Numbered from the stretch's first letter, positions 1-64,000 are shown. The stretch is DNA of 64,000 bases from Takakia lepidozioides (GCA_030704615.1 CM060731.1:37882001-37946000), one strand, 5' to 3'. Numbers and translations are program-made. The notes: generated by a model from the letters alone, not told the origin.

Positions 1-2179
1 AATACTAAATGAAAAGGAATCGTCGCAAATCTGACCAACTCGGGCCTTGATACAACGTTAAGTTAAGAACAAGCGTACACCAAATCCTCAGCTTCATTAA
101 GATACAACCCCAATCAAAACACACATGGTATAGTATTCTGTATGCATATGGTCACATAACAAATCTACACGTAGATGAGGCTGCCATAAGTGCATCCAAT
201 TTAGCCCACTGAATACAATGTCACCATTTAAGGGGTGTATGAATCACTTTACAGCCCAAAAATAGGGATATGTTTCAAGACCTGCTTACATTTGGGGTTG
301 TAACAATGTATTTGTGTGAAAAATACTATGACCAGCAGGCAAGTCAATCCCATTAATTTAATATATTAGTTTTGATTTATAATATCTTTAAATATCCCTG
401 AAATTAAAAATGAAATAGGAAGAGACCGTGGTCGTCGCAACTTCGGCTTGAGTGTTAGAAAGGCCATAGTTCCGTTATGATTTCCAATGAGTTTTATAAA
501 TTCTGTAAGTTAACATGATGTTTTGTTTAGCTATAAAATATCTACATGCGAGCCCTGCCTTGACATAGTTATGAATTGGTTGTGAAATGATTGACATAAT
601 CCGAGAGTTTAAATGTCAGGGAAATTGGTTTGTGGTCGGTCCAATATGCTTTTTTTTCTAGACAAATAATGTTATGTATGTGCATTAATCCATACTAGTG
701 TGGCCTCTGCTGTTGAGCACATAATGTACTGTCATAGAAGGTCCATATTAAAATCTCCTATAAAAATTGTTGGGCGAAATTTTGCTGCTTTATCGTATAA
801 AAAATGTAATACATCTACAATTTTATGAAGGGAAAGTAAAAGAGATTTGCTTGAGTTATCTCTAGCTACTACTCTAAGATTCTTACTTGAATAACTGCTA
901 ATTGAGCAGAATTAGCTAAGATAAATATAATGTAATTAGATGCTCAACTTAATTATCTTAATGTGACTATTTTGGTACTTTGACGTGAGTCATTGCTAAT
1001 TAAAACTAACTTAAGCTAATTGAGCAAAATTAGCTCAAATAAAAACTTTGCATAATCTCTCATCGAACAATTAGACACAATGAGGATCATTTGAATTCAG
1101 ATCATTAAATATTAAATGACATATTGCCAAAATATTAATGAACACATCTCATTTTTTATTAAGATAATAACCATATTGAAAAACTAAAATTTTAGAGTAC
1201 ATTGATTAGGTTATCTATAATTTTTTTTGAGAAACTAACACAATGTTTATGGTTCGTTATTAAAACCACAGTTTATGTATAAATATATTATTAAAATATT
1301 AAAATGATACTCTATCAGACAAACCGCAGCTCAAAACTTAATAAATAAATTTAACATGTAATCATTGATGAGCTGATGAAGCCTTTGCTTTGTCACTTTG
1401 GCAAAATACCCAGTGACCTTTGCTGATGGCTGATGGATTATGGCCACAACATTGCAAGCAATGCGACATCCCTCAGCTCAGGCAACGAAGCGAAAATAAC
1501 TTCCTTTCGCATACGTTCAAAATGGATGTGACAATGGATGACAATCATCCAACAAAAACGTTGGTCCCATGACAAGCGGGAGAAACCAATTGCGTAGTCT
1601 CTGCCTGAGGGCAGGGCCAATAATTTGTTCTAAATAACAATAACTTGAATATCTTTTCCTAGCTAGGATGAATCTAGGTAGGTCTGTAGCTTGACTTGCA
1701 GGGTAATGAAACTTGCAGTGAGTGTGTTTTCAATGTGTACCCAGGCAGGTAAGGGTTAGTATGGAACCGGAAACTTGTGAATCAAGGAGAGCAATGAACT
1801 CCTTTACACCGTGCACAAAACAAACCAGTGTTGGGCAGATATAGAGTCATCTGGATATGAACCAGCGTTTTTTTTGCTGGCGAATTTTCGCCAAATTTCG
1901 ACCTCAGAAAATAAAACGGAATATTCTGTCGCAAATTCCCTGGTTTTCCATGGATGAAATCGCCAAATTTCTCCAAATGAAAAATAAATTATGGATGAAT
2001 TCACCAAATATGGATGATATAAATGGATTTAAGTACGCGGAAGTGGATGATTCTGTCCTAATTTCAATGGCTGAACAGAATGTATGGCTATTTCGTGCCA
2101 AACTTTGTAGCCATTCGCGCTATTTTCCAAATTCCAGAAAAAAAAACACTGATATGAACAGCATGATACCAACAGCAGC

Positions 2180-3290
2180 AAATATCAATGTATCCGGACC
2201 CGGAACCGGCAAATTTTTAGTACCCGGGTTAGATGCATAACCGGCAGATATGAAAATACGAAAAGAATTTCCATACCTGGTGTAATACCCGGTGGATATC
2301 CGATCAATACCCATCGAAACCTGGCGGATCTCAGCCCTAAACTTAATAACCGGATGCATACCCAGATCCGCTGTTAGATTATGTTGGTAATAAGAACCGG
2401 CGGATATATGAAACCAAAAGCTCTTAATACCCGGAACCGACAGATATCTAAAACCAAAAGCTCTTAATACCGTAGTGGACGGCAGATTAGTCACAAATTA
2501 ATTTTTTTTAAAAATGCATGAGGAAATCTGTGATTTTTCAATATTTATGTCTAAAAGGCTGGAAAAATAACATGAAAGTGCCTAATTCAATAAAATTCTC
2601 TAAACTCTATATAATTTCTATTGAAAAAAAAATCTCCATAAATATTCAAAAAATATAGGCCAATTCCCTAGGTCCATACAACCTCAATGGGACCTTCCAA
2701 TGAGTCCTGGACATCCTGCATATGTTCATCATTGAATTCTTGATCACCATTCAAGTGAGATATATCTGAGTCTTCGATGTGCAAATTCCCAAGGCATGCT
2801 CTCCACCACCTCAACATCAAGATAGAAGTCTGGTATCTCTGAGCAATTAGGAATCCCTTCCACTTCCACTTGAGAATCTGTGGCTCTAAACAAAACCTCT
2901 GTAAAATTGGCTCTCATAGCCTGACACTGAAATTGAAACTCAAAAGCTCGAAGAATGCCGCAGTGTTAGCCATCTCCACATCTACATCCATACCGTGTAC
3001 TGTGCTCTCTGAAGCCATCTCCATTACAAAAAAGAGAGCACTGTTGCGAAAGACAAGACTTGTCGTAGGGTTTGTTTTGGGAAAGAAGAGGGAGGGGTCG
3101 ATGAAAGGAGAGAATTTCAAGTGATGAAAGGTGCCTAAACATGAGAAATCATAGATGACATGTGCCTAATCTATATAAATTCGTTCTGAAAGTGCCTAAA
3201 GAAAATATTCCAGATTTAATAATTATGAGGGAGTGCCTAATCTGCCATTCCACTACGGAACTGGCAGATATCTAAAACCAAAAGCTCTTC
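2180..3290. repeat. Probable DNA-transposon remnant with subterminal repeats
   Basis: Recurring accggc(a/g)gatat, and cagatatctaaaaccaaaagctctt at ~2405, 2441 and 3266. No transposase recognised. Confidence 0.35.
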
Positions 3291-3936
3291 GTATGTAAAG
3301 CAGTTTCATTCGGCCCTATTAATTCTAGAGTGGTCCAGGAATTAGCATGGTCCGGGAAGTAAAAGAGGGGGCCAATGTAATAAGGCCACCTGTATTAAGC
3401 CTAAACAGGGGCATGACTCAGCACAATCTGAGCGATCGGAGCCTTGACATCTGTGTAAGGTCCTTTGACCACATTTTCTCCATTGACTTCAACATGTTGC
3501 AAAGTCTCTCCCCCCTAGAGAGCCAAAAAGTTAATACCTATCCGCCCAACACTGGTTATTTCGTTATTTCCAATATGGTTGTAGAACCCTGTAGCCTAGT
3601 GTAGTCTACTTCAAGACTGAGGCCCTGAAGCACAAAAACTTGGATCCCATTTGGAGTCAACGACAAGATATTTGGGAGTAAACGAGGGCAAGTGGGGAGG
3701 AGTAAGAGAGATACGGTATCTTACTCATGTCTGTCGGAGAAGGGTAGATACAAGGGAAGGTAGTCCCGAGGACGGCTGACCTGCGCGACAAGAGCCACGC
3801 ACATCCAGCGCACCCACAATTCTTTTTACGTGCTCCCGCTCCTCAGGAGGCGCTGCCAAATCATTATCTCTCGTGCACCGCTACCAGTCATTGCTGCTCT
3901 CTATTTCCATCTCTCGCACCGTGCACAGGTACAGAG

Positions 3937-6900
3937 ATGACCACACTGCTGAGGCGAGCATGGGCGTCACTGCTGCACGCATCAATGATGTCCGAAGGAA
4001 CTGCACAAGACACAACGGACAACTCCGAACTACCACTGGTGCACAAGCTTCCCAAGGACCTTCTGTGCGTGGTTTTAACGAAACTCGGGGCTGCAGACCT
4101 TGCCGCAGCCAGTGTTGTTTGCCGAGCCTGGCATGCTGTGGCGAGTAGCGATTCACTGTGGGAAGGGGTGCTGGCTGCTGAGGCTGGGGAGCTATGGCCC
4201 TCCGTGCTCTTCTTTGAGAGTTTCTTGCGGCCTGGCTTCGCATTGAGGTAACTGTTGAACGTCACATGACGAGTGTGGGACGAGTCTGTGAGTTGTTCTT
4301 TTCTGGGTCTGCATTGTCTATGTCCGTATCTTAGCGTCGAAGTTCATAGTCCAGGTTTGTTACTGTGGTTGGTTTCGGGCTTATGGGGCCGTGAGTAAGA
4401 GGGGAGGGTGAGCAAGTACACCCTTTTAGTACCGTTTTCTAGCCTCGATGCTCGTTGAGTTGGGTCCAGAAGACACTTCCAGTGTATTGTATGATGCTCA
4501 ATGAATGGGAGTATGTGATATTATTGCGGTTGGACTCCTGGGGTGCACCATGTTCTGAAAGTTGACCGTCTGCCTGGTTTACATATTTCCTCGTGAGTAA
4601 GGGAACGTGTGTAGTGTAAAGGTCAGCTGTTCCTCTTCCTTTTCCTGGGGACAAGCCACAAATGTAATCGTTTTTCTTATGTAAGATGTCTGCTCAAGAG
4701 TTGCTATAACCACGAAGCACCTATTGCCAAGAGCCATCAATAAAATTCATGCTCAACCAGAGGACAGGAAGACACTTCCTGTTAGGCAGGCTACTGAACT
4801 ATAGTGAGGTATACAAGTTGTATAATTGGTGCAGTATTTATCTCACGTTTTTCCAGCACTCTTAAAGGGCCTCTGTTGTGACAATGTTGTCTCACATCAG
4901 ATTCAGGACCAATGAAATTCCCGACAGAGTTTGAACAATTTACCACACTTAATTTTATTCAAATATCGAACCTTTACTGTCCTGCGGATACATTGTGCAT
5001 GATTTCCATGCCGGACGCTGGTTGTCTCACTTTTTGTTCTTTGAGCACTTAGGATAGATAGGAGGGTGGCGGTGATGTGGTATGCCATGGACATGGCTAA
5101 GGGTGGAGCATATGGCAGGTCATCTGTGAAAACCTGCCCTCTGCCGTTCCGGCTCATTCACAGCCAACGCATCGTGCTTCCACTCTGTATCGTAATTGAT
5201 GGTCAGTTTGCTCATTCTTGTCCCTCTCTACTGCCCCTACAAACCCCCCTAATCTCACTGTTTTTGCATTCACTTCATTTTAAAAACATCCTATTCTTCT
5301 TCTATTGTCTTAACATGTGTCAAGTTCTATACACTTACTTCCTACTTGTCATCTATCACAGGCTTCTCAAAGTTCCTGACCCTTTACCTTCTGTGTCTTT
5401 CTATCTTCGCCCTACTTCCGCAATTTAAGAATGTTTTTGCAGTTAGTCTTGTTCCTTCAAGGGCTCCATAAAGTTTGCAACTTGTGTTTGTTCATCTGGC
5501 TTAGACCTGAGAACATTTGAAAAACGTTTGCATCTCTATGAAATCCGTATGAACACTGAAGGATTGGGGTGATGGTGTGACGGGTGAAGGGGGCTCTGGG
5601 TATTGCAAGTTTGGTTGGGGCAACCGTCCGGCACCTCAGGACAGGCTTGCCCCTTTTATGGTATGTTTTTCTGTGCAAGAGGAACTGTTAAAACCGTGGA
5701 GATGGATCAAACTGAGGGGAGGGACAGAATATTCTTCAGAAGCAAGAGAAACCTGTGAAGGACTGGGAAGGAGTGGCCAGAACGTGAAGCATTCAGCAAA
5801 CATGTGTGCTAGAATAGAGACCACGTTTGTTTATTACAGTCTTATGTATCTATCACTTGATCACCCAAGTGTAGTTTAATTTGAGACACCAGTGTAATTC
5901 ATTTCTAGGCTGTGCGTTTGAAATTATAAGCTTCAGGAGAGTGATAAGATCTCTCTAAACAGTAGTAGATGTACGTAGTAGTCAGAGGTGGAAGAATTCA
6001 ATATTGGGGTGGATGTGACAGGAGTTTGGGAATATTGAGTCACCCATATGTGCATGCTTGAGGGATCTTTTCACAGCGATCTTTGCTCGGTTTGCTACTC
6101 ACCTGGCCATCTGAACTTCATAATATTGGTAGCCTAAACTTTCTATGATTTGAACTGAGTTCTGTTTCTTTATATGTACTGTCTCCGGCTGGTCTTTCCT
6201 TCTGACTATTCTGTATCAAGCTTGTGGGGTGGGTCACAGCATGCGTGTGAAGCCAACAGCTCAGCCTGTTATGCTCACATCACCAATTTGCCACTCTGAT
6301 GGTTGGTGGCCTCCCCAACTTTCCCTCCTCTTTGCATCTTTAGTTTGTTGACATCCTGTAAAGTACAGATTTCTGGCAGTTGCCATGGGGAAGTGGAGAG
6401 ACTCAGGTTACAGCCCCATAGTGACTTCCTGTACCGGATGTGGATGGGAGCAGATACAGAAATTGCATTGGCTGCAAGGCGCCAGCTGCGTGAGACTACC
6501 TTTTCGGTCCTATTTGAGCTTGGTGTGCCAGCTGTTTGTGCTGTGGATCAGGTAGTAGCTTCTGTTATACCTATTGAAATTTGACATACCTGGATGGGCC
6601 TATTTTGACTACAACTAGTTGTGAGCAGCTTTATGATGGAAGCTGTGGGTAGTGGATATGTAGAGCTGTACTCAGCTGCCATTTACATTTCCTTGACTGG
6701 AGAGTCCCCTGGGCATATAAAACTCAGTCCAAATATGCCATACTGCTTGTGCACAGCAGATGAGGACCTGGTCATGGAAATTGAGAATTGATGGATGTAT
6801 ACTCAGGCAGTTACTATATACTATAGACCATTAGGTTGGGCACTGGTACTGCTGCCTTAGGAATCTGGCTGGAAATTCATGTGACAAAATTTCACTCTGG

Positions 6901-8935
6901 TTGCATTGCATGTTATGCTGTCAAAATAAAACTGCAGACAGAGGGTGTGTTTCAGAGGTTGCATCTTCTTTCAATTGCAAAGGAATTCAGCTTTCACAGA
7001 ACCAAGGAAAAAGGAAAAAGGCAAGAGAGAGAGATTGTACTCATAAGACGTTGTTTGCCGTAGCCTTCTGGCCATTGACCCCGCGCCCAGTTTGAGCGGG
7101 AACAAAAGGGACAGAACCTACCTCTGTCAGGGGCTGACGTTGGTAGTGTGACTTACCATCATATATAGAATTAATCCGGGTTTTCCAGATATCCTCTAGA
7201 AATCCCTTCACTCAAGCATCAATCTGCTGTGTGTGATTTGCCCAAAAACTAGGCTCAGGAGGGCCTGGGTTTTTGGCCAAGCCTCGAGACTTTCAAAGTG
7301 TTGTTTAAACAGGGGTACAGGCACAATTCCCTTGATAGAATTGAAGGAGAGAGTGTCTCTTTGGTGAGAGACCCAGGACAGTGTATCAGAAAGTGAATAC
7401 TGTCTCAGGATGTTCCACACAGCGGGCAATTGCACTCTCCCTTTCCTCTCGCTTAGGTTTGCTGTTCAAAGGTAGGATTCCTGCCCTGAGTTAAATCTCA
7501 GTCTAGTGCCGAGAGTGGGTAGACCCTTGAGGTCATCCAAGATGTCTCCCCCTGTCACTGACTGGAAACAAGTTCAGGGAAGTTTTCTGCCTAACTCATT
7601 CTCATCAGACAATCTCATGGCAACAGACATGGCTGAGGACACTACAGCCTCTAAGTCAGATTTACCAGCAGGGTCAAGACTTGCGGATCAGGTCCAGGTC
7701 CTTGAGAATCTCTTTACTCTCTTCTGCCAGGACTTAGCCTGTTTGACAGGGCGGTCCTGTTTTCCAAGATATAGAGTCGATTAACTTAGGATATCTGGTG
7801 TTGGGCATATGTTGCAGCTGACCCCACCATCTGACCTTGAATTATCTCGTCGGGAGCTTAAGGACACAGAATGCCAAACTCACCCCCGAACAGCCACATT
7901 GGCTGTTTTGGAGCATGCTGACATACACCTCCTTAAGCACCCCCACTGAATGGATTCTAGAGACTTAGCCTGGTTGGAGTTATCAACCCATATAGCAGAT
8001 CCGTACTCCAAGGCAGGTCTAATAACGCGACAAAGCATGGCTTCTTAACCTCAGAGTGACCTCTGCAGTGGAAAAATTTAGTGAGCCCCAGAGCTTTGCC
8101 CTTGCAGTTTGAACAACTTTCCGGATAGTGCATCCAATTACAATTGGTGGAAAACTCAACGCCCAGGTAAGTGTAGGAAGGAGGACCGGGATCTCTTGGC
8201 TACCCCACTGCCACTAAGATCACTTCCTCCCTCTCCTCTGTCGTTGAATGCTACCACTGCACAATTGCTGACATTAGCCTCTAGCCCCACAAAGATCAAA
8301 GTATCTCTTCGGCAATCATTTCAATCAAACCTGGAGATTGGTTGGGATCGTCTCCCTATGCTTGCGAAGTCATCTGCCCAAACATTAAGGGCTGGTATGG
8401 TGGTATCACCCACCCTTAAACCAAACAAATCCCTCACTCCACATCCTCGAGGAGGTGATTGATGATGAAAACATTGAAGAGCAGAGGGGAAGAGAGTACA
8501 TCCTTGAGCTCTCACCTTGGTCTATGTCAAGAAGTTGGACTCTTGTCCGTTAAACATGAGCAAACAGCGTTGTGTGTGAGTGTGAGCATACAAGCTGTGG
8601 ACAAAACTCTCCACATCTTTCCCTTGATCCCACAAGACCAGAGGCGGAAACCATAGGCCATCTCTCCACACTGTGTCGTAAGCCTTTTTGACACTCCAGG
8701 AGAAAAGACATAAGTGGGTTTCCCTTCTTTTTCCTTCCCCGGATAATCTGCGTCTTGTAGAGTGAAGATATATCCACACAGCCCTGTTGTTCGCCGAAAG
8801 CTCCAGATTTGGCCGTCGTGGAAAAACCTCTAGACTCTCAGCTGCAACCTCGAGACGAGTGACTTATAACTCTGCAGAATGTCTTGCCAACGCATTGAGG
8901 AGCGTGATGCAAGAGAGAAGGAGAGAGAGGAGAGA

Positions 8936-8974
<39 letters not shown>

Positions 8975-9042
8975 TGATGTTGTATCATAAGACGTTGTTT
9001 GCCATAGCCTTGTGGCCATTGACCCCGCGCCCAGTTTGAGCG

Positions 9043-9076
<34 letters not shown>

Positions 9077-12000
9077 GGGGGGGGTATATAAGAGAGGATG
9101 TACTCATTAGAGGTCATTCACTCCAGCCATGTGGCCATAGATGCTGCACCCCGTCTGTATGCAGCAGAGAGTGAAGAGTGTCTTGACAGATTCGTGTCAT
9201 TTCCATTTGAATACATGGTGTTGGCAAATGTGCTGATTATATTTTTCAAATCACTGCTTGAACAAGTTAATGGTGATGGGGGGCAGGCAGTCTTGGCACT
9301 CTATGCTGCGGGGCACACATCAGGCATAGCAGTGAACATTGGCTTCAATGTCACATCGATTGTGCCCAGTAAGTGATTTTTGAGTAAGTTGATATATTTG
9401 TAATATTGACAGTGAGGTAGGGATCCTTTGCCAGAGAGAAGTTATATTTACTTTCATGGTGCTTTGTCTAGTTTGTTGATATGCAGCAGCAGCATTGCTT
9501 TTAGCATCTTTTGTCACCCCTTTATTGTTTTGGTGTAGCTAATGTCTCAAACTGGTAGCAGTATAGGGGGTGGAAAATGAGCTGGATAATATGAGGGCAT
9601 TTTGATGGGTGTCTCATCAATAAGGAATCCTATCTTTGACACTATAGAGCCTCCAAAAACAGAGGTAAAGTTTGAAAAGCCTTTTTGGAGACTATATAAT
9701 TCACCTGGTTTCTATACTCCTTATTGCAGTCTAGGGGCCTTAACTTTTGCGATGGGAGAATGTCAAACAAGACAGTTGCTCATAACAGGGTTGGCTGAGG
9801 GGCAGTGCAGTTTTGCATGGAAAAGTGATGAGAAATGTCGGAGTGGAGATAGTGGAGCAAGGTTCTATGCATATTACTGTCTATCTCAGTCAGCTCATCC
9901 AGCAAAAGGGCACGACGCAGTTTGCATCCATGTACACAGCTCGCACCCTGAAAGAGGTGCCCCTCTTAGTTCCGTTCTTTCTTGCTTCTCTTGTTTTTCT
10001 GTCTGTGCCTACCTAGTGTCTAATGCTTGGTATCTATTGTTTGTGCATGTTCTGTTGTGTCTGTTAAGGCATACATATATCTCTCTCATTCTCTCTTTCT
10101 GTGCAATGGTAGCACGCCTGACTCCAAATCAGAAGGTTGCGTGTTCGATTCATGTCAGGCTCAAACCCCCAAAGTACCGTCCCCCACGCTTCTGCCGACG
10201 AGTCAAAAGCTTTTATTAACAGTAAGAGATCTGTAAAACGTATAATTCGAAAGCGCATAGAAAAATTCCAGAGGGAAGAGGTCTAGATAGAATATGTCCA
10301 GGCCGAGGTTCTCCCACCCTTTAATTGTTCCAAGATCTACCCTCTTGCTTGGGTGATGCAAGAAGAGTGGTTGACAGAGCTGTGGACTCTTGGGAGAGTT
10401 TCATCACTTCTGTGGCTGACAAGATTATTGGAGTGCAACTAATTGTATGCAGAAGAGCAGTAAATTGATGGACCAATGAGATCAAGCTTAAGATGGCTGA
10501 GAGATGGGTGCTTTATAGGGGCTGCTAAAGATGACAGACAACTGTGGTCTAGATATAACCAGCTGCAAAAAGAGGCCCTTCCCCTCTTGAACTTTATTTG
10601 GAAGACTGAAGGGATCCTCTTTCGCTGGAGAGAGGGTATCATTGTCAACCTGTATAAGAAAGGTGACAGAGAAGAGCTTGGGAAGTACTGTGGCATTACC
10701 CTTCTTAGTGCAGTTGGCAAGCTTTGTAGGATAGTAAGTACCCGTTGATTTGGAGTCTAGAAGTGTTTTCTATAAAGGTGAGGCTGGCTTTCAAAGAAAT
10801 AGGTCTGTGTTGACCAAATCTTTACCCTAAGCCAGTTGAAGGGAAAAAGAAGGAGAACCCACCTTTGTCCTCTTGCTGGATGTAATAACATCTTATGACA
10901 CAGAAGTGCAACGGCTGTGGCTTCGTCTGTTGTCTTCTGGGATCAGGCCAAAGATGTGGAGGATGATCCACAACCTGTATTTGAACACCAGAAGTTGTTT
11001 TATGGTCATTGGCCAGAAGTCTAATTTCTTTGAAATTGACCAAGGTGTAGCGCAAGGTTGTACCCTCTCCCCACTGCTCTTCGATGTTTTCAATAATCAG
11101 CTCCTTGAAGATGTGGAAAGCATGGGGATTTGGGTTAAAGGTGGGTGATGCCACCATACCAGCTCTTATGTTTGCGGATGACTTTGTGGGCCTAGGGGAT
11201 ACACCAAGAGTGGATTGATTGTGTCAAGAGGTACCTTGACCTGTGGAGGCTAGAAGCCAATCTTAGTAAATGAGCGGTGACTTGGAGGCTGAAGTGTTGA
11301 AGGCCCCATAGCGGAAGCACGTAGGATGTCCAAACAAAACGAAGTTAGGCATAAAACTTCCCTGAACTTGTTTCCAGTTTGTGACATGGGTGAGGACCTG
11401 AAGGATGATCTGAAGGGCCTACCTACCCTCAGCACTAGACTGAAACTCAGGGCGGGGAGTCTACCGTTGAACCAGAGCAGAGAGGAAAGGTAGCTTGTCA
11501 ATGCCCGATTTTCCGGGCGGCCTGAACACAATATCCATTTTTTGATACAATGTCCAGGGTATCCTTATTCAACCCTGTTCAGAACCATCAAGAACATAGT
11601 CCCTTCACCTCTGTTCATCGACTCTCACAATCATGAGGCTGAGCCTAAAGCCCTGGCCCTGATGGGTCTAATTGCTGGGCAGTTCACACAATGATGCTTG
11701 TGTGAAGGGATTGTGCGAAGGGATTTCTAGAGGAAACCCGGAACGCCTGATCCAATTGTTTATACCAAGGTAAGTCCCACTACTGGAGTGAGCCCCTCAC
11801 AAAGTTAGTGTCTGTTCCCTCTTGTTCCATGAGACCTGGGCGCGGGGTCTGTGCGCCCAAGGCTACGGCAAACAACGTCTCGTGAGAACATTCTCTATCA
11901 CCTCTCTCACTTTTCAAGGGAATGGGGAGGTATCCCAAGTCATACTTTATAGAGCAAAGACTTCATGACAACTTGGGCAAGCCATGGGATGCCAACACAA

Positions 12001-14071
12001 AACAGGGAAAGGGGGCAGAGGACAGGCCTGGTGAGGGTGGTCAAGCAAACCATCTTCCTAGAAGTCAACCCCAGGAGAAGGGGACATGATGCAGAAGCCA
12101 TAGATGCCATCATAAAGCTCTCAAAGTGATGAGATTGTCTCATCTCTCCCTCTCGTGTCAGGCCGCAAGGCTACAGCTAACAACGTGTTCTGAGCACATG
12201 TCTCTCTGTGTTGTTCTGCCCAAACTGGGCACGGGGTCTATGGTCTCTGTTTCTTCTCCTACCGAGTGTAACTATGAAATATAGGGAGACACTGCTGTCT
12301 TTCGGGGCTGCCCATCCTAGGAGAGCTTTTAACCTTTATGAGGCAGCTTTGTCTTCGAATCGTGATTCAGTTTCTGTATGTGTTATAAGTTTGTCCCATA
12401 AGCGCTTGGGCTTCCTGCTGTACCTGCAGAAGCCACCCGGCACTTTAACATTGTGAGGCAGACCTAGTAGCTTTTTGGACTTTCGACCGATGTTATGATG
12501 GTTGTTTGTGTTCTTTAACTTTCCCCACTGCCAGTCACATGATACATCTTTGTGTGGTGGATTCATCTCTATGTTAAAATGGAAGCTGGGTGCAAGATCT
12601 TTGGCCACAAGGCCATTCTTGCAGTCTTCTTGAGGACATTTTCTCTCCTCACAAGTGAAGGCTCAAGTCAGGTGTGCTTGCAATGATTTGGGCAGAAACT
12701 ATGCTACGTAGCACAAGACTTCGCGGCAGAGCTGAACAAGGACTGTGAGTCATCATGCTCAATGGGGCAGGAGGGTATTGCCACACTAGACAAAGAGCGT
12801 TTCTGCGCCCCGGAGATATTGTTTCAGCCTCGCCTGGGTGGCCTGTATGTTTCTCATCCATATCATGAGAGGAGATGTTGTTTTGTATGGTTTTGACACT
12901 TGAGAAAGTTTAGCAAACAGATCGTTGTATTCACTGCAAGCAAGTCTAACCCAGAGAAGTCCCAACACATGCATGATGAACGGTTTGTTGGCCCTGGCTT
13001 AATGTTTTCACTCAACTTATTAACTTAAAGGGATATATGGAATGATAAAACAAATGTTAGACAGTGTCAAGAGCGTTTACATGACTGTCTCTGTATGTTT
13101 TTGTTGACTTACAAGAGAACAGCAGCTGGGCAGGGCCTGCAAGTATCCCTTGCATTGTGTCATCTTTCTCCAGTTTGGCTTAAATTGTCAAGATAACACT
13201 TGTGAAAGTTTGTAGCTCACTTGGCGACTGGGATGGGTAGGCGCACGATGGGGCTACAGCAAGCAGTGGCCCTCTGTGTCAAACATTGCTCACGCCTTCC
13301 TCTAGACAAGCCCCCGATTGTGAACTGGTTCAAAACCATTGTATTGGCGGGTGGTACTGCCTGCCTTCCTGGCTTATCAGGTTTTGAGCTCTACCATCCA
13401 TGTCGAGCCTGTTTGACTGGGGATGATGCTGTATGCCCCTCTTCTTACTTTCTACAAAAAGGGATAACTGCAGGAAGCAGTGGTGATTGAGTGGAAGGTT
13501 AGAAGAAACAGTTGTATACATCATTTTATGACGTGAAATGGTCAACCAATCTGATGTGAATTGTTTCAGAGAGGCTGGGAGGAGAATTGAGGAAGACATT
13601 GCGAAGCTCTCTCTCAAGTGGCATCACCATTATCCCTCCTCAAGGACCTTCTTCTGCTTGGTTTGGAGCCTCGCTTCTGAGCAAGGTAAAGTCACTGCCC
13701 TTCACATCCCTCTGTTTTGACTTTGTTTGTGGGAATGCGAAAAACATGTGACACAAACTTACAAAGTTACAGCCATATAGCCTAGCCAGGGCCGAGTGGC
13801 TAAACTATTGTATGAAAAGCAGTGTTTTCGCACCATGTCACAAGGTGTATGGTTCATGTACCAGATTATTTTGGAAATGCTACTCCATGGAAAAACCTTT
13901 ATGAGATTTCAGGGTTGTGGAATCCTGTTGGTTGTTGGTTCCCTGATATCTCATATGGAGATGGTGTGACACGTGCAGCTAAGCACTTTCCAGCAGGCCT
14001 GGTGTGTGACGAAGAACCAGTTTCGACAGTACGGCATTAGTGTTGTTCATGCTTATGATGAGCAGCTGTGA
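3937..14071 (+). CDS. ARP8: Plant actin-related protein 8 (N-terminal F-box + actin fold), 12 exons
   Basis: Hand-spliced exons 3937-4247, 5119-5201, 5590-5660, 6022-6089, 6240-6301, 6454-6551, 9287-9368, 9811-9956, 12696-12844, 13241-13380, 13570-13685, 13979-14071. All introns are GT-AG and phase-compatible. The protein has an F-box (LPKDLLCVVL..VCRAWHAVASSDSLW), then IVIDGGSGYCKFGW, EFGNIESP, VPAVCAVDQAVLALYAAGHTSGIAVNIGF, LHGKVMRNVGVE, TLKEKLCYVA, EILFQPRL and WFKTIVLAGGTACLPGLSERL, collinear with plant ARP8. Confidence 0.93.
7020..8830 (-). mobile_element. Degenerate RTE-like LINE fragment in ARP8 intron 6
   Basis: Broken RT motifs (KKAYDTVWRDGLW, AQGCTL). The 3' terminus 'gagagagagattgtactcataagacgttgtttgccgtagcc' at ~7024 is shared with other copies in the window. 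Confidence 0.72.
8915..9075 (-). repeat. (GA)n microsatellite containing a ~75-bp LINE 3'-end fragment
   Basis: GA runs flank 'tcataagacgttgtttgccatagccttgtggccattgaccccgcgcccagtttgagcgggaa', which nearly matches 7040-7102. Confidence 0.85.
10101..10163 (+). pseudogene. tRNA-Trp(CCA)-derived sequence (pseudo-tRNA or SINE head)
   Basis: gcaatggtagcacgcctgactCCAaatcagaaggttgcgtgttcgattcatgtcaggctca matches the eukaryotic tRNA-Trp body, with a B-box GTTCGATTC. The 5' acceptor-stem strand is replaced by CT repeats. Confidence 0.8.
10260..11910 (+). mobile_element. Degenerate RTE-like LINE fragment in ARP8 intron 8 (same family as 7020-8830)
   Basis: WREGIIVNLYKKGD..YCGITLLS, QGVAQGCTLSPLLF and atgtttgcggatgac (MFADD). 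It ends in 'ggctacggcaaacaacgtctcgtgagaacattctct..ctctctc'. Confidence 0.78.
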
Positions 14072-15199
14072 GAGTTTCCTTTACCTGAACTTCTGTTATG
14101 GTGAAGTCAGTAAAGACTTTTAATTCTTGCTCAGATACTGCAATGGAAGCATGTAACATGAGAGGGGGCAAGAACTATCCTAAAAGGATGGACCGGAGAT
14201 ATTTAAACAGATGTTTTGCTCAGTGCTAGACAGTTCATTATCTGGGAACTGAGCATTTGGTTAGGATTTGCTGTTTACCTCCTACGTCGAAATCGATTGT
14301 GTAAGCACTGTCACAGTGCAGGCACTAGCCCTTAACATGTGGAGTCAGCGCTTATCTGTGCGAGTTCTGCTTGGTTGTATTTCTCCTTTCATATTTCCCC
14401 TGCTATGCGAATTTGTAATAGATACAAAACCAATGATAGTATAGTTATGTTGTGAAGATTTTTATGCAAAAGGCCCGCAGTGGTCACTTGTCCATTCTGA
14501 ACAACGGAGCCCATGTGTAAAACAGTAATTTTGTTGTTCAGCTGAACATCACATCTAGGTTCATTGACCTATTACTAATAACATCTGGATTACCCCAGCG
14601 ACGCCGTCAGTCCGATTTGGCATTCTTTCAAAACTTCATTTTCGCAGTCTTTCTGACTCTCAACTCCAAACCAGTGTCTTGGGGCCTCTTTAGACTACAA
14701 GCAGCCTCATAACCCAGTAGTGACGTTTGGGTATGGTGTTTGAGTACATACCCCACAGTGAGGGTGGGGTACCCCTTTTTGTCTCATTGTCTGAAGACCC
14801 TCACAGGGTACTCGTCACCATGTTGACAATTAGCATATATTGATATTCTCAAGACCCACGCAAACCCCGTTGAAAGATTATGCACCTTGGATGGAGTGGT
14901 ACAATTGGCCAAGCCCGGGTGCCCCATGTTTCTTGTAGACAGTCTGAAGGGTGGGTACCCCATTCAATGGGTGCCGCATTATTGGCTTATTCCACCTTTG
15001 GTTGTAGGACCCCCTGTAGTCTAAAGAGGCCCTTATTTTTGTGGTCCAAACACTAGCCATCACATGTGCATGCAGTGCACTAGTAAGTATGGTGAACACC
15101 AATTAAGGTTTTTGTGTAGCCTTCAGTAGAGCTGCTAAGGTAAGCAAACAATCTATGGATGCGCCTGCTGGTGGCCACAACCTGGTTAATAAGCAGTTT

Positions 15200-16750
15200 A
15201 AGGGTGGCATCCCTTCACAGGTTTCATCAAAAGCTTGGAAGTGAGACACTCACAATCATCAAACCATCAGAGCTTTGTCATTTCTCCTACAAAATTGTAA
15301 GGTGCTAGGTAGTGGAATTCCTGCTGTGGACGTGTTAGCGTGGTTCATGCATTTACTGAGTAGTTGAACAACTACAACAACGAGAGGTTTAGTTTAGTCC
15401 CGACTTCCAAGAGGTTCGTTCACAGCAGTGAAGAATGCTGAGCTGTCGGTGAATGGAGTGAAAAGAATTGTTTGGCAGGTGAGGAGTGGGAGCGCTCATG
15501 CACAGGTATACCTGCCTGAGTTGTCCACCCAACAGTGGGTACAAGGAAAGGTACATCTTTGTACAATCTGTCCCACCGAGTGGAGCAGCCCATAATGCAA
15601 GGCAGCATGCATCCTCCACCAGGTAAAGCCTGTGTTACTGTCCCGCTCTGTCCTCAAGAAAAGCAGTCCTAGGAAGCGTCCCGCCGTCAAGGTTCCTGCT
15701 ATGCCTGCAGGTTTGAAGGGATCGATGCAGGTCCCCCCCGTTCCAGAGTGGTTTCCTGTTTCCGCCATGATTTTGGGGAATCTTTTGTTTGCAGACATGC
15801 GTGAACCTCGATGCATATACCTAACTCAGTGAAGAAGCATCGTAGGATCTTGTAGGATTCAACGAGACCTACGAGTGGGGAAGCAATCAAGATATTGTGA
15901 GATTGAAATTGAAGGGCCTCGCCGCCTCTCAGCTCTGGTAGAAATGTCGTGTGAAGACGTTATTGTGAGCCTGCAGATCAGTGGCTGTGGAGGTTATTAG
16001 TTATTAACTTAGAGTTTGTCATTTTGGAAGGTCAAACCACCGGCCTTAGCACGTGACTCTCTGTTGCTGGAGTTCGCTACAAAATATGTAATCTGGTGGA
16101 ATTTCTGCAGCTTCATACAGAAAAAGCCCACGCAGTTATGGTCGCGGACTGGGCCTTGCTTTGACAAATTGGGTTCATGAAGACTTACATTGCAACCAAA
16201 GGGATCGTGGGTGGGTTGGTCTTGGCACCAATTCGGAAATCATGGCTTTGATGGGTTCATTGACTGCTCTTCTGGGATACGTTTCTTTTTCAAATCTTAG
16301 ATGTGGTGTAAGTACAACTTGCTAAATTCTTCAAGAGGCGATTATCCTAAAACCGAGAAGAATGTGGCACAGTGGTGGCAGCTGGCACCACCTGCCAGGG
16401 CCCAGACTCCAACAACCTAATCACGGATTCACAAGTGCCCTCCTGAATAAAGCATGGGCCCAGCCGCTACAGATCATTAACGGTCCACAGCATTCAATGT
16501 CGGAGAAAGACGTTATAATGCAACTCCACTTTTGTGGCCGTGCCGCTGTGTGGCCGAGGGTCCCTTCAATGTATTGCTGCTTACGCCATCCGTACTCTGG
16601 AATCCTGCATGACTCACTCTGGCATCTGACGAGTGCCTGCCCGCTCTACCGCTCTACCCCCACGTTGCTTTGCGAGTTTAGCGGTATCAATCAAATTCTC
16701 TTAGCTTAGTCACCATCCTGGTTGTGAGCATCATCTGCTCATCACTGAAG
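15200..16750 (+). mobile_element. Possible ancient L1-like remnant
   Basis: Only traces: tcctacaaaattgtaaggtgcta (SYKIV.KVL-like) at ~15285 and a PK..GGLG-like segment at ~16195-16225. No ORF. Confidence 0.3.
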
Positions 16751-18642
16751 TTTCCATCGATCACAAGGGGGGAAGGCAAGGCAGTATACGATCGACCATC
16801 GACCAACAGTCCTATTAAGATCTTCCAATGCAGATAACTAGTACATCAACATCTTCCCGGATGACGGAGCCACCTACCAGACATGCTGTTGAGTATGTGT
16901 GTGCATCGCCCACAGCCGTCACAAATTATTCAACAAATCTCAGGCTTCCTAGAAGCTGTTGTTTTTATCACCCGAATGCGATCTTACATTCCATACATTA
17001 ATGACACCGGAAACGGGTGAGGAGTTACTCCACAGAAATACACAGACCTAGATTTAGGTCAGGGATTCTTCCAAGACAGAAACTGCAGGTTTGGTGAGCT
17101 TCATGCTGGCAGAGCTACATGCGTGGCCTCACAAATAGCACCGCACCGCTGCCCTGCCAGCGGATGCCACCTCCACGCTCACAATATCTCCGACCAAATA
17201 CTGAGATGGATGCCACAAAGTCATAGGTTCATTGTCAAGCTAGCCTAGGTGATAGAAATCTAAACAAACCCTCAAACGGCAATTGGCTCTCTTGCTTTGC
17301 TTTGGCAGAACATAAGAGGAAGGTAAGAGTAGGGAGCATGACTCAGCCCACAACACAGCAATCAGCGCCTTGACACGGTGTAAGGTACTTGGACCACATT
17401 TTCTCCATTGACTTGCATGTCTCCGCAAAGTCTCTCTCTACAAGAGAGCCAACATCGTGGAGGGTGGCATGTGATTGAATCAGGGGGGAAAGTAAGTCAG
17501 TTATCAAGTAGGTAGGTAGTTCGAGGAATAGAGACAAATTGAGGCAATCATAGTGATTCCATCCAAATAAGAGAGAGTGGAGAATGTTAGGGTGACCTCT
17601 TTCTGTCTAGTGCTGTTTGAGTGAAGGGCCCACAACACACTTTTTGATCAATCAGCCAACTTGTCCCCACACAATCTTGTGTTTTTTTTTTTTTTTTTGT
17701 GTGTTGTTTTCAGTTACTCATATGACTAATAAGTCACTACCATTTTAGTCTTGGCTCTCTTGTTGTAGTAAGTATCAAGGAATGTGGAGAATTTTTCTGA
17801 GGACTCATTGAGAACATGCATCCTGAACTCTGGGGACTAGTTCTATAACCAAACCAACCCAAAAATGGGCCCCTAAGATGAAAAGGAAGACTTTTGTTGG
17901 GGAAAACAGAAGAAAAGCAAAGGCTGTTGGCAAGCGGGGGATGATGGGTTGGTGCAAGAGGGGGGAAAACTGTTCACGCGACTTCGTACACACGCGTAAT
18001 TCACGCTGGCGTTGCACCGTGCCTTCTTCCCCATGTCACCACCACCCGCCCTGCCTCTCTCCCCCATTCTGAGTCCCTGAAGAACACTTCAGCCGGCTCC
18101 TGAGAAGAGGGGGAACGTTTCTCCCTCGTGTCTGCGCAGTCTGTTGTCAATTAGTTGGCAGGTGCAGCATCCTTCGTTTTCTTTTGTGGGTTCCTACGCA
18201 AGGTTGCTTTGTGTCTGCGCAGTTGTGTGAATGAATGAGTCATTTCCTGTGCGGCTCCGTGTCTACCTTCCCTGCTGTGGATACCTCCGTCTTCTTCTCT
18301 TACGTTATGCTCTGGGACACCGATGTGCTTGTCCTGTAAATCTACAGCATTTGCGTCTTCTACTATAGTTGTATGTCCAAGTCCTGTCTTCCACTTTTGA
18401 TTCCAAGCGCTCTCTGGGCCGTGTTTAAGATTCGCAGCAGAGCTGCTGCTAATGTTGTGTTGAGGCTCGGTGGAGTCCTTCCGTTATCGTAACTTTCGAC
18501 TTAGACATGGTCCCCATTGAGAGTTATGTGTTCGGAATGTGCGAGCAGGGAAGCCCATGCTTACTGTGATACATCGCGGAAATCGGTGTTACAAACCGGT
18601 ACAGATCAACGAATAAACTCTGTGAAATAGACGGAAGCGCAG

Positions 18643-21600
18643 ATGGAGCCGCAGTGGCGGAGCAACAAAGGAGGGGCTTGGTATGGATTCAAAGGGAAGC
18701 AGTCGATGCTGATGTTGGTGGCCATGGTGGGCAGTCTGGTGTTTGTGCTGGGGTTGGAGTCTACACCATTCTCCTTCCTCTTCACAACACCTGACATTCC
18801 CGCCCCTTTCCCCCATACTGTCGGTAATGATCTCTTTCTTTTCCTACTTCCTCAAACTTTGGTTTTTTCTTCATGAAATGAGTCACGAGGTTTGAAGAAG
18901 CTGGGTAGGATGCACTGTCTCAGAAGGAGGAATAGGATGTGACACATGGGCATTGTGCAGTTCACGATGTAATTTGGTCGTGATAATGATGAAGGCCACT
19001 AGTACGTAGCATCAGGTTTGGGACTGTCTATCCTGAGCCAAAATGATACCTTTCCTACTGACTTCCTCGGCAAGCGTATGTGGAAAGTATTGACTAAATG
19101 TTTAGTTCCTCTGCACAAGAAGCAGATTGTGAAATGTAAAGCCACTTGGACATCAACCTTACAACATTGGTGATGGATTTCATAGGGGCAGTGGCAGGGG
19201 TATGATCACAAGCCAGAACAACACTTCTTGGCCATGTCATGAGTGCATGGTATACTATAGGAGCCCGCAGCGCCCTGTCTTGCAATATTTTACTGATGTA
19301 TTTCTGCCTTTCTCCAAATCAATCTGGGGATTTGTTTTCGCTATCCACAAGCACAGTGGTAGAACTCTCTCTTTTGAACAGCCTTGTAGGTTTTCTAATG
19401 ACTGCACTTGTACGTGTTGAGGCCATATGTCACTGATCCTGTTGAGAAGGGAAGGGTTGTATGCGTCAGAATGCAATATAATTCTTCCTGTTGTGCAAAA
19501 TGTCAGGAGGGAGAGGTTGTCTTTGGGCTGCACTATTTGAGCTTAGAGATGAAGAGTATATTTGTCATCTGCAGCTATTGTCCTCGAATCACTTCCAATA
19601 CTGTGATTGAATAGCACTTGGAAGTTGCATGAATGTGCTAGTTGGGGCCTTAAATGGAGACTGATTCCAGCAATGCCTGCCATATTCACCAACAGTGATG
19701 GTCTATGTGCAGACTTCTCTGTATCCAGGGATCTCCGAAAGCTTATGGCCTCGCAAATGTCAATTACTCCTGTCAAGTGTCAGTTATCTGATGTCATGAG
19801 TCTGCTGATCTGGTTTTGGAGGGTTTTATAGATGGATGTACGTTCTTATTCGTTTACTGATGATGGTGCACGGCCGCGTACAGGAGGTGGAGCTGCCCGG
19901 GCTGCCTTTTGGAAACAAGAAAGTAGTTTAGGGCTGTCTATGGGAAATGGAGCTTCAGGTCCTACTATTTGGAAGAAAGAAAATATCTCAGGGTCATCCA
20001 TTGGAAGTGAAGACATGGGTCCTTCCATTTGGAAGGAAGAAACAAGTTCAGAACTTATCATCAGAAATGGGGCTGAGGGCACTTTCTCTCCGGAGACAGG
20101 AAATGGTTCGTTGCATCTTCCTTTACACTCCCGTATGCCACTATAGTTCGCTGTTTCCTGCTTTTTCCCCTCAACCTCAGTGCCTGGACTACTGCAGTAG
20201 CACTCAATTGCACCTTTGCTATAAGAGGAAGGCGCTGCTGAGTTTAAGACCTTATATTCTCTCAGAGAGGGAGAGAGACCAATTCAAAATCTGTCATGTG
20301 GTCTCTCACTGTTTTCAAAATGGCAACGAGGTTTATCTCGTGCGAGGCACGGAAAGAACTTGATACCCGTTGTCGGCTTTCACGCTCATGAGTCGTTTTC
20401 TTTGGCTTTGTTAGGTGCTGTAGATCAGGTAATGCCAGTGTGTGATCACTCGAAGGGTATGTGGGTTAAGGACACGACTCGGCCTTTTTATTCTGGGAAG
20501 AAATGCAAGATGTGGCTATCGACAGCATGGGCTTGCCAGTTGAGCGACCGCCCTAACTTCGACTATGAAAACCTTCGGTGGATACCCTCACATGGCTGCG
20601 ATTTGCCCAAGTTTGATGGTCACACTTTCCTTGACAGGTTTTATTCTTTTCTTTCTCTCTCACTTTCTGTCCCTTTTAGATGTCCTCTTGTAGTTCCTAC
20701 TTTGTCCCATGGACATAAATATCCTTCTTTCTCTTGTCCCATAAATTGGGTGTGCGGGTGTAGTAGCAACTTTCTTTCCTGGGAAATCTCCTGGTTGTAC
20801 GTAAATGCAGCTTTTTGTGTTTCTGAAGGGTGTTCCCTTTTCTGTGTGCTTTTGGCTGGTGTGTTCCAACAAAGTAGTACTTAGTAAGTCCTTCGAACCT
20901 GAGGGGCTTCTGCATCTCCTGCTGATGATCCCACCTCACCTGGGTTTGTTTCAAACAGTTCCTTTTGTGAATTTCTGGAGCTCTCTACTGGGGATGAAGC
21001 CTGGGAGTATTAGTCAGTGTCATTTTAATCTGAACAGCAGACACATCGTGAAGAGTGTCAGCATAAATAGTTATGGCCCTGTGGGATTTGCAGACTTCCA
21101 TAGGCACTGTGTACCCTGCAGTGAAAAGATCCATCTCCTGTAGGTCCATAGATCTGCTTTGGTATGATTTAGACAAGTGCCTAGCTGTGCTGGGTCAGAT
21201 TATGTTACAATATACTAAGGGCACACTTCTCACAGAAGTGGGAAGAAGTTGAGTATGGTCATGCAGGAAATGTTGCATGAAAGTAATTCCGTTCCCAATT
21301 TACTGAGTTTCTTAAGATCCTCTATGTACTTCTGGGTCTCATGGCCCGGCCTTAGGGGCATTTCCACACTAAGTGTCGGTTCCTTACCTCTGCAGACCGC
21401 AGCTCAGCTAACCCAGCTTAATGTACTCTGTCCACTGCGTGGTCATGGTTATGATGATAAGGATCTCCAACAATGTAGCATATTGTGACAGGGATTCTTC
21501 TGAATGAGAGGCCCACTTTAAACAGCCTGACTGAAAGCAAACCATCCTGTCCTCTGAATGAGAGGCCCACTTTAAACAGCCTGACTGAAAGCAAACCATC

Positions 21601-22927
21601 CTGTCCGATGTGCGTGCATGACGAGGAGGATAGCAAACAATTATCACACTTGCTAACAGTCAGAATCAGAGGGCCTTTTTGGAAACATTGAGAGAGGCTG
21701 TTCCACACATCTTTTGGCCTCATTCCAAGAAGCCCTGGACAGCCAGAAGCCGTGACCCTCCTGTCTGAATTCTGGGATGACTTCATGCGAAATTACCACT
21801 GTACTTTTTTGCAATGCAAGTGCTGCTGCAGAAGCAAGCTTTCCAAAACAGTAGTAGGCCTATCCTCCCATCGCCCTCAAAACAGAGAACAGGGTGTATG
21901 GCCCCATGGCTTCTGCAAACTAATGACTGCTGCGCCTGTCCCCCGGCTGCAAATATAAATTCTTATCCTCTCTTTGTCTATTAAATCACCAAATATATAT
22001 AATGCTGCCTTCATTTCTCCTTGAGTATTTATATAACAGGTTTGTGTGCTGAACAGGATGAGAAACAAAACAATAGCATTTGTTGGGGACTCACTCGGGC
22101 GGCAGCAATATCAGTCACTGATGTGTATGATCACCGAAGGCGAGGATGACATGGTAGTTGAAGATGTTGGGCACAACTTTGGGCTAGATATTCGACCCTC
22201 CTGGCAAGTGAGGCCCAATGGCATAGCCCATCGCTTCAAGGCAACCAACACGACAGTGATCTTCTATTGGTCCGCATGTCTTTGTGAGATAGACGCCTTT
22301 AACAGCAGTGACCCTTTGTCAGCATCTGCCATGCATTTGGATCGGCCTGCTACTTTCCTAAGAGATTACCTCCCTAAATTGGACGTTGTGGTGCTCAATT
22401 CTGGACATCACTGGAACAGGGGCAAGATTTCAGGGAATAGGTGGCAGCCTTACATCAATGGCAGGCCGGCTGGACACTTCAGGTTGACTAAAGCTCATAA
22501 TTTTACCATGCATGCTGTTGTGCGGTGGCTGAGTGAGAAGATAGATAACACCAGTAAGAAGGTGTTCTATCGCACACTGTCACCTCGACATTTCATGAAT
22601 GGGGACTGGGACTCAGGAGGAACGTGTGATATAGTGCGACCTGGAAAATTCCCACTGGGGCCTGCCAGAGATATGGTAGCCGAGGGGGCAGTTCTTGGAA
22701 CTAATGTGCACTTGTTGAACATCACACTACTCTCTCAACACCGGATGGAGGCCCATATCTCCAAGTATGGAAATCGAGCCAAGAATGGTGTGCAGGACTG
22801 CTTGCATTGGTGCATGCCAGGGGTTCCAGATACATGGAATGAAATTCTGTTTGCGCAGTTGACTTCTCCTGACTTGCAATGGAGTTCAACAATCGCAACC
22901 CAGGGAGCAGAGAGTACTCTTAGGTGA
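18643..22927 (+). CDS. Trichome birefringence-like (TBL14/15/16-clade) polysaccharide O-acetyltransferase
   Basis: N-terminal TM exon from 18643 (its junction to the next exon is uncertain), stem exon ~19832-20105, PMR5N exon 20415-20637 (CDHSKGMWVKD..LRWIPSHGCDLPKFD) and PC-esterase exon 22057-22927. Catalytic motifs FVGDSLGRQQ and DCLHWCMPGVPDTWNE are intact. Confidence 0.9.
20870..21900 (-). mobile_element. Highly degenerate LINE remnant in the TBL intron, with a perfect ~54-bp tandem duplication (21499-21606)
   Basis: The minus-strand 'ggaatgaggccaaaagatgtgtgga' resembles the RT segment at 10940-10960. 'tctgaatgagaggcccactttaaacagcctgactgaaagcaaaccatcctgtcc' occurs twice. Confidence 0.5.
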
Positions 22928-23417
22928 GCAATTAGATGAATAGATTTTGGGCGCGCCCCTTTATACTAGACCATTCTTTCATTGCTTAAAAGTGTTGTTA
23001 TTAAATCAAATTTTGAAGTGAGAGCAAGCTACTCAGCTGCCCACTGTCAGTGATTGAGTTCCCAGACTGTCCCGAAAAACTGGTGGAAATTGCCCCAGTT
23101 TGAAATCTTGAGAGGCAGATGCCTCGTGGATTCGTTTCCAATGGTTGTAAATACCTTCCTATTTGCTGAGAAGGAAGGACTAAGGATAATTTGTTAAATG
23201 ACAACCCCAAGCTTTGTTATTGTCAATGGAAACTTGATTGTGTCCACAATCCCGGTCCAATCCCTCTTGATCAAATTTCAAAAAACTGGGAAAAAAAAAA
23301 CCTTGAACAATGCCTGAAGGTGACCCTGTCACCCAAAAAGAGGTGGTTTCATTGCTGTTGGTTAAAGGTTTGTTATGAAGGTAAGTACCCATCATTCAAG
23401 TGAAAGATCTTCAAGCT

Positions 23418-23665
23418 CTTTTTTTTTCCGATTTTTTATTATGGACAAAAGGGAAACACCTGGGAACCACAAGCTCACCCCTTAATAGTGACAGGAGAAA
23501 ATAACCTCTTTCACAGTAAACTCGCTGTGTTAAGGCATTACATGGGACACCGCCCAGGCCCCAAGGGAAGGGGGAGAAGAACACACCACACCCGAGGTAG
23601 CAGAATTTGTACCTCAGAATCATCTGGGTGGCACTCAGTGCACTATCCAACTGAGCTACCACCTG
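23418..23665 (-). mobile_element. tRNA-derived SINE
   Basis: The minus strand starts ggtggTAGCTCAGTTGGatag (A-box) with a B-box-like ggtacaaattc, and ends in aataaaaaatcggaaaaaaaaa after ~245 bp. Confidence 0.6.
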
Positions 23666-26600
23666 ATGATACTCTTTTGATGTTCATTCAATTTGTACAA
23701 TAAAATCGAGGCAGATTGGCATCAAGGAATTTTGAACTAATTTGTAGATTAGAAAAGCAATTACTGCAAATCGACGTGATCACAGTAGTTATTGGAAGGA
23801 ATGTTTTTTTGGTTTTCTTTAAGGATTTTGTTTTTTGAAGAACAGGGGTAAAAGGAATTGAATATTAAAAAGTATAGATATTATTTATTTATTTTTAATA
23901 TTTGCACAATTAGCGGCCACGTGCCAACCAAGGGTTTTAATTTTTTTCCCTTCAATATATATATATATCTTTTGAATCCACCTTTGCACGGATGCATGGC
24001 TCTTATTACAGTGATCCCGGTGTGTGCGCCTTATGGTTTAATCCGGGGTTTTTATTTTTTTCCCCTTAATAACTCGTGAATAATATTAACCAGGGCTGCT
24101 ACCCCTGTTCCCCTAAAAAATAAATAAATAAAAGAATTGGTGCAATGGGAGAATATCACAATTGGCACTGGTACCCACATGATTGGGGGTCTCAAATCCC
24201 TCTACCTTGTTGGGCATGGTATTGTTTAGTTTCGTAATATTTACTAATTACTAATTTATTAATTTAGTAAGTAGTAAGTTAGTAGGTAGTAAGAGGGGGG
24301 CCATCCCTTATATACCCTCTCAAGGCGGTGGGACCCTTCTAGAAGCCCGCCGACCCGGACCTTCTAGAAGGCCCTCAACCCTACCCTACAAGACTCCCTA
24401 TTCTAAATTTGGCCAATTCCTCCCTTCTTTTTTGGACCCCCTCATCTCATTCCTTAATACAAGTAGGAAATGCCCCACTATAATTCCTGGGCCACAGTAA
24501 TTCCTGGACCACTCTAGAATCAGGGCCCGAATGAAAATTGCTCTACATATTTAGCAGAAGGGCGGAGTCGGCCTACCCTTCACCGGCGTAAAAAACCAAC
24601 CTGCCTTCGGTGCGCCACTCCCGGGAAAATCGTCATCTTACAAATTTTGTAAGGCCCTACACCTGAGCGCAAGGTGTGTCCTCCTATCCGGATGAAAACT
24701 TCCATATGAGAAGGTAACAATTTTTTAACAAATGACATTTCTAGGTCCAGCGAACGAGTTCTGAAAAAACAGATTGTTGCAGCCTGTCATACCCTTTCTT
24801 GGCATCACAATTACAACAAGACATGCATAGAGCAAAACATCTTGGGTATGTGAAACCAGCCTGCAATATTACTGATTCAGGACATGCCCTTCAAGCAAAC
24901 ATCTTGGGTATGACAAAATAATTAGCAGCAGCCTACCTTATCATGCATCAAACAAGGCATAAGGACCAGCCTGCAATTTTTCAGAGTCAAAACATGCCTC
25001 CAAGCAATCCTACTTGGGCATAATGAAATAGATTCCAGACCATTTGTACTCACCCCGAGACATGTAATCATACAAGGTGTCAAGAGAATGTGAATTCAGC
25101 CTGTCAAATTGCAACTTCAAGACTTGTACACACAAGCAACTTGAACAACCGAGATCCAGCCTCTTTGGCACATAAAAAATTCAGATTGCAGGTCATAGGC
25201 CTGATGTCATGACAAGGCCAAAACTATAGGTAGGATTCCATTACAGCTTACCATCCTCATCCTTCAAGAGGTCCATGCTAAAGCTTGCAAAGAACACCTC
25301 ACTATGATCCATCACACACCAGAAACAGGCCCGAAAGGGAGCAGGTCGGTGCCTTATCAGGCTGCCGCCATAACATTCGAGGCCACCACGTCCTTAGAGT
25401 CCCAAACCCGCCGAGGCAGCCCCCATAAAACCAGATCCTCTATGGCCCAAAGAAATTACAACCTAGCTCATTAATCCACAGGCCCTGCTGTCAAGGATCA
25501 AAAGATAGGGTATGGTCTATATGCAAGACTCAGGAGACAGGCCAGACAGGTTGAGCTGCCCCATCTACGACAGAACAACAAAAGCCAAAACATAGGCTGT
25601 AGCATGCCAAACCAGGAGCAGTCGGGTTGAATTCGGGGATGAAATCGGATGAACATGCAATCTGAATGAAAAATATAGGTGCCGTTGTCTTTTACATGTT
25701 TCAACAAACGACACACGAAAACCATAAATTCTCTCCACGGTAGGGGGTACTGGATTTGGGTGGTGTCCAAGCAGGTTGACCGCCCGCATGGCAGCCCATG
25801 GGGTGTCCAGGCAGGTCAACCACCCACGTGATAGGTTGGACGACCTTTTAGAAAATGCCCCATCCAACCTAGAAATTTGCTCTGAATCATAATTTGTTTT
25901 TGGCAGTGTACTTTACATTGGAGCAAAGCATAGACTGACCGTAGGAATTTTGATGCCAAGTAGAATTTGTAGACATTTTAGGAGCCTTGGTTCGCTACAA
26001 CAAATTGGGGAAATCTACCCCCCAAAACTTCACGTACAAAGCACCTCCCTTAAATTTTAGGTCTTTCACTCTAAAATTTTAAGAGAGCACCTTCTATGTG
26101 CCCCCTAATTGCAAATCTGGAGGCCATTCACTCAAGAGAACTATGGATGTAGAAAAATTCAATGCATAGTCAAACCATTTTTGTCATGTAATTTTCATTT
26201 GGGTTCCGATTCTTGTCAGTTCTTTTTATTGTAATCTCCCATTTGCAACGGTCAAACCTGCCCAGATTTTGTGCTATTTTTTTGCAAAAGTGAAAAAAGT
26301 TAGCTGCTCCTTTTAAGACCACACTATGCGATGGCATTTAGCCTTCCAATGTGTGTCCTTCCACCACACACATTGGAAGGCTATGTGTGCGCATCAGAAG
26401 TCTCTAGGAAAATGGGGAAATTGGGAAAAAAAAAAAACCCATTTTGTCATAGACGCTCATTTATTTTTTATTTTTTTTCCAATGGATATCTAAGAAATTA
26501 CTACACTGTAGACTCAATTGTGAAATAGTTTTGCAATTTTTTTATCGTGAGCACATATTCGTTTCAGCATAATAGATTCTCTAAATATTCCTACAGTATG

Positions 26601-27001
26601 GAGAATATCATTTTCTGATCGCGGTGGCATGCTACCCAACTTCTAGGAAACTCACTTATGTGCCAATCGGGCACCACATCAGGAAATGCGTCGCAATCCC
26701 GGGCAGTCGCTTACAGCTGTCAAGTGGATTTTAATATTAGTTAAATTAACTAGTTCACTAGTTAAATTGAAACTAATTAATTTATTAGTTAGTATGAAAT
26801 TATATAGTTTAAGATAGCTAGTGTGAAACTAGCTAGAAAATAATTAGTTGTATTGATTGCCCAAGTGTCAATCCAGGGCCCAAAGTTAATAATGGGCCCT
26901 GGGGGGTTTTACCCTCACGGCAGACGCGGTGAAGCTCATCTTTTTCTAGTGATAAAAAAAACAAAACGTAAGCTCACACGAGCTCACACAAAAACCATCA
27001 C

Positions 27002-30000
27002 TTTATTTTTATTTTTTATTTTTTTTGGAATGGGAACAGAGCCCCAGTTAATCAAATTAATAAAAAAAAGTACACATAAGTGGAAAAAATAACCACTAGG
27101 GAGGCCGTGAAGGCTTACTGAGGGGAAACCACCCCGGAACCTTAGCGAACAAGCTACTGAGCAAGTAAGGGAGCAGGGGATGCAAGAAGAGAAATAGTGG
27201 GAGAGAGTGAAGAAGAAATGGCCATGGGAGACTATTAAGCATCTGGACTGCCCAGGAAAACATCAGAAGGTCTGCAGGCCGAGTGAGAAAAACTGACAAC
27301 GGAATAGAACTAGAGAGATAGAGGTATGTGAAGGAGCGCTCTATAGAGAGGCGAGCTGGAGGAGAGGCTGGAGCTGAAGCCGGCACAGGCCCTCCGGGGA
27401 GTAAGCAAGCCTTAAAGCCGCCACGTCCAGAAGGTGCATGGTTGTTACTGCCGGATTGATTTATCAACGACGCATTGTGTCCCCTAGAGATCGTGGAATA
27501 GCGGATAGGAATCAGAATTTGAGCTGAGTCCTTGATTTGTTGTCTCTTGGCTTCTTGTGGCGCCAGTTGAATTCGGTGTCATCCCCCTCACCAGGGGACT
27601 TCCCATTGTGAGGGGATGGCGACATTCCAGGTAAAGTTTGTGTCGGTAACACTGGTGCCGACAAGTTGTTTTTGCCCCAGGTGTGCTTGAAAGCTTGAAG
27701 CAGCTGCCTCCCCCGCTGTTCTGAAGTTCTGGGAAGAGCTGCACACACAACTTCAAAAGCCTTCCTTCCCTCAGTTAGCAGGTCTTGGTATGTACAAAAC
27801 AACACAGATCTGCCACTGAGAGCTTTCCCCTCATACACCCAAGCACAACGCATTTTCCACAAATTCCATAGTGTTAGTGCTTTGAGGGCGGCCCACACAG
27901 GGCAGGAGATCTGAGATCTTGTAGCCATGCGAGCAATAGAGGAGGAGGGGGTGAAGGGAGGGGAGTCCAAATGGAGTAGAAGGAGAGAACAATTCGCCAG
28001 ACACTCCTAGATATATTGCAAAAGAGGAGGGAGTGGTCAATGGTCTCTGGCTCCGAATTGCAGATAGGGCAAAGGGGCTGGTCTTCATGAGTTTTAAATC
28101 TGACAGGCAGAATCTTGTGCACCAGTCTCCATAGAAACCCGGAAACCTTTGCCGGGCGGTCTTTCCTCCAGATATCTTTCCAGATCCTGTTCCAGTCATA
28201 TTGAGATAGCTGGTAATTCGGCCACTTAGTGCACCATATGGCATGGAAGGATCTCGTAGGGTTGAGGAGGTTGTACCCCAATTTGACCGTGTAAGCGAAA
28301 AAGGATGAGTGTTTTTTATCCATCCACTTCCACTCCCCCGGGTCGAATTGCAGATCCGCCAGTGGGCATTTGAGGAACCATACAAAAGCATTGTGAACTG
28401 CCCATTCAACCTCTTGCCCTTGGGGGGGAATCGGGTTGCAACCACCTTTGGCATCCAGAACCCTTATAGGAACCAGGTGTTTTTTATCCGTCTCCGTAGA
28501 GCCCCGATAGAGAAGGTTGCCTTCAATGTCAGCTTGGAATTTCAGGCCAAAGGCCAATCCATCTCTGAAAGCCAACACTAGAATCACGAGTGGGGGGTTT
28601 TCATTGAAGGAAGCCATGACAGTGGGGTTTGACAACACAATAGATCCCCAAGCCCTAGCTCTTCTTGATCCCACAATCGTGGCTACCTCTTCTGCAGACA
28701 AGAAGTGATTGTTTGCCCTGGTATTTGCTAGGTGGGTAAACCCATGGCTTTCCCAGAAGACCCACCGTGGGGCTTGGTCAATTAGCACTGTAGCGTCCAT
28801 ATTGCAGTTTGCAAACAGCGGCTGTCTTAGACATTCATGGGTAGTTGCTGGCATTCTCAGAGTGAGCCATCCTTTCATTGCCTGCCATGCCTTCCAAATG
28901 GTTTTCCACGCACAAGAGCCCAGACTTGCTCTAGTGTTTCGTCCCTGCACTATCCACCGGAGTGACTGTGCCCATAGGGAGGAGGTGTTGGGTATGGATC
29001 CCATCAGATAGGGTTGCACCAGTTTGCTCCAGGGGCTGCTTGTGTGCTTGATTGCTTTGGCGACCCATTTAGCCAACAGTCCATGCGTTTGTTTCCCTGG
29101 GTCAATTATCCCCAAACCTCCCTTGCTTTTTCTGGCATAGTTGGTCCCAAGAGACCTGGGCACGTCTGACAGGCGATGCGGCAGTGGCACCCCAAAGAAA
29201 ATTGCGAGCAAGGGCTTTTATCTCTTTTGTGACTGCTGGACCAGGGTTCCAAACCATCGAGTAGAACCATTTAGTGGCTAACAACACTTGGTTCAGCACC
29301 AAGGCTTTTCCAACAATTGACAACATTGCAGAGCTCCAAAATGCGAGCTTCTTTTTAATCTTGGAAATGACCTCCTTCATCCTATCATGCGGGGTCAAAT
29401 TATGACCCACTTGATGGCCCAGCAGCTTATGAGATTCTCCATCCTTCAGCCAGGTCAGTCCAAGATTGTCTCCCCAAGGATGGCAGTGGCCTGCTGTAGC
29501 TCTCGCCTGCAAGATAGAGAGGATGCCCACTGATTTGCCCCAATTGACTTTAAGATCGGAGGCAAAGGCAGAAGGTCTGAAGCGCATTGAGGGCCAAATC
29601 GATGTTGGCCCTATTTGAATTATCCAAGAGAAGGGATGTATTGTCGGCATACATCGAAGTTTTGAGCATTTCTGGCAGTATGGTAGGCAGACAAAGCCCC
29701 AGTATATCTTGTCTCCGATCAAAGAGATGGCCCAATGAGTCAGCTGCAATGAGGAAGAGAAATGGTGCCAATGGGCAGCCCTGCCGCACTGATTTGGTGA
29801 TTGGGAAGGAGGGCGAGATGATCCCGTTGACCAGCACCCTGCTGGATGCTGAATGCAATAAGATGTGAACCCAAGTGGTGAACGGTCCTCCCAAGCCCGA
29901 TTTTTCCAGAGCCCTTAGAAGGAAGTTCCAGTCAATAGAGTCGAAGGCCTTTTCAAAATCTAGCATCAGATAAGCCAGTGGCTGGTTGTTTATTTTGGCT

Positions 30001-33000
30001 CTGTGAAGGGCCTCATAAGCCAGCAAGACGTTATCCAATATCATACGATCTTTAAGGAATCCTGTTTGATCACTCCTTATAATCTTGGGAAGAAGGGGCT
30101 GCAGCCTCAAGGCCAATGCCTTTGCCACAATCTTGTAAGTGGAGTTGAGTAATGTGATGGGACGATAGTTGGCCACACTATCTCTTTGTCCCTTTTTAAA
30201 AATGGGGGTGACCAGCCCTTCCGAGATTTGAGATGGCATGATTTTCTTCTCCAGTATATCATTGGCCATTGTCAGGAAATCTGCACCTATTGTGCACCAC
30301 AAGGCTTTGAAAAATTCAATGGGGAGTCCATCCATGCCAGGGGATTTCATTGATGCCATTGTCTCCACGGCCCTGCCCAGCTCCTCTGTTGTAAAAGGGG
30401 CAGCAATATCCGCCTTGTCAGCCTCAGAAAGCACGCAGGGGATGTGTTGAAGGAGGGTCTGTTTTGCCCTGTCCCTGTCTGGCGAGTCTTGCTGTCTGCG
30501 AAAGAGCTCCTCAAAGTAACCTGCAGCTATTGCTGCCATTCTCTTTGTGGATAGCCCCGAGGCAGGGTCCAGTAAGGTTGGGACCATAGTGGCAGACCTC
30601 CTTTGGGCGGCTTTGATGAAGAAATACCTTGTCATTTTTTCACCTTTGAGCGACCAATTCACCCTTGCCCTCACCCGCATGAATTGCTCAGTAACTGGGA
30701 GAGATTCCGCTTTGCTTTGACATAGGAGGTCATTGTGCAGGGGCCCTCATGCCTGGTTTGGAGCTGGAACTGACACACTTCCAAGCATTTAGTTAATGCT
30801 TTCTACCTGCGGTTATCATCCTCTGCCTTTTTCCTTGAAATGTCGTGACATAAGTTCCTAAGAATGCCCAGCTTCGATAAGAAGATGAGAGTAGGAGAGG
30901 AGAAGGGCACGTCTGCAGCTTGCCAAGCCTCTTGCAGCTACTGTATGACCGTCGGATCCTTTAACATCATTGGGTTGAGTTTGAAAAACCCCCTACCCTT
31001 CTTTCTGGACCCCGGTGTTCCAAGCAAGATAGAAATTGCCGAGTGATCAAACCCTGGCATAATTGGCTGGATTGGTATTCTTCTAATCCAAGAGAGGAGG
31101 GTGGGGGTGGCATAGAAGCAATCCAGTCGGCTTGGCAGAGATCTGGCGGAGTCCAGTTGTTGGACCATGTATGTTGGAGCTCTCTAGGAAGCGGTGCAGT
31201 GGCGTCCAGCAGACCCACGGCAAGACACATTGAGTCCCAGGTGTTTCTTTCCTCCGTGGAGATTGTGTGCGAGGAGAGCCCCTGTCTGTCACATTCATCT
31301 TCCACCATATTCATGTTCCCCCCACTTAGCCAGTGTTGAATGTGAGAATGGTTTAACAGTTTGTCCCTAATCAAGGACCATAGTGCCACCCTTTCGTCTA
31401 GATCATTGGGTGCATAGATGTTTAGGATTCCAACAGTGCCTGATGTTTGATCCAAAGTAAGAGACAGGAATTGCAGACGACCTCTGAGCCAGATCTCATT
31501 TGCATTTATTGTGTGCTGCAAGGATGGTGATACCAAGAGTGAAGTGCCTCCCCTGGAGTCCATGATTGTGGGGTTCCAGTAAGCCGAAGCTGCTGGCCAC
31601 AGAGAACCTCCGAGGGAGTCAATTTTGGATTGAGTGAGCTTGTGTTCTTGTAGAAAGAAGATCCCCTAATGTAGTTAGAGGCCCAGTTTCTTACTCGAGC
31701 CCTTTTGGGTGCTGAGTAATCAGAGCCCAAGCCTCTAACGTTCCATGAGCAAAAAGAGATATTCATGAGAGGGAGGGTGGGAGGCCCTTGGGGTTGCCAA
31801 GATTTGATGGCCAAGACGGTGTGTAGAAAAATTTAGAACGTCTGTCAGCTGGTAGCAGGGTAGACACCCATCTGAACCCCGTAGGAGCTTTGTGCATGAA
31901 GTGAAGTTTCCAGGTGAATACATTCACGGTTTTTTTCCTTTTGCTAGAAAAGCCCTGACAGATAAAACGATGGTTGCTGTCCTTTTGCAGCAAGAACCCT
32001 TCTGCAGAGAGGTTCCATGAGAGAGTAGAGGAGAGGAGAAGCAATGCTGGGGGGGAGGAACGTAGGGTGCTACTGTCCCAGCCAGGGGGCAGTCTTTGCA
32101 CGAGAGGGGGGCGATCCAGAAGGAGAGTCCAGACCCTTTTATGATTTGTAGCATGAGGAACAAAGAAGAAGAGGGGGGTCCAAGCATGATGGGGAGTCAT
32201 GCTTACCGGGGGGGGCGACTCGACAGTCTCTTCCGGCAGCAGAAAGGTAATGTTGTTTTCAGGCAGCACATTTGTTGATGAGTTGAAGTTGTTATCTACT
32301 CTCAACACCAGCTCACGATGATTGTTCACTTCAGGGGCTGGAGCGACTCCTTTCAGCTTCTGCATGTTGTAGTGCTCCTCTGCCAGATGGAATCCCTCCT
32401 CAAAAAATCTTATGCTTCTGGCCCATTCGGTGGGATCCTTCACCCTGCAAGACAAATAAGATTTGCATACCCAAAGCCAAGAATTGTGGTTCCCCGTGGT
32501 TTCCAAATCCCTATCGTACAAAACTGGCATCACATGCACAATTGCTAAGTCGGGATGCAAGATATTCTGCTCAACCATGATTCCAATGTGTTGAATATGT
32601 GAGAGAGTCAGGTTCGATTAGGGAAGTAGTCATTGAGAATTTCCTGTGTAAGTGCCAGCGTTAACCCCCTTTCTCTTCCCTGGCCAAACTCTCGAGATGT
32701 GGCCTCGGAGACCCAAGCAGACAGGAAGCCCTCCTTGACAGCTGGTAGGAAAAAATTCGTGTAATCGTCGATGAATGCGTAAAGAAGGGGGGTAACACAA
32801 ATGGCTGCTTTGTCTCTTGCATAGTTAGAGCCTGGCGCCCACCCTGTCAGCTATCTTGATTTAAATGAGTGTAACTCCAGGATGGAAATCGCAAGGCTGC
32901 TGCTGTCCAGCTGTAGCAGATCAGACTCAGAGAAGGGGAAAGAGGCACAGGCTTCCATAATCCTGACAGGGAAGAAGGCTGATGGCCTATTGGGGTGGTT

Positions 33001-34380
33001 CCAAGTGGCCAGCACAACACTTCTTTTCCTTTTTTTTGAAGTCTGAGGTGCAGTCGTGGTGCCCTCCTCTGTATTTGCATTTGCAGGATCGCCTTCGTGA
33101 TTCTTAAAAGAGGTAGGTGGAGGTGGGTTTGGGAGAGGTGAGGTAGAGGTGCCAGCGTCTGAGTTAGCCATCTGTTTTCGTTTGACCTTTGGACAGTCAG
33201 CTTTCATGTGACCTTGAGCGTTACAGATGAAACATGTGACAGATAACTGCTCCTCCTTGATTGCCACGACGATGAAGGAGTCGTCCTCAATTGTAGGCAA
33301 TTTGATTGTACTGCCAATTGTGGAGGATGCTGGCATGAGCACCACAATTTTAGGGACTCCATTGTCCCTGCTGTAGTCAAAGTGCGCCGCTTCATTATCA
33401 ACGCTTAGAATTTGATCCTGGACAAGTTCGTAGACGTTGATCGCACCAATGAAGGTACCAAAGTTTGCACCAATTTCGGGGAGTGATGTGAGGTACGTTG
33501 GGGGAAGGAAGGGAATGGCAATTACCCTCGGTTTCCACATTACACCTTGTTTATGCCCCCAGTCGTGAGTCCACGGGAAGATATGAACTTTGGCCACAGA
33601 GTGCTGGGTGTTGAAGCGCATGGCATTATCTGCTTCGGAGGGAGAAGCGAACAAGATGGCATGAAAGCCAGGACCCATGTTAATGCAAAAATGCTGCGAC
33701 AGGCCTCCATCTCAAGCCCGACATTATCAAAATCAAGCACCACTTCATAAGATTTTCAGAAGAAAGCTCAGTTGGGAAAGTTTTGGTGTTCTACTACCCA
33801 GCGACGCACCCCTAGAGAGCTGCTTCCCTGGGAAGTAAATGAGCACTCCTCGCTGAGACAACTTTTGCGTTTGTGCTTTGAGTTTTTCAATGTTGAGTTT
33901 GAGCACAGGTTGCTCCATTTGCACCGGAGCCAACGAATCCTCCCATGGCGTATCTGATGGCATTGGGGATTGCAGTAGGATGTTGGAGGTGGGACCCTTC
34001 CCCAAAATAGAGGCCCTCGATGCTTCCGCAGAGCTGTTTTTCTTTTGCCATGAAAGTTCTTGCCTCTTCCGTGATAGGAAGAACCGCCTCGCTTGGATCG
34101 CTTGATACTTGTTCCTTTGGGCTCCATTTGGTACTGCAGGTTAGGGAGACACAGGCACAAGGAGGCAAAAACGAGAGCAGTGCGATGCAACAAAGAAGAC
34201 TGTGAGCTGAGCACGAAGCCTGAGGCCTAACGAATGCGGCTTTGGCAGCAGGAAGTGCCACCCAAGTTTAGCATGAATTGAAAGAGAAAGTGTAAGGCAA
34301 GTCAGAATAGAGTAGTATGATAGGGAGGGAGTCAGAGACTTTCTTGCAGTTCGAGCTGGAAGTAGAGCCATGGCGGCGAT
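27002..34380 (-). mobile_element. Near full-length, inactivated L1/Tx1-like LINE
   Basis: ORF1 pieces (~31763-34200) carry the zinc knuckle CFICNAQGHMKADC. ORF2 pieces include an APE endonuclease (SWNVRGLG, NIYAPN, SRLDCF..DH), an RT at 29550-30680 (KSPGMDG, NYRPITLLN, DFEKAFD, RQGCPLAP, YADN instead of YADD) and a C-terminal CPIC..ETIDH..C. There are several frameshifts and stops. The T-tract at 27002-27026 is the poly(A) tail. The 5' boundary is approximate. Confidence 0.9.
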
Positions 34381-36144
34381 GTAATGAAAGATGCCTTACC
34401 ATTTGTTAATATAGTAAATGCGACTCCATGGCATGCAGTTGTGGCTTGACCAACCCCCAAAATCCTGTTATTAGCTGAATGTCAGCAGAGTGGTCTTGAC
34501 AGTGGGGGGAGGAGCGCCGCCTTGTTCAGTGTGCATTTACGGACAGCGGTGGGGGCTGGGGAGTGTGAGAGATATATTTTTTCCATTTATGCAACATATG
34601 TTGTAGAAGCCAAAGTAACTCTGACGAGTAGGAGTACGAGATAGTCCTCATGTGGGAGATGAAAGCCCATGCCACGGATGGCATCATCCTCAACATTCGT
34701 AGAGAAGAGAGAGAGAGGGAGATGGGAGGGCAGCGAAAAACGCCGAAGTCCCGAGGCTCTCTCACCGCAAATTGCGGAGCCCCCATCTAGGGTTTCGCTC
34801 AAAAAATTTGGACCATTTCTCGATTTGTGCGTATGTAACGTTCCAATTGTATCATATGTCTCCAAAGAGACAAAAGGATTCCGTAACCGGGCTTTATTAA
34901 GTCAAGCCTAGCACGCCCCACCCCACACCATGGGCCCTCACTCTACTGCAATGCCATAGCTTGCCAGAGGTGTGGCTAACTAGTGTGTACCGCACATATG
35001 TAATGTGTGGATTGGACAACGATATAATTGTGTAGCAATATGTATGCGCACGACAGAGCCCTTAGTGAATGCCATGGTGTGGAGGCATTCCCTCCTACAC
35101 AAATGGAAAACAATAGGAATAATGTAAGAACTTAATGCACGCGTGTAATTGACGCTACTTTAGGCTCCCAGGTGGGGGGAGATTTGGCATGCCGGAACTG
35201 GCGTGCCGACCTGTCAGATATCGCAAGTGTGAATTAAGTTCTTTACATTATTCCTAGTGTTCTCCCATGACACAAACAACCTTGTTGGTGTATTTTGAGA
35301 ATTAAAATAAAACAAATTTGTTTTTCCCTGGTGATATAAGTGATAGCCCAATCTAATGAAGTAGGGTGGCTCATCATGGTTATCTTTCCTTTTCTTTGTT
35401 TTGTTTTTCCTTCAGCTTTCCATAGCTTACAATGATCTCTATCACTCCGTCCGCCCTTTTCAACAAAAAACAAAAATCTTTATCAGCCTCTATGGCATTC
35501 TACCGAGGTTACTTTTTCCTTATGTACTAACTGCTGGGACAACTTGTCTCCCTTCTTTTATAAATTTCCAGGGTGTCCATTCTCCATTCCTTTACAAAAA
35601 AGAAAGGACGGTAACAGTCAGAATCTAGAAATTGATCATAAGGGGTGAAAGAGTGGAGGGTGAGAGAAGGATGAGCGGGAGTGATGAGGGACAAGCAAGA
35701 GAGAAGGACGGTGGTAGACTAAATTAGTGTAGTGTAGTGGAGGATTGTCGGTAGCAAAGCCGAGCTCGGATCCATGGCGGACGAGCGAGCGGCGGCGTGG
35801 TGAGGAGGAGAGGAGGGGGAGGTTGGGGAAGAAGGGGTGAGGAAGGAGGAGAGAGGAGGGAGGGAGGAGTATACATTCATCCATGCAAGCAGGTGCAGGT
35901 GCAAGAGAGGGCGAGGCCGTTGGTGAGGCGCTACAGCGGGGCAATACCTTACCTGCGGTTGTGGATGCTGGCCAACTACCAGTGCAGCGGGGCAGGGGAA
36001 GTGGCAGACTAGGAAAGAGAGGGGGAGAGTTTGGAAGGAGTGGGAGAGAGGGAGGAGGGCAGGGCAGGGCGGGGACCGGGTGCATACAAATCATCACACA
36101 AAGTGGGAGGGAAATATTGTATCATCGGGTTCAGGCCGCCCGTA

Positions 36145-37338
36145 ATGTTCTCCAGAGGGTAAGTGAGGGAGAGCGTGGGTGGGTTCAGGGCAGGAAAAGC
36201 AAGGCTGCCTAGATGAGATGAGTAGTAGGTAGGTGTGTAGGAAGAATATAGCAATACAACCTCGCAGCCTCGCTTTTCGTTGTTGCGCAAGGGGGCTGGC
36301 TAGGGCGTCCCATTATGGTGATTGATGCTCACTAGCTATGCATCAGTGTAACCCTATTTTGAGAAAATCATGTGAGCAACCAGCATCGCTCTATTGATGC
36401 GGTTGGTAGCCTCTTGAAACCTTCTTGTCTTTTGGGGTCCTCAATTAAGCTTGTCTGGATCTGTTATGTGTAGTGTAGTGTAGGGATGTTTGAAAAACAG
36501 AGGGAGGAAGAACGTGTGCTTGAGAATTCAGGCTTGAGTCAGGGAGGGGGAGGGTAAAAACACATATTGACTGGTGGGTGGGATGTTGTTGGGGCTGGAA
36601 TGAAGGACATATTGGGGGGGTGCGGATGCATACGAGGTGGGGTCCAAAAGGCAGCGCCTGATTGATGGGAGCGCCACGCTGCTGCTGGGGCAGCCTAGGC
36701 CGCTGCCAGTAGTGCGCTTGCGGGGGCTGCCCTTTAACTGTAGCGAGAGTGATGTGTTTGAGTTCTTTGCGGGGCTGGATGTGGTGGATGTGCTGCTGGT
36801 GCGCAAGCACGGCCGCTTCTCAGGTGAAGCATTTGTAGTGTTCGGTGCCCCCATGCAGGTGGACTTCGCGCTGCAGAAAAATCGTCACAACATGGGGCGG
36901 CGCTACATTGAGGTCTTCCGATGCAAGAAGCAAGACTACTACCACGCTGTCGCTGCAGACGTGGCGGAACCCAAATCAGAGGATAGCCTCCCTCTCCCCA
37001 TGCCCAGCATCACTTCAAGTGGTGGAGGCAAGCTTCCCTCTGAGAAAGATCATCTGGAACACACCGGTGTCTTGAAACTCAGAGGTCTTCCTTTCTCTGC
37101 ATCCAAGCGTGACGTAATGGAATTTTTCAGGGGGTTCGTGCTCTCGGAGGAGAATGTGCACATTGTGGTACATGGTGATGGGCGAGCCACCGGAGAAGCC
37201 TTCGTTGAATTTAACAGCCCCGGCGAGTCGAAGGCTGCGATGAACAAGGACAAGATGACTCTGGGAAGTCGGTATGTGGAGCTCTTTCCGTCCTCGCGAG
37301 ATGATGCTGCACGCACTGCCAACAAGCAAAGATTATGA
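36145..37338 (+). CDS. hnRNP F/H-like RNA-binding protein with two quasi-RRMs
   Basis: Micro-exon 36145-36158 (ATG TTC TCC AGA GG|gtaagt) joins 36606-37338, giving MFSRGTYWGGADAYEVGSKRQRLID. The two qRRMs read VVRLRGLPF..GEAFV..MGRRYIEVF and VLKLRGLPF..GEAFVEF..LGSRYVELF. A possible extra in-frame upstream exon lies at 35774-35799. Confidence 0.92.
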
Positions 37339-38149
37339 CTTCGATCTCTGTCACTTACCCCAAGCCTTGTCCCTGACCCTGAACTTTGAAGATTCATGAG
37401 GGATCCGATTTCTGGCTACGTGGGAGTTAAACCTACACTGCAGCTCTGCATTGAGCATAGAGAAACAAACCTAGGACAATTTCTGCATTCAAGCAGGGTT
37501 GTCACTGAGAGGATCCATCATTATGATCATATTATTTCACTCTCGTCTGCGCGCAGGTCTTGTAGTGTGTAAAGCCTACTCATGATTAGGGGCAAACTTG
37601 TGCTGCCATAGAAATGGAAATGGACCAAAAGATGGTGCCAGTCAGGGCCCTGATGTCATGTCAGGTGCTTATCTCCACTGTGACACTATCGCAGGCCCCC
37701 ATAGGGGGTGCCTAGAGGAGCAATTACTGTAAAGCAGTTCCTTAAAAGGTGAAGGCATTACTTTGAAAGAGGTTAGAGTAGCAAGAGCTTATGTAAAATA
37801 TGTCAGTTCTGAAGAAATGTTTTCAAGTCTGCTTTACAAAAGACATTTGACTTCTGGAGGCACACTTAGTGGGAAGTCTGGGAAGGCTCCATGAGCTAGA
37901 TCCTGGTGACACTGTTTGGGCAATTGGGGCTGCTAAGTATTCTACTCATGCTCGAATTCTTCATGCACTCCTGTGTGTGCAATGCAATGATCTCTTCTTT
38001 GGGGCTGTTGAGACTTCCAGTTGTTTTTTGGATAGGCTTGTGGAGATGTGGCCTAGAGTTTCTTCTTTCCTTCCTGTATAATATGTTACTGTTCACAACT
38101 ACAAAGGAATGCCAAATAGATGATGATGATACACATTTGATTGACCCTC

Positions 38150-38530
38150 AAATCATGAGATGCTTGATGCCATTTGTCAAGAGTCAGTCTGGGCGGCAAT
38201 GGGCTCGGAGATTGCCCGTTGATCTCCAGCAAGGAAGAGAGTGTCTGTAAGTGAACTGCCAAGAAATCACACTGAAAATAGTCCAAAGTTCTGAGTGTCA
38301 ACTGTTTAGAAAGTGCGATGGATGCAGTTGTGTTGAGTTTATCGAAGCAGTTCTTGGCAAGGTCAACACAACCGTCATACTTGCAGTTAAAACTAGCCAT
38401 AACCCAGCAAGCAAGATTTCTACACATTCAAACTGTTCTGTAGAGCGAATGGTTCCAACAACGTGGTCAGTCTGCAACATTTTGCTCAGACCGATAAAGC
38501 CATCGCTCTTCTAAACAGTTTGCCGACAAG
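38150..38530 (+). mobile_element. Possible Ty1/copia gag remnant
   Basis: gataaagccatcgctcttctaaacagtttgccg translates to DKAIALLNSLP, resembling the copia gag motif. Surrounding frames are broken. Confidence 0.35.
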
Positions 38531-38789
38531 AACATGTAGGCTAAGTTTCAGTTTCCTTCATTCAGCCACCGGTCCAGTACATACACACCGTTGGTGCTTT
38601 GCAGTTATGACAGTTATGTTGTAGAAACTACGAAGGCTATCAGACTTTCAACAAAAGATTCAATCTCCATCTAAAACAGATTCACTGGGATGATATAGAG
38701 ACACATCCATATTCATAGAGTGTGTGGAAGCGCGGGAAGGGGCCACAGTTGGGGTGTGGGAGTGTGAGGAATGCTGAGGCGCAGTAGCA

Positions 38790-41700
38790 ATGGAGAACGA
38801 TGCCTTCCTCCGCTTTGTGGACACGGCTCGCACTACACTCACGGACGCTGTGGCCGTGGAGAAGAGGAAGCAGGTGCCCAGCTGGGGTTGGGTGTGCTGG
38901 CGCTTGCTGACTTGCTGCAGGGCCTACCCAAGTGGCGTCACCCCTGCCATCCTTCTCTCCGATCTCTTCCAGGTCCTACTTCTCTTGCTACCTACATTTG
39001 TGTGAAGGGAAGTGCAGGCACAATGTGTGTGTGCCTAACTCCCTGCCCTTTGTTTCACTGGGCCATGGAAGAATCTTCTCATTCATTCTAGTTTGTTTCT
39101 GGTAGACTTGAAGTTTTGGTGTGCGTGTATGGGTTTAGTAGAATAAGTGGTATGGATTCCCTTAGTACGGGGGCTCCTTTGCTGACGCATAGTTGTAGGA
39201 CCGCAGTGCAATTGAGACTGTACTTCATGCCAATGCGGCAATTCTGCTGGTGTCCACACAGTACAATGCGGTCTGAGCTTTCATCAAGGTATCATTCCTT
39301 CCGCAGGGGAGATACAGATGGAGATGACAGGGAAATTAGTGGGTCATTATTGCTGCAGGGTTGGTTTGAGAGGGAAAGAGTGGAGGGATGCTGGAAAGGG
39401 GAAAACAAAGATGCAACCGACCCCAGAAGTATGCTACAGCTGAAGAAGCAAAAGCAGCAGTGGCTACGCCTTCAAAACATGACCACCATTGACTCTATAC
39501 TTGAAAAGAAATTTGTGTCCCTGGATGCAGTGCTGGAGGTCGTTATCCTTGACGTTCACCTTCTTCCTGGTACTTTTCGTTCTTTTACCCTGTCTTGCTC
39601 TCCTACCTTCTGTTTTTGTTGCCCAGATTCATACGTGAATTTCCAGGAGACCACCTTCCATCTACCATATCTTTGCATAGAAGATCCGCAGGTGGCACGT
39701 GCACATACATGGCAAGTGGCAAATGAAACAAGTATGCTTGCAGGAACCAGCAGCTACATGTTGACTCTCGGCGACGCTTGGAGCTCTAGCACTATTGACC
39801 TTTATCTGCATCGCAAGTAAGCCGCAGCTTCCTTTCGTCTCAATTTCCTATCTGTGTCCGTTCCATTGGCATCCACAACTCCTGAATGACTGGGATCTTT
39901 CTGGCTTTGATTCTGTCAACTCGTCTCCATTATTGCAACAGAGACATGGTCAGGAACCACAGGAATAGTTGGTATGGTCATGTCTTCAACTAATTTGGTT
40001 CGGCGAATTCAATTGGAGCCAAAGAATCTGCAGTTTCCCTTTGTCGCTATTTCCTATCTTCTGTCCTTCCCTGCATCATCTCCCTTTCTGTCCTTGGCTT
40101 GACTACCATAACCTCCCCATGGATGGGATCTTTCTGGATATAAATTGCTTCAACTCTGCCCCCAATTACTTCTGTCATGCAACAGAGACATAGTGGTACC
40201 ATCAGGAATCATCATTAAACGTCTTGGGAATTAGCTCTTGTCATGATAATCCATAATGAAGCGCTTGGCTTCTTGTTTCATCTTTTCAGTACGTTTCTTG
40301 GAGAGAGGATCATTTGATTGCCTAATTGAGGAGCTTTTGCATGCATGCAGGTTTTATGACCTGCTACACCCCCATCCTGGGATTCTTAAGAGTGGTCGGG
40401 AGATTCGGTTGGCAGGTTGCCGCCTACGATCAGCTCCAGGGTTGGCCCACCTACGCCTCCTTCCCACCGAATTACTGGTTATTTTGTTGGACGAGGTCTC
40501 TCTCTTATGGATTACCTGCTGTCTAGTTGTAGGAATAGTGCTGTCTTATGGAGGAAAAATTTGCAGTTTCACTCTGGGAACATGTCTCCTTTCGAAGTCA
40601 GCTCTGTTATTGCTTCCAACACAGTGTATCTATTTTTCAGTAAATCACACTCCTTGTCAGATATCCCCAGCTTAGTCATGCAGGTATCGTCCTGGTTCTT
40701 GAAGGGAAGGCAGGTAAGCCTGCTTGAGCTGTGATAAAGGCAGTTAATGGGGAGGAGCTCATATATTGAACAGGAGCAAGAGGATGACGCTGTGCTGCTG
40801 GGTGCCAAGTTCTGTTCCGACACCTTTGCCAGCATTCAGCTCGAGTCTGTTGAGAATGGCCTCGATTACTGCTTCTATGCTAGGTTCTCTTCTTCATCAC
40901 TAAGAGTCGGTTCCAAAGTGTGTGGAGTGCTTATGTCACTTCCATGGGATTTCAAGCTCTCATGTCTCTGGTCATCTTAGGAGATTGTACAGACTACAGT
41001 GCCTCGGTGTTGAGCTCTGAATTGATGGAGTATGAAGAAGATGGGGTTGCTTGAGCATTTGGATGTGAGTTCTGTGCTACATATATGCTCGGCAGAGAAT
41101 AAGAGAGGTGAACATGGGCAGGTTGGATAAGAAAGGGGAGGTGGAGATGCAAGGGCAGCGGAACCATGTGAAGCAGCAACTCATGACACTGTGTGATGAT
41201 GCTGGTGACGCCCTACCGCTAGTGCTTTGGGACGATCAGATTGCTGTCTCCAATCTCTTGAGGTATGCCACTGTGCAAGGAAGTTAGCAGACAATCTACA
41301 TAAAATAGTTTGTTAATACATTGAGGTTACCACGGGGTTTTCACCAATGTCTGCAATATCATCTGGCTGTTTATCTTCGTTTATAAACAGCTAAATCTGA
41401 AATAGAAAAGGGAAAGGGCATAGAGAGTGAAGGTGTATTCTCTTCTCAACATCATTTCACCCACCTTACATTCCATGGAATTGTATGGGGAGGGGAGCCA
41501 AGGGCAGTGAAGGGAGCATGGTGGCAATTGAGCGACCATTCATTGCACGCGATTCCGACTGTGGTCCTCAAACAGGGACCCATTTTTGTCTGGAGTATGG
41601 GAGTGCTACCCGCCTCTATACCCTCCCTTACATCCCCACCGAGGAGCAGGTGCCATCATGTCCAGCCCCATATCCACAACCTTGATATTGTGAAAAGTTG

Positions 41701-44700
41701 TTTTCTTTATCAATCTCAGACTCGACAACCCGTTTTCACGTAATGCTGCTATCCCATTGCCAATCATAATTGTTGGCTCCTTATGTCCATCCACAGAAAG
41801 ATGTCACATAAACTTTAAAATCCCAATGTTTGGCTTTGGGCTATCCGGGAAGAAGCTGGGCGTGGGTACCCATGAAAGCTTAGCATGTCACAATTGCAGC
41901 AACCTTGTATCTTTCCAAGTCCTGTTTAGCAAAAAGGTTTGCTTGCCTTTGAAATCATCTATCTTGAAATGATGTAAGTGGGATAGGTCAGAAGATGATT
42001 TCTATGATTGATAGCTGTAGGTGTCTTGAGCCTAAACATGAATCTGGGACTTGAATTGAAGGTGACAATCGCTGGCACCCAACATTTGAAGACAATGAAC
42101 CAGATGGAAGGCTGGCGCACTGCTAAAGAGGAGGGCCAGAGAGATGACGTGTCACAAGTCGTGCTTCCTCGTGATTCTCAAGGCTCTGTGGACTTCAACA
42201 GCTTTCCCTTTCGGGTTGTCAAGCATTCCCCGAAAGCTCACCGGTCATTGCTGCTTCAAGAACATAGTGTCGAGAAAGTGGACAAAGAATGTACTCATAA
42301 GACATTGGTCGCTGTTGAAAGGGTCGAGTAGTGGGTGCAGCATTGGGACTTCCAGGAGGTCACCTATCCGCGAAAGTGGAAAAAAAGGAGGAGGGTTGAA
42401 GGTAGATGTTTTTGTTGACTGTTGTAGCGTTTCTGTGGTTTGTGCAGTTGTTAGTGGGACATTTGCAACCGAAGATGTCAAATGTAGCCCTGTATGCACT
42501 TGTCACTTTGGTGGTTCCTGAACTTGTCATGCATGCTGGGAAGCAAAAGACAAAACACACCTCTGCTTTCCTATTGAGGCTCCAAGATCCCACTGGCCAC
42601 GTGGTTGTCAAGATGCACTTCATTGATCGCTGGTATGCCTCCATCAACACTGCGCTTTGCCCCCGAGTCGATATCTGCAAAGCCAAATATTCTGTCTGCT
42701 GTCTGTGGGAAGATATAGCTTGCAGGCCACTCACTAGTGCACTGCGCAAATTTTTATCTGCAAGTTCTCGTGGGTTCCTGCTGTAGGTCTGGTGGAGAGA
42801 TATGTGCCGGTCACCTGATCTTTATTGCTGGCCTCACCACCTTTGTTAATAAAGATGGCAGGTATGCTTTCCACCCCTTTCTCTAAGTTGATTTTGGGCT
42901 GCTGCTGAGGGCCCCACTCTCTTTCTTGTATCCTGCTTGCTTTTGTCGCATAAGCTCTTTGAGCTTTCTGCAGATGTCGTAAAGTGTCTTTCTTCTTTGT
43001 TTCTCTCTTTCTATGTCATTGCCTTTTCGCCGTACCAAAGTCTGCCATCCCAACCATTCCCCCTTGCCTTCATAGGAAAACTGAGGGATGAGCTTGGATA
43101 ACCTTTGTAAGACATAAGTTTTTCAGCATAAGCCCTCATATTTCTAGAGTTGATAAGTAGTGAAATATATAACTCTGGATTGTGGTGGATGGGTGGCCAA
43201 GGGTGGAGGGCGGTTGGCAGGAGAAGGACATTGGGGCCAGGCTGGTAAACATTACACAGCTACCTGCCCTATTGTCATCTGCAACACTTCACCATGTTGT
43301 TCCACTGTCTTGCCTTTCTTCGTCCTGTCTGACCAACAATGTAAGTTCATATGTCAGATGTCCTACGTGGTGCTGTGTACTTGCCTGCAGTGAATGCATT
43401 TGATTTATAGCTCAAAAGCACAATTTGCAAACCAACATGTTTGTCAAAGATTGCCTACATGCTGAAAGCCCAGAAAGAAGACAGGGGGGGCGGGGTTGAC
43501 AATATGGGAAACAAGGAGGCATGGACGGGGGATAGGTTTCTTTCTTGCTCTGGATAGAATCCATTCCCTACTGGATTTTATCCCGGATCATCTTGAACAA
43601 ACAACGAAATAGAACCTCCAATCTACAAGGGCTGATTCATGCTCTTCTCAATCCGGTGTTGCATTGGTGTTGATGTCCATGTATAATTAGTCTTCTCTGG
43701 CCTTCATTTCCATGTGTGTGTCATGACTCAACTCCAATGCATCTTTAGTAATATAACCTGCATCCTACAAAGAGTTGCTTCATGTTCTTCTCAGTGTTGT
43801 GTTGGTGTTGATTTTCATATATGTTAGTCCTCCTGGCCTTCATCCATGTGCAAGTTTGTCGTGACTCAACTCCAATGCGTCTTTGATCTGGCCAGTTGCG
43901 TATGTTTTCACCTCATGGTTTTTCCACACAACATCCAGCCCAACCATGTGATTTGACTGACAGAATTTCTTGAGCCACATGGAATGGGTGTAATAGTAAC
44001 CAAAAACAAGTGTATGGGAGGACAGGTGTGCCGAGTGCGCATAGGCAAGCTAGGGCTGGAGAATGTGAGAGTGAGGCCCTCACATGCGGCATGTGGCAGA
44101 AGCCTCCAGCAGCCTGATCATGGTCTCTGTGCCTTCTGTGGAGGCCCTTGTGATGGCCAAGAGGTGGTCCCTCATTTTGTGCTGCACACTGCGTTGCATG
44201 ATCCTCTGGAGGTTGGAGTTGAAGTGTGGGTCAGGTGTGCAGGACAGGCTGCTGCAGAAATAATGCAAGCCTGCCCACAGGACTTTTGCTCTTGGCCTGA
44301 GGTATGTGCATATGTTCAGTAAGCTATTTCCCAACCCCTTCTTATTTGAAACAAGCAGCATGACTTGCATCTGTATTGTCTCGGGATGCGAAATGAGGAA
44401 AAATCAGCAGTAAGGTAAGAATGTATAGACACCTAGGCACTTCGCTGATAGAGAGCATGGGACATGCCATCCTGATATAAAACTAGAGCTTAAGGCCTAG
44501 ACCTTCCGTTGCAATGGATCATCACAGTTGGAGGAGGGTCAGAGTCAATATCTCTCTCTGCAGCACCATGAGGAGAAATGAAATGAAATGAAATGGTGCT
44601 TTATAACGTCCGCGGAAAGCTCGTAGAGCTTATGGGACAAAATGGAAGAAAACATGAGAGAGGAACAAATCCAGAAACCACAATTAATGTTCTAGCGCTT

Positions 44701-46872
44701 GTCTAAGGGTGAAGGCCTCGTGTAGGTAGGCTGCCACGCATTTTTGATCCTCATAGTGAAAGACATCAGTGAGAGTTTGGGTTCCACTGAATTAACAGTG
44801 GAATCTCCCACGGATCTCGTAGTATAGAGGGCAGTAGAAGAAGAAGTGTTCTTCAGTTTCAATTTCCTTGCTGCGCCCTATGCAAGCTGGACATAGGCGG
44901 TCCTCCCGTTGCAGGGTTTCCCATCTGCCAGTCTCTATCCGTAGGTTGTGGGAACCCACCCTCAACAGCCCCAATGCCCTCAAGAGGGAAGGAGATAAGG
45001 GTGCTGAAAGGTAATTTGGTCTCAAGATTCTATCATCGCGGAGCACCAAGAATGTCTCTCGATAGAAGTGGAGCTTTGTCGTGAGATTGGGTAGCATCCA
45101 AGTTCTCTTGACATGTACTTCCATAAGCTCTCTCCGAATGAGTCTGTTGCGGTCATGTCTGGATGTGATGTCCACCTCATCTGGGTTCATTGGTAATAGG
45201 AAAGCAGTAGAAAGTCCGTTACGTTGAAATAAACTGTCCACTCGAGCATACCAGGAGTTCCTGAAACCTGCAGCTTTGAGCCTCATAGATGTTGTGAGGG
45301 CCCTTGCCACTAGCCCTTTGGGTGGAAGGGCCTGCAATCTGTGGAGAAAGATTGTAAGCCTGAAGAGGACCTCAGATTGCAATGGTACACATGCGAACTC
45401 GGCACCTAGGATCTGAGATGGAGTTGTGCTCCTGGCGCCAAGCATTGCTTGGAGAAAAGATGACTGTAATGGTTCCAAATTCTTTTCCCACCAGGAGACA
45501 GGGACACCAGGTGCCCAGAACTCACAACCATAGATGGTAGCAGGGCTGACGACGGTGTCAAACAGCCACTTTTTGGTCGGGGGATGCCGCAGATGTATTT
45601 GCTTGCATTTGGCCTGAAGGCGGACGGAGGCCGCCTTACCTTTAGTCAACCTGTCCAAGGCAGTGGCTGCAAAGTGAAACTTGGGGGAGTGGATAACCAG
45701 ACCTAGGTACCGGTATGATTTCACAATCTCAATTTCCTGCTGGTTGAAGATGAATCTACGATCAGCCTGGTCATTGAAGACCATGATCTTGGTCTTGCTA
45801 AGATTGACCTGCATCCCATAGTCTTTGCAGAACTGTTCCAAAATTTTGAGATGGCGTTGCAGAAAGACCGGGGATTGTGCCAAAAGGGCAACATCATCAG
45901 CATAGAGGAGATCTGATTGGGTTGGTCCCCCATCCAATGAGACCCCAACCCCATGGTTTTTTGATATGTAATTCTCCAAGGTGTCAATGTAGATCCCGAA
46001 CAGGGTAGGTGAAAGGGGGCAGCCCTGTTTGACTCCAATGTTGCTGTGGATCTCGGCTGAGAATTCACCAGCGACGTTGACCATGCCAGTGACAATCTCA
46101 TACATAGAAGAGATGGCACAAAGGATGTCTGGAGGGACTTCCACTCTATGGAGCCGTTGGAAGAGAAGGTCCCGAGGAACTGAATCAAAGGCTTTGTGAA
46201 AGTCCACGAAGCAAACATAGACCATTCTTTTGTCATAGCGTGCACTTTCCACCATAACCTGAAGAGTGAAGATGTGGTCAATAGTGGATCGGTTTCGACG
46301 GAAACCAGCCTGTCCCTCAGCACGAATGCGAGAGTACTCAGCCCAATCATCCAGTTCCATGGCCACTACTGCCCCAAACAGTTTAGCAAGTAATGAGGAC
46401 ACCATGATAGTACGATAGTTTGTCGGTGCGAGCCTGTCACCGCTCTTAAAAAGTGGGTGGATGATGCTCTTTGTCCACTCTGTTGGAAAGCCCCGTTGCA
46501 CCACCTCATTGAAGAGAAATGAAATGAAACGAAATGTACTTTATAACCTCCGCGGAAGGCTCAAAGAGCTTATTGGACAAAATGGAAAAAACATGAGGAA
46601 ACAAAACCAGAGCCAAAAAACAGCCCAAAAGCAACTACTGCTGTAAGATGTTGATGACTGTTATATCTTTGCAATGTGGAATGGTGCAGGAGGAGCAGGC
46701 GATGTATATGTACAGCCTGGAGAATGAGGAGTTTGTAGTGGTATTGTATCTTGGGTTGGAAGATGACTTTGATGGGCCTCCATCTGCCACTATTCCTCCT
46801 TCCCAATTGCAATTAACCTCCTGGACAATGGGCAATGCCCTGAAGATTGATCTGCACCACCCTTCCTTTTGA
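38790..46872 (+). CDS. Plant nucleic-acid-binding OB-fold protein (AT3G17030-like, CDC24 OB-domain family), 13 exons
   Basis: Exons 38790-38972, 39359-39569, 39744-39816, 40351-40495, 40774-40883, 41122-41262, 41508-41649, 42062-42214, 42448-42632, 42787-42861, 43202-43340, 44026-44301, 46690-46872 are GT-AG and phase-compatible. Motifs include AYPSGVTPAILLSDL, TIDSILEKKF, LGDAWSSSTIDLYLHR, RLLPTELLVILLDE, DDAVLLGAKFCSD and CLEYGSATRLY. The family assignment is from recall. Confidence 0.82.
44571..46510 (-). mobile_element. 5'-truncated RTE/RTEX-like LINE in the last intron of the OB-fold gene
   Basis: ORF 44792-46504 (570 aa) contains NYRTI, QAGFR, FVDFHKAFD, KQGCPLSP, LLYADD, YLG and C-terminal LRIETGRW..RLCPAC..ETEEHF..CP. 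The 3' tail is (CATTT)n, seen as gaaatgaaatgaaatgaaatg at 44576-44595. Confidence 0.9.
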
Positions 46873-47316
46873 AATTCATTGGTGGGATTCTATGTTGAGC
46901 GCTGTGTACAGATCTGTGTGTGAATTGCTGGACGAAAAATGTCTTCTCAACTACCAAAGACAAATCTGAAAAAAAGCTGACTCCCATCAAAGCAAGCTCA
47001 ACTCCAAGGAACTTGCACACTAAGTTAATCAATCGCCCCTCTTTATAGCTGGTTATACAATGACTGATCTTCTATAGTTTTGAACCCACAAGCACTTGCT
47101 ATGCGGCTTGCGGCTTATGAATGTTCTTCATCCGGCACTGGATGCACAGCACGCCCACAACCGCGCGAATCCATTGCTGGGCCCAATTCTCCGAGAGACT
47201 TGTAAAATGATTTTCTCCGATTTGGGAGAGTCGATATTCCACAGTAGCAAACACAGCTTTATCACGTTGAGGTGCAGCGAGGAGCAAGGCAAAGGAAGAG
47301 AAGTGACTGAGTGGTG

Positions 47317-49211
47317 ATGATCTGCCTATCCTGGAACCGTCCTTCTTCCAAGGATCAGGCATCTTGCCTTGCCCGATGCAAGTAAAGCCATTCTGAACCT
47401 TGCTCTTCTACTTCTGCACTTTGCTGATCCTCTCAATTTCTCTTCCCTTGCTCCGGGGGCCTGCTGGGCACGCCCCCCGTGATAACAATTGCCGTTCTGT
47501 ACTTCATGATTTCGGGAAGTTCAAGTTCTTGCCAGTCTTCCTTTGTTCCCTTGTAGATTCCCCGTCTGTGTTTTTGCTGCCACTCATTTAATAGTAGACT
47601 TTACTCCCCTGGGGCTATGTATGTCTAGAAACAATGATTTAGCTCGATGGATTGTGGTAAGGTAAGCCAAAACCCACTTTCTGCTCATTATGATTTCGGG
47701 AAGTTCTTACCAGTCTTCCTTTGTTCTCTTGGAGATGGGCTGTCTGCCTTGTGCTGCCACACATTTTATAGTAGCTTCCCTGAGGGCCATGTATGTTTAA
47801 AAGAAGGATTTAGTTCGATGGATTGTGGTAAGCCCATACCCAGTTGCCAAATCTCTCTCTGTCACTTTTGGTTTTTGTATTGGCAGGGTAGGTGCTTTCA
47901 ACTATGACTCGAAGTATGTGGCAGCCACAAGGGAGGCGCCATTTTCTGAGGACCATCTGGAAAACCTGAATAAGGATGGCTATGTCATCAATCATGCGAA
48001 GGTGAAGCTTGGATCCGGGCGTGATACATTTGTGAGAGGAAAACAGTTGCTTGAGAAATGGGGGTAGGTGCTCGCTTCCCAACTTTATGTAATGTCCGTC
48101 TCTGATGTCGCGACCTCTTGAAACGTTTCTCGGCTACGTTTGGACCTGAAAATGGGCCTAGTGGATGTGACATGGTCGCTTGGTTTCCTTGCCTACCCCG
48201 ATCTCCTCCTCATAATCGGGAGTTTACTGAGCGTGATAAGCATAACCTCACTTTGAGGTCATGGATGATGGTGGATGCGCAGGCAATTTCAGCTGGGCTG
48301 GGCATCGGTAGAGGCAAGCACCCCCATCAAGCAGGGAAGCCAGTTCTGTGTGTGCAGCCGCGAGCTGGCGGCATGGATCATTAACCCATTGCAGATCCTG
48401 TATGTAGCTTGCAAGGAGTATCCACCTGGTTCCCCCTCCATGGGACTACCTCGAAATGCCCAGCAACAACAGGCAACATTTGCCTTCGGAAGTGGGACTC
48501 TCAAAGGCCATTTGCTGGTACTCTCTCTCTCTCTTTACCCCTTCTCTATGGCCTTGGCCTTGGTATAGGCCACAAAGCGCTGGCAAACAATGCCTTATGA
48601 GTACATTACCCTTCTCTTCACCCCCTTAAACGTAATACCACACAAAGCTCCGGGAGGGGCAGTTTCCCAGGGGGTCAGGCTCTGGTAAGCTAAACTTCGC
48701 TGATGGGATGAATACATTCTCTCTCTTTACCCCTTTTCTTTCAACCAAACCAGGCGAAGGCTAGGTGCACACAAGGCAAAAGCAGTCGGATAAGTACATA
48801 ACAGTTTGACAGCGTGTCTTCGAGTTTGTTGGTGCACTGAATTGTAGCTGCTCAAGTTTTATGGAAAAGTGCGCATGTATTGTTTCCCTGTAAGGTTAGG
48901 GTAAAATAGGAGTAGTAACTTATTAAGCAAGAAAAGATGACAGTAAGCCTCGGATTCATGTTTGAATCTTTTCTTGTGTGCTCACATTGATACACGTGCT
49001 TGAAATTGTTGCATTGCAGGCCGGAGAAGAAAGATTTTCAGTTGAATGGAGGGATGATGACAGTGTGTGGTATGAGATACTTTCTTTTTCAAAGCCTGTT
49101 CACTTTTTATCAATTGTAGGATACCCAATTGCTCGCCATAAACAGAAGCTTTTTGCAATGCAATCAACTGCAGCAATGGTGCAAGCTGTGGCTAGGGAGA
49201 CCTTAGGATGA
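47317..49211 (+). CDS. UPF0548 / DUF1990 family protein (At2g17695-like)
   Basis: Exons 47317-47381, 47887-48063, 48283-48517, 49020-49211 read MICLSWNRPS..GAFNYD..GYVINHAKVKLGSG..FGSGTLKGHLLAGEERFS..VWYEILSFSKP..GYP. Confidence 0.88.
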
Positions 49212-50348
49212 CAATTTTATTTAACTCGTATCGTCTTGGTGACGTTTCATTCTAGCATGAAAGCTTGAGAATGGATTGTCTACCACTTCGAAGCTGAAAA
49301 AGAAATAGAAAAGCATTCAAAATTGGTGCTAAACAATACAAGATTGTTGTTTCCTGCTTGCCATGTGAGGATGGAGGCCATGCCAATAGATCAATCTGCC
49401 AACTCTGGAAGTCTTGTCCAGAATGCTCTAGATGTAGATGTTGATGGTAGTGAAAATGCTGTCACATTGCTGTAGGCAGATGGTAGTGGAGGGATGTTTT
49501 CACTCATGTTCATTCTTGAAGTTCAACAAGGAAAAGTTTTACTTTTTAACTTAGTCACATTTGTGTGCAAACTTCCTCCATATTGCTGCTTCAGATGCAC
49601 AGTCTCCAGTCATGTTTTTTCCTTTGCGTTTTTTGTTTGAAGGAGCAAGGGAAAAAATAACCTCAACAGCCATGACGTGGACATATGATTCAAAAATACA
49701 TGGTGTATTGTATATGTTGGAATGGTACTGAACTGTTGTTTCATATGGAAGAAGTTGACTTCAATTTAATGACATAGATATTTGAAGCTTTATTCCATCA
49801 GCATATATTCTCCCACATGATAAGGAGAACGGTAAAAGAATAACTGCAAGAATCATAAAGCATACACACTGTTCAAAAATGATTTGGCGTACTGTGTGTA
49901 TTGTGATTGATACTGGAATATGTTGGAAGAAGGTGACTTCATTAATATTTGAAGCTTTATTCTATCACATGATGTATTTAAATTTGCAATGTGTAAGAAG
50001 GGGTTGTAAAGGAAAATTAGGACCCATACAAAAACAATCTTCAAATGGCACCACCCAATTTCAAAGTCTAATTTAAAATTAGATATAATTGCACAACAGG
50101 GCTAGGGACGTGGTACGACATCCTATGCATTGGCCAGTGGGTTTCAAACTCCTGTGTGAGCTGACTGGGGCTCTGGCCCTGTTTGTCCCCAGAAAGGTGG
50201 TTTATTTTCCCCTTCAAGCCGCCTCAGTTACTGCCAGGCTGGGTGTTTCCTTGGAAGAAAAAAGGAGAAGAACAAGAAAAAGAATATATATCTTACTTCC
50301 CTGAAGATATGTAAATATAATTGCGGTTAAATTTCTGAACTGAGCAAC

Positions 50349-50482
50349 TTCCATCTCACAATATCTTCTCTTGGTTTTGATGCTCCAAGATAAATCTGTT
50401 GTTATCCCTCCAACAGTCTTGTGTCTTACAAGCCAGCACAGTCATATTGGAGCATCAAAGCCAAAAGAAGCAATTGTGGAAA
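50349..50482. other. Imperfect ~35-bp-stem hairpin (miRNA-precursor-like or MITE-like)
   Basis: cacaatatcttctcttggttttgatgctccaagat (50357-50391) is nearly the reverse complement of atattggagcatcaaagccaaaagaagcaattgtg (50444-50478). Confidence 0.7.
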
Positions 50483-51719
50483 GAACCACAAAAATCTTTG
50501 CTGCATCCAAAACAACAAGGGCTTAGAATGTCAGTAGTTGCACGTCAAACTACAAACTGAATCACGCCACATAGTCCTTGTCAAATTGAAAGGTCTTCCA
50601 GCCCAAAAGTTTATTAAGGCAGCTGCAAGAGCAACGGACCTGGAGATTGTTTCATCGAGTTCTACTCCCTTCCTCATCTATCTTCCGAATTCCTCTTGCA
50701 ACGGAGTTTAACAATATTTTGTTTTACTGCAAGGCCTTTCAATCTGAAGAGATGGATGCGTCTCTCGCAATGTGCGGGATAGAAACATCGATCAACTACA
50801 AACCAGTATATGCAAAAGATCTCTTCAAAGTGAAAGGTCGTATAGCGAAACATGTCGTTGTTTGCTTTCGTGGTAGAGCAAGGGATGTGCCAGTGAAAAA
50901 TGCATTTTCAAAAGCCAAAATATCTTATCTCATACATAGAATACCTCGAGAAGAATACGTCAACCCAACTAGACCACTTTGGCACAGAGGTTAACGCAGC
51001 CCATGCAATTGTATTAAAAGGGAGCAACAAAACCTTGGCTGCAGCAATGTCACTCTCTATTTAGGGCAAGATATTCCTTGGTACCTAAGATGGCTTGGTT
51101 TTGTAATACCTCTTCACCCGAATGCTTGGCTATGTTGGGTACCACTACAGAAGCCAGATCGTCATCCTTGGCCTCGTCAGATTGTAATGAATGCCCATTC
51201 CCCAAGAGGAATATGGGCGGCTGGCGTTGACAGGAACCTGCAGGCTTTCTTCATTTTTGTCTTCGCTGGCCACCATTAGTTGTAGATAGGTGAACTATAC
51301 ATTGAGATATCCAATTATTTTTCAAACTTTCGCTCCACATAGAAATAGGAGAGAAAATGAACACAGCAGCAACTCTTCAAACACAGTTGGGCAATCAAAA
51401 GATCAAAGACACAGAGACTGTCATGCAGAAACAAGTAATCGAATATCCTGGTTCAACTTTGGCAGCAGTATGAATAAGTTTCAAATTGAACAAAATCATC
51501 AGCCTGAAGATTTCATGCTCAAGCAAAGTTCAGAAGTTCATAATCTGCTACCCACAATTGGACTGTGTTAGGAGAGAGAACGGGAATTATAGTCATCTGT
51601 CATGTTGGTTTTACGATGTTTGAAAGCAAATATCGTAAATCCGCCATGAAAGAAGACTATTATTCCCGCCCATTCCTGTTCTCTCTCCTAACCTCCAAAA
51701 AGCTAAGGATATTGAACAA

Positions 51720-54700
51720 TGAGGCAGAGGGAGAGCAGACACACACACCTACAATCTAGGACAAAAATTCAGATCGATGAGCAACAGATAGAGGGAGGAC
51801 ATCCAGAAGACTCGATTAGAGAAAGAGTGAGGACGGGGAGATCTATGTTTGATAACTGATGGAAGACACTACGATACAGAAGACAAATACTAGAAAGGAT
51901 TAGCAACCAGACAGAGGGGGAGCAGTTGACATGAGCAAAAGAAGGAAGGTGGACCTTAATTATCAATACGTATGTGTGACACAGCCAGGAAAGTTGTTCT
52001 CGTCCCTGGCGGGTTAGCAGCCACAGGGATCTGAACAATCTCTGGGCTTAGTTGCCTCCTCTCCAATTTCTGCCAGTAAATCTTCATCGCATCTTCAGGG
52101 CTGATCTCCACATTGGCACCTCTCCACATTTCTGGGCCTCATCTGAATTTTCTGCCAGCAGATTTTCATCCTCAGCCTTATACTCATCACGAATGAATGC
52201 CCTCACATGATGAGTAGCAGTGGTGTACACTGTACACCTGACACTTGCAGCCGGCGTTCTGGAAGAGAGGGAACCCTGCTCTCATCATGTTGTCTTCATG
52301 TGGCCACCAATATTATAGACGGGTGAACCATAGCGTGAGACGTTCAATCATTTTTTCAGCTGTCAAGGAGGCAGAGGGAGAGCAGACATACATACATATA
52401 CAGATCTAGGGACAAAAAGATGGATCTATTAGCAAAATAGGTCGGATGGGTAGTTGTAATTACTCATAGAAAGACACTAAAATAAAGAAGAGGAGACTAG
52501 CTGCGGGATTGAGCAAGCAGGCAGAGGAGAGCAGACTGATATCCATACACTTACATATCCAGGGACATGAAGAGGGATTGTGAGCAAAAAGAGGTAGGGC
52601 ACCTGGTGAGTTCAATTACCGATGGAGCGAGGCTTTATCCTGGGGCTTATCATTTCTCCATTCTTTACCACCCTAAACACCCCTCCCAGCAGGTAATTTT
52701 GGTGTAACCTGCTATCAGCCGTACATGATATCGATCTGGATCACCGTCTATGTTAAGAGATTGTGAAGCCGGAAAGAAATCCATTCTTTGAGTGGGAGAA
52801 CTTTTCTGGTGTTCTCATAAGAATGCCCAGCCCTTCAGCTCTCGTATAGGGGTAGCGCGTCCTTTTCAGAACGACAGGATAGCTGTGTCAATGTGCAAAG
52901 GAGATCCTACAAACATGCACAAAATAGAAAGATTCTTTAAGAGCGTCATCAGCCGGATAGAGGTCAGCCATCAAAGGAGGTTGCATCAGGGTTGCATTCT
53001 TGCCAGATTTGCCATAGGGCCACACCGACCTCTATCCTCTTACTCAATACCACTGTAGATGCATCCAATAGCTCATATTCAACCTTCATCTCTTTGCTTC
53101 CAACAACAATTTTTGTGTTGGTCTCAATGGATTTCTTTGCAGCAACTGAGCAGCAACTAAGAGATCCATTGAGAGTAACAAAAAATTTGCGGTTGGAAGT
53201 TTGTAGGTCTAATCATTGATCATTGAACACCAGGTCCATCAACAAGGCAAGCATTTATGGTCATGCAGGAGTGCTTAGTCAGCTCTTTGCTTCCAACTGC
53301 AAACTTGGGCTTCATCTCTGTAGTGGACTTCCTTGGAAGTTGCTTTTTCAGGTCAGCTCATTGATTGAACCATACAACCATGATCAACAAGGCAAGCATA
53401 TACTGTCCTCAAAACTATATATACAAGTTTCTGTCCCATACGCTAAGCTTCATTTAAAGGCTTGCCTGAGCAATTAATCTCCCTCCTTTTCCTACCTCTG
53501 CATCCGTAATTCTCCATTCTTCCTCGAAATCAAATGGCAAGAGGAGCTGGTCATACAGGCTGCCCCTGTATCAGTGACTCCGCACTCCTGCATCAACATC
53601 CTCACTAGTTTCACTGAGCATTCTCCCAAGGTTCTTTAGCGAGAAGAGCTGGTCATGGTGGGTGAAGTCATGAGACACCTGCTGAAACCCTGCTCCTCCC
53701 TTCTCCGCTCCCTCTCTTATGACGAGGCACTGACTACACTGCGGTATAGGCCCACCGACTTTCCGCGGGCAGGAACTTTCCAGTGCATAAAAATCTGCTC
53801 AAATCAAATCATGGTTCCACTAGGCTGTCATGCGGTGGAACATCAGGATCCGCCCCTGATTACCTGGCTCCATTTCCACCCTAGATGATATCTCATCCAA
53901 GGGACAAGAGAGTGTTCCACAAATTGGCCAATTCTGGACAAGGGTTCCATGCTCCTGCCCCTAGTGCGATCCACTAGTGGGTAAATTCTGCTTCAAAATG
54001 CCCTAAAGATTAAAAAGGGAAATCTAGCGCAGGTTTTAGGGTCTACTAACCTACCTGTTCTGCTCCATTTTGTGACCAACTTGGTAAATCTTTTCTATTT
54101 GGTTGTATACCATGCCTCAAAACCCATATAGAAATTCTGTGAGAGAACCTTGGAACCATGTAATTATAATAAGACACATGTGGATCTTAATCTCCATCTT
54201 AACTTATGTGAGGTTAAGTTCCAAGTAACATAAGCAGTAGCCCTTGGGGGTCAAGTGACACCACACATTTACTCTTGCTTGGCAAAAGTCCACACTTTTT
54301 GGGAGGTAATTAAGGTTAATCTACAGGAAAAGAAAATTAGGCTTTTATGACTTCCTCATGGTCAACCCTGCATGACGCTGCTTGTAGGTAAAGTCCAACT
54401 TCTGAAGGCAGTTGCTGAGTAGTGGAACCTCTTTCAATCTCAATATGTTTTGATTGCACTAACTTCCTGTGCTAAATTAGTCCGAAGGGTTTCACAATCT
54501 TGGCAGTGTGGTAGTCGGTGATCAGCACTAATTAGCCTGCCAATCTGCACTCATGGATAAATTTATGGATTACATTACACCACACAATTTGAATTCTACC
54601 ACAAACAAGCTAGAACGAATGCCGGATGATCCTGGCTTCTGATACAAAAGGCAAGGAGAAAGGAACACACGTGCATTGTGCTAAGTTGAGGCTAATTTCC

Positions 54701-57700
54701 AGTGTCCTTTACATTAAACAACTGTGCGTGGATGCAGATGTAAACATCATACAACCAACAAACCAGCGCTGCTGATCATGGCTCAGCAAACTAAAACAGC
54801 ATGGCAATATTAAAGTTAAGGTAAATAATATCATAGATTTTGTAGTGGGACTCAAGATGTAAGCCCCATATTTGAAACTTGGGATGATCCTTATTTTACT
54901 GCACATTGAAAACAAACTTACAGTCACATAACTCTGTAATAAGGTATATATCTTAAGCTCATTTCAATACTTCCTTTGAAGGATATGTAATTAGTTGCTT
55001 TCACTACTGGTAACTGAACTGCATGGAGAAAAAAAAACAAAACAAAACAACAACAACAACAAAACGGTGGGATTGATCCAAACACATCAAGCCCATTGAC
55101 CATTCCAACAGAAACTGCAGAAACTTCGCATATGCCGATTCGATGGCTAACGTGGCTACTGAGCAGCTACAACCGACAAACCAGAGCTGCTGCTGGTGGC
55201 TCAGCAAAGCGAACGTCGCCATCTTGGTCGGTGTACGCAAACTTGCAGGCTACACCAGAGCTGTCAAAGCAGCGGTGTGTGGCGTTGTACGCAAACTTGC
55301 AGGCTACACCAGGGCTGTCAAAGCAGCGGTGTGTGTCGTTGTACTCAAACTTGCAGGCTACACCAGCTTTCAAAGCAGCGGTGGACATGACAGTACTCTA
55401 AGCATCTCCCTCCCATCGACGTGTCTCATCGCCACCACTATTCGCACGTCTCCTTCGCTACAACGAGATGCATGCGGCTAGAGCGACGCATGCACGGATC
55501 AGTTAATCAACTTCTTTAATCTCAGCATGGTGAGCTGGATGTGCACAATTGTGTGCAAGTTGAAGTGAGACAGAAGTGAGCTAGATGTATCATAGATTTG
55601 ATCAACTTGCAGCTGGTTACAACAGAGCTGTCAAAGCAGCGGTGGACATGACAGTACTGTAAGAATCTCCCTCCCATCGACGTGTTTCATCTCTACACCA
55701 CTATTCACACGTCTCCTTGGCTACAAGGAGATGCATGCCGCTGGAGCGACGTCAGCACGGATCAGTTCAACTTATTTAATTTTAATCCTGTGAGCTGTAT
55801 GTCTATACGTGTGTACAAATTGAAAGAGACAGAAGTGAGCTCAATTTCCAGTGTGTGTAGATTGGAAGCAACTCTGGAAATTTGTTTCTGGTACGTAGAT
55901 GTCTCCCATTTTGGTCCAAAGGTTGCATTTTCCTTCCATACTTTCTAGATAAATGTCCATTGTAATTACTGTGTACAGATTGAGGTGAGCTAGATGTCCA
56001 GCAGTGTATCCAGTAGTGTATAGATTGGAAGAAATTTCTAGGATTTGTGCACATAGCCTTTGCTACCTACAACATTATAGATTCACGGTGGAGTTCACAC
56101 GCTAGCTTGGTCTAGATGGACATCACAGTCACCGGCCATCACCGAGCTTTTGACGATATACATTGATTGCGTCTGAGCGCGGCCGGCTACTCACCGTAGC
56201 CAGTCAACCTACATACATTATGAATTCTGCATGACAATTTGGATGACGATTTGAAAAACGTGGACGCTGATCCACAGTATGCGTGCCCGGCTAGTATAGC
56301 CGTGGCAGGCTCATCTTGCTGGATATCTAGTCCATAGTTAAGTTATACTACTTTTATTATACTTATACTTATTATACTTATTATACTTATTAAGTTATAC
56401 TAGTTTTATTATACTTAATACCTATACTTATACAAGGAGGTGCACAATCTTTGTGCTATTGTTAAGTCTATATAGACCACATATCTGTAGATGGGAATGC
56501 ATCCAATATATGGATGCACAGAGTATAGTTGAACCATAGTTGGGAGTTATTCACTCATCTCATCACTCACTTGACCCAGAAAAAAGTCTAATTACAAGTC
56601 ACCTATGTATGCGGAGCTTGGATGCTTCACAACTGACTAAAACTTATCATCGCGTCGTACGTTTTTATAAATTAATATGCCACGACCTAATTAATAGTTC
56701 GGATGTGCTTGCCAGTGCTGAATGCCCTCTTGTTTGATATCGTTGAGGCCTACTTGAGTGTGTGCTGTTGTTGATGTGATACACCCATTCACTTTTCCCT
56801 TGTCTACTCATAACACATAACATAGACTGATGATCACTATTATGACTATGTGAGAGCCCATTTGGCTCTGCCTTCCCTGACCACACAACGCATGTAGAAT
56901 GCCACACTTGTTTAGAAGTGCTGATTGCAACCATCCCCAACGACACTACCACACTGTGTGACAAAATGATTATGTTTATAAGTAGCTCACTAATTTAGCA
57001 CTGGCACTGCAATCAAAGACATGCTGGATGCATTGAGACTGGTTTTCATCAACTAATAAGTTAATTGTAAATATTTATATACGTTAAGTGGAAAATATTT
57101 TAGCTCTCAGGTTTATTTAGTTTCAATTTTTGCAAAACAAATCGCAATTCAATATTAAAAAGGGAACAAAGAAGTCCCCATAGCCAATATTGATTACACT
57201 GAGACATAAAAAAAACAAATAACCAAGGCCAGCAGGCCAACCATCCCACAGATTCCATGCACATTACGTGATCTCAAGTGGTTAGTTTTGAAGCATCTAA
57301 GTACACTTGTTGGTTTGCCTCCATGTCTAGTGACTTGCAAACCAGCCAATATACTTGGATGCAAAATTGAGAATTGAGAAGCAATTGCCAAAAGAACCAT
57401 GAAACAAATATTAATGTCAATTTTTGTTTTTGTTTTTCAAAATTAAAATCAGCTCATATGTACATGAGTCTAAATATCACCATCATCCAATTAAATTTGA
57501 ATTGTGGCCATTGTTACATATGGGAAAATGAAATCTGGGAGAAAACCAACCGTAACAATCTTTCCTGCATCCAAAATTACAATTTGCTCATGCCGTAAAT
57601 CTTCACAATCTACAAACAGTCTCCAAACAGTATCAATTGGATGTAGCTCACCTCAGTCGTCAATTGAATATTAATTCAGTCAATACCCCTGTCGCTAAAA

Positions 57701-60700
57701 TGAATGGGATATGGATCTACCCATGAAATGTATAGAACAAGATAAGCAAATTAGTGTGGCTCCAATAAGCCTGCATGAGACCTGAATCATATCTCATCAT
57801 TCTAGATATAACAGACGTATATAAAATGAGCCTATGATGAGAGTCTGAACAAGTCTAGAGTTAATTCAAACCCACCATCAATATCGCTCCCACAACACAC
57901 TCACCACATCAGGTCTGTGATCCGGATCTTATAATTTGTCCCTGGGAACTCATTCTAGGATGACGAAGCCCTGCCAAAACAATACCAACCATCAAAAGAT
58001 GTTGCATTCTTTTCAGATTTGCCACAACGCCACAACTAGGCCACAACGACTTGCAATATGATCTTTGACAAAAGGGACTGTACAAGCTATTGATTGAACC
58101 ACATAACCATCAACAAGGCAAGCATTTAAGGTCCTGAAGATGTGCCAAAAGCTAAGCATCATTTAGAGGCAGTCTCTGTGTGGTTTAGCCTTCTCCCTTG
58201 TTCCTCGAAGTGATCTATGAGCAACAGGAGCTCATTGTTGGATTATCCACACCTGACCTGTAGGTAGCCGGCAGTTTTACATGGTACCATCTAGTTGGTT
58301 CTAGCAGGTAGCAAGATTACCCTTGAGTTACGATGACATGGAGTTGTGCCTGCAACTCCAACTGTATATATACTCTCGAATTCAATTTCGTGTACACTTA
58401 GTCTGTGATTCTGTAAATGTCAACACTCATCATGCGGGCTGCCCCTACATCAGCCACACCGTACACGTTGGTCGGTTGAGCATTCTCCCTTCTTCCTTGT
58501 CCCATAAGCTCTTTGAGCTTTCCGTGGACGTTATAAAGTACCATTCCATTCCATTCCTTGAAGGCAGGACTGACAAGAGCTGCTGGTCATGAGGGCTTAA
58601 GTCTCGCTGAAGTCATGATATGTGCACCTGGAGGCCGGTGGAACCCCCCTCCTCCCTGTTGAGAATGTGCACCGGTGGTGCCAGATGAAGCTGGGACATT
58701 ACGATTGGAATATTAAAGTCGTGTGGGACACCTCGATAGGACTATCAATGTGCGGCATAAAAGGACAAGCACAGATTCAGATTCACAGTGACAACATTGT
58801 GGAGATCAGGTGCCAAGGGACCATCTACCATAAACAAGTTCTCACAGTTTCTTCAAAACCTACACACACTGGACATCTAGCTCACTTCTGTCTCTATCAA
58901 TTTGTACACAATAATAGACATCCAGCTCACCAGATTGATATTAAATAGATTGAACTGATCCGTGCAGACATCGCTACAGCCGGCGCGCATCTCATTGTAG
59001 CCAAGGAGACAGGCAAATAGTGGTGGAGCGATGAGACACGTCGATGGGAGGGAGATGCTTAGAGTACTGTCATGTCCACCGCTGCTTTGACAGCTCTGTC
59101 GTAGCCTGCCGCAAGTTGCGTAGACACACCGACCAAGATGGCGACTTTCGCTTTGCCGAGCCACGTTCAGCAGCGCTGGTTGTAGCTGCTAGGTAGAGCT
59201 ATTCACGGCACGATTCGCGCCATCGAATCCGCATATGCGAAGTTTCCCAGTCTTGCTTGGCTTCAGTTTCTGATGGAATGTTAAATTTTACATATCCTTA
59301 CAAGAAAGTTTTTTGAATGAGCTTAAGATATATATACCGTAGAGAGTTATATCACTGTAAGTTTGTTTTCAATGTGCAGTAAAGTAAGAATCCATCCAAG
59401 GATTCAATGGGGCTCCCCCCCTAGAAAATCTATGATATTTATGAATCTTTATCTTTAAATATGGAGAATTCTACTGTGTTCCTCACTGCTCAGGGTGCCA
59501 GCTACCTGCGCGACTTTTGTTTAACTGGGGCATCTGAAATATTTAGCACATGTTCGATGCACTGAGATTGAAAGAGGTTCTGGTTCCAGCAACTGCCTTA
59601 TAAGGTACACTTATTCACATCATACAGGAGTGGCCTTGAAGAAGCCAAAATGCCTAATTTGATTTCCCGTACAACAACGTTAACCTTAAGGTTCCTCACA
59701 TAGGTTAAGAGGGATGTTAAGACAAGATTTTCCTCCAGACAGTGTCTTATTATAATTACTGGTCTAAAGGTTCACCCATAGAATATGGGGTATAAGCCCA
59801 ACTAGCTAAAACTGGTAAGTTGGTCATAAATTAAATTAAATGAAGCAGAACAGGAAGGTTAGTAGTTTCTCCTGTAGCTAGTCACATAGTGCCAGCTTCT
59901 CTACCCCCATAGTTGCTATTTCTCATTGAGGACACTGGTAGTGAGTATAAGAGAGGGGGTGGAGAAGGGAGGGGGGTGTTCCACCAGGTGCACATGTGAA
60001 TTCAGCCCGCATGACCGACAGCTCTTCTCGCGGCTCTTTGACTTCAAGGAAGAAGGGAGAATGCTCAACTGAACGTTGTGCAGTGCTGATGACGTATAAG
60101 GGCGCATCTCGCGGCTCTTTGACTTCAAGGAAGAAGCTCAATTGAACGGTGTGCAGTGCTGATGACGTATAAGGGCGCACAGCCTGTGTGACGAGACTTT
60201 AAGGAAGAAGGGAGATGGCTACACAGCCACTGTCTATAAATGATGCTTAGTTTTCCATAAATGCTTGCCTTGTTGATGGTTCAATCAATAGCTTGTACAG
60301 TCCCTTTTGTCAAGGATCGCTATAGAATAGCTACTGACAATGTGCTGTCTGGAGATTATGAGTTTTCAGGGACAACTTATAAGAGTCTTATAAGTTGTAG
60401 CTGCAATCTCGTAGTCTCCATTCAGCACATTGACAGACCAGATAATGTGTGGGTTTTGTGGGGGTGATATTGATGGTGGGTTAACTCTAGACTTGTCCAG
60501 ACTCTCACAGGCTCATTTTAGATACGTACAAGATTGTTATAATATCTAAATTAAAATGAATGATATGAGCGAGATCTCATGCAGGTTTATCGGAGCCACA
60601 CTACATTTGCTTATCTTGTTCTAAAGATTTCACCGGTGGATTGACATTTTCCCATTCATTTTCGTGACAGGGATATTCACTGAATTAGAGGGACATTTCA

Positions 60701-62746
60701 GTATAACAAATTAGGACCTCTTGCTTGATTGCTGTATCTTTTTGTTTATTGAGGAGTCAGTGCAGGTAACGATGCTAATCACTAGGAAAGCTATCCAGGT
60801 CCAGAAATTAGTTTGTTGGATGTTGAGGGTGTTGTGTGCACCGATATCGGACTCCAGATGAGGTTTAATGATGAGATTCGTCATCTCAGTACAGCTTGAA
60901 CGTCCTTACTCCCCTGACCTGTCTAGCTGGTGAAGGGGCAAGTCTTCTAGTCTTGTTTGTAGAATCTCCTCTCCAGGGTTCCTGCAGGCCTAACAGAGAC
61001 GACAACCGCTTAAGTAAGACACCTTAAGACAACAACCACCTTAACCCTCTTGGCTCTAGCACATATGCAGCTGACGCTCTCCACTGAGGATGGATCCTCG
61101 GTCCATCGGTAATAAAACTCCCCATCCTACCTCTTTTCCTCATCGGTCCCGCTTTATGTCCCTGGATATGTATGTGTTGTATGTCAGTCTGCTGGTCTGC
61201 TCTCCTCTGCCTGTCTTCGATCCGGCTGGTCTCCTCTTCTTTATTGTAGTGGTCTTCCCTGGGGCCACTGTACTTAAACTCTCAATCCTAGAATCTATTT
61301 TTCTCATACATCTCTCTATTTGTCCCTAGATCTGTATGTGTATGTAAGTATGCTCTTCCTCTGCCACCTTGCTCAATCCTGCTAGACTCCTCTTCTGTCT
61401 CGGTTTATGTGTATGGATCAGTGAAAGTTGAAAAACTGATTGAACATCTCATGGTAGGTAAAGTTCACCCATCTAAATTAATGGTGGAAGATGAAGAAAA
61501 AAAGACTAACAGCAGGGAGCAGGGTACGTTCGTATGTTCCCTCTTCCAGAACGCCACCGGCCGAGCCTCACGTGTACAGCACTACTACTCATGATTTGAG
61601 GGCATCCACTCATGACAAGGCTGAGGATGAAGATGATCTGCTGGCAGAGGAACCAGGCCATGCAGAAATGTGGAGCCAATGTGGAAATCAGCCCTGAGGA
61701 TGAAGATCAGCTACTGGCAGAAATTTAATGGAGAGGAGCTGGCAGCTAAGCCCAGAGATCATTGAGACTAGCCATGAGGCTGCCATCCGTGCTGACGTCG
61801 CTCCAGCGGCATGCAACTCGTTGTAGCCAAGGAGACGTGCAAATAGTGGTGTAGAGATGAAACACGTCGATGGGAGGGAGATTCTTACAGTACTATCATG
61901 TCCACCACTGCTTTGAAAGCTCTGTTGTAACCAGCTGCAAGTTGATCAAATCTATGATCAATTTTGGACATCTAGCTCACTTCTGTCTCATTCAACTTGC
62001 ACACAATAGTGCACATCCAGCTCACCATACTGAGATTAAATAAGATGATTAACTGATCCGTGCATGCGTCACTCTAGCCGCATGCATCTCGTTGTAGCGA
62101 AGGAGATGTGCAAGGAGACGTGCGAATAGTGGTGGAGCAATGAGACACGTCGATGGGAGGAGATGCTTAGTACTGTCATGTCCACCGCTGCTTTGACAGC
62201 TCTGGTGTAGCATGCAAGTTTGTGACACACCGCTGCTTTGACAGCTCTGGTGTAGCCTGCAAGTTTGCGTACAACGACACACCGACCAAGATGGCGACGT
62301 TGGCTTTGCTGAGCCACGATCATCAGCTCTGGTTTGTCGGTTGTAGCTGCTCAGTAGCCACGATAGCCATCGAATCGGCATATGCGAAGTTTCTGCAGGT
62401 TCTGGTCAATGGGCTTGATGTGCTTGGATCAATCCAACCGTTTTGTTGTTGTTGTTGTTTTTGTTTTGTTTTTTATATCACTGTAATTTTGTTTTCATTG
62501 TGCAGTAAAATAAGGATCCTTCCCAATATTCAATGGGGCTCACATTCGAGTCCCAATACAAAATCTATGATATAATTTACATTTACTTTAATATTTCCAA
62601 GCTGTTTTAGTTTGCTGAGCCATGATCATCTGCGCTGGTTTGTTGGTTGTATGATGTTTGTTACATTTGCATCCAAAGCACAATTGTTTAATGTAAAGGA
62701 TAGTGGAGCTTAGCCTCAACTTAGCACAATGCACATGTGTTCCTTG
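51720..62746. repeat. Nested inverted/tandem segmental duplication of an unidentified degenerate gene-like unit
   Basis: Reverse-complement pairs: 52040-52620 with 61130-61765; 54045-54480 with 59530-59865; 54660-55860 with 61790-62746 and 58870-59440; 57660-58160 with 60240-60690; 58430-58640 with 59985-60200. Confidence 0.85.
56338..56432. repeat. (TTATACTTA)n AT-rich minisatellite
   Basis: Directly visible tandem ttatactta/ttatacta units. Confidence 0.85.
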
Positions 62747-63113
62747 TGTTGGAGGTACAGTTCGCCGTTAGTTACTAATTAGTAATCTCTGATGTGACTA
62801 GATAGAATGATTAGCTAGACAGGCTACAGCTGTTCTGCATGAACCATGGGTGACTATTGACATGCTGCCTGACAATTGGTGTTTGAACTGCTGATTCAAA
62901 GTGGGCCGCCACCACTATTTTGAGTATATAGGGTGCAGGCTGTCTAAAGTACGATGATGGATGCATAGGTACACACAGAGTGTAGTGTCAAGGGTTAAGC
63001 ATCACGGCGTCTTCACAGTGATCAATAAAAGTACTCTAGCTTACTCCAACTAAGTCTTGTGGTTGTCACTGCTCTAATATAGTAGCGTTGTTTTCCTAAA
63101 GGTTATGGGCCCA
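62747..63113 (+). mobile_element. Ty1/copia LTR followed by a half-tRNA-iMet type primer binding site
   Basis: Starts TGTTGGA, with TATATA at ~62925 and AATAAA at ~63024. It is followed at 63101 by GGTTATGGGCCCA, the PBS type known from Drosophila copia. Confidence 0.7.
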
Positions 63114-63199
63114 CATTTGCTGAAGCTGTAGGAATTAGTGATGACGTCCAAGGGCATAGAGTGTTGAAATGCTACAAAAACGATTAACAAATAATGCAC

Positions 63200-64000
63200 T
63201 CATATGCAGGAGCTTTGTCTTTTGCTTAAGATCAATCCCCGACCATGGAAATCTCGTAGCATATGGTACTGCACATTGATGTGCTTAGTACGGCGATGAA
63301 ATTCAGGATTCTGCACAAGACGTATAGCACTCTGATTGTCACTGTGCAACACCGTGGGGCTATCCTGCTGATACCCCATGTCCTGAAGAAGTCTACAAAT
63401 CCAAACAACCTCTTTTGCCGTTAAACAGGCTGCAACATACTCTGATTCGGTAGTGGATGATGCTGTACAAGCTTTCTTTCTACTAATCCAAGAAATTGGT
63501 CCATGGTTGAGAAAAATGATGCACCCACTCCGGGACTTCCTGTCATCACTATCTCCAGCATAATCGGCATCTGCGTATGCAGAAAGAGTATTTGATCCTT
63601 CTCCTCCTGTGTAACATAGAGAGTAGTTTGCAGAGCCTCGAAGGTATTTAAAAATACGCTTGACGGCTGTACAATGAATCCGTATAGGATTTTGTGCAAA
63701 CTTTGCAACTGTACTGACTGCATAGGCTATGTCAGGCCTCGATCCAAGCATAGCAAACATCAGGCTACCAACTGCAGCTCGATAGGGAAAATCTTCTTCT
63801 CTCTCTGCAGTATCGTTGTCTCGGGAAAACTGTAAGTGCACATTAGGGTCAGCCGGTGTTGATACAGGATGTGCATCTGTAAAGCCGAACTTGGCTAAAA
63901 TCTTTAGAATGTAGTGTAGTTGATCGATGTAGATCATCCTCAGTTTCCTGTTGCGTGTGATGTGAAGCCCAACGTAACAATCTGCATCTCCTGTTGTTAC
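63200..64000 (-). mobile_element. Ty1/copia pol fragment (RT C-terminus + RNase H), runs off the window end
   Basis: PYRAAVGSLMF..RPDIAYAV, VKRIFKYLRG, AYADADYAG..RKSRSG, SSTTESEYVA, SDNQSAI and FHRRTKHINVQYH. Confidence 0.93.

Follow-up and report, generated by a model that had tools for sequence, protein, structure and literature searches.

G-rich 3' splice sites in introns of a 64-kb window of the Takakia lepidozioides genome

Do the ordinary introns of the early-diverging moss lineage represented by Takakia lepidozioides carry the pyrimidine tract that usually precedes the 3' splice site? We addressed this question in a stretch of 64,000 nucleotides (GCA_030704615.1 CM060731.1:37882001-37946000), referred to below as the window. 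A first-pass annotation, made from the sequence alone, had claimed that intron polarity is inverted here, with G-rich acceptors lacking a polypyrimidine tract and with the pyrimidine tract placed behind the 5' splice site, and had inferred that many 3' splice sites in this lineage are recognized by a different rule. Our analysis confirmed the observation, while the proposed interpretation was only partly supported. Intron ends may therefore be recognized differently here than in flowering plants.

We first examined whether the junctions are correct. Every acceptor and donor string listed in the first-pass annotation is present at its coordinates. Spliced transcript contigs of 1925 nt and 1796 nt, obtained from two public runs in two studies and aligned with positions 4900-10899, skip exactly six introns of the ARP8 gene, all of which are GT..AG, with zero depth in several intron bins. 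A seventh acceptor (5118) is supported only indirectly: the depth in bin 5100-5299 fits coverage beginning at 5119, and the contig has about 396 nt upstream of that point, which fits an F-box exon ending at donor 4248. An in-frame ATG lies just upstream of this acceptor, but the possibility that it is a start codon was rejected because of this additional upstream transcript. A further 19 introns are pinned by protein homology, reading frame (checked on joined translations) and Pfam profile coordinates. The introns and related features are as follows.

4248..5118, plus strand: ARP8 intron after the F-box exon, acceptor ...gggtggagcatatggcAG; indirect support only (frame, F-box Pfam hit, and the length and depth of the contigs)
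5202..5589, plus strand: ARP8 intron with a CU-rich 5' end, acceptor ggggtgatggtgtgacgggtgaAG (G 0.59); spliced contigs of both runs
5661..6021, plus strand: ARP8 intron, acceptor ttggggtggatgtgacAG; spliced contigs
6090..6239, plus strand: ARP8 intron with a CTGAC branch-like motif at -35, then gtggggtgggtcacAG; spliced contigs and motif listing
6302..6453, plus strand: ARP8 intron with a CU-rich 5' end, acceptor ggatgtggatgggagcAG; spliced contigs
6552..9286, plus strand: ARP8 intron holding a high-copy repeat, acceptor tggtgatggggggcAG; spliced contigs
9369..9810, plus strand: ARP8 intron, acceptor ggttggctgaggggcagtgcAG; spliced contigs
9957..12695, plus strand: ARP8 intron with a CU-rich 5' end, acceptor atttgggcAG; frame, and a downstream exon (from 12696) aligning from its first residue to actin KLCYVALDF
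12845..13240, plus strand: ARP8 intron, acceptor ctgggatgggtAG; frame, actin homology and donor choice
13381..13569, plus strand: ARP8 intron with the least G-rich acceptor of the set (G 0.18, pyrimidines 0.55); frame, actin homology and donor choice
13686..13978, plus strand: ARP8 intron, acceptor ggagatggtgtgacacgtgcAG; frame, and a downstream exon (from 13979) matching actin LSTFQQMW
20638..22056, plus strand: TBL (PMR5N/PC-esterase) intron with a very CU-rich 5' end and a GU-rich acceptor, with a pyrimidine stretch further upstream; tblastn with TBL homologues, and frame
36570..36605, plus strand: G-run tract and GAAG acceptor of the hnRNP F/H-like gene; pinned by a stop codon 3 nt upstream of the acceptor and conserved residues just downstream
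38973..39358, plus strand: CDC24-OB gene intron 1; best junction against six homologues, as for introns 2 to 12 below
39570..39743, plus strand: CDC24-OB gene intron 2, CU-rich 5' end
39817..40350, plus strand: CDC24-OB gene intron 3
40496..40773, plus strand: CDC24-OB gene intron 4, acceptor atggggaggagctcatatattgaacAG
40884..41121, plus strand: CDC24-OB gene intron 5, purine-rich acceptor (pyrimidines 0.18)
41263..41507, plus strand: CDC24-OB gene intron 6, acceptor tatggggaggggagccaagggcAG (G 0.59)
41650..42061, plus strand: CDC24-OB gene intron 7, the least certain junction, with a small score margin over alternatives
42215..42447, plus strand: CDC24-OB gene intron 8, GU-rich acceptor; donor 42215 or 42218
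42633..42786, plus strand: CDC24-OB gene intron 9, among the most pyrimidine-rich acceptors here (0.59)
42862..43201, plus strand: CDC24-OB gene intron 10, acceptor ttgtggtggatgggtggccaAG
43341..44025, plus strand: CDC24-OB gene intron 11, acceptor gtgtatgggaggacAG; donor 43341 or 43353
44302..46689, plus strand: CDC24-OB gene intron 12, holding a reverse-transcriptase ORF on the minus strand
48064..48282, plus strand: DUF1990/UPF0548 intron, acceptor ggatgatggtggatgcgcAG; frame and contiguous DUF1990 profile coordinates (14-42, 44-105 and 106-156)
48518..49019, plus strand: DUF1990/UPF0548 intron with a 5' end of 96% pyrimidine at +7..+30; pinned by the same profile coordinates

The base composition of 26 introns was then compared with that of their own interiors. 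At positions -25..-4, the G content is 0.38 against 0.23 in the interior (Wilcoxon p=2e-5) and the pyrimidine content is 0.40 against 0.51 (p=0.002); 23 of the 26 introns have more G at these positions than in their own interior, and none reaches 60% pyrimidine. At the donor side (+7..+30) pyrimidines make up 0.67 against 0.51 (p=1e-4). GGG lies in the last 28 nt of 17 of 23 introns, against 0.29 expected (p=1.4e-5), but is depleted at the 5' end (1/23), whereas pyrimidine runs of 6 or more occur in 1/23 introns at the 3' end and 12/23 at the 5' end, against 0.26 expected. TGGG lies in the last 26 nt of 15 of 23 introns (5.9-fold enrichment), and ATGGG is enriched 12-fold. The positional profile is sharp: G peaks at 0.48 and C falls to 0.07 at -15..-11, while at +7..+16 C is 0.30-0.36 and G 0.13-0.14. 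These values come from five plus-strand genes of a single window, with 6 or 7 introns supported by RNA. Pfam scans of 20 further ORFs, intended to provide minus-strand genes as an orientation control, revealed only transposon ORFs on that strand.

The choice of introns did not create the pattern. The first-pass annotation listed only 6 of the 12 CDC24-OB acceptors (40773, 41121, 41507, 43201, 44025 and 46689), and the six unlisted ones are also pyrimidine-poor (0.36-0.59); the inverted composition holds for every intron of two whole genes. The TBL acceptor, which had been described as conventional, has only 45% pyrimidine at -25..-4; its pyrimidine stretch lies further upstream.

In their core features these elements are ordinary U2-type introns, as all 26 modelled introns are GT-AG, but they lack a polypyrimidine tract before the AG. 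A YTNAY motif at -13..-55, scored on sequence alone, is found in about 13 of 23 introns. None of the donors matches the [AG]TATCC consensus of U12-type introns, which also lack a pyrimidine tract. G-quadruplex formation at the acceptors was likewise rejected, because a two-tier motif occurs in only 4 of 26 introns and a three-tier motif in 1. Recent gain, as expected for introners or transposon-derived introns, is contradicted by the conserved exon sizes of the CDC24-OB gene (73, 145, 110, 141, 142, 75, 139, 276), which match the Trapa and/or Marchantia orthologues, and by the absence of complementarity between intron ends.

The conserved positions of the CDC24-OB introns permitted a direct comparison of orthologous acceptors. 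In the angiosperm Trapa they are U-rich (G 0.09, T 0.46), while in Marchantia they are GU-rich (G 0.29) and only 1 of 13 reaches 60% pyrimidine. The signal therefore changed in place, and a lineage-level change in 3' splice-site context is the natural reading. However, the premise of the first-pass annotation that land-plant acceptors are U-rich does not hold for the Marchantia orthologue, which is intermediate, and the contrast with bryophytes is one of degree. No moss orthologue of this many-intron gene was found: the representative hits and a full-length search gave lycophytes, Marchantia and seed plants, of which the Diphasiastrum locus could not be spliced exactly and the Selaginella protein is not on record. 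The hnRNP F/H acceptor, which had been included in the pattern, does not count as evidence for a lineage rule and is gene-specific, because the orthologous acceptor carries G-runs in Sphagnum, Physcomitrium and Marchantia, and also in Amborella, inside a U-rich tract.

How, then, might such intron ends be recognized? The analysis itself establishes that (i) the roughly 20 nt before a (G/U)GCAG acceptor followed by G are C-poor, rich in G-runs and UGG, and devoid of a polypyrimidine tract, (ii) the first 30-40 nt after a weakly consensus donor are C/U-rich and G-poor, (iii) the introns are ancient and positionally conserved, their composition having changed in place in this lineage, and (iv) the two tracts occur independently of each other. 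What follows is inferred. The tracts may act as separate protein-read intronic enhancers, in which the 3' G-runs would recruit a G-tract or UG-binding protein, e.g. an hnRNP F/H-type qRRM protein, that would help U2AF35 and U2 at acceptors that depend on the AG because the pyrimidine tract is weak, while the 5' CU tract would recruit a UBP1/RBP45/47 (TIA-1-like) or PTB-type protein that helps U1 at weak donors. Auxiliary signals are plausible, since donors often carry pyrimidines at +3..+6 and 15 of 26 acceptors are GCAG, and a candidate reader, the hnRNP F/H-like protein conserved across land plants, is encoded in the window; its binding and any dependence of splicing on it are part of the inference, and the identity of the trans-factor is a guess. 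G-richness continues into the first 20 nt of exons (0.33-0.41), so that part of the signal may be a junction-spanning compositional patch rather than a discrete intronic element. The intermediate state of Marchantia fits gradual drift as well as selection, and in mammals G-run enhancers sit mostly near the 5' splice site, where G-runs are depleted here. A YTNAY branch-site motif, moreover, is found in only about half of the introns. We consider this the most likely mechanism, but hold it only tentatively.

A less likely alternative is that the pattern is a neutral or mutational by-product. In this view the polypyrimidine tract decayed because 3' splice-site recognition in this lineage tolerates its loss, relying on the AG context, the branch site and exonic enhancers, and a local strand-asymmetric substitution bias around exon boundaries left G-rich acceptor flanks and CU-rich donor flanks with no function of their own. 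The G-rich patch indeed spans the acceptor into the exon, the CU-rich patch begins in the last 20 nt of exons, T at the acceptor equals the interior level (0.28), as if a tract was lost rather than replaced, Marchantia is intermediate, and the plus strand shows positive GC skew over most of the window. On the other hand, the G peak is narrow (-20..-6) and coincides with the drop in C, pyrimidine runs at acceptors are depleted below the level of the same introns' interiors, GGG and TGGG are 3-6-fold enriched, 23 of 26 introns exceed their own interior in G, and a transcription-wide skew would not produce opposite biases at the two ends of one intron.

It is also possible, though unlikely, that the large U2AF subunit, a paralogue or a PUF60-like factor has shifted its RNA preference from U-rich to G/U-rich in this lineage, in which case the G/UGG tract would be the functional equivalent of the polypyrimidine tract, read by the canonical machinery. 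The tract sits where U2AF65 binds, in the last ~20 nt before the AG, it is U-containing and G-rich (T 0.27-0.30) rather than pure G, and the GU-rich acceptors of Marchantia suggest a graded shift. However, no U2AF gene lies in the window, and the specificity of the U2AF65 RRMs for U is generally described as highly conserved across eukaryotes.

RNA structure, one of the three mechanisms proposed in the first-pass annotation together with a G-tract binder and an altered U2AF, is not supported and appears very unlikely. In this reading the C/U-rich 5' end would pair with the G-rich 3' end and bridge the splice sites. The two ends are complementary in composition, mismatched 5'-3' duplexes being about 1.6 kcal/mol more stable than random interior pairs, and a precedent exists in teleost (AC)m-(GT)n introns that do not need U2AF2 (PMC4691745). 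Nevertheless, the duplex energy of 40-mers from matching 5' and 3' ends (-13.9 kcal/mol) equals that of random interior pairs (-13.9) and is weaker than that of mismatched pairs (-15.6), with the same result for 60-mers; whole-intron MFE folds pair the two ends no more than when the 3' end is swapped with that of another intron (9.2 against 11.0 pairs); 5' CCC and 3' GGG do not co-occur (5 of 25, odds ratio 0.14); and several G-rich acceptors belong to introns whose 5' ends are not CU-rich (5661, 9369, 41263). Finally, although 19 of the 26 junctions rest on homology and frame only, and one junction (41650-42061) and two donors are uncertain, a gene-model artefact concealing normal acceptors elsewhere is hardly credible, because the six junctions exact in spliced contigs are among the most G-rich (G 0.36-0.59), the DUF1990 junctions are fixed by contiguous profile coordinates and acceptor 36605 by the nearby stop codon.

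Literature searches revealed no description of G-rich acceptors in bryophytes, but several systems are comparable in part. The teleost (AC)m-(GT)n introns (Lin et al. 2016, PMC4691745) are GT-AG introns with distinct, compositionally complementary tracts at opposite ends and a GU-type, non-pyrimidine 3' end, and are the published precedent for splicing without the interaction of U2AF2 with the polypyrimidine tract; in Takakia, by contrast, the tracts are not simple repeats, matching ends are not specifically complementary, the tracts do not co-occur, and nearly every intron examined is affected rather than a roughly 10% subclass. Mammalian G-triplet enhancers read by hnRNP F/H, and human introns structured by 5' GGG and 3' CCC (PMC4691745, citing McCullough and Berget 2000), share the strong enrichment of GGG close to splice sites, and a conserved hnRNP F/H-like protein is encoded in this genome, but the polarity is opposite: in humans G triplets lie in the first 40 nt and C triplets in the last 40 nt, whereas here CCC and pyrimidine runs follow the donor and GGG precedes the acceptor, and human introns also keep a pyrimidine tract.

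AG-dependent introns, which rely on U2AF35, resemble the introns described here in their weak or absent pyrimidine tract and well-conserved AG context (GCAG in 15 of 26, often followed by G, with a short AG-free zone upstream, median 20 nt), but in the known cases the tract is merely short or interrupted, is not replaced by G-runs, and characterizes a minority class rather than the norm. Fungal introns reportedly carry the pyrimidine tract between the 5' splice site and the branch point (Kupfer et al. 2004), i.e. enrichment likewise lies on the 5' side, but they are very short with a strong branch-site consensus, whereas the introns here are 150-2700 nt, have a loose branch motif and also carry a G-rich 3' element. 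Introns of flowering plants are reported to be recognized through distributed UA/U-rich signals rather than a strict pyrimidine tract, U-rich elements near the 5' splice site being functional (Goodall and Filipowicz 1989, cited in PMC8831610); the interiors of the introns analyzed here are not AU-rich (about 45% GC) and the acceptor flank is G-rich, while the Trapa orthologue shows the classical pattern (T 0.46-0.55, G 0.02-0.12).

A more far-reaching possibility, compatible with the data but doubtful at present, is that this moss lineage has, genome-wide, replaced polypyrimidine-tract recognition of 3' splice sites with recognition of a G-run/UGG element and moved its pyrimidine signal to the 5' end of introns. 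It would be the first land-plant lineage known whose default intron architecture does not rest on the interaction of U2AF65 with pyrimidines, with Marchantia-like GU-rich acceptors as an evolutionary intermediate.

The polypyrimidine tract and its reader U2AF65 are treated as near-universal parts of 3' splice-site definition in plants and animals, and a land plant whose ordinary, ancient introns carry G-runs in this position would be a natural experiment on how core splicing signals are replaced without the loss of introns. Gene finders and splice predictors trained on flowering plants would misjudge acceptors in this genome. The series from Trapa through Marchantia to this genome suggests that the change can be traced across bryophytes.

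The DNA analyzed (64 kb, with a G+C content of about 46%) carries plant genes on the plus strand. The genes and other elements identified are as follows:
3.9-14.1 kb, plus strand: F-box plus actin-related gene, of the plant ARP8 type
20-23 kb, plus strand: TBL gene
36.6-37.3 kb, plus strand: hnRNP F/H-like gene
38.8-46.9 kb, plus strand: gene with the three CDC24 OB domains (the "OB-fold gene" of the first-pass annotation; here, the OB gene)
47.8-49.2 kb, plus strand: DUF1990/UPF0548 gene
27096-34261, minus strand: LINE-type ORFs (RVT_1, zf-RVT, zf-CCHC), occupying about 7 kb between the TBL and hnRNP genes
44792-46504, minus strand: a second reverse-transcriptase ORF, antisense within intron 12 of the OB gene

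The best protein matches are those of Sphagnum, at 81% for hnRNP F/H and 59% for TBL, while Marchantia is at 73% and Physcomitrium at 70%. We infer that the DNA comes from an early-diverging moss that is not Sphagnum itself.

In order to verify the predicted splice sites, we used two small public sequencing runs, originating from two studies, which contained 13% of the sampled words of region 5000-14000, i.e. about the exon share. When mapped onto 4900-10899, each run contributed one long contig (1925 nt and 1796 nt). The contigs have no mismatches on the listed exon pieces and skip exactly 5202-5589, 5661-6021, 6090-6239, 6302-6453, 6552-9286 and 9369-9810. All six skipped segments are GT..AG, and several intron bins have zero depth. 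This exon-only coverage shows that the contigs represent transcripts, although the run records do not specify RNA. The depth in bin 5100-5299 fits coverage beginning at 5119, and the roughly 396 upstream nucleotides of the contig fit an F-box exon ending at donor 4248, so that acceptor 5118 is supported indirectly and direct RNA support covers six introns. One of the two runs (X1) also contains a 253-nt contig lying wholly inside the CU-rich part of ARP8 intron 5202-5589, which may be an unspliced precursor fragment or a stable intron-derived RNA. In addition, a repeat located at 7000-8900, inside ARP8 intron 6552-9286, has a contig depth in the thousands in both runs, with many variant contigs and rearranged joints; it looks like a highly expressed or high-copy transposon family.

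The remaining junctions rest on homology, reading frame and profile coordinates, with exons searched singly and joined translations computed separately. The four 3′ introns of ARP8 follow from the frame and from actin homology, since the exons at 12696 and 13979 align to actin from their first residue. For the OB gene, homologues were retrieved and every in-frame GT/GC...AG combination was scored against six of them: all six acceptors listed in the first-pass annotation were the top choice, and six further introns were defined. The acceptor of the hnRNP gene is fixed by a stop codon 3 nt upstream of the AG, and the two DUF1990 introns are fixed by contiguous profile coordinates (14-42, 44-105 and 106-156). 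In total, 26 complete introns plus the hnRNP acceptor were defined, all of them from five plus-strand genes of a single window, with no minus-strand gene available as an orientation control.

The composition of these introns is unusual, and this holds without selecting introns. On the acceptor side (positions -25..-4), G is 0.38 compared with 0.23 in the interiors of the same introns (Wilcoxon p=2e-5), and pyrimidines are 0.40 compared with 0.51 (p=0.002). In 5-nt bins, G peaks at 0.48 at -15..-11, where C falls to 0.07. GGG lies in the last 28 nt of 17 of 23 introns, against 0.29 expected (p=1.4e-5), and TGGG lies there in 15 of 23, against 0.16 expected. No intron reaches 60% pyrimidine at -25..-4, and the six OB-gene acceptors omitted from the first-pass annotation are also pyrimidine-poor (0.36-0.59). 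On the donor side, pyrimidines at +7..+30 are 0.67 compared with 0.51 in the interior (p=1e-4), with C of 0.30-0.36 and G of 0.13-0.14 at +7..+16. Pyrimidine runs of 6 or more occur in 1 of 23 introns at the 3′ end and in 12 of 23 at the 5′ end, against 0.26 expected. The observation made in the first-pass annotation is confirmed.

The core signals were also inspected. The donors are weak, and many of them (e.g. 9957, 38973, 40496, 40884 and 48518) depart from GTAAGT/GTATGT and carry pyrimidines from +3 (GTGCCC, GTCCTA, GTCTCT, GTTCTC, GTACTC), which means that the CU tract starts inside the U1-pairing region. Of the 26 acceptors, 15 are GCAG, and the nearest upstream AG lies at a median distance of 20 nt. 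A loose YTNAY motif is seen in about half of the introns. The composition patches straddle the junctions: the last 20 nt of the exons flanking the 26 introns are C/T-rich (C 0.32-0.34), and the first 20 nt of exons are G-rich (0.33-0.41).

To determine whether the pattern is specific to this lineage, the OB-gene orthologues of Marchantia polymorpha and of the angiosperm Trapa were retrieved and spliced exactly from their own proteins. Exon sizes of 73, 145, 110, 141, 142, 75, 139 and 276 in the window match one or both orthologues, which indicates that these are the same ancient introns. At -25..-4, G is 0.38 in the window, 0.29 in Marchantia and 0.09 in Trapa, and pyrimidines are 0.40, 0.53 and 0.67, respectively. 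Comparison of the window with Marchantia gives p=0.018 for G and p=0.0008 for pyrimidines, and comparison with Trapa gives p of about 1e-6 for G. GGG near the acceptor occurs in 18 of 25 window acceptors (23 introns plus the hnRNP and 48282 acceptors), in 3 of 13 in Marchantia and in 0 of 12 in Trapa. The signal therefore changed in place. The 13 introns of the Marchantia orthologue (locus L003) are already GU-rich at their acceptors (G 0.29, T 0.36 at -25..-4), with only 1 of 13 reaching 60% pyrimidine, so the baseline assumed in the first-pass annotation, that land-plant acceptors are U-rich, fits angiosperms better than bryophytes. Weak pyrimidine tracts may be a wider bryophyte trait. The three Sphagnum introns and one Physcomitrium intron examined are too few to place those mosses, although one Sphagnum TBL acceptor carries TGGGTGGGA. 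The acceptor of Sphagnum TBL intron 2 (locus L007, about 4280-4305; ...cttgggtgggaccacAG) carries the same TGGG-type tract as the window acceptors, hinting that the trait is shared with Sphagnum.

One of the cases listed in the first-pass annotation does not constitute evidence for a lineage-level change. The intron-1 acceptor of the hnRNP F/H-like gene, which precedes its main exon (window 36570-36605; comparison loci L006, about 1980-2024; L008, about 2055-2099; L009, about 2837-2881; L010, about 1947-1991), is a weak GAAG preceded by G-runs in this genome and also in Sphagnum, Physcomitrium and Marchantia, while in Amborella the G-runs sit inside a U-rich tract. It looks like a conserved, gene-specific element, and we infer that it may allow autoregulation by a G-tract-binding protein.

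The possible mechanisms were then considered. Our best reading is that two independent elements read by proteins compensate for the weak core sites: (i) a 3′ G-run/UGG enhancer at AG-dependent acceptors and (ii) a 5′ CU-tract enhancer. The composition of the intron ends and its change in place are results of the analysis, whereas the enhancer function of the tracts and their binding by proteins are inferred, as is the identity of the readers, for which hnRNP F/H-type qRRM proteins, an altered U2AF65, and UBP1/RBP45/47 or PTB-type proteins are candidates. Among the alternatives, it is possible that the pattern is a neutral compositional by-product, a reading supported by the extension of the G-rich patch into exons and by the intermediate state of Marchantia. 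A shifted RNA preference of U2AF65 is a further, less likely, alternative. Structure bridging, in which the CU-rich 5′ end pairs with the G-rich 3′ end as in teleost AC/GT introns (PMC4691745), is not supported. Matching 40-mer duplexes average -13.9 kcal/mol, which equals random interior pairs (-13.9) and is weaker than mismatched 5′-3′ pairs (-15.6), and 60-mers give the same answer. Whole-intron folds pair the two ends no more than when the 3′ end is swapped with that of another intron, and 5′ CCC and 3′ GGG co-occur in only 5 of 25 introns (odds ratio 0.14). G-quadruplex motifs are rare (4 of 26), and no donor is of the U12 type. An artefact of the gene models is the least likely of the alternatives.

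Literature searches found no description of G-rich acceptors in bryophytes, although subscription papers were incompletely covered and a prior description cannot be excluded. Human structured introns show the opposite polarity, with GGG in the first 40 nt and CCC in the last 40 nt (PMC4691745, section 10). Teleost AC/GT introns share the non-pyrimidine 3′ end, but they depend on complementarity that is absent here. Fungal introns with 5′-side pyrimidine tracts and AG-dependent mammalian introns resemble single aspects of the introns described here.

The interpretation proposed in the first-pass annotation, that this lineage recognizes many 3′ splice sites through a G-tract binder, an altered U2AF or RNA structure, is thus supported only in part: RNA structure is disfavoured and any protein reader is inferred, but a lineage-level change in intron-end signals is real.
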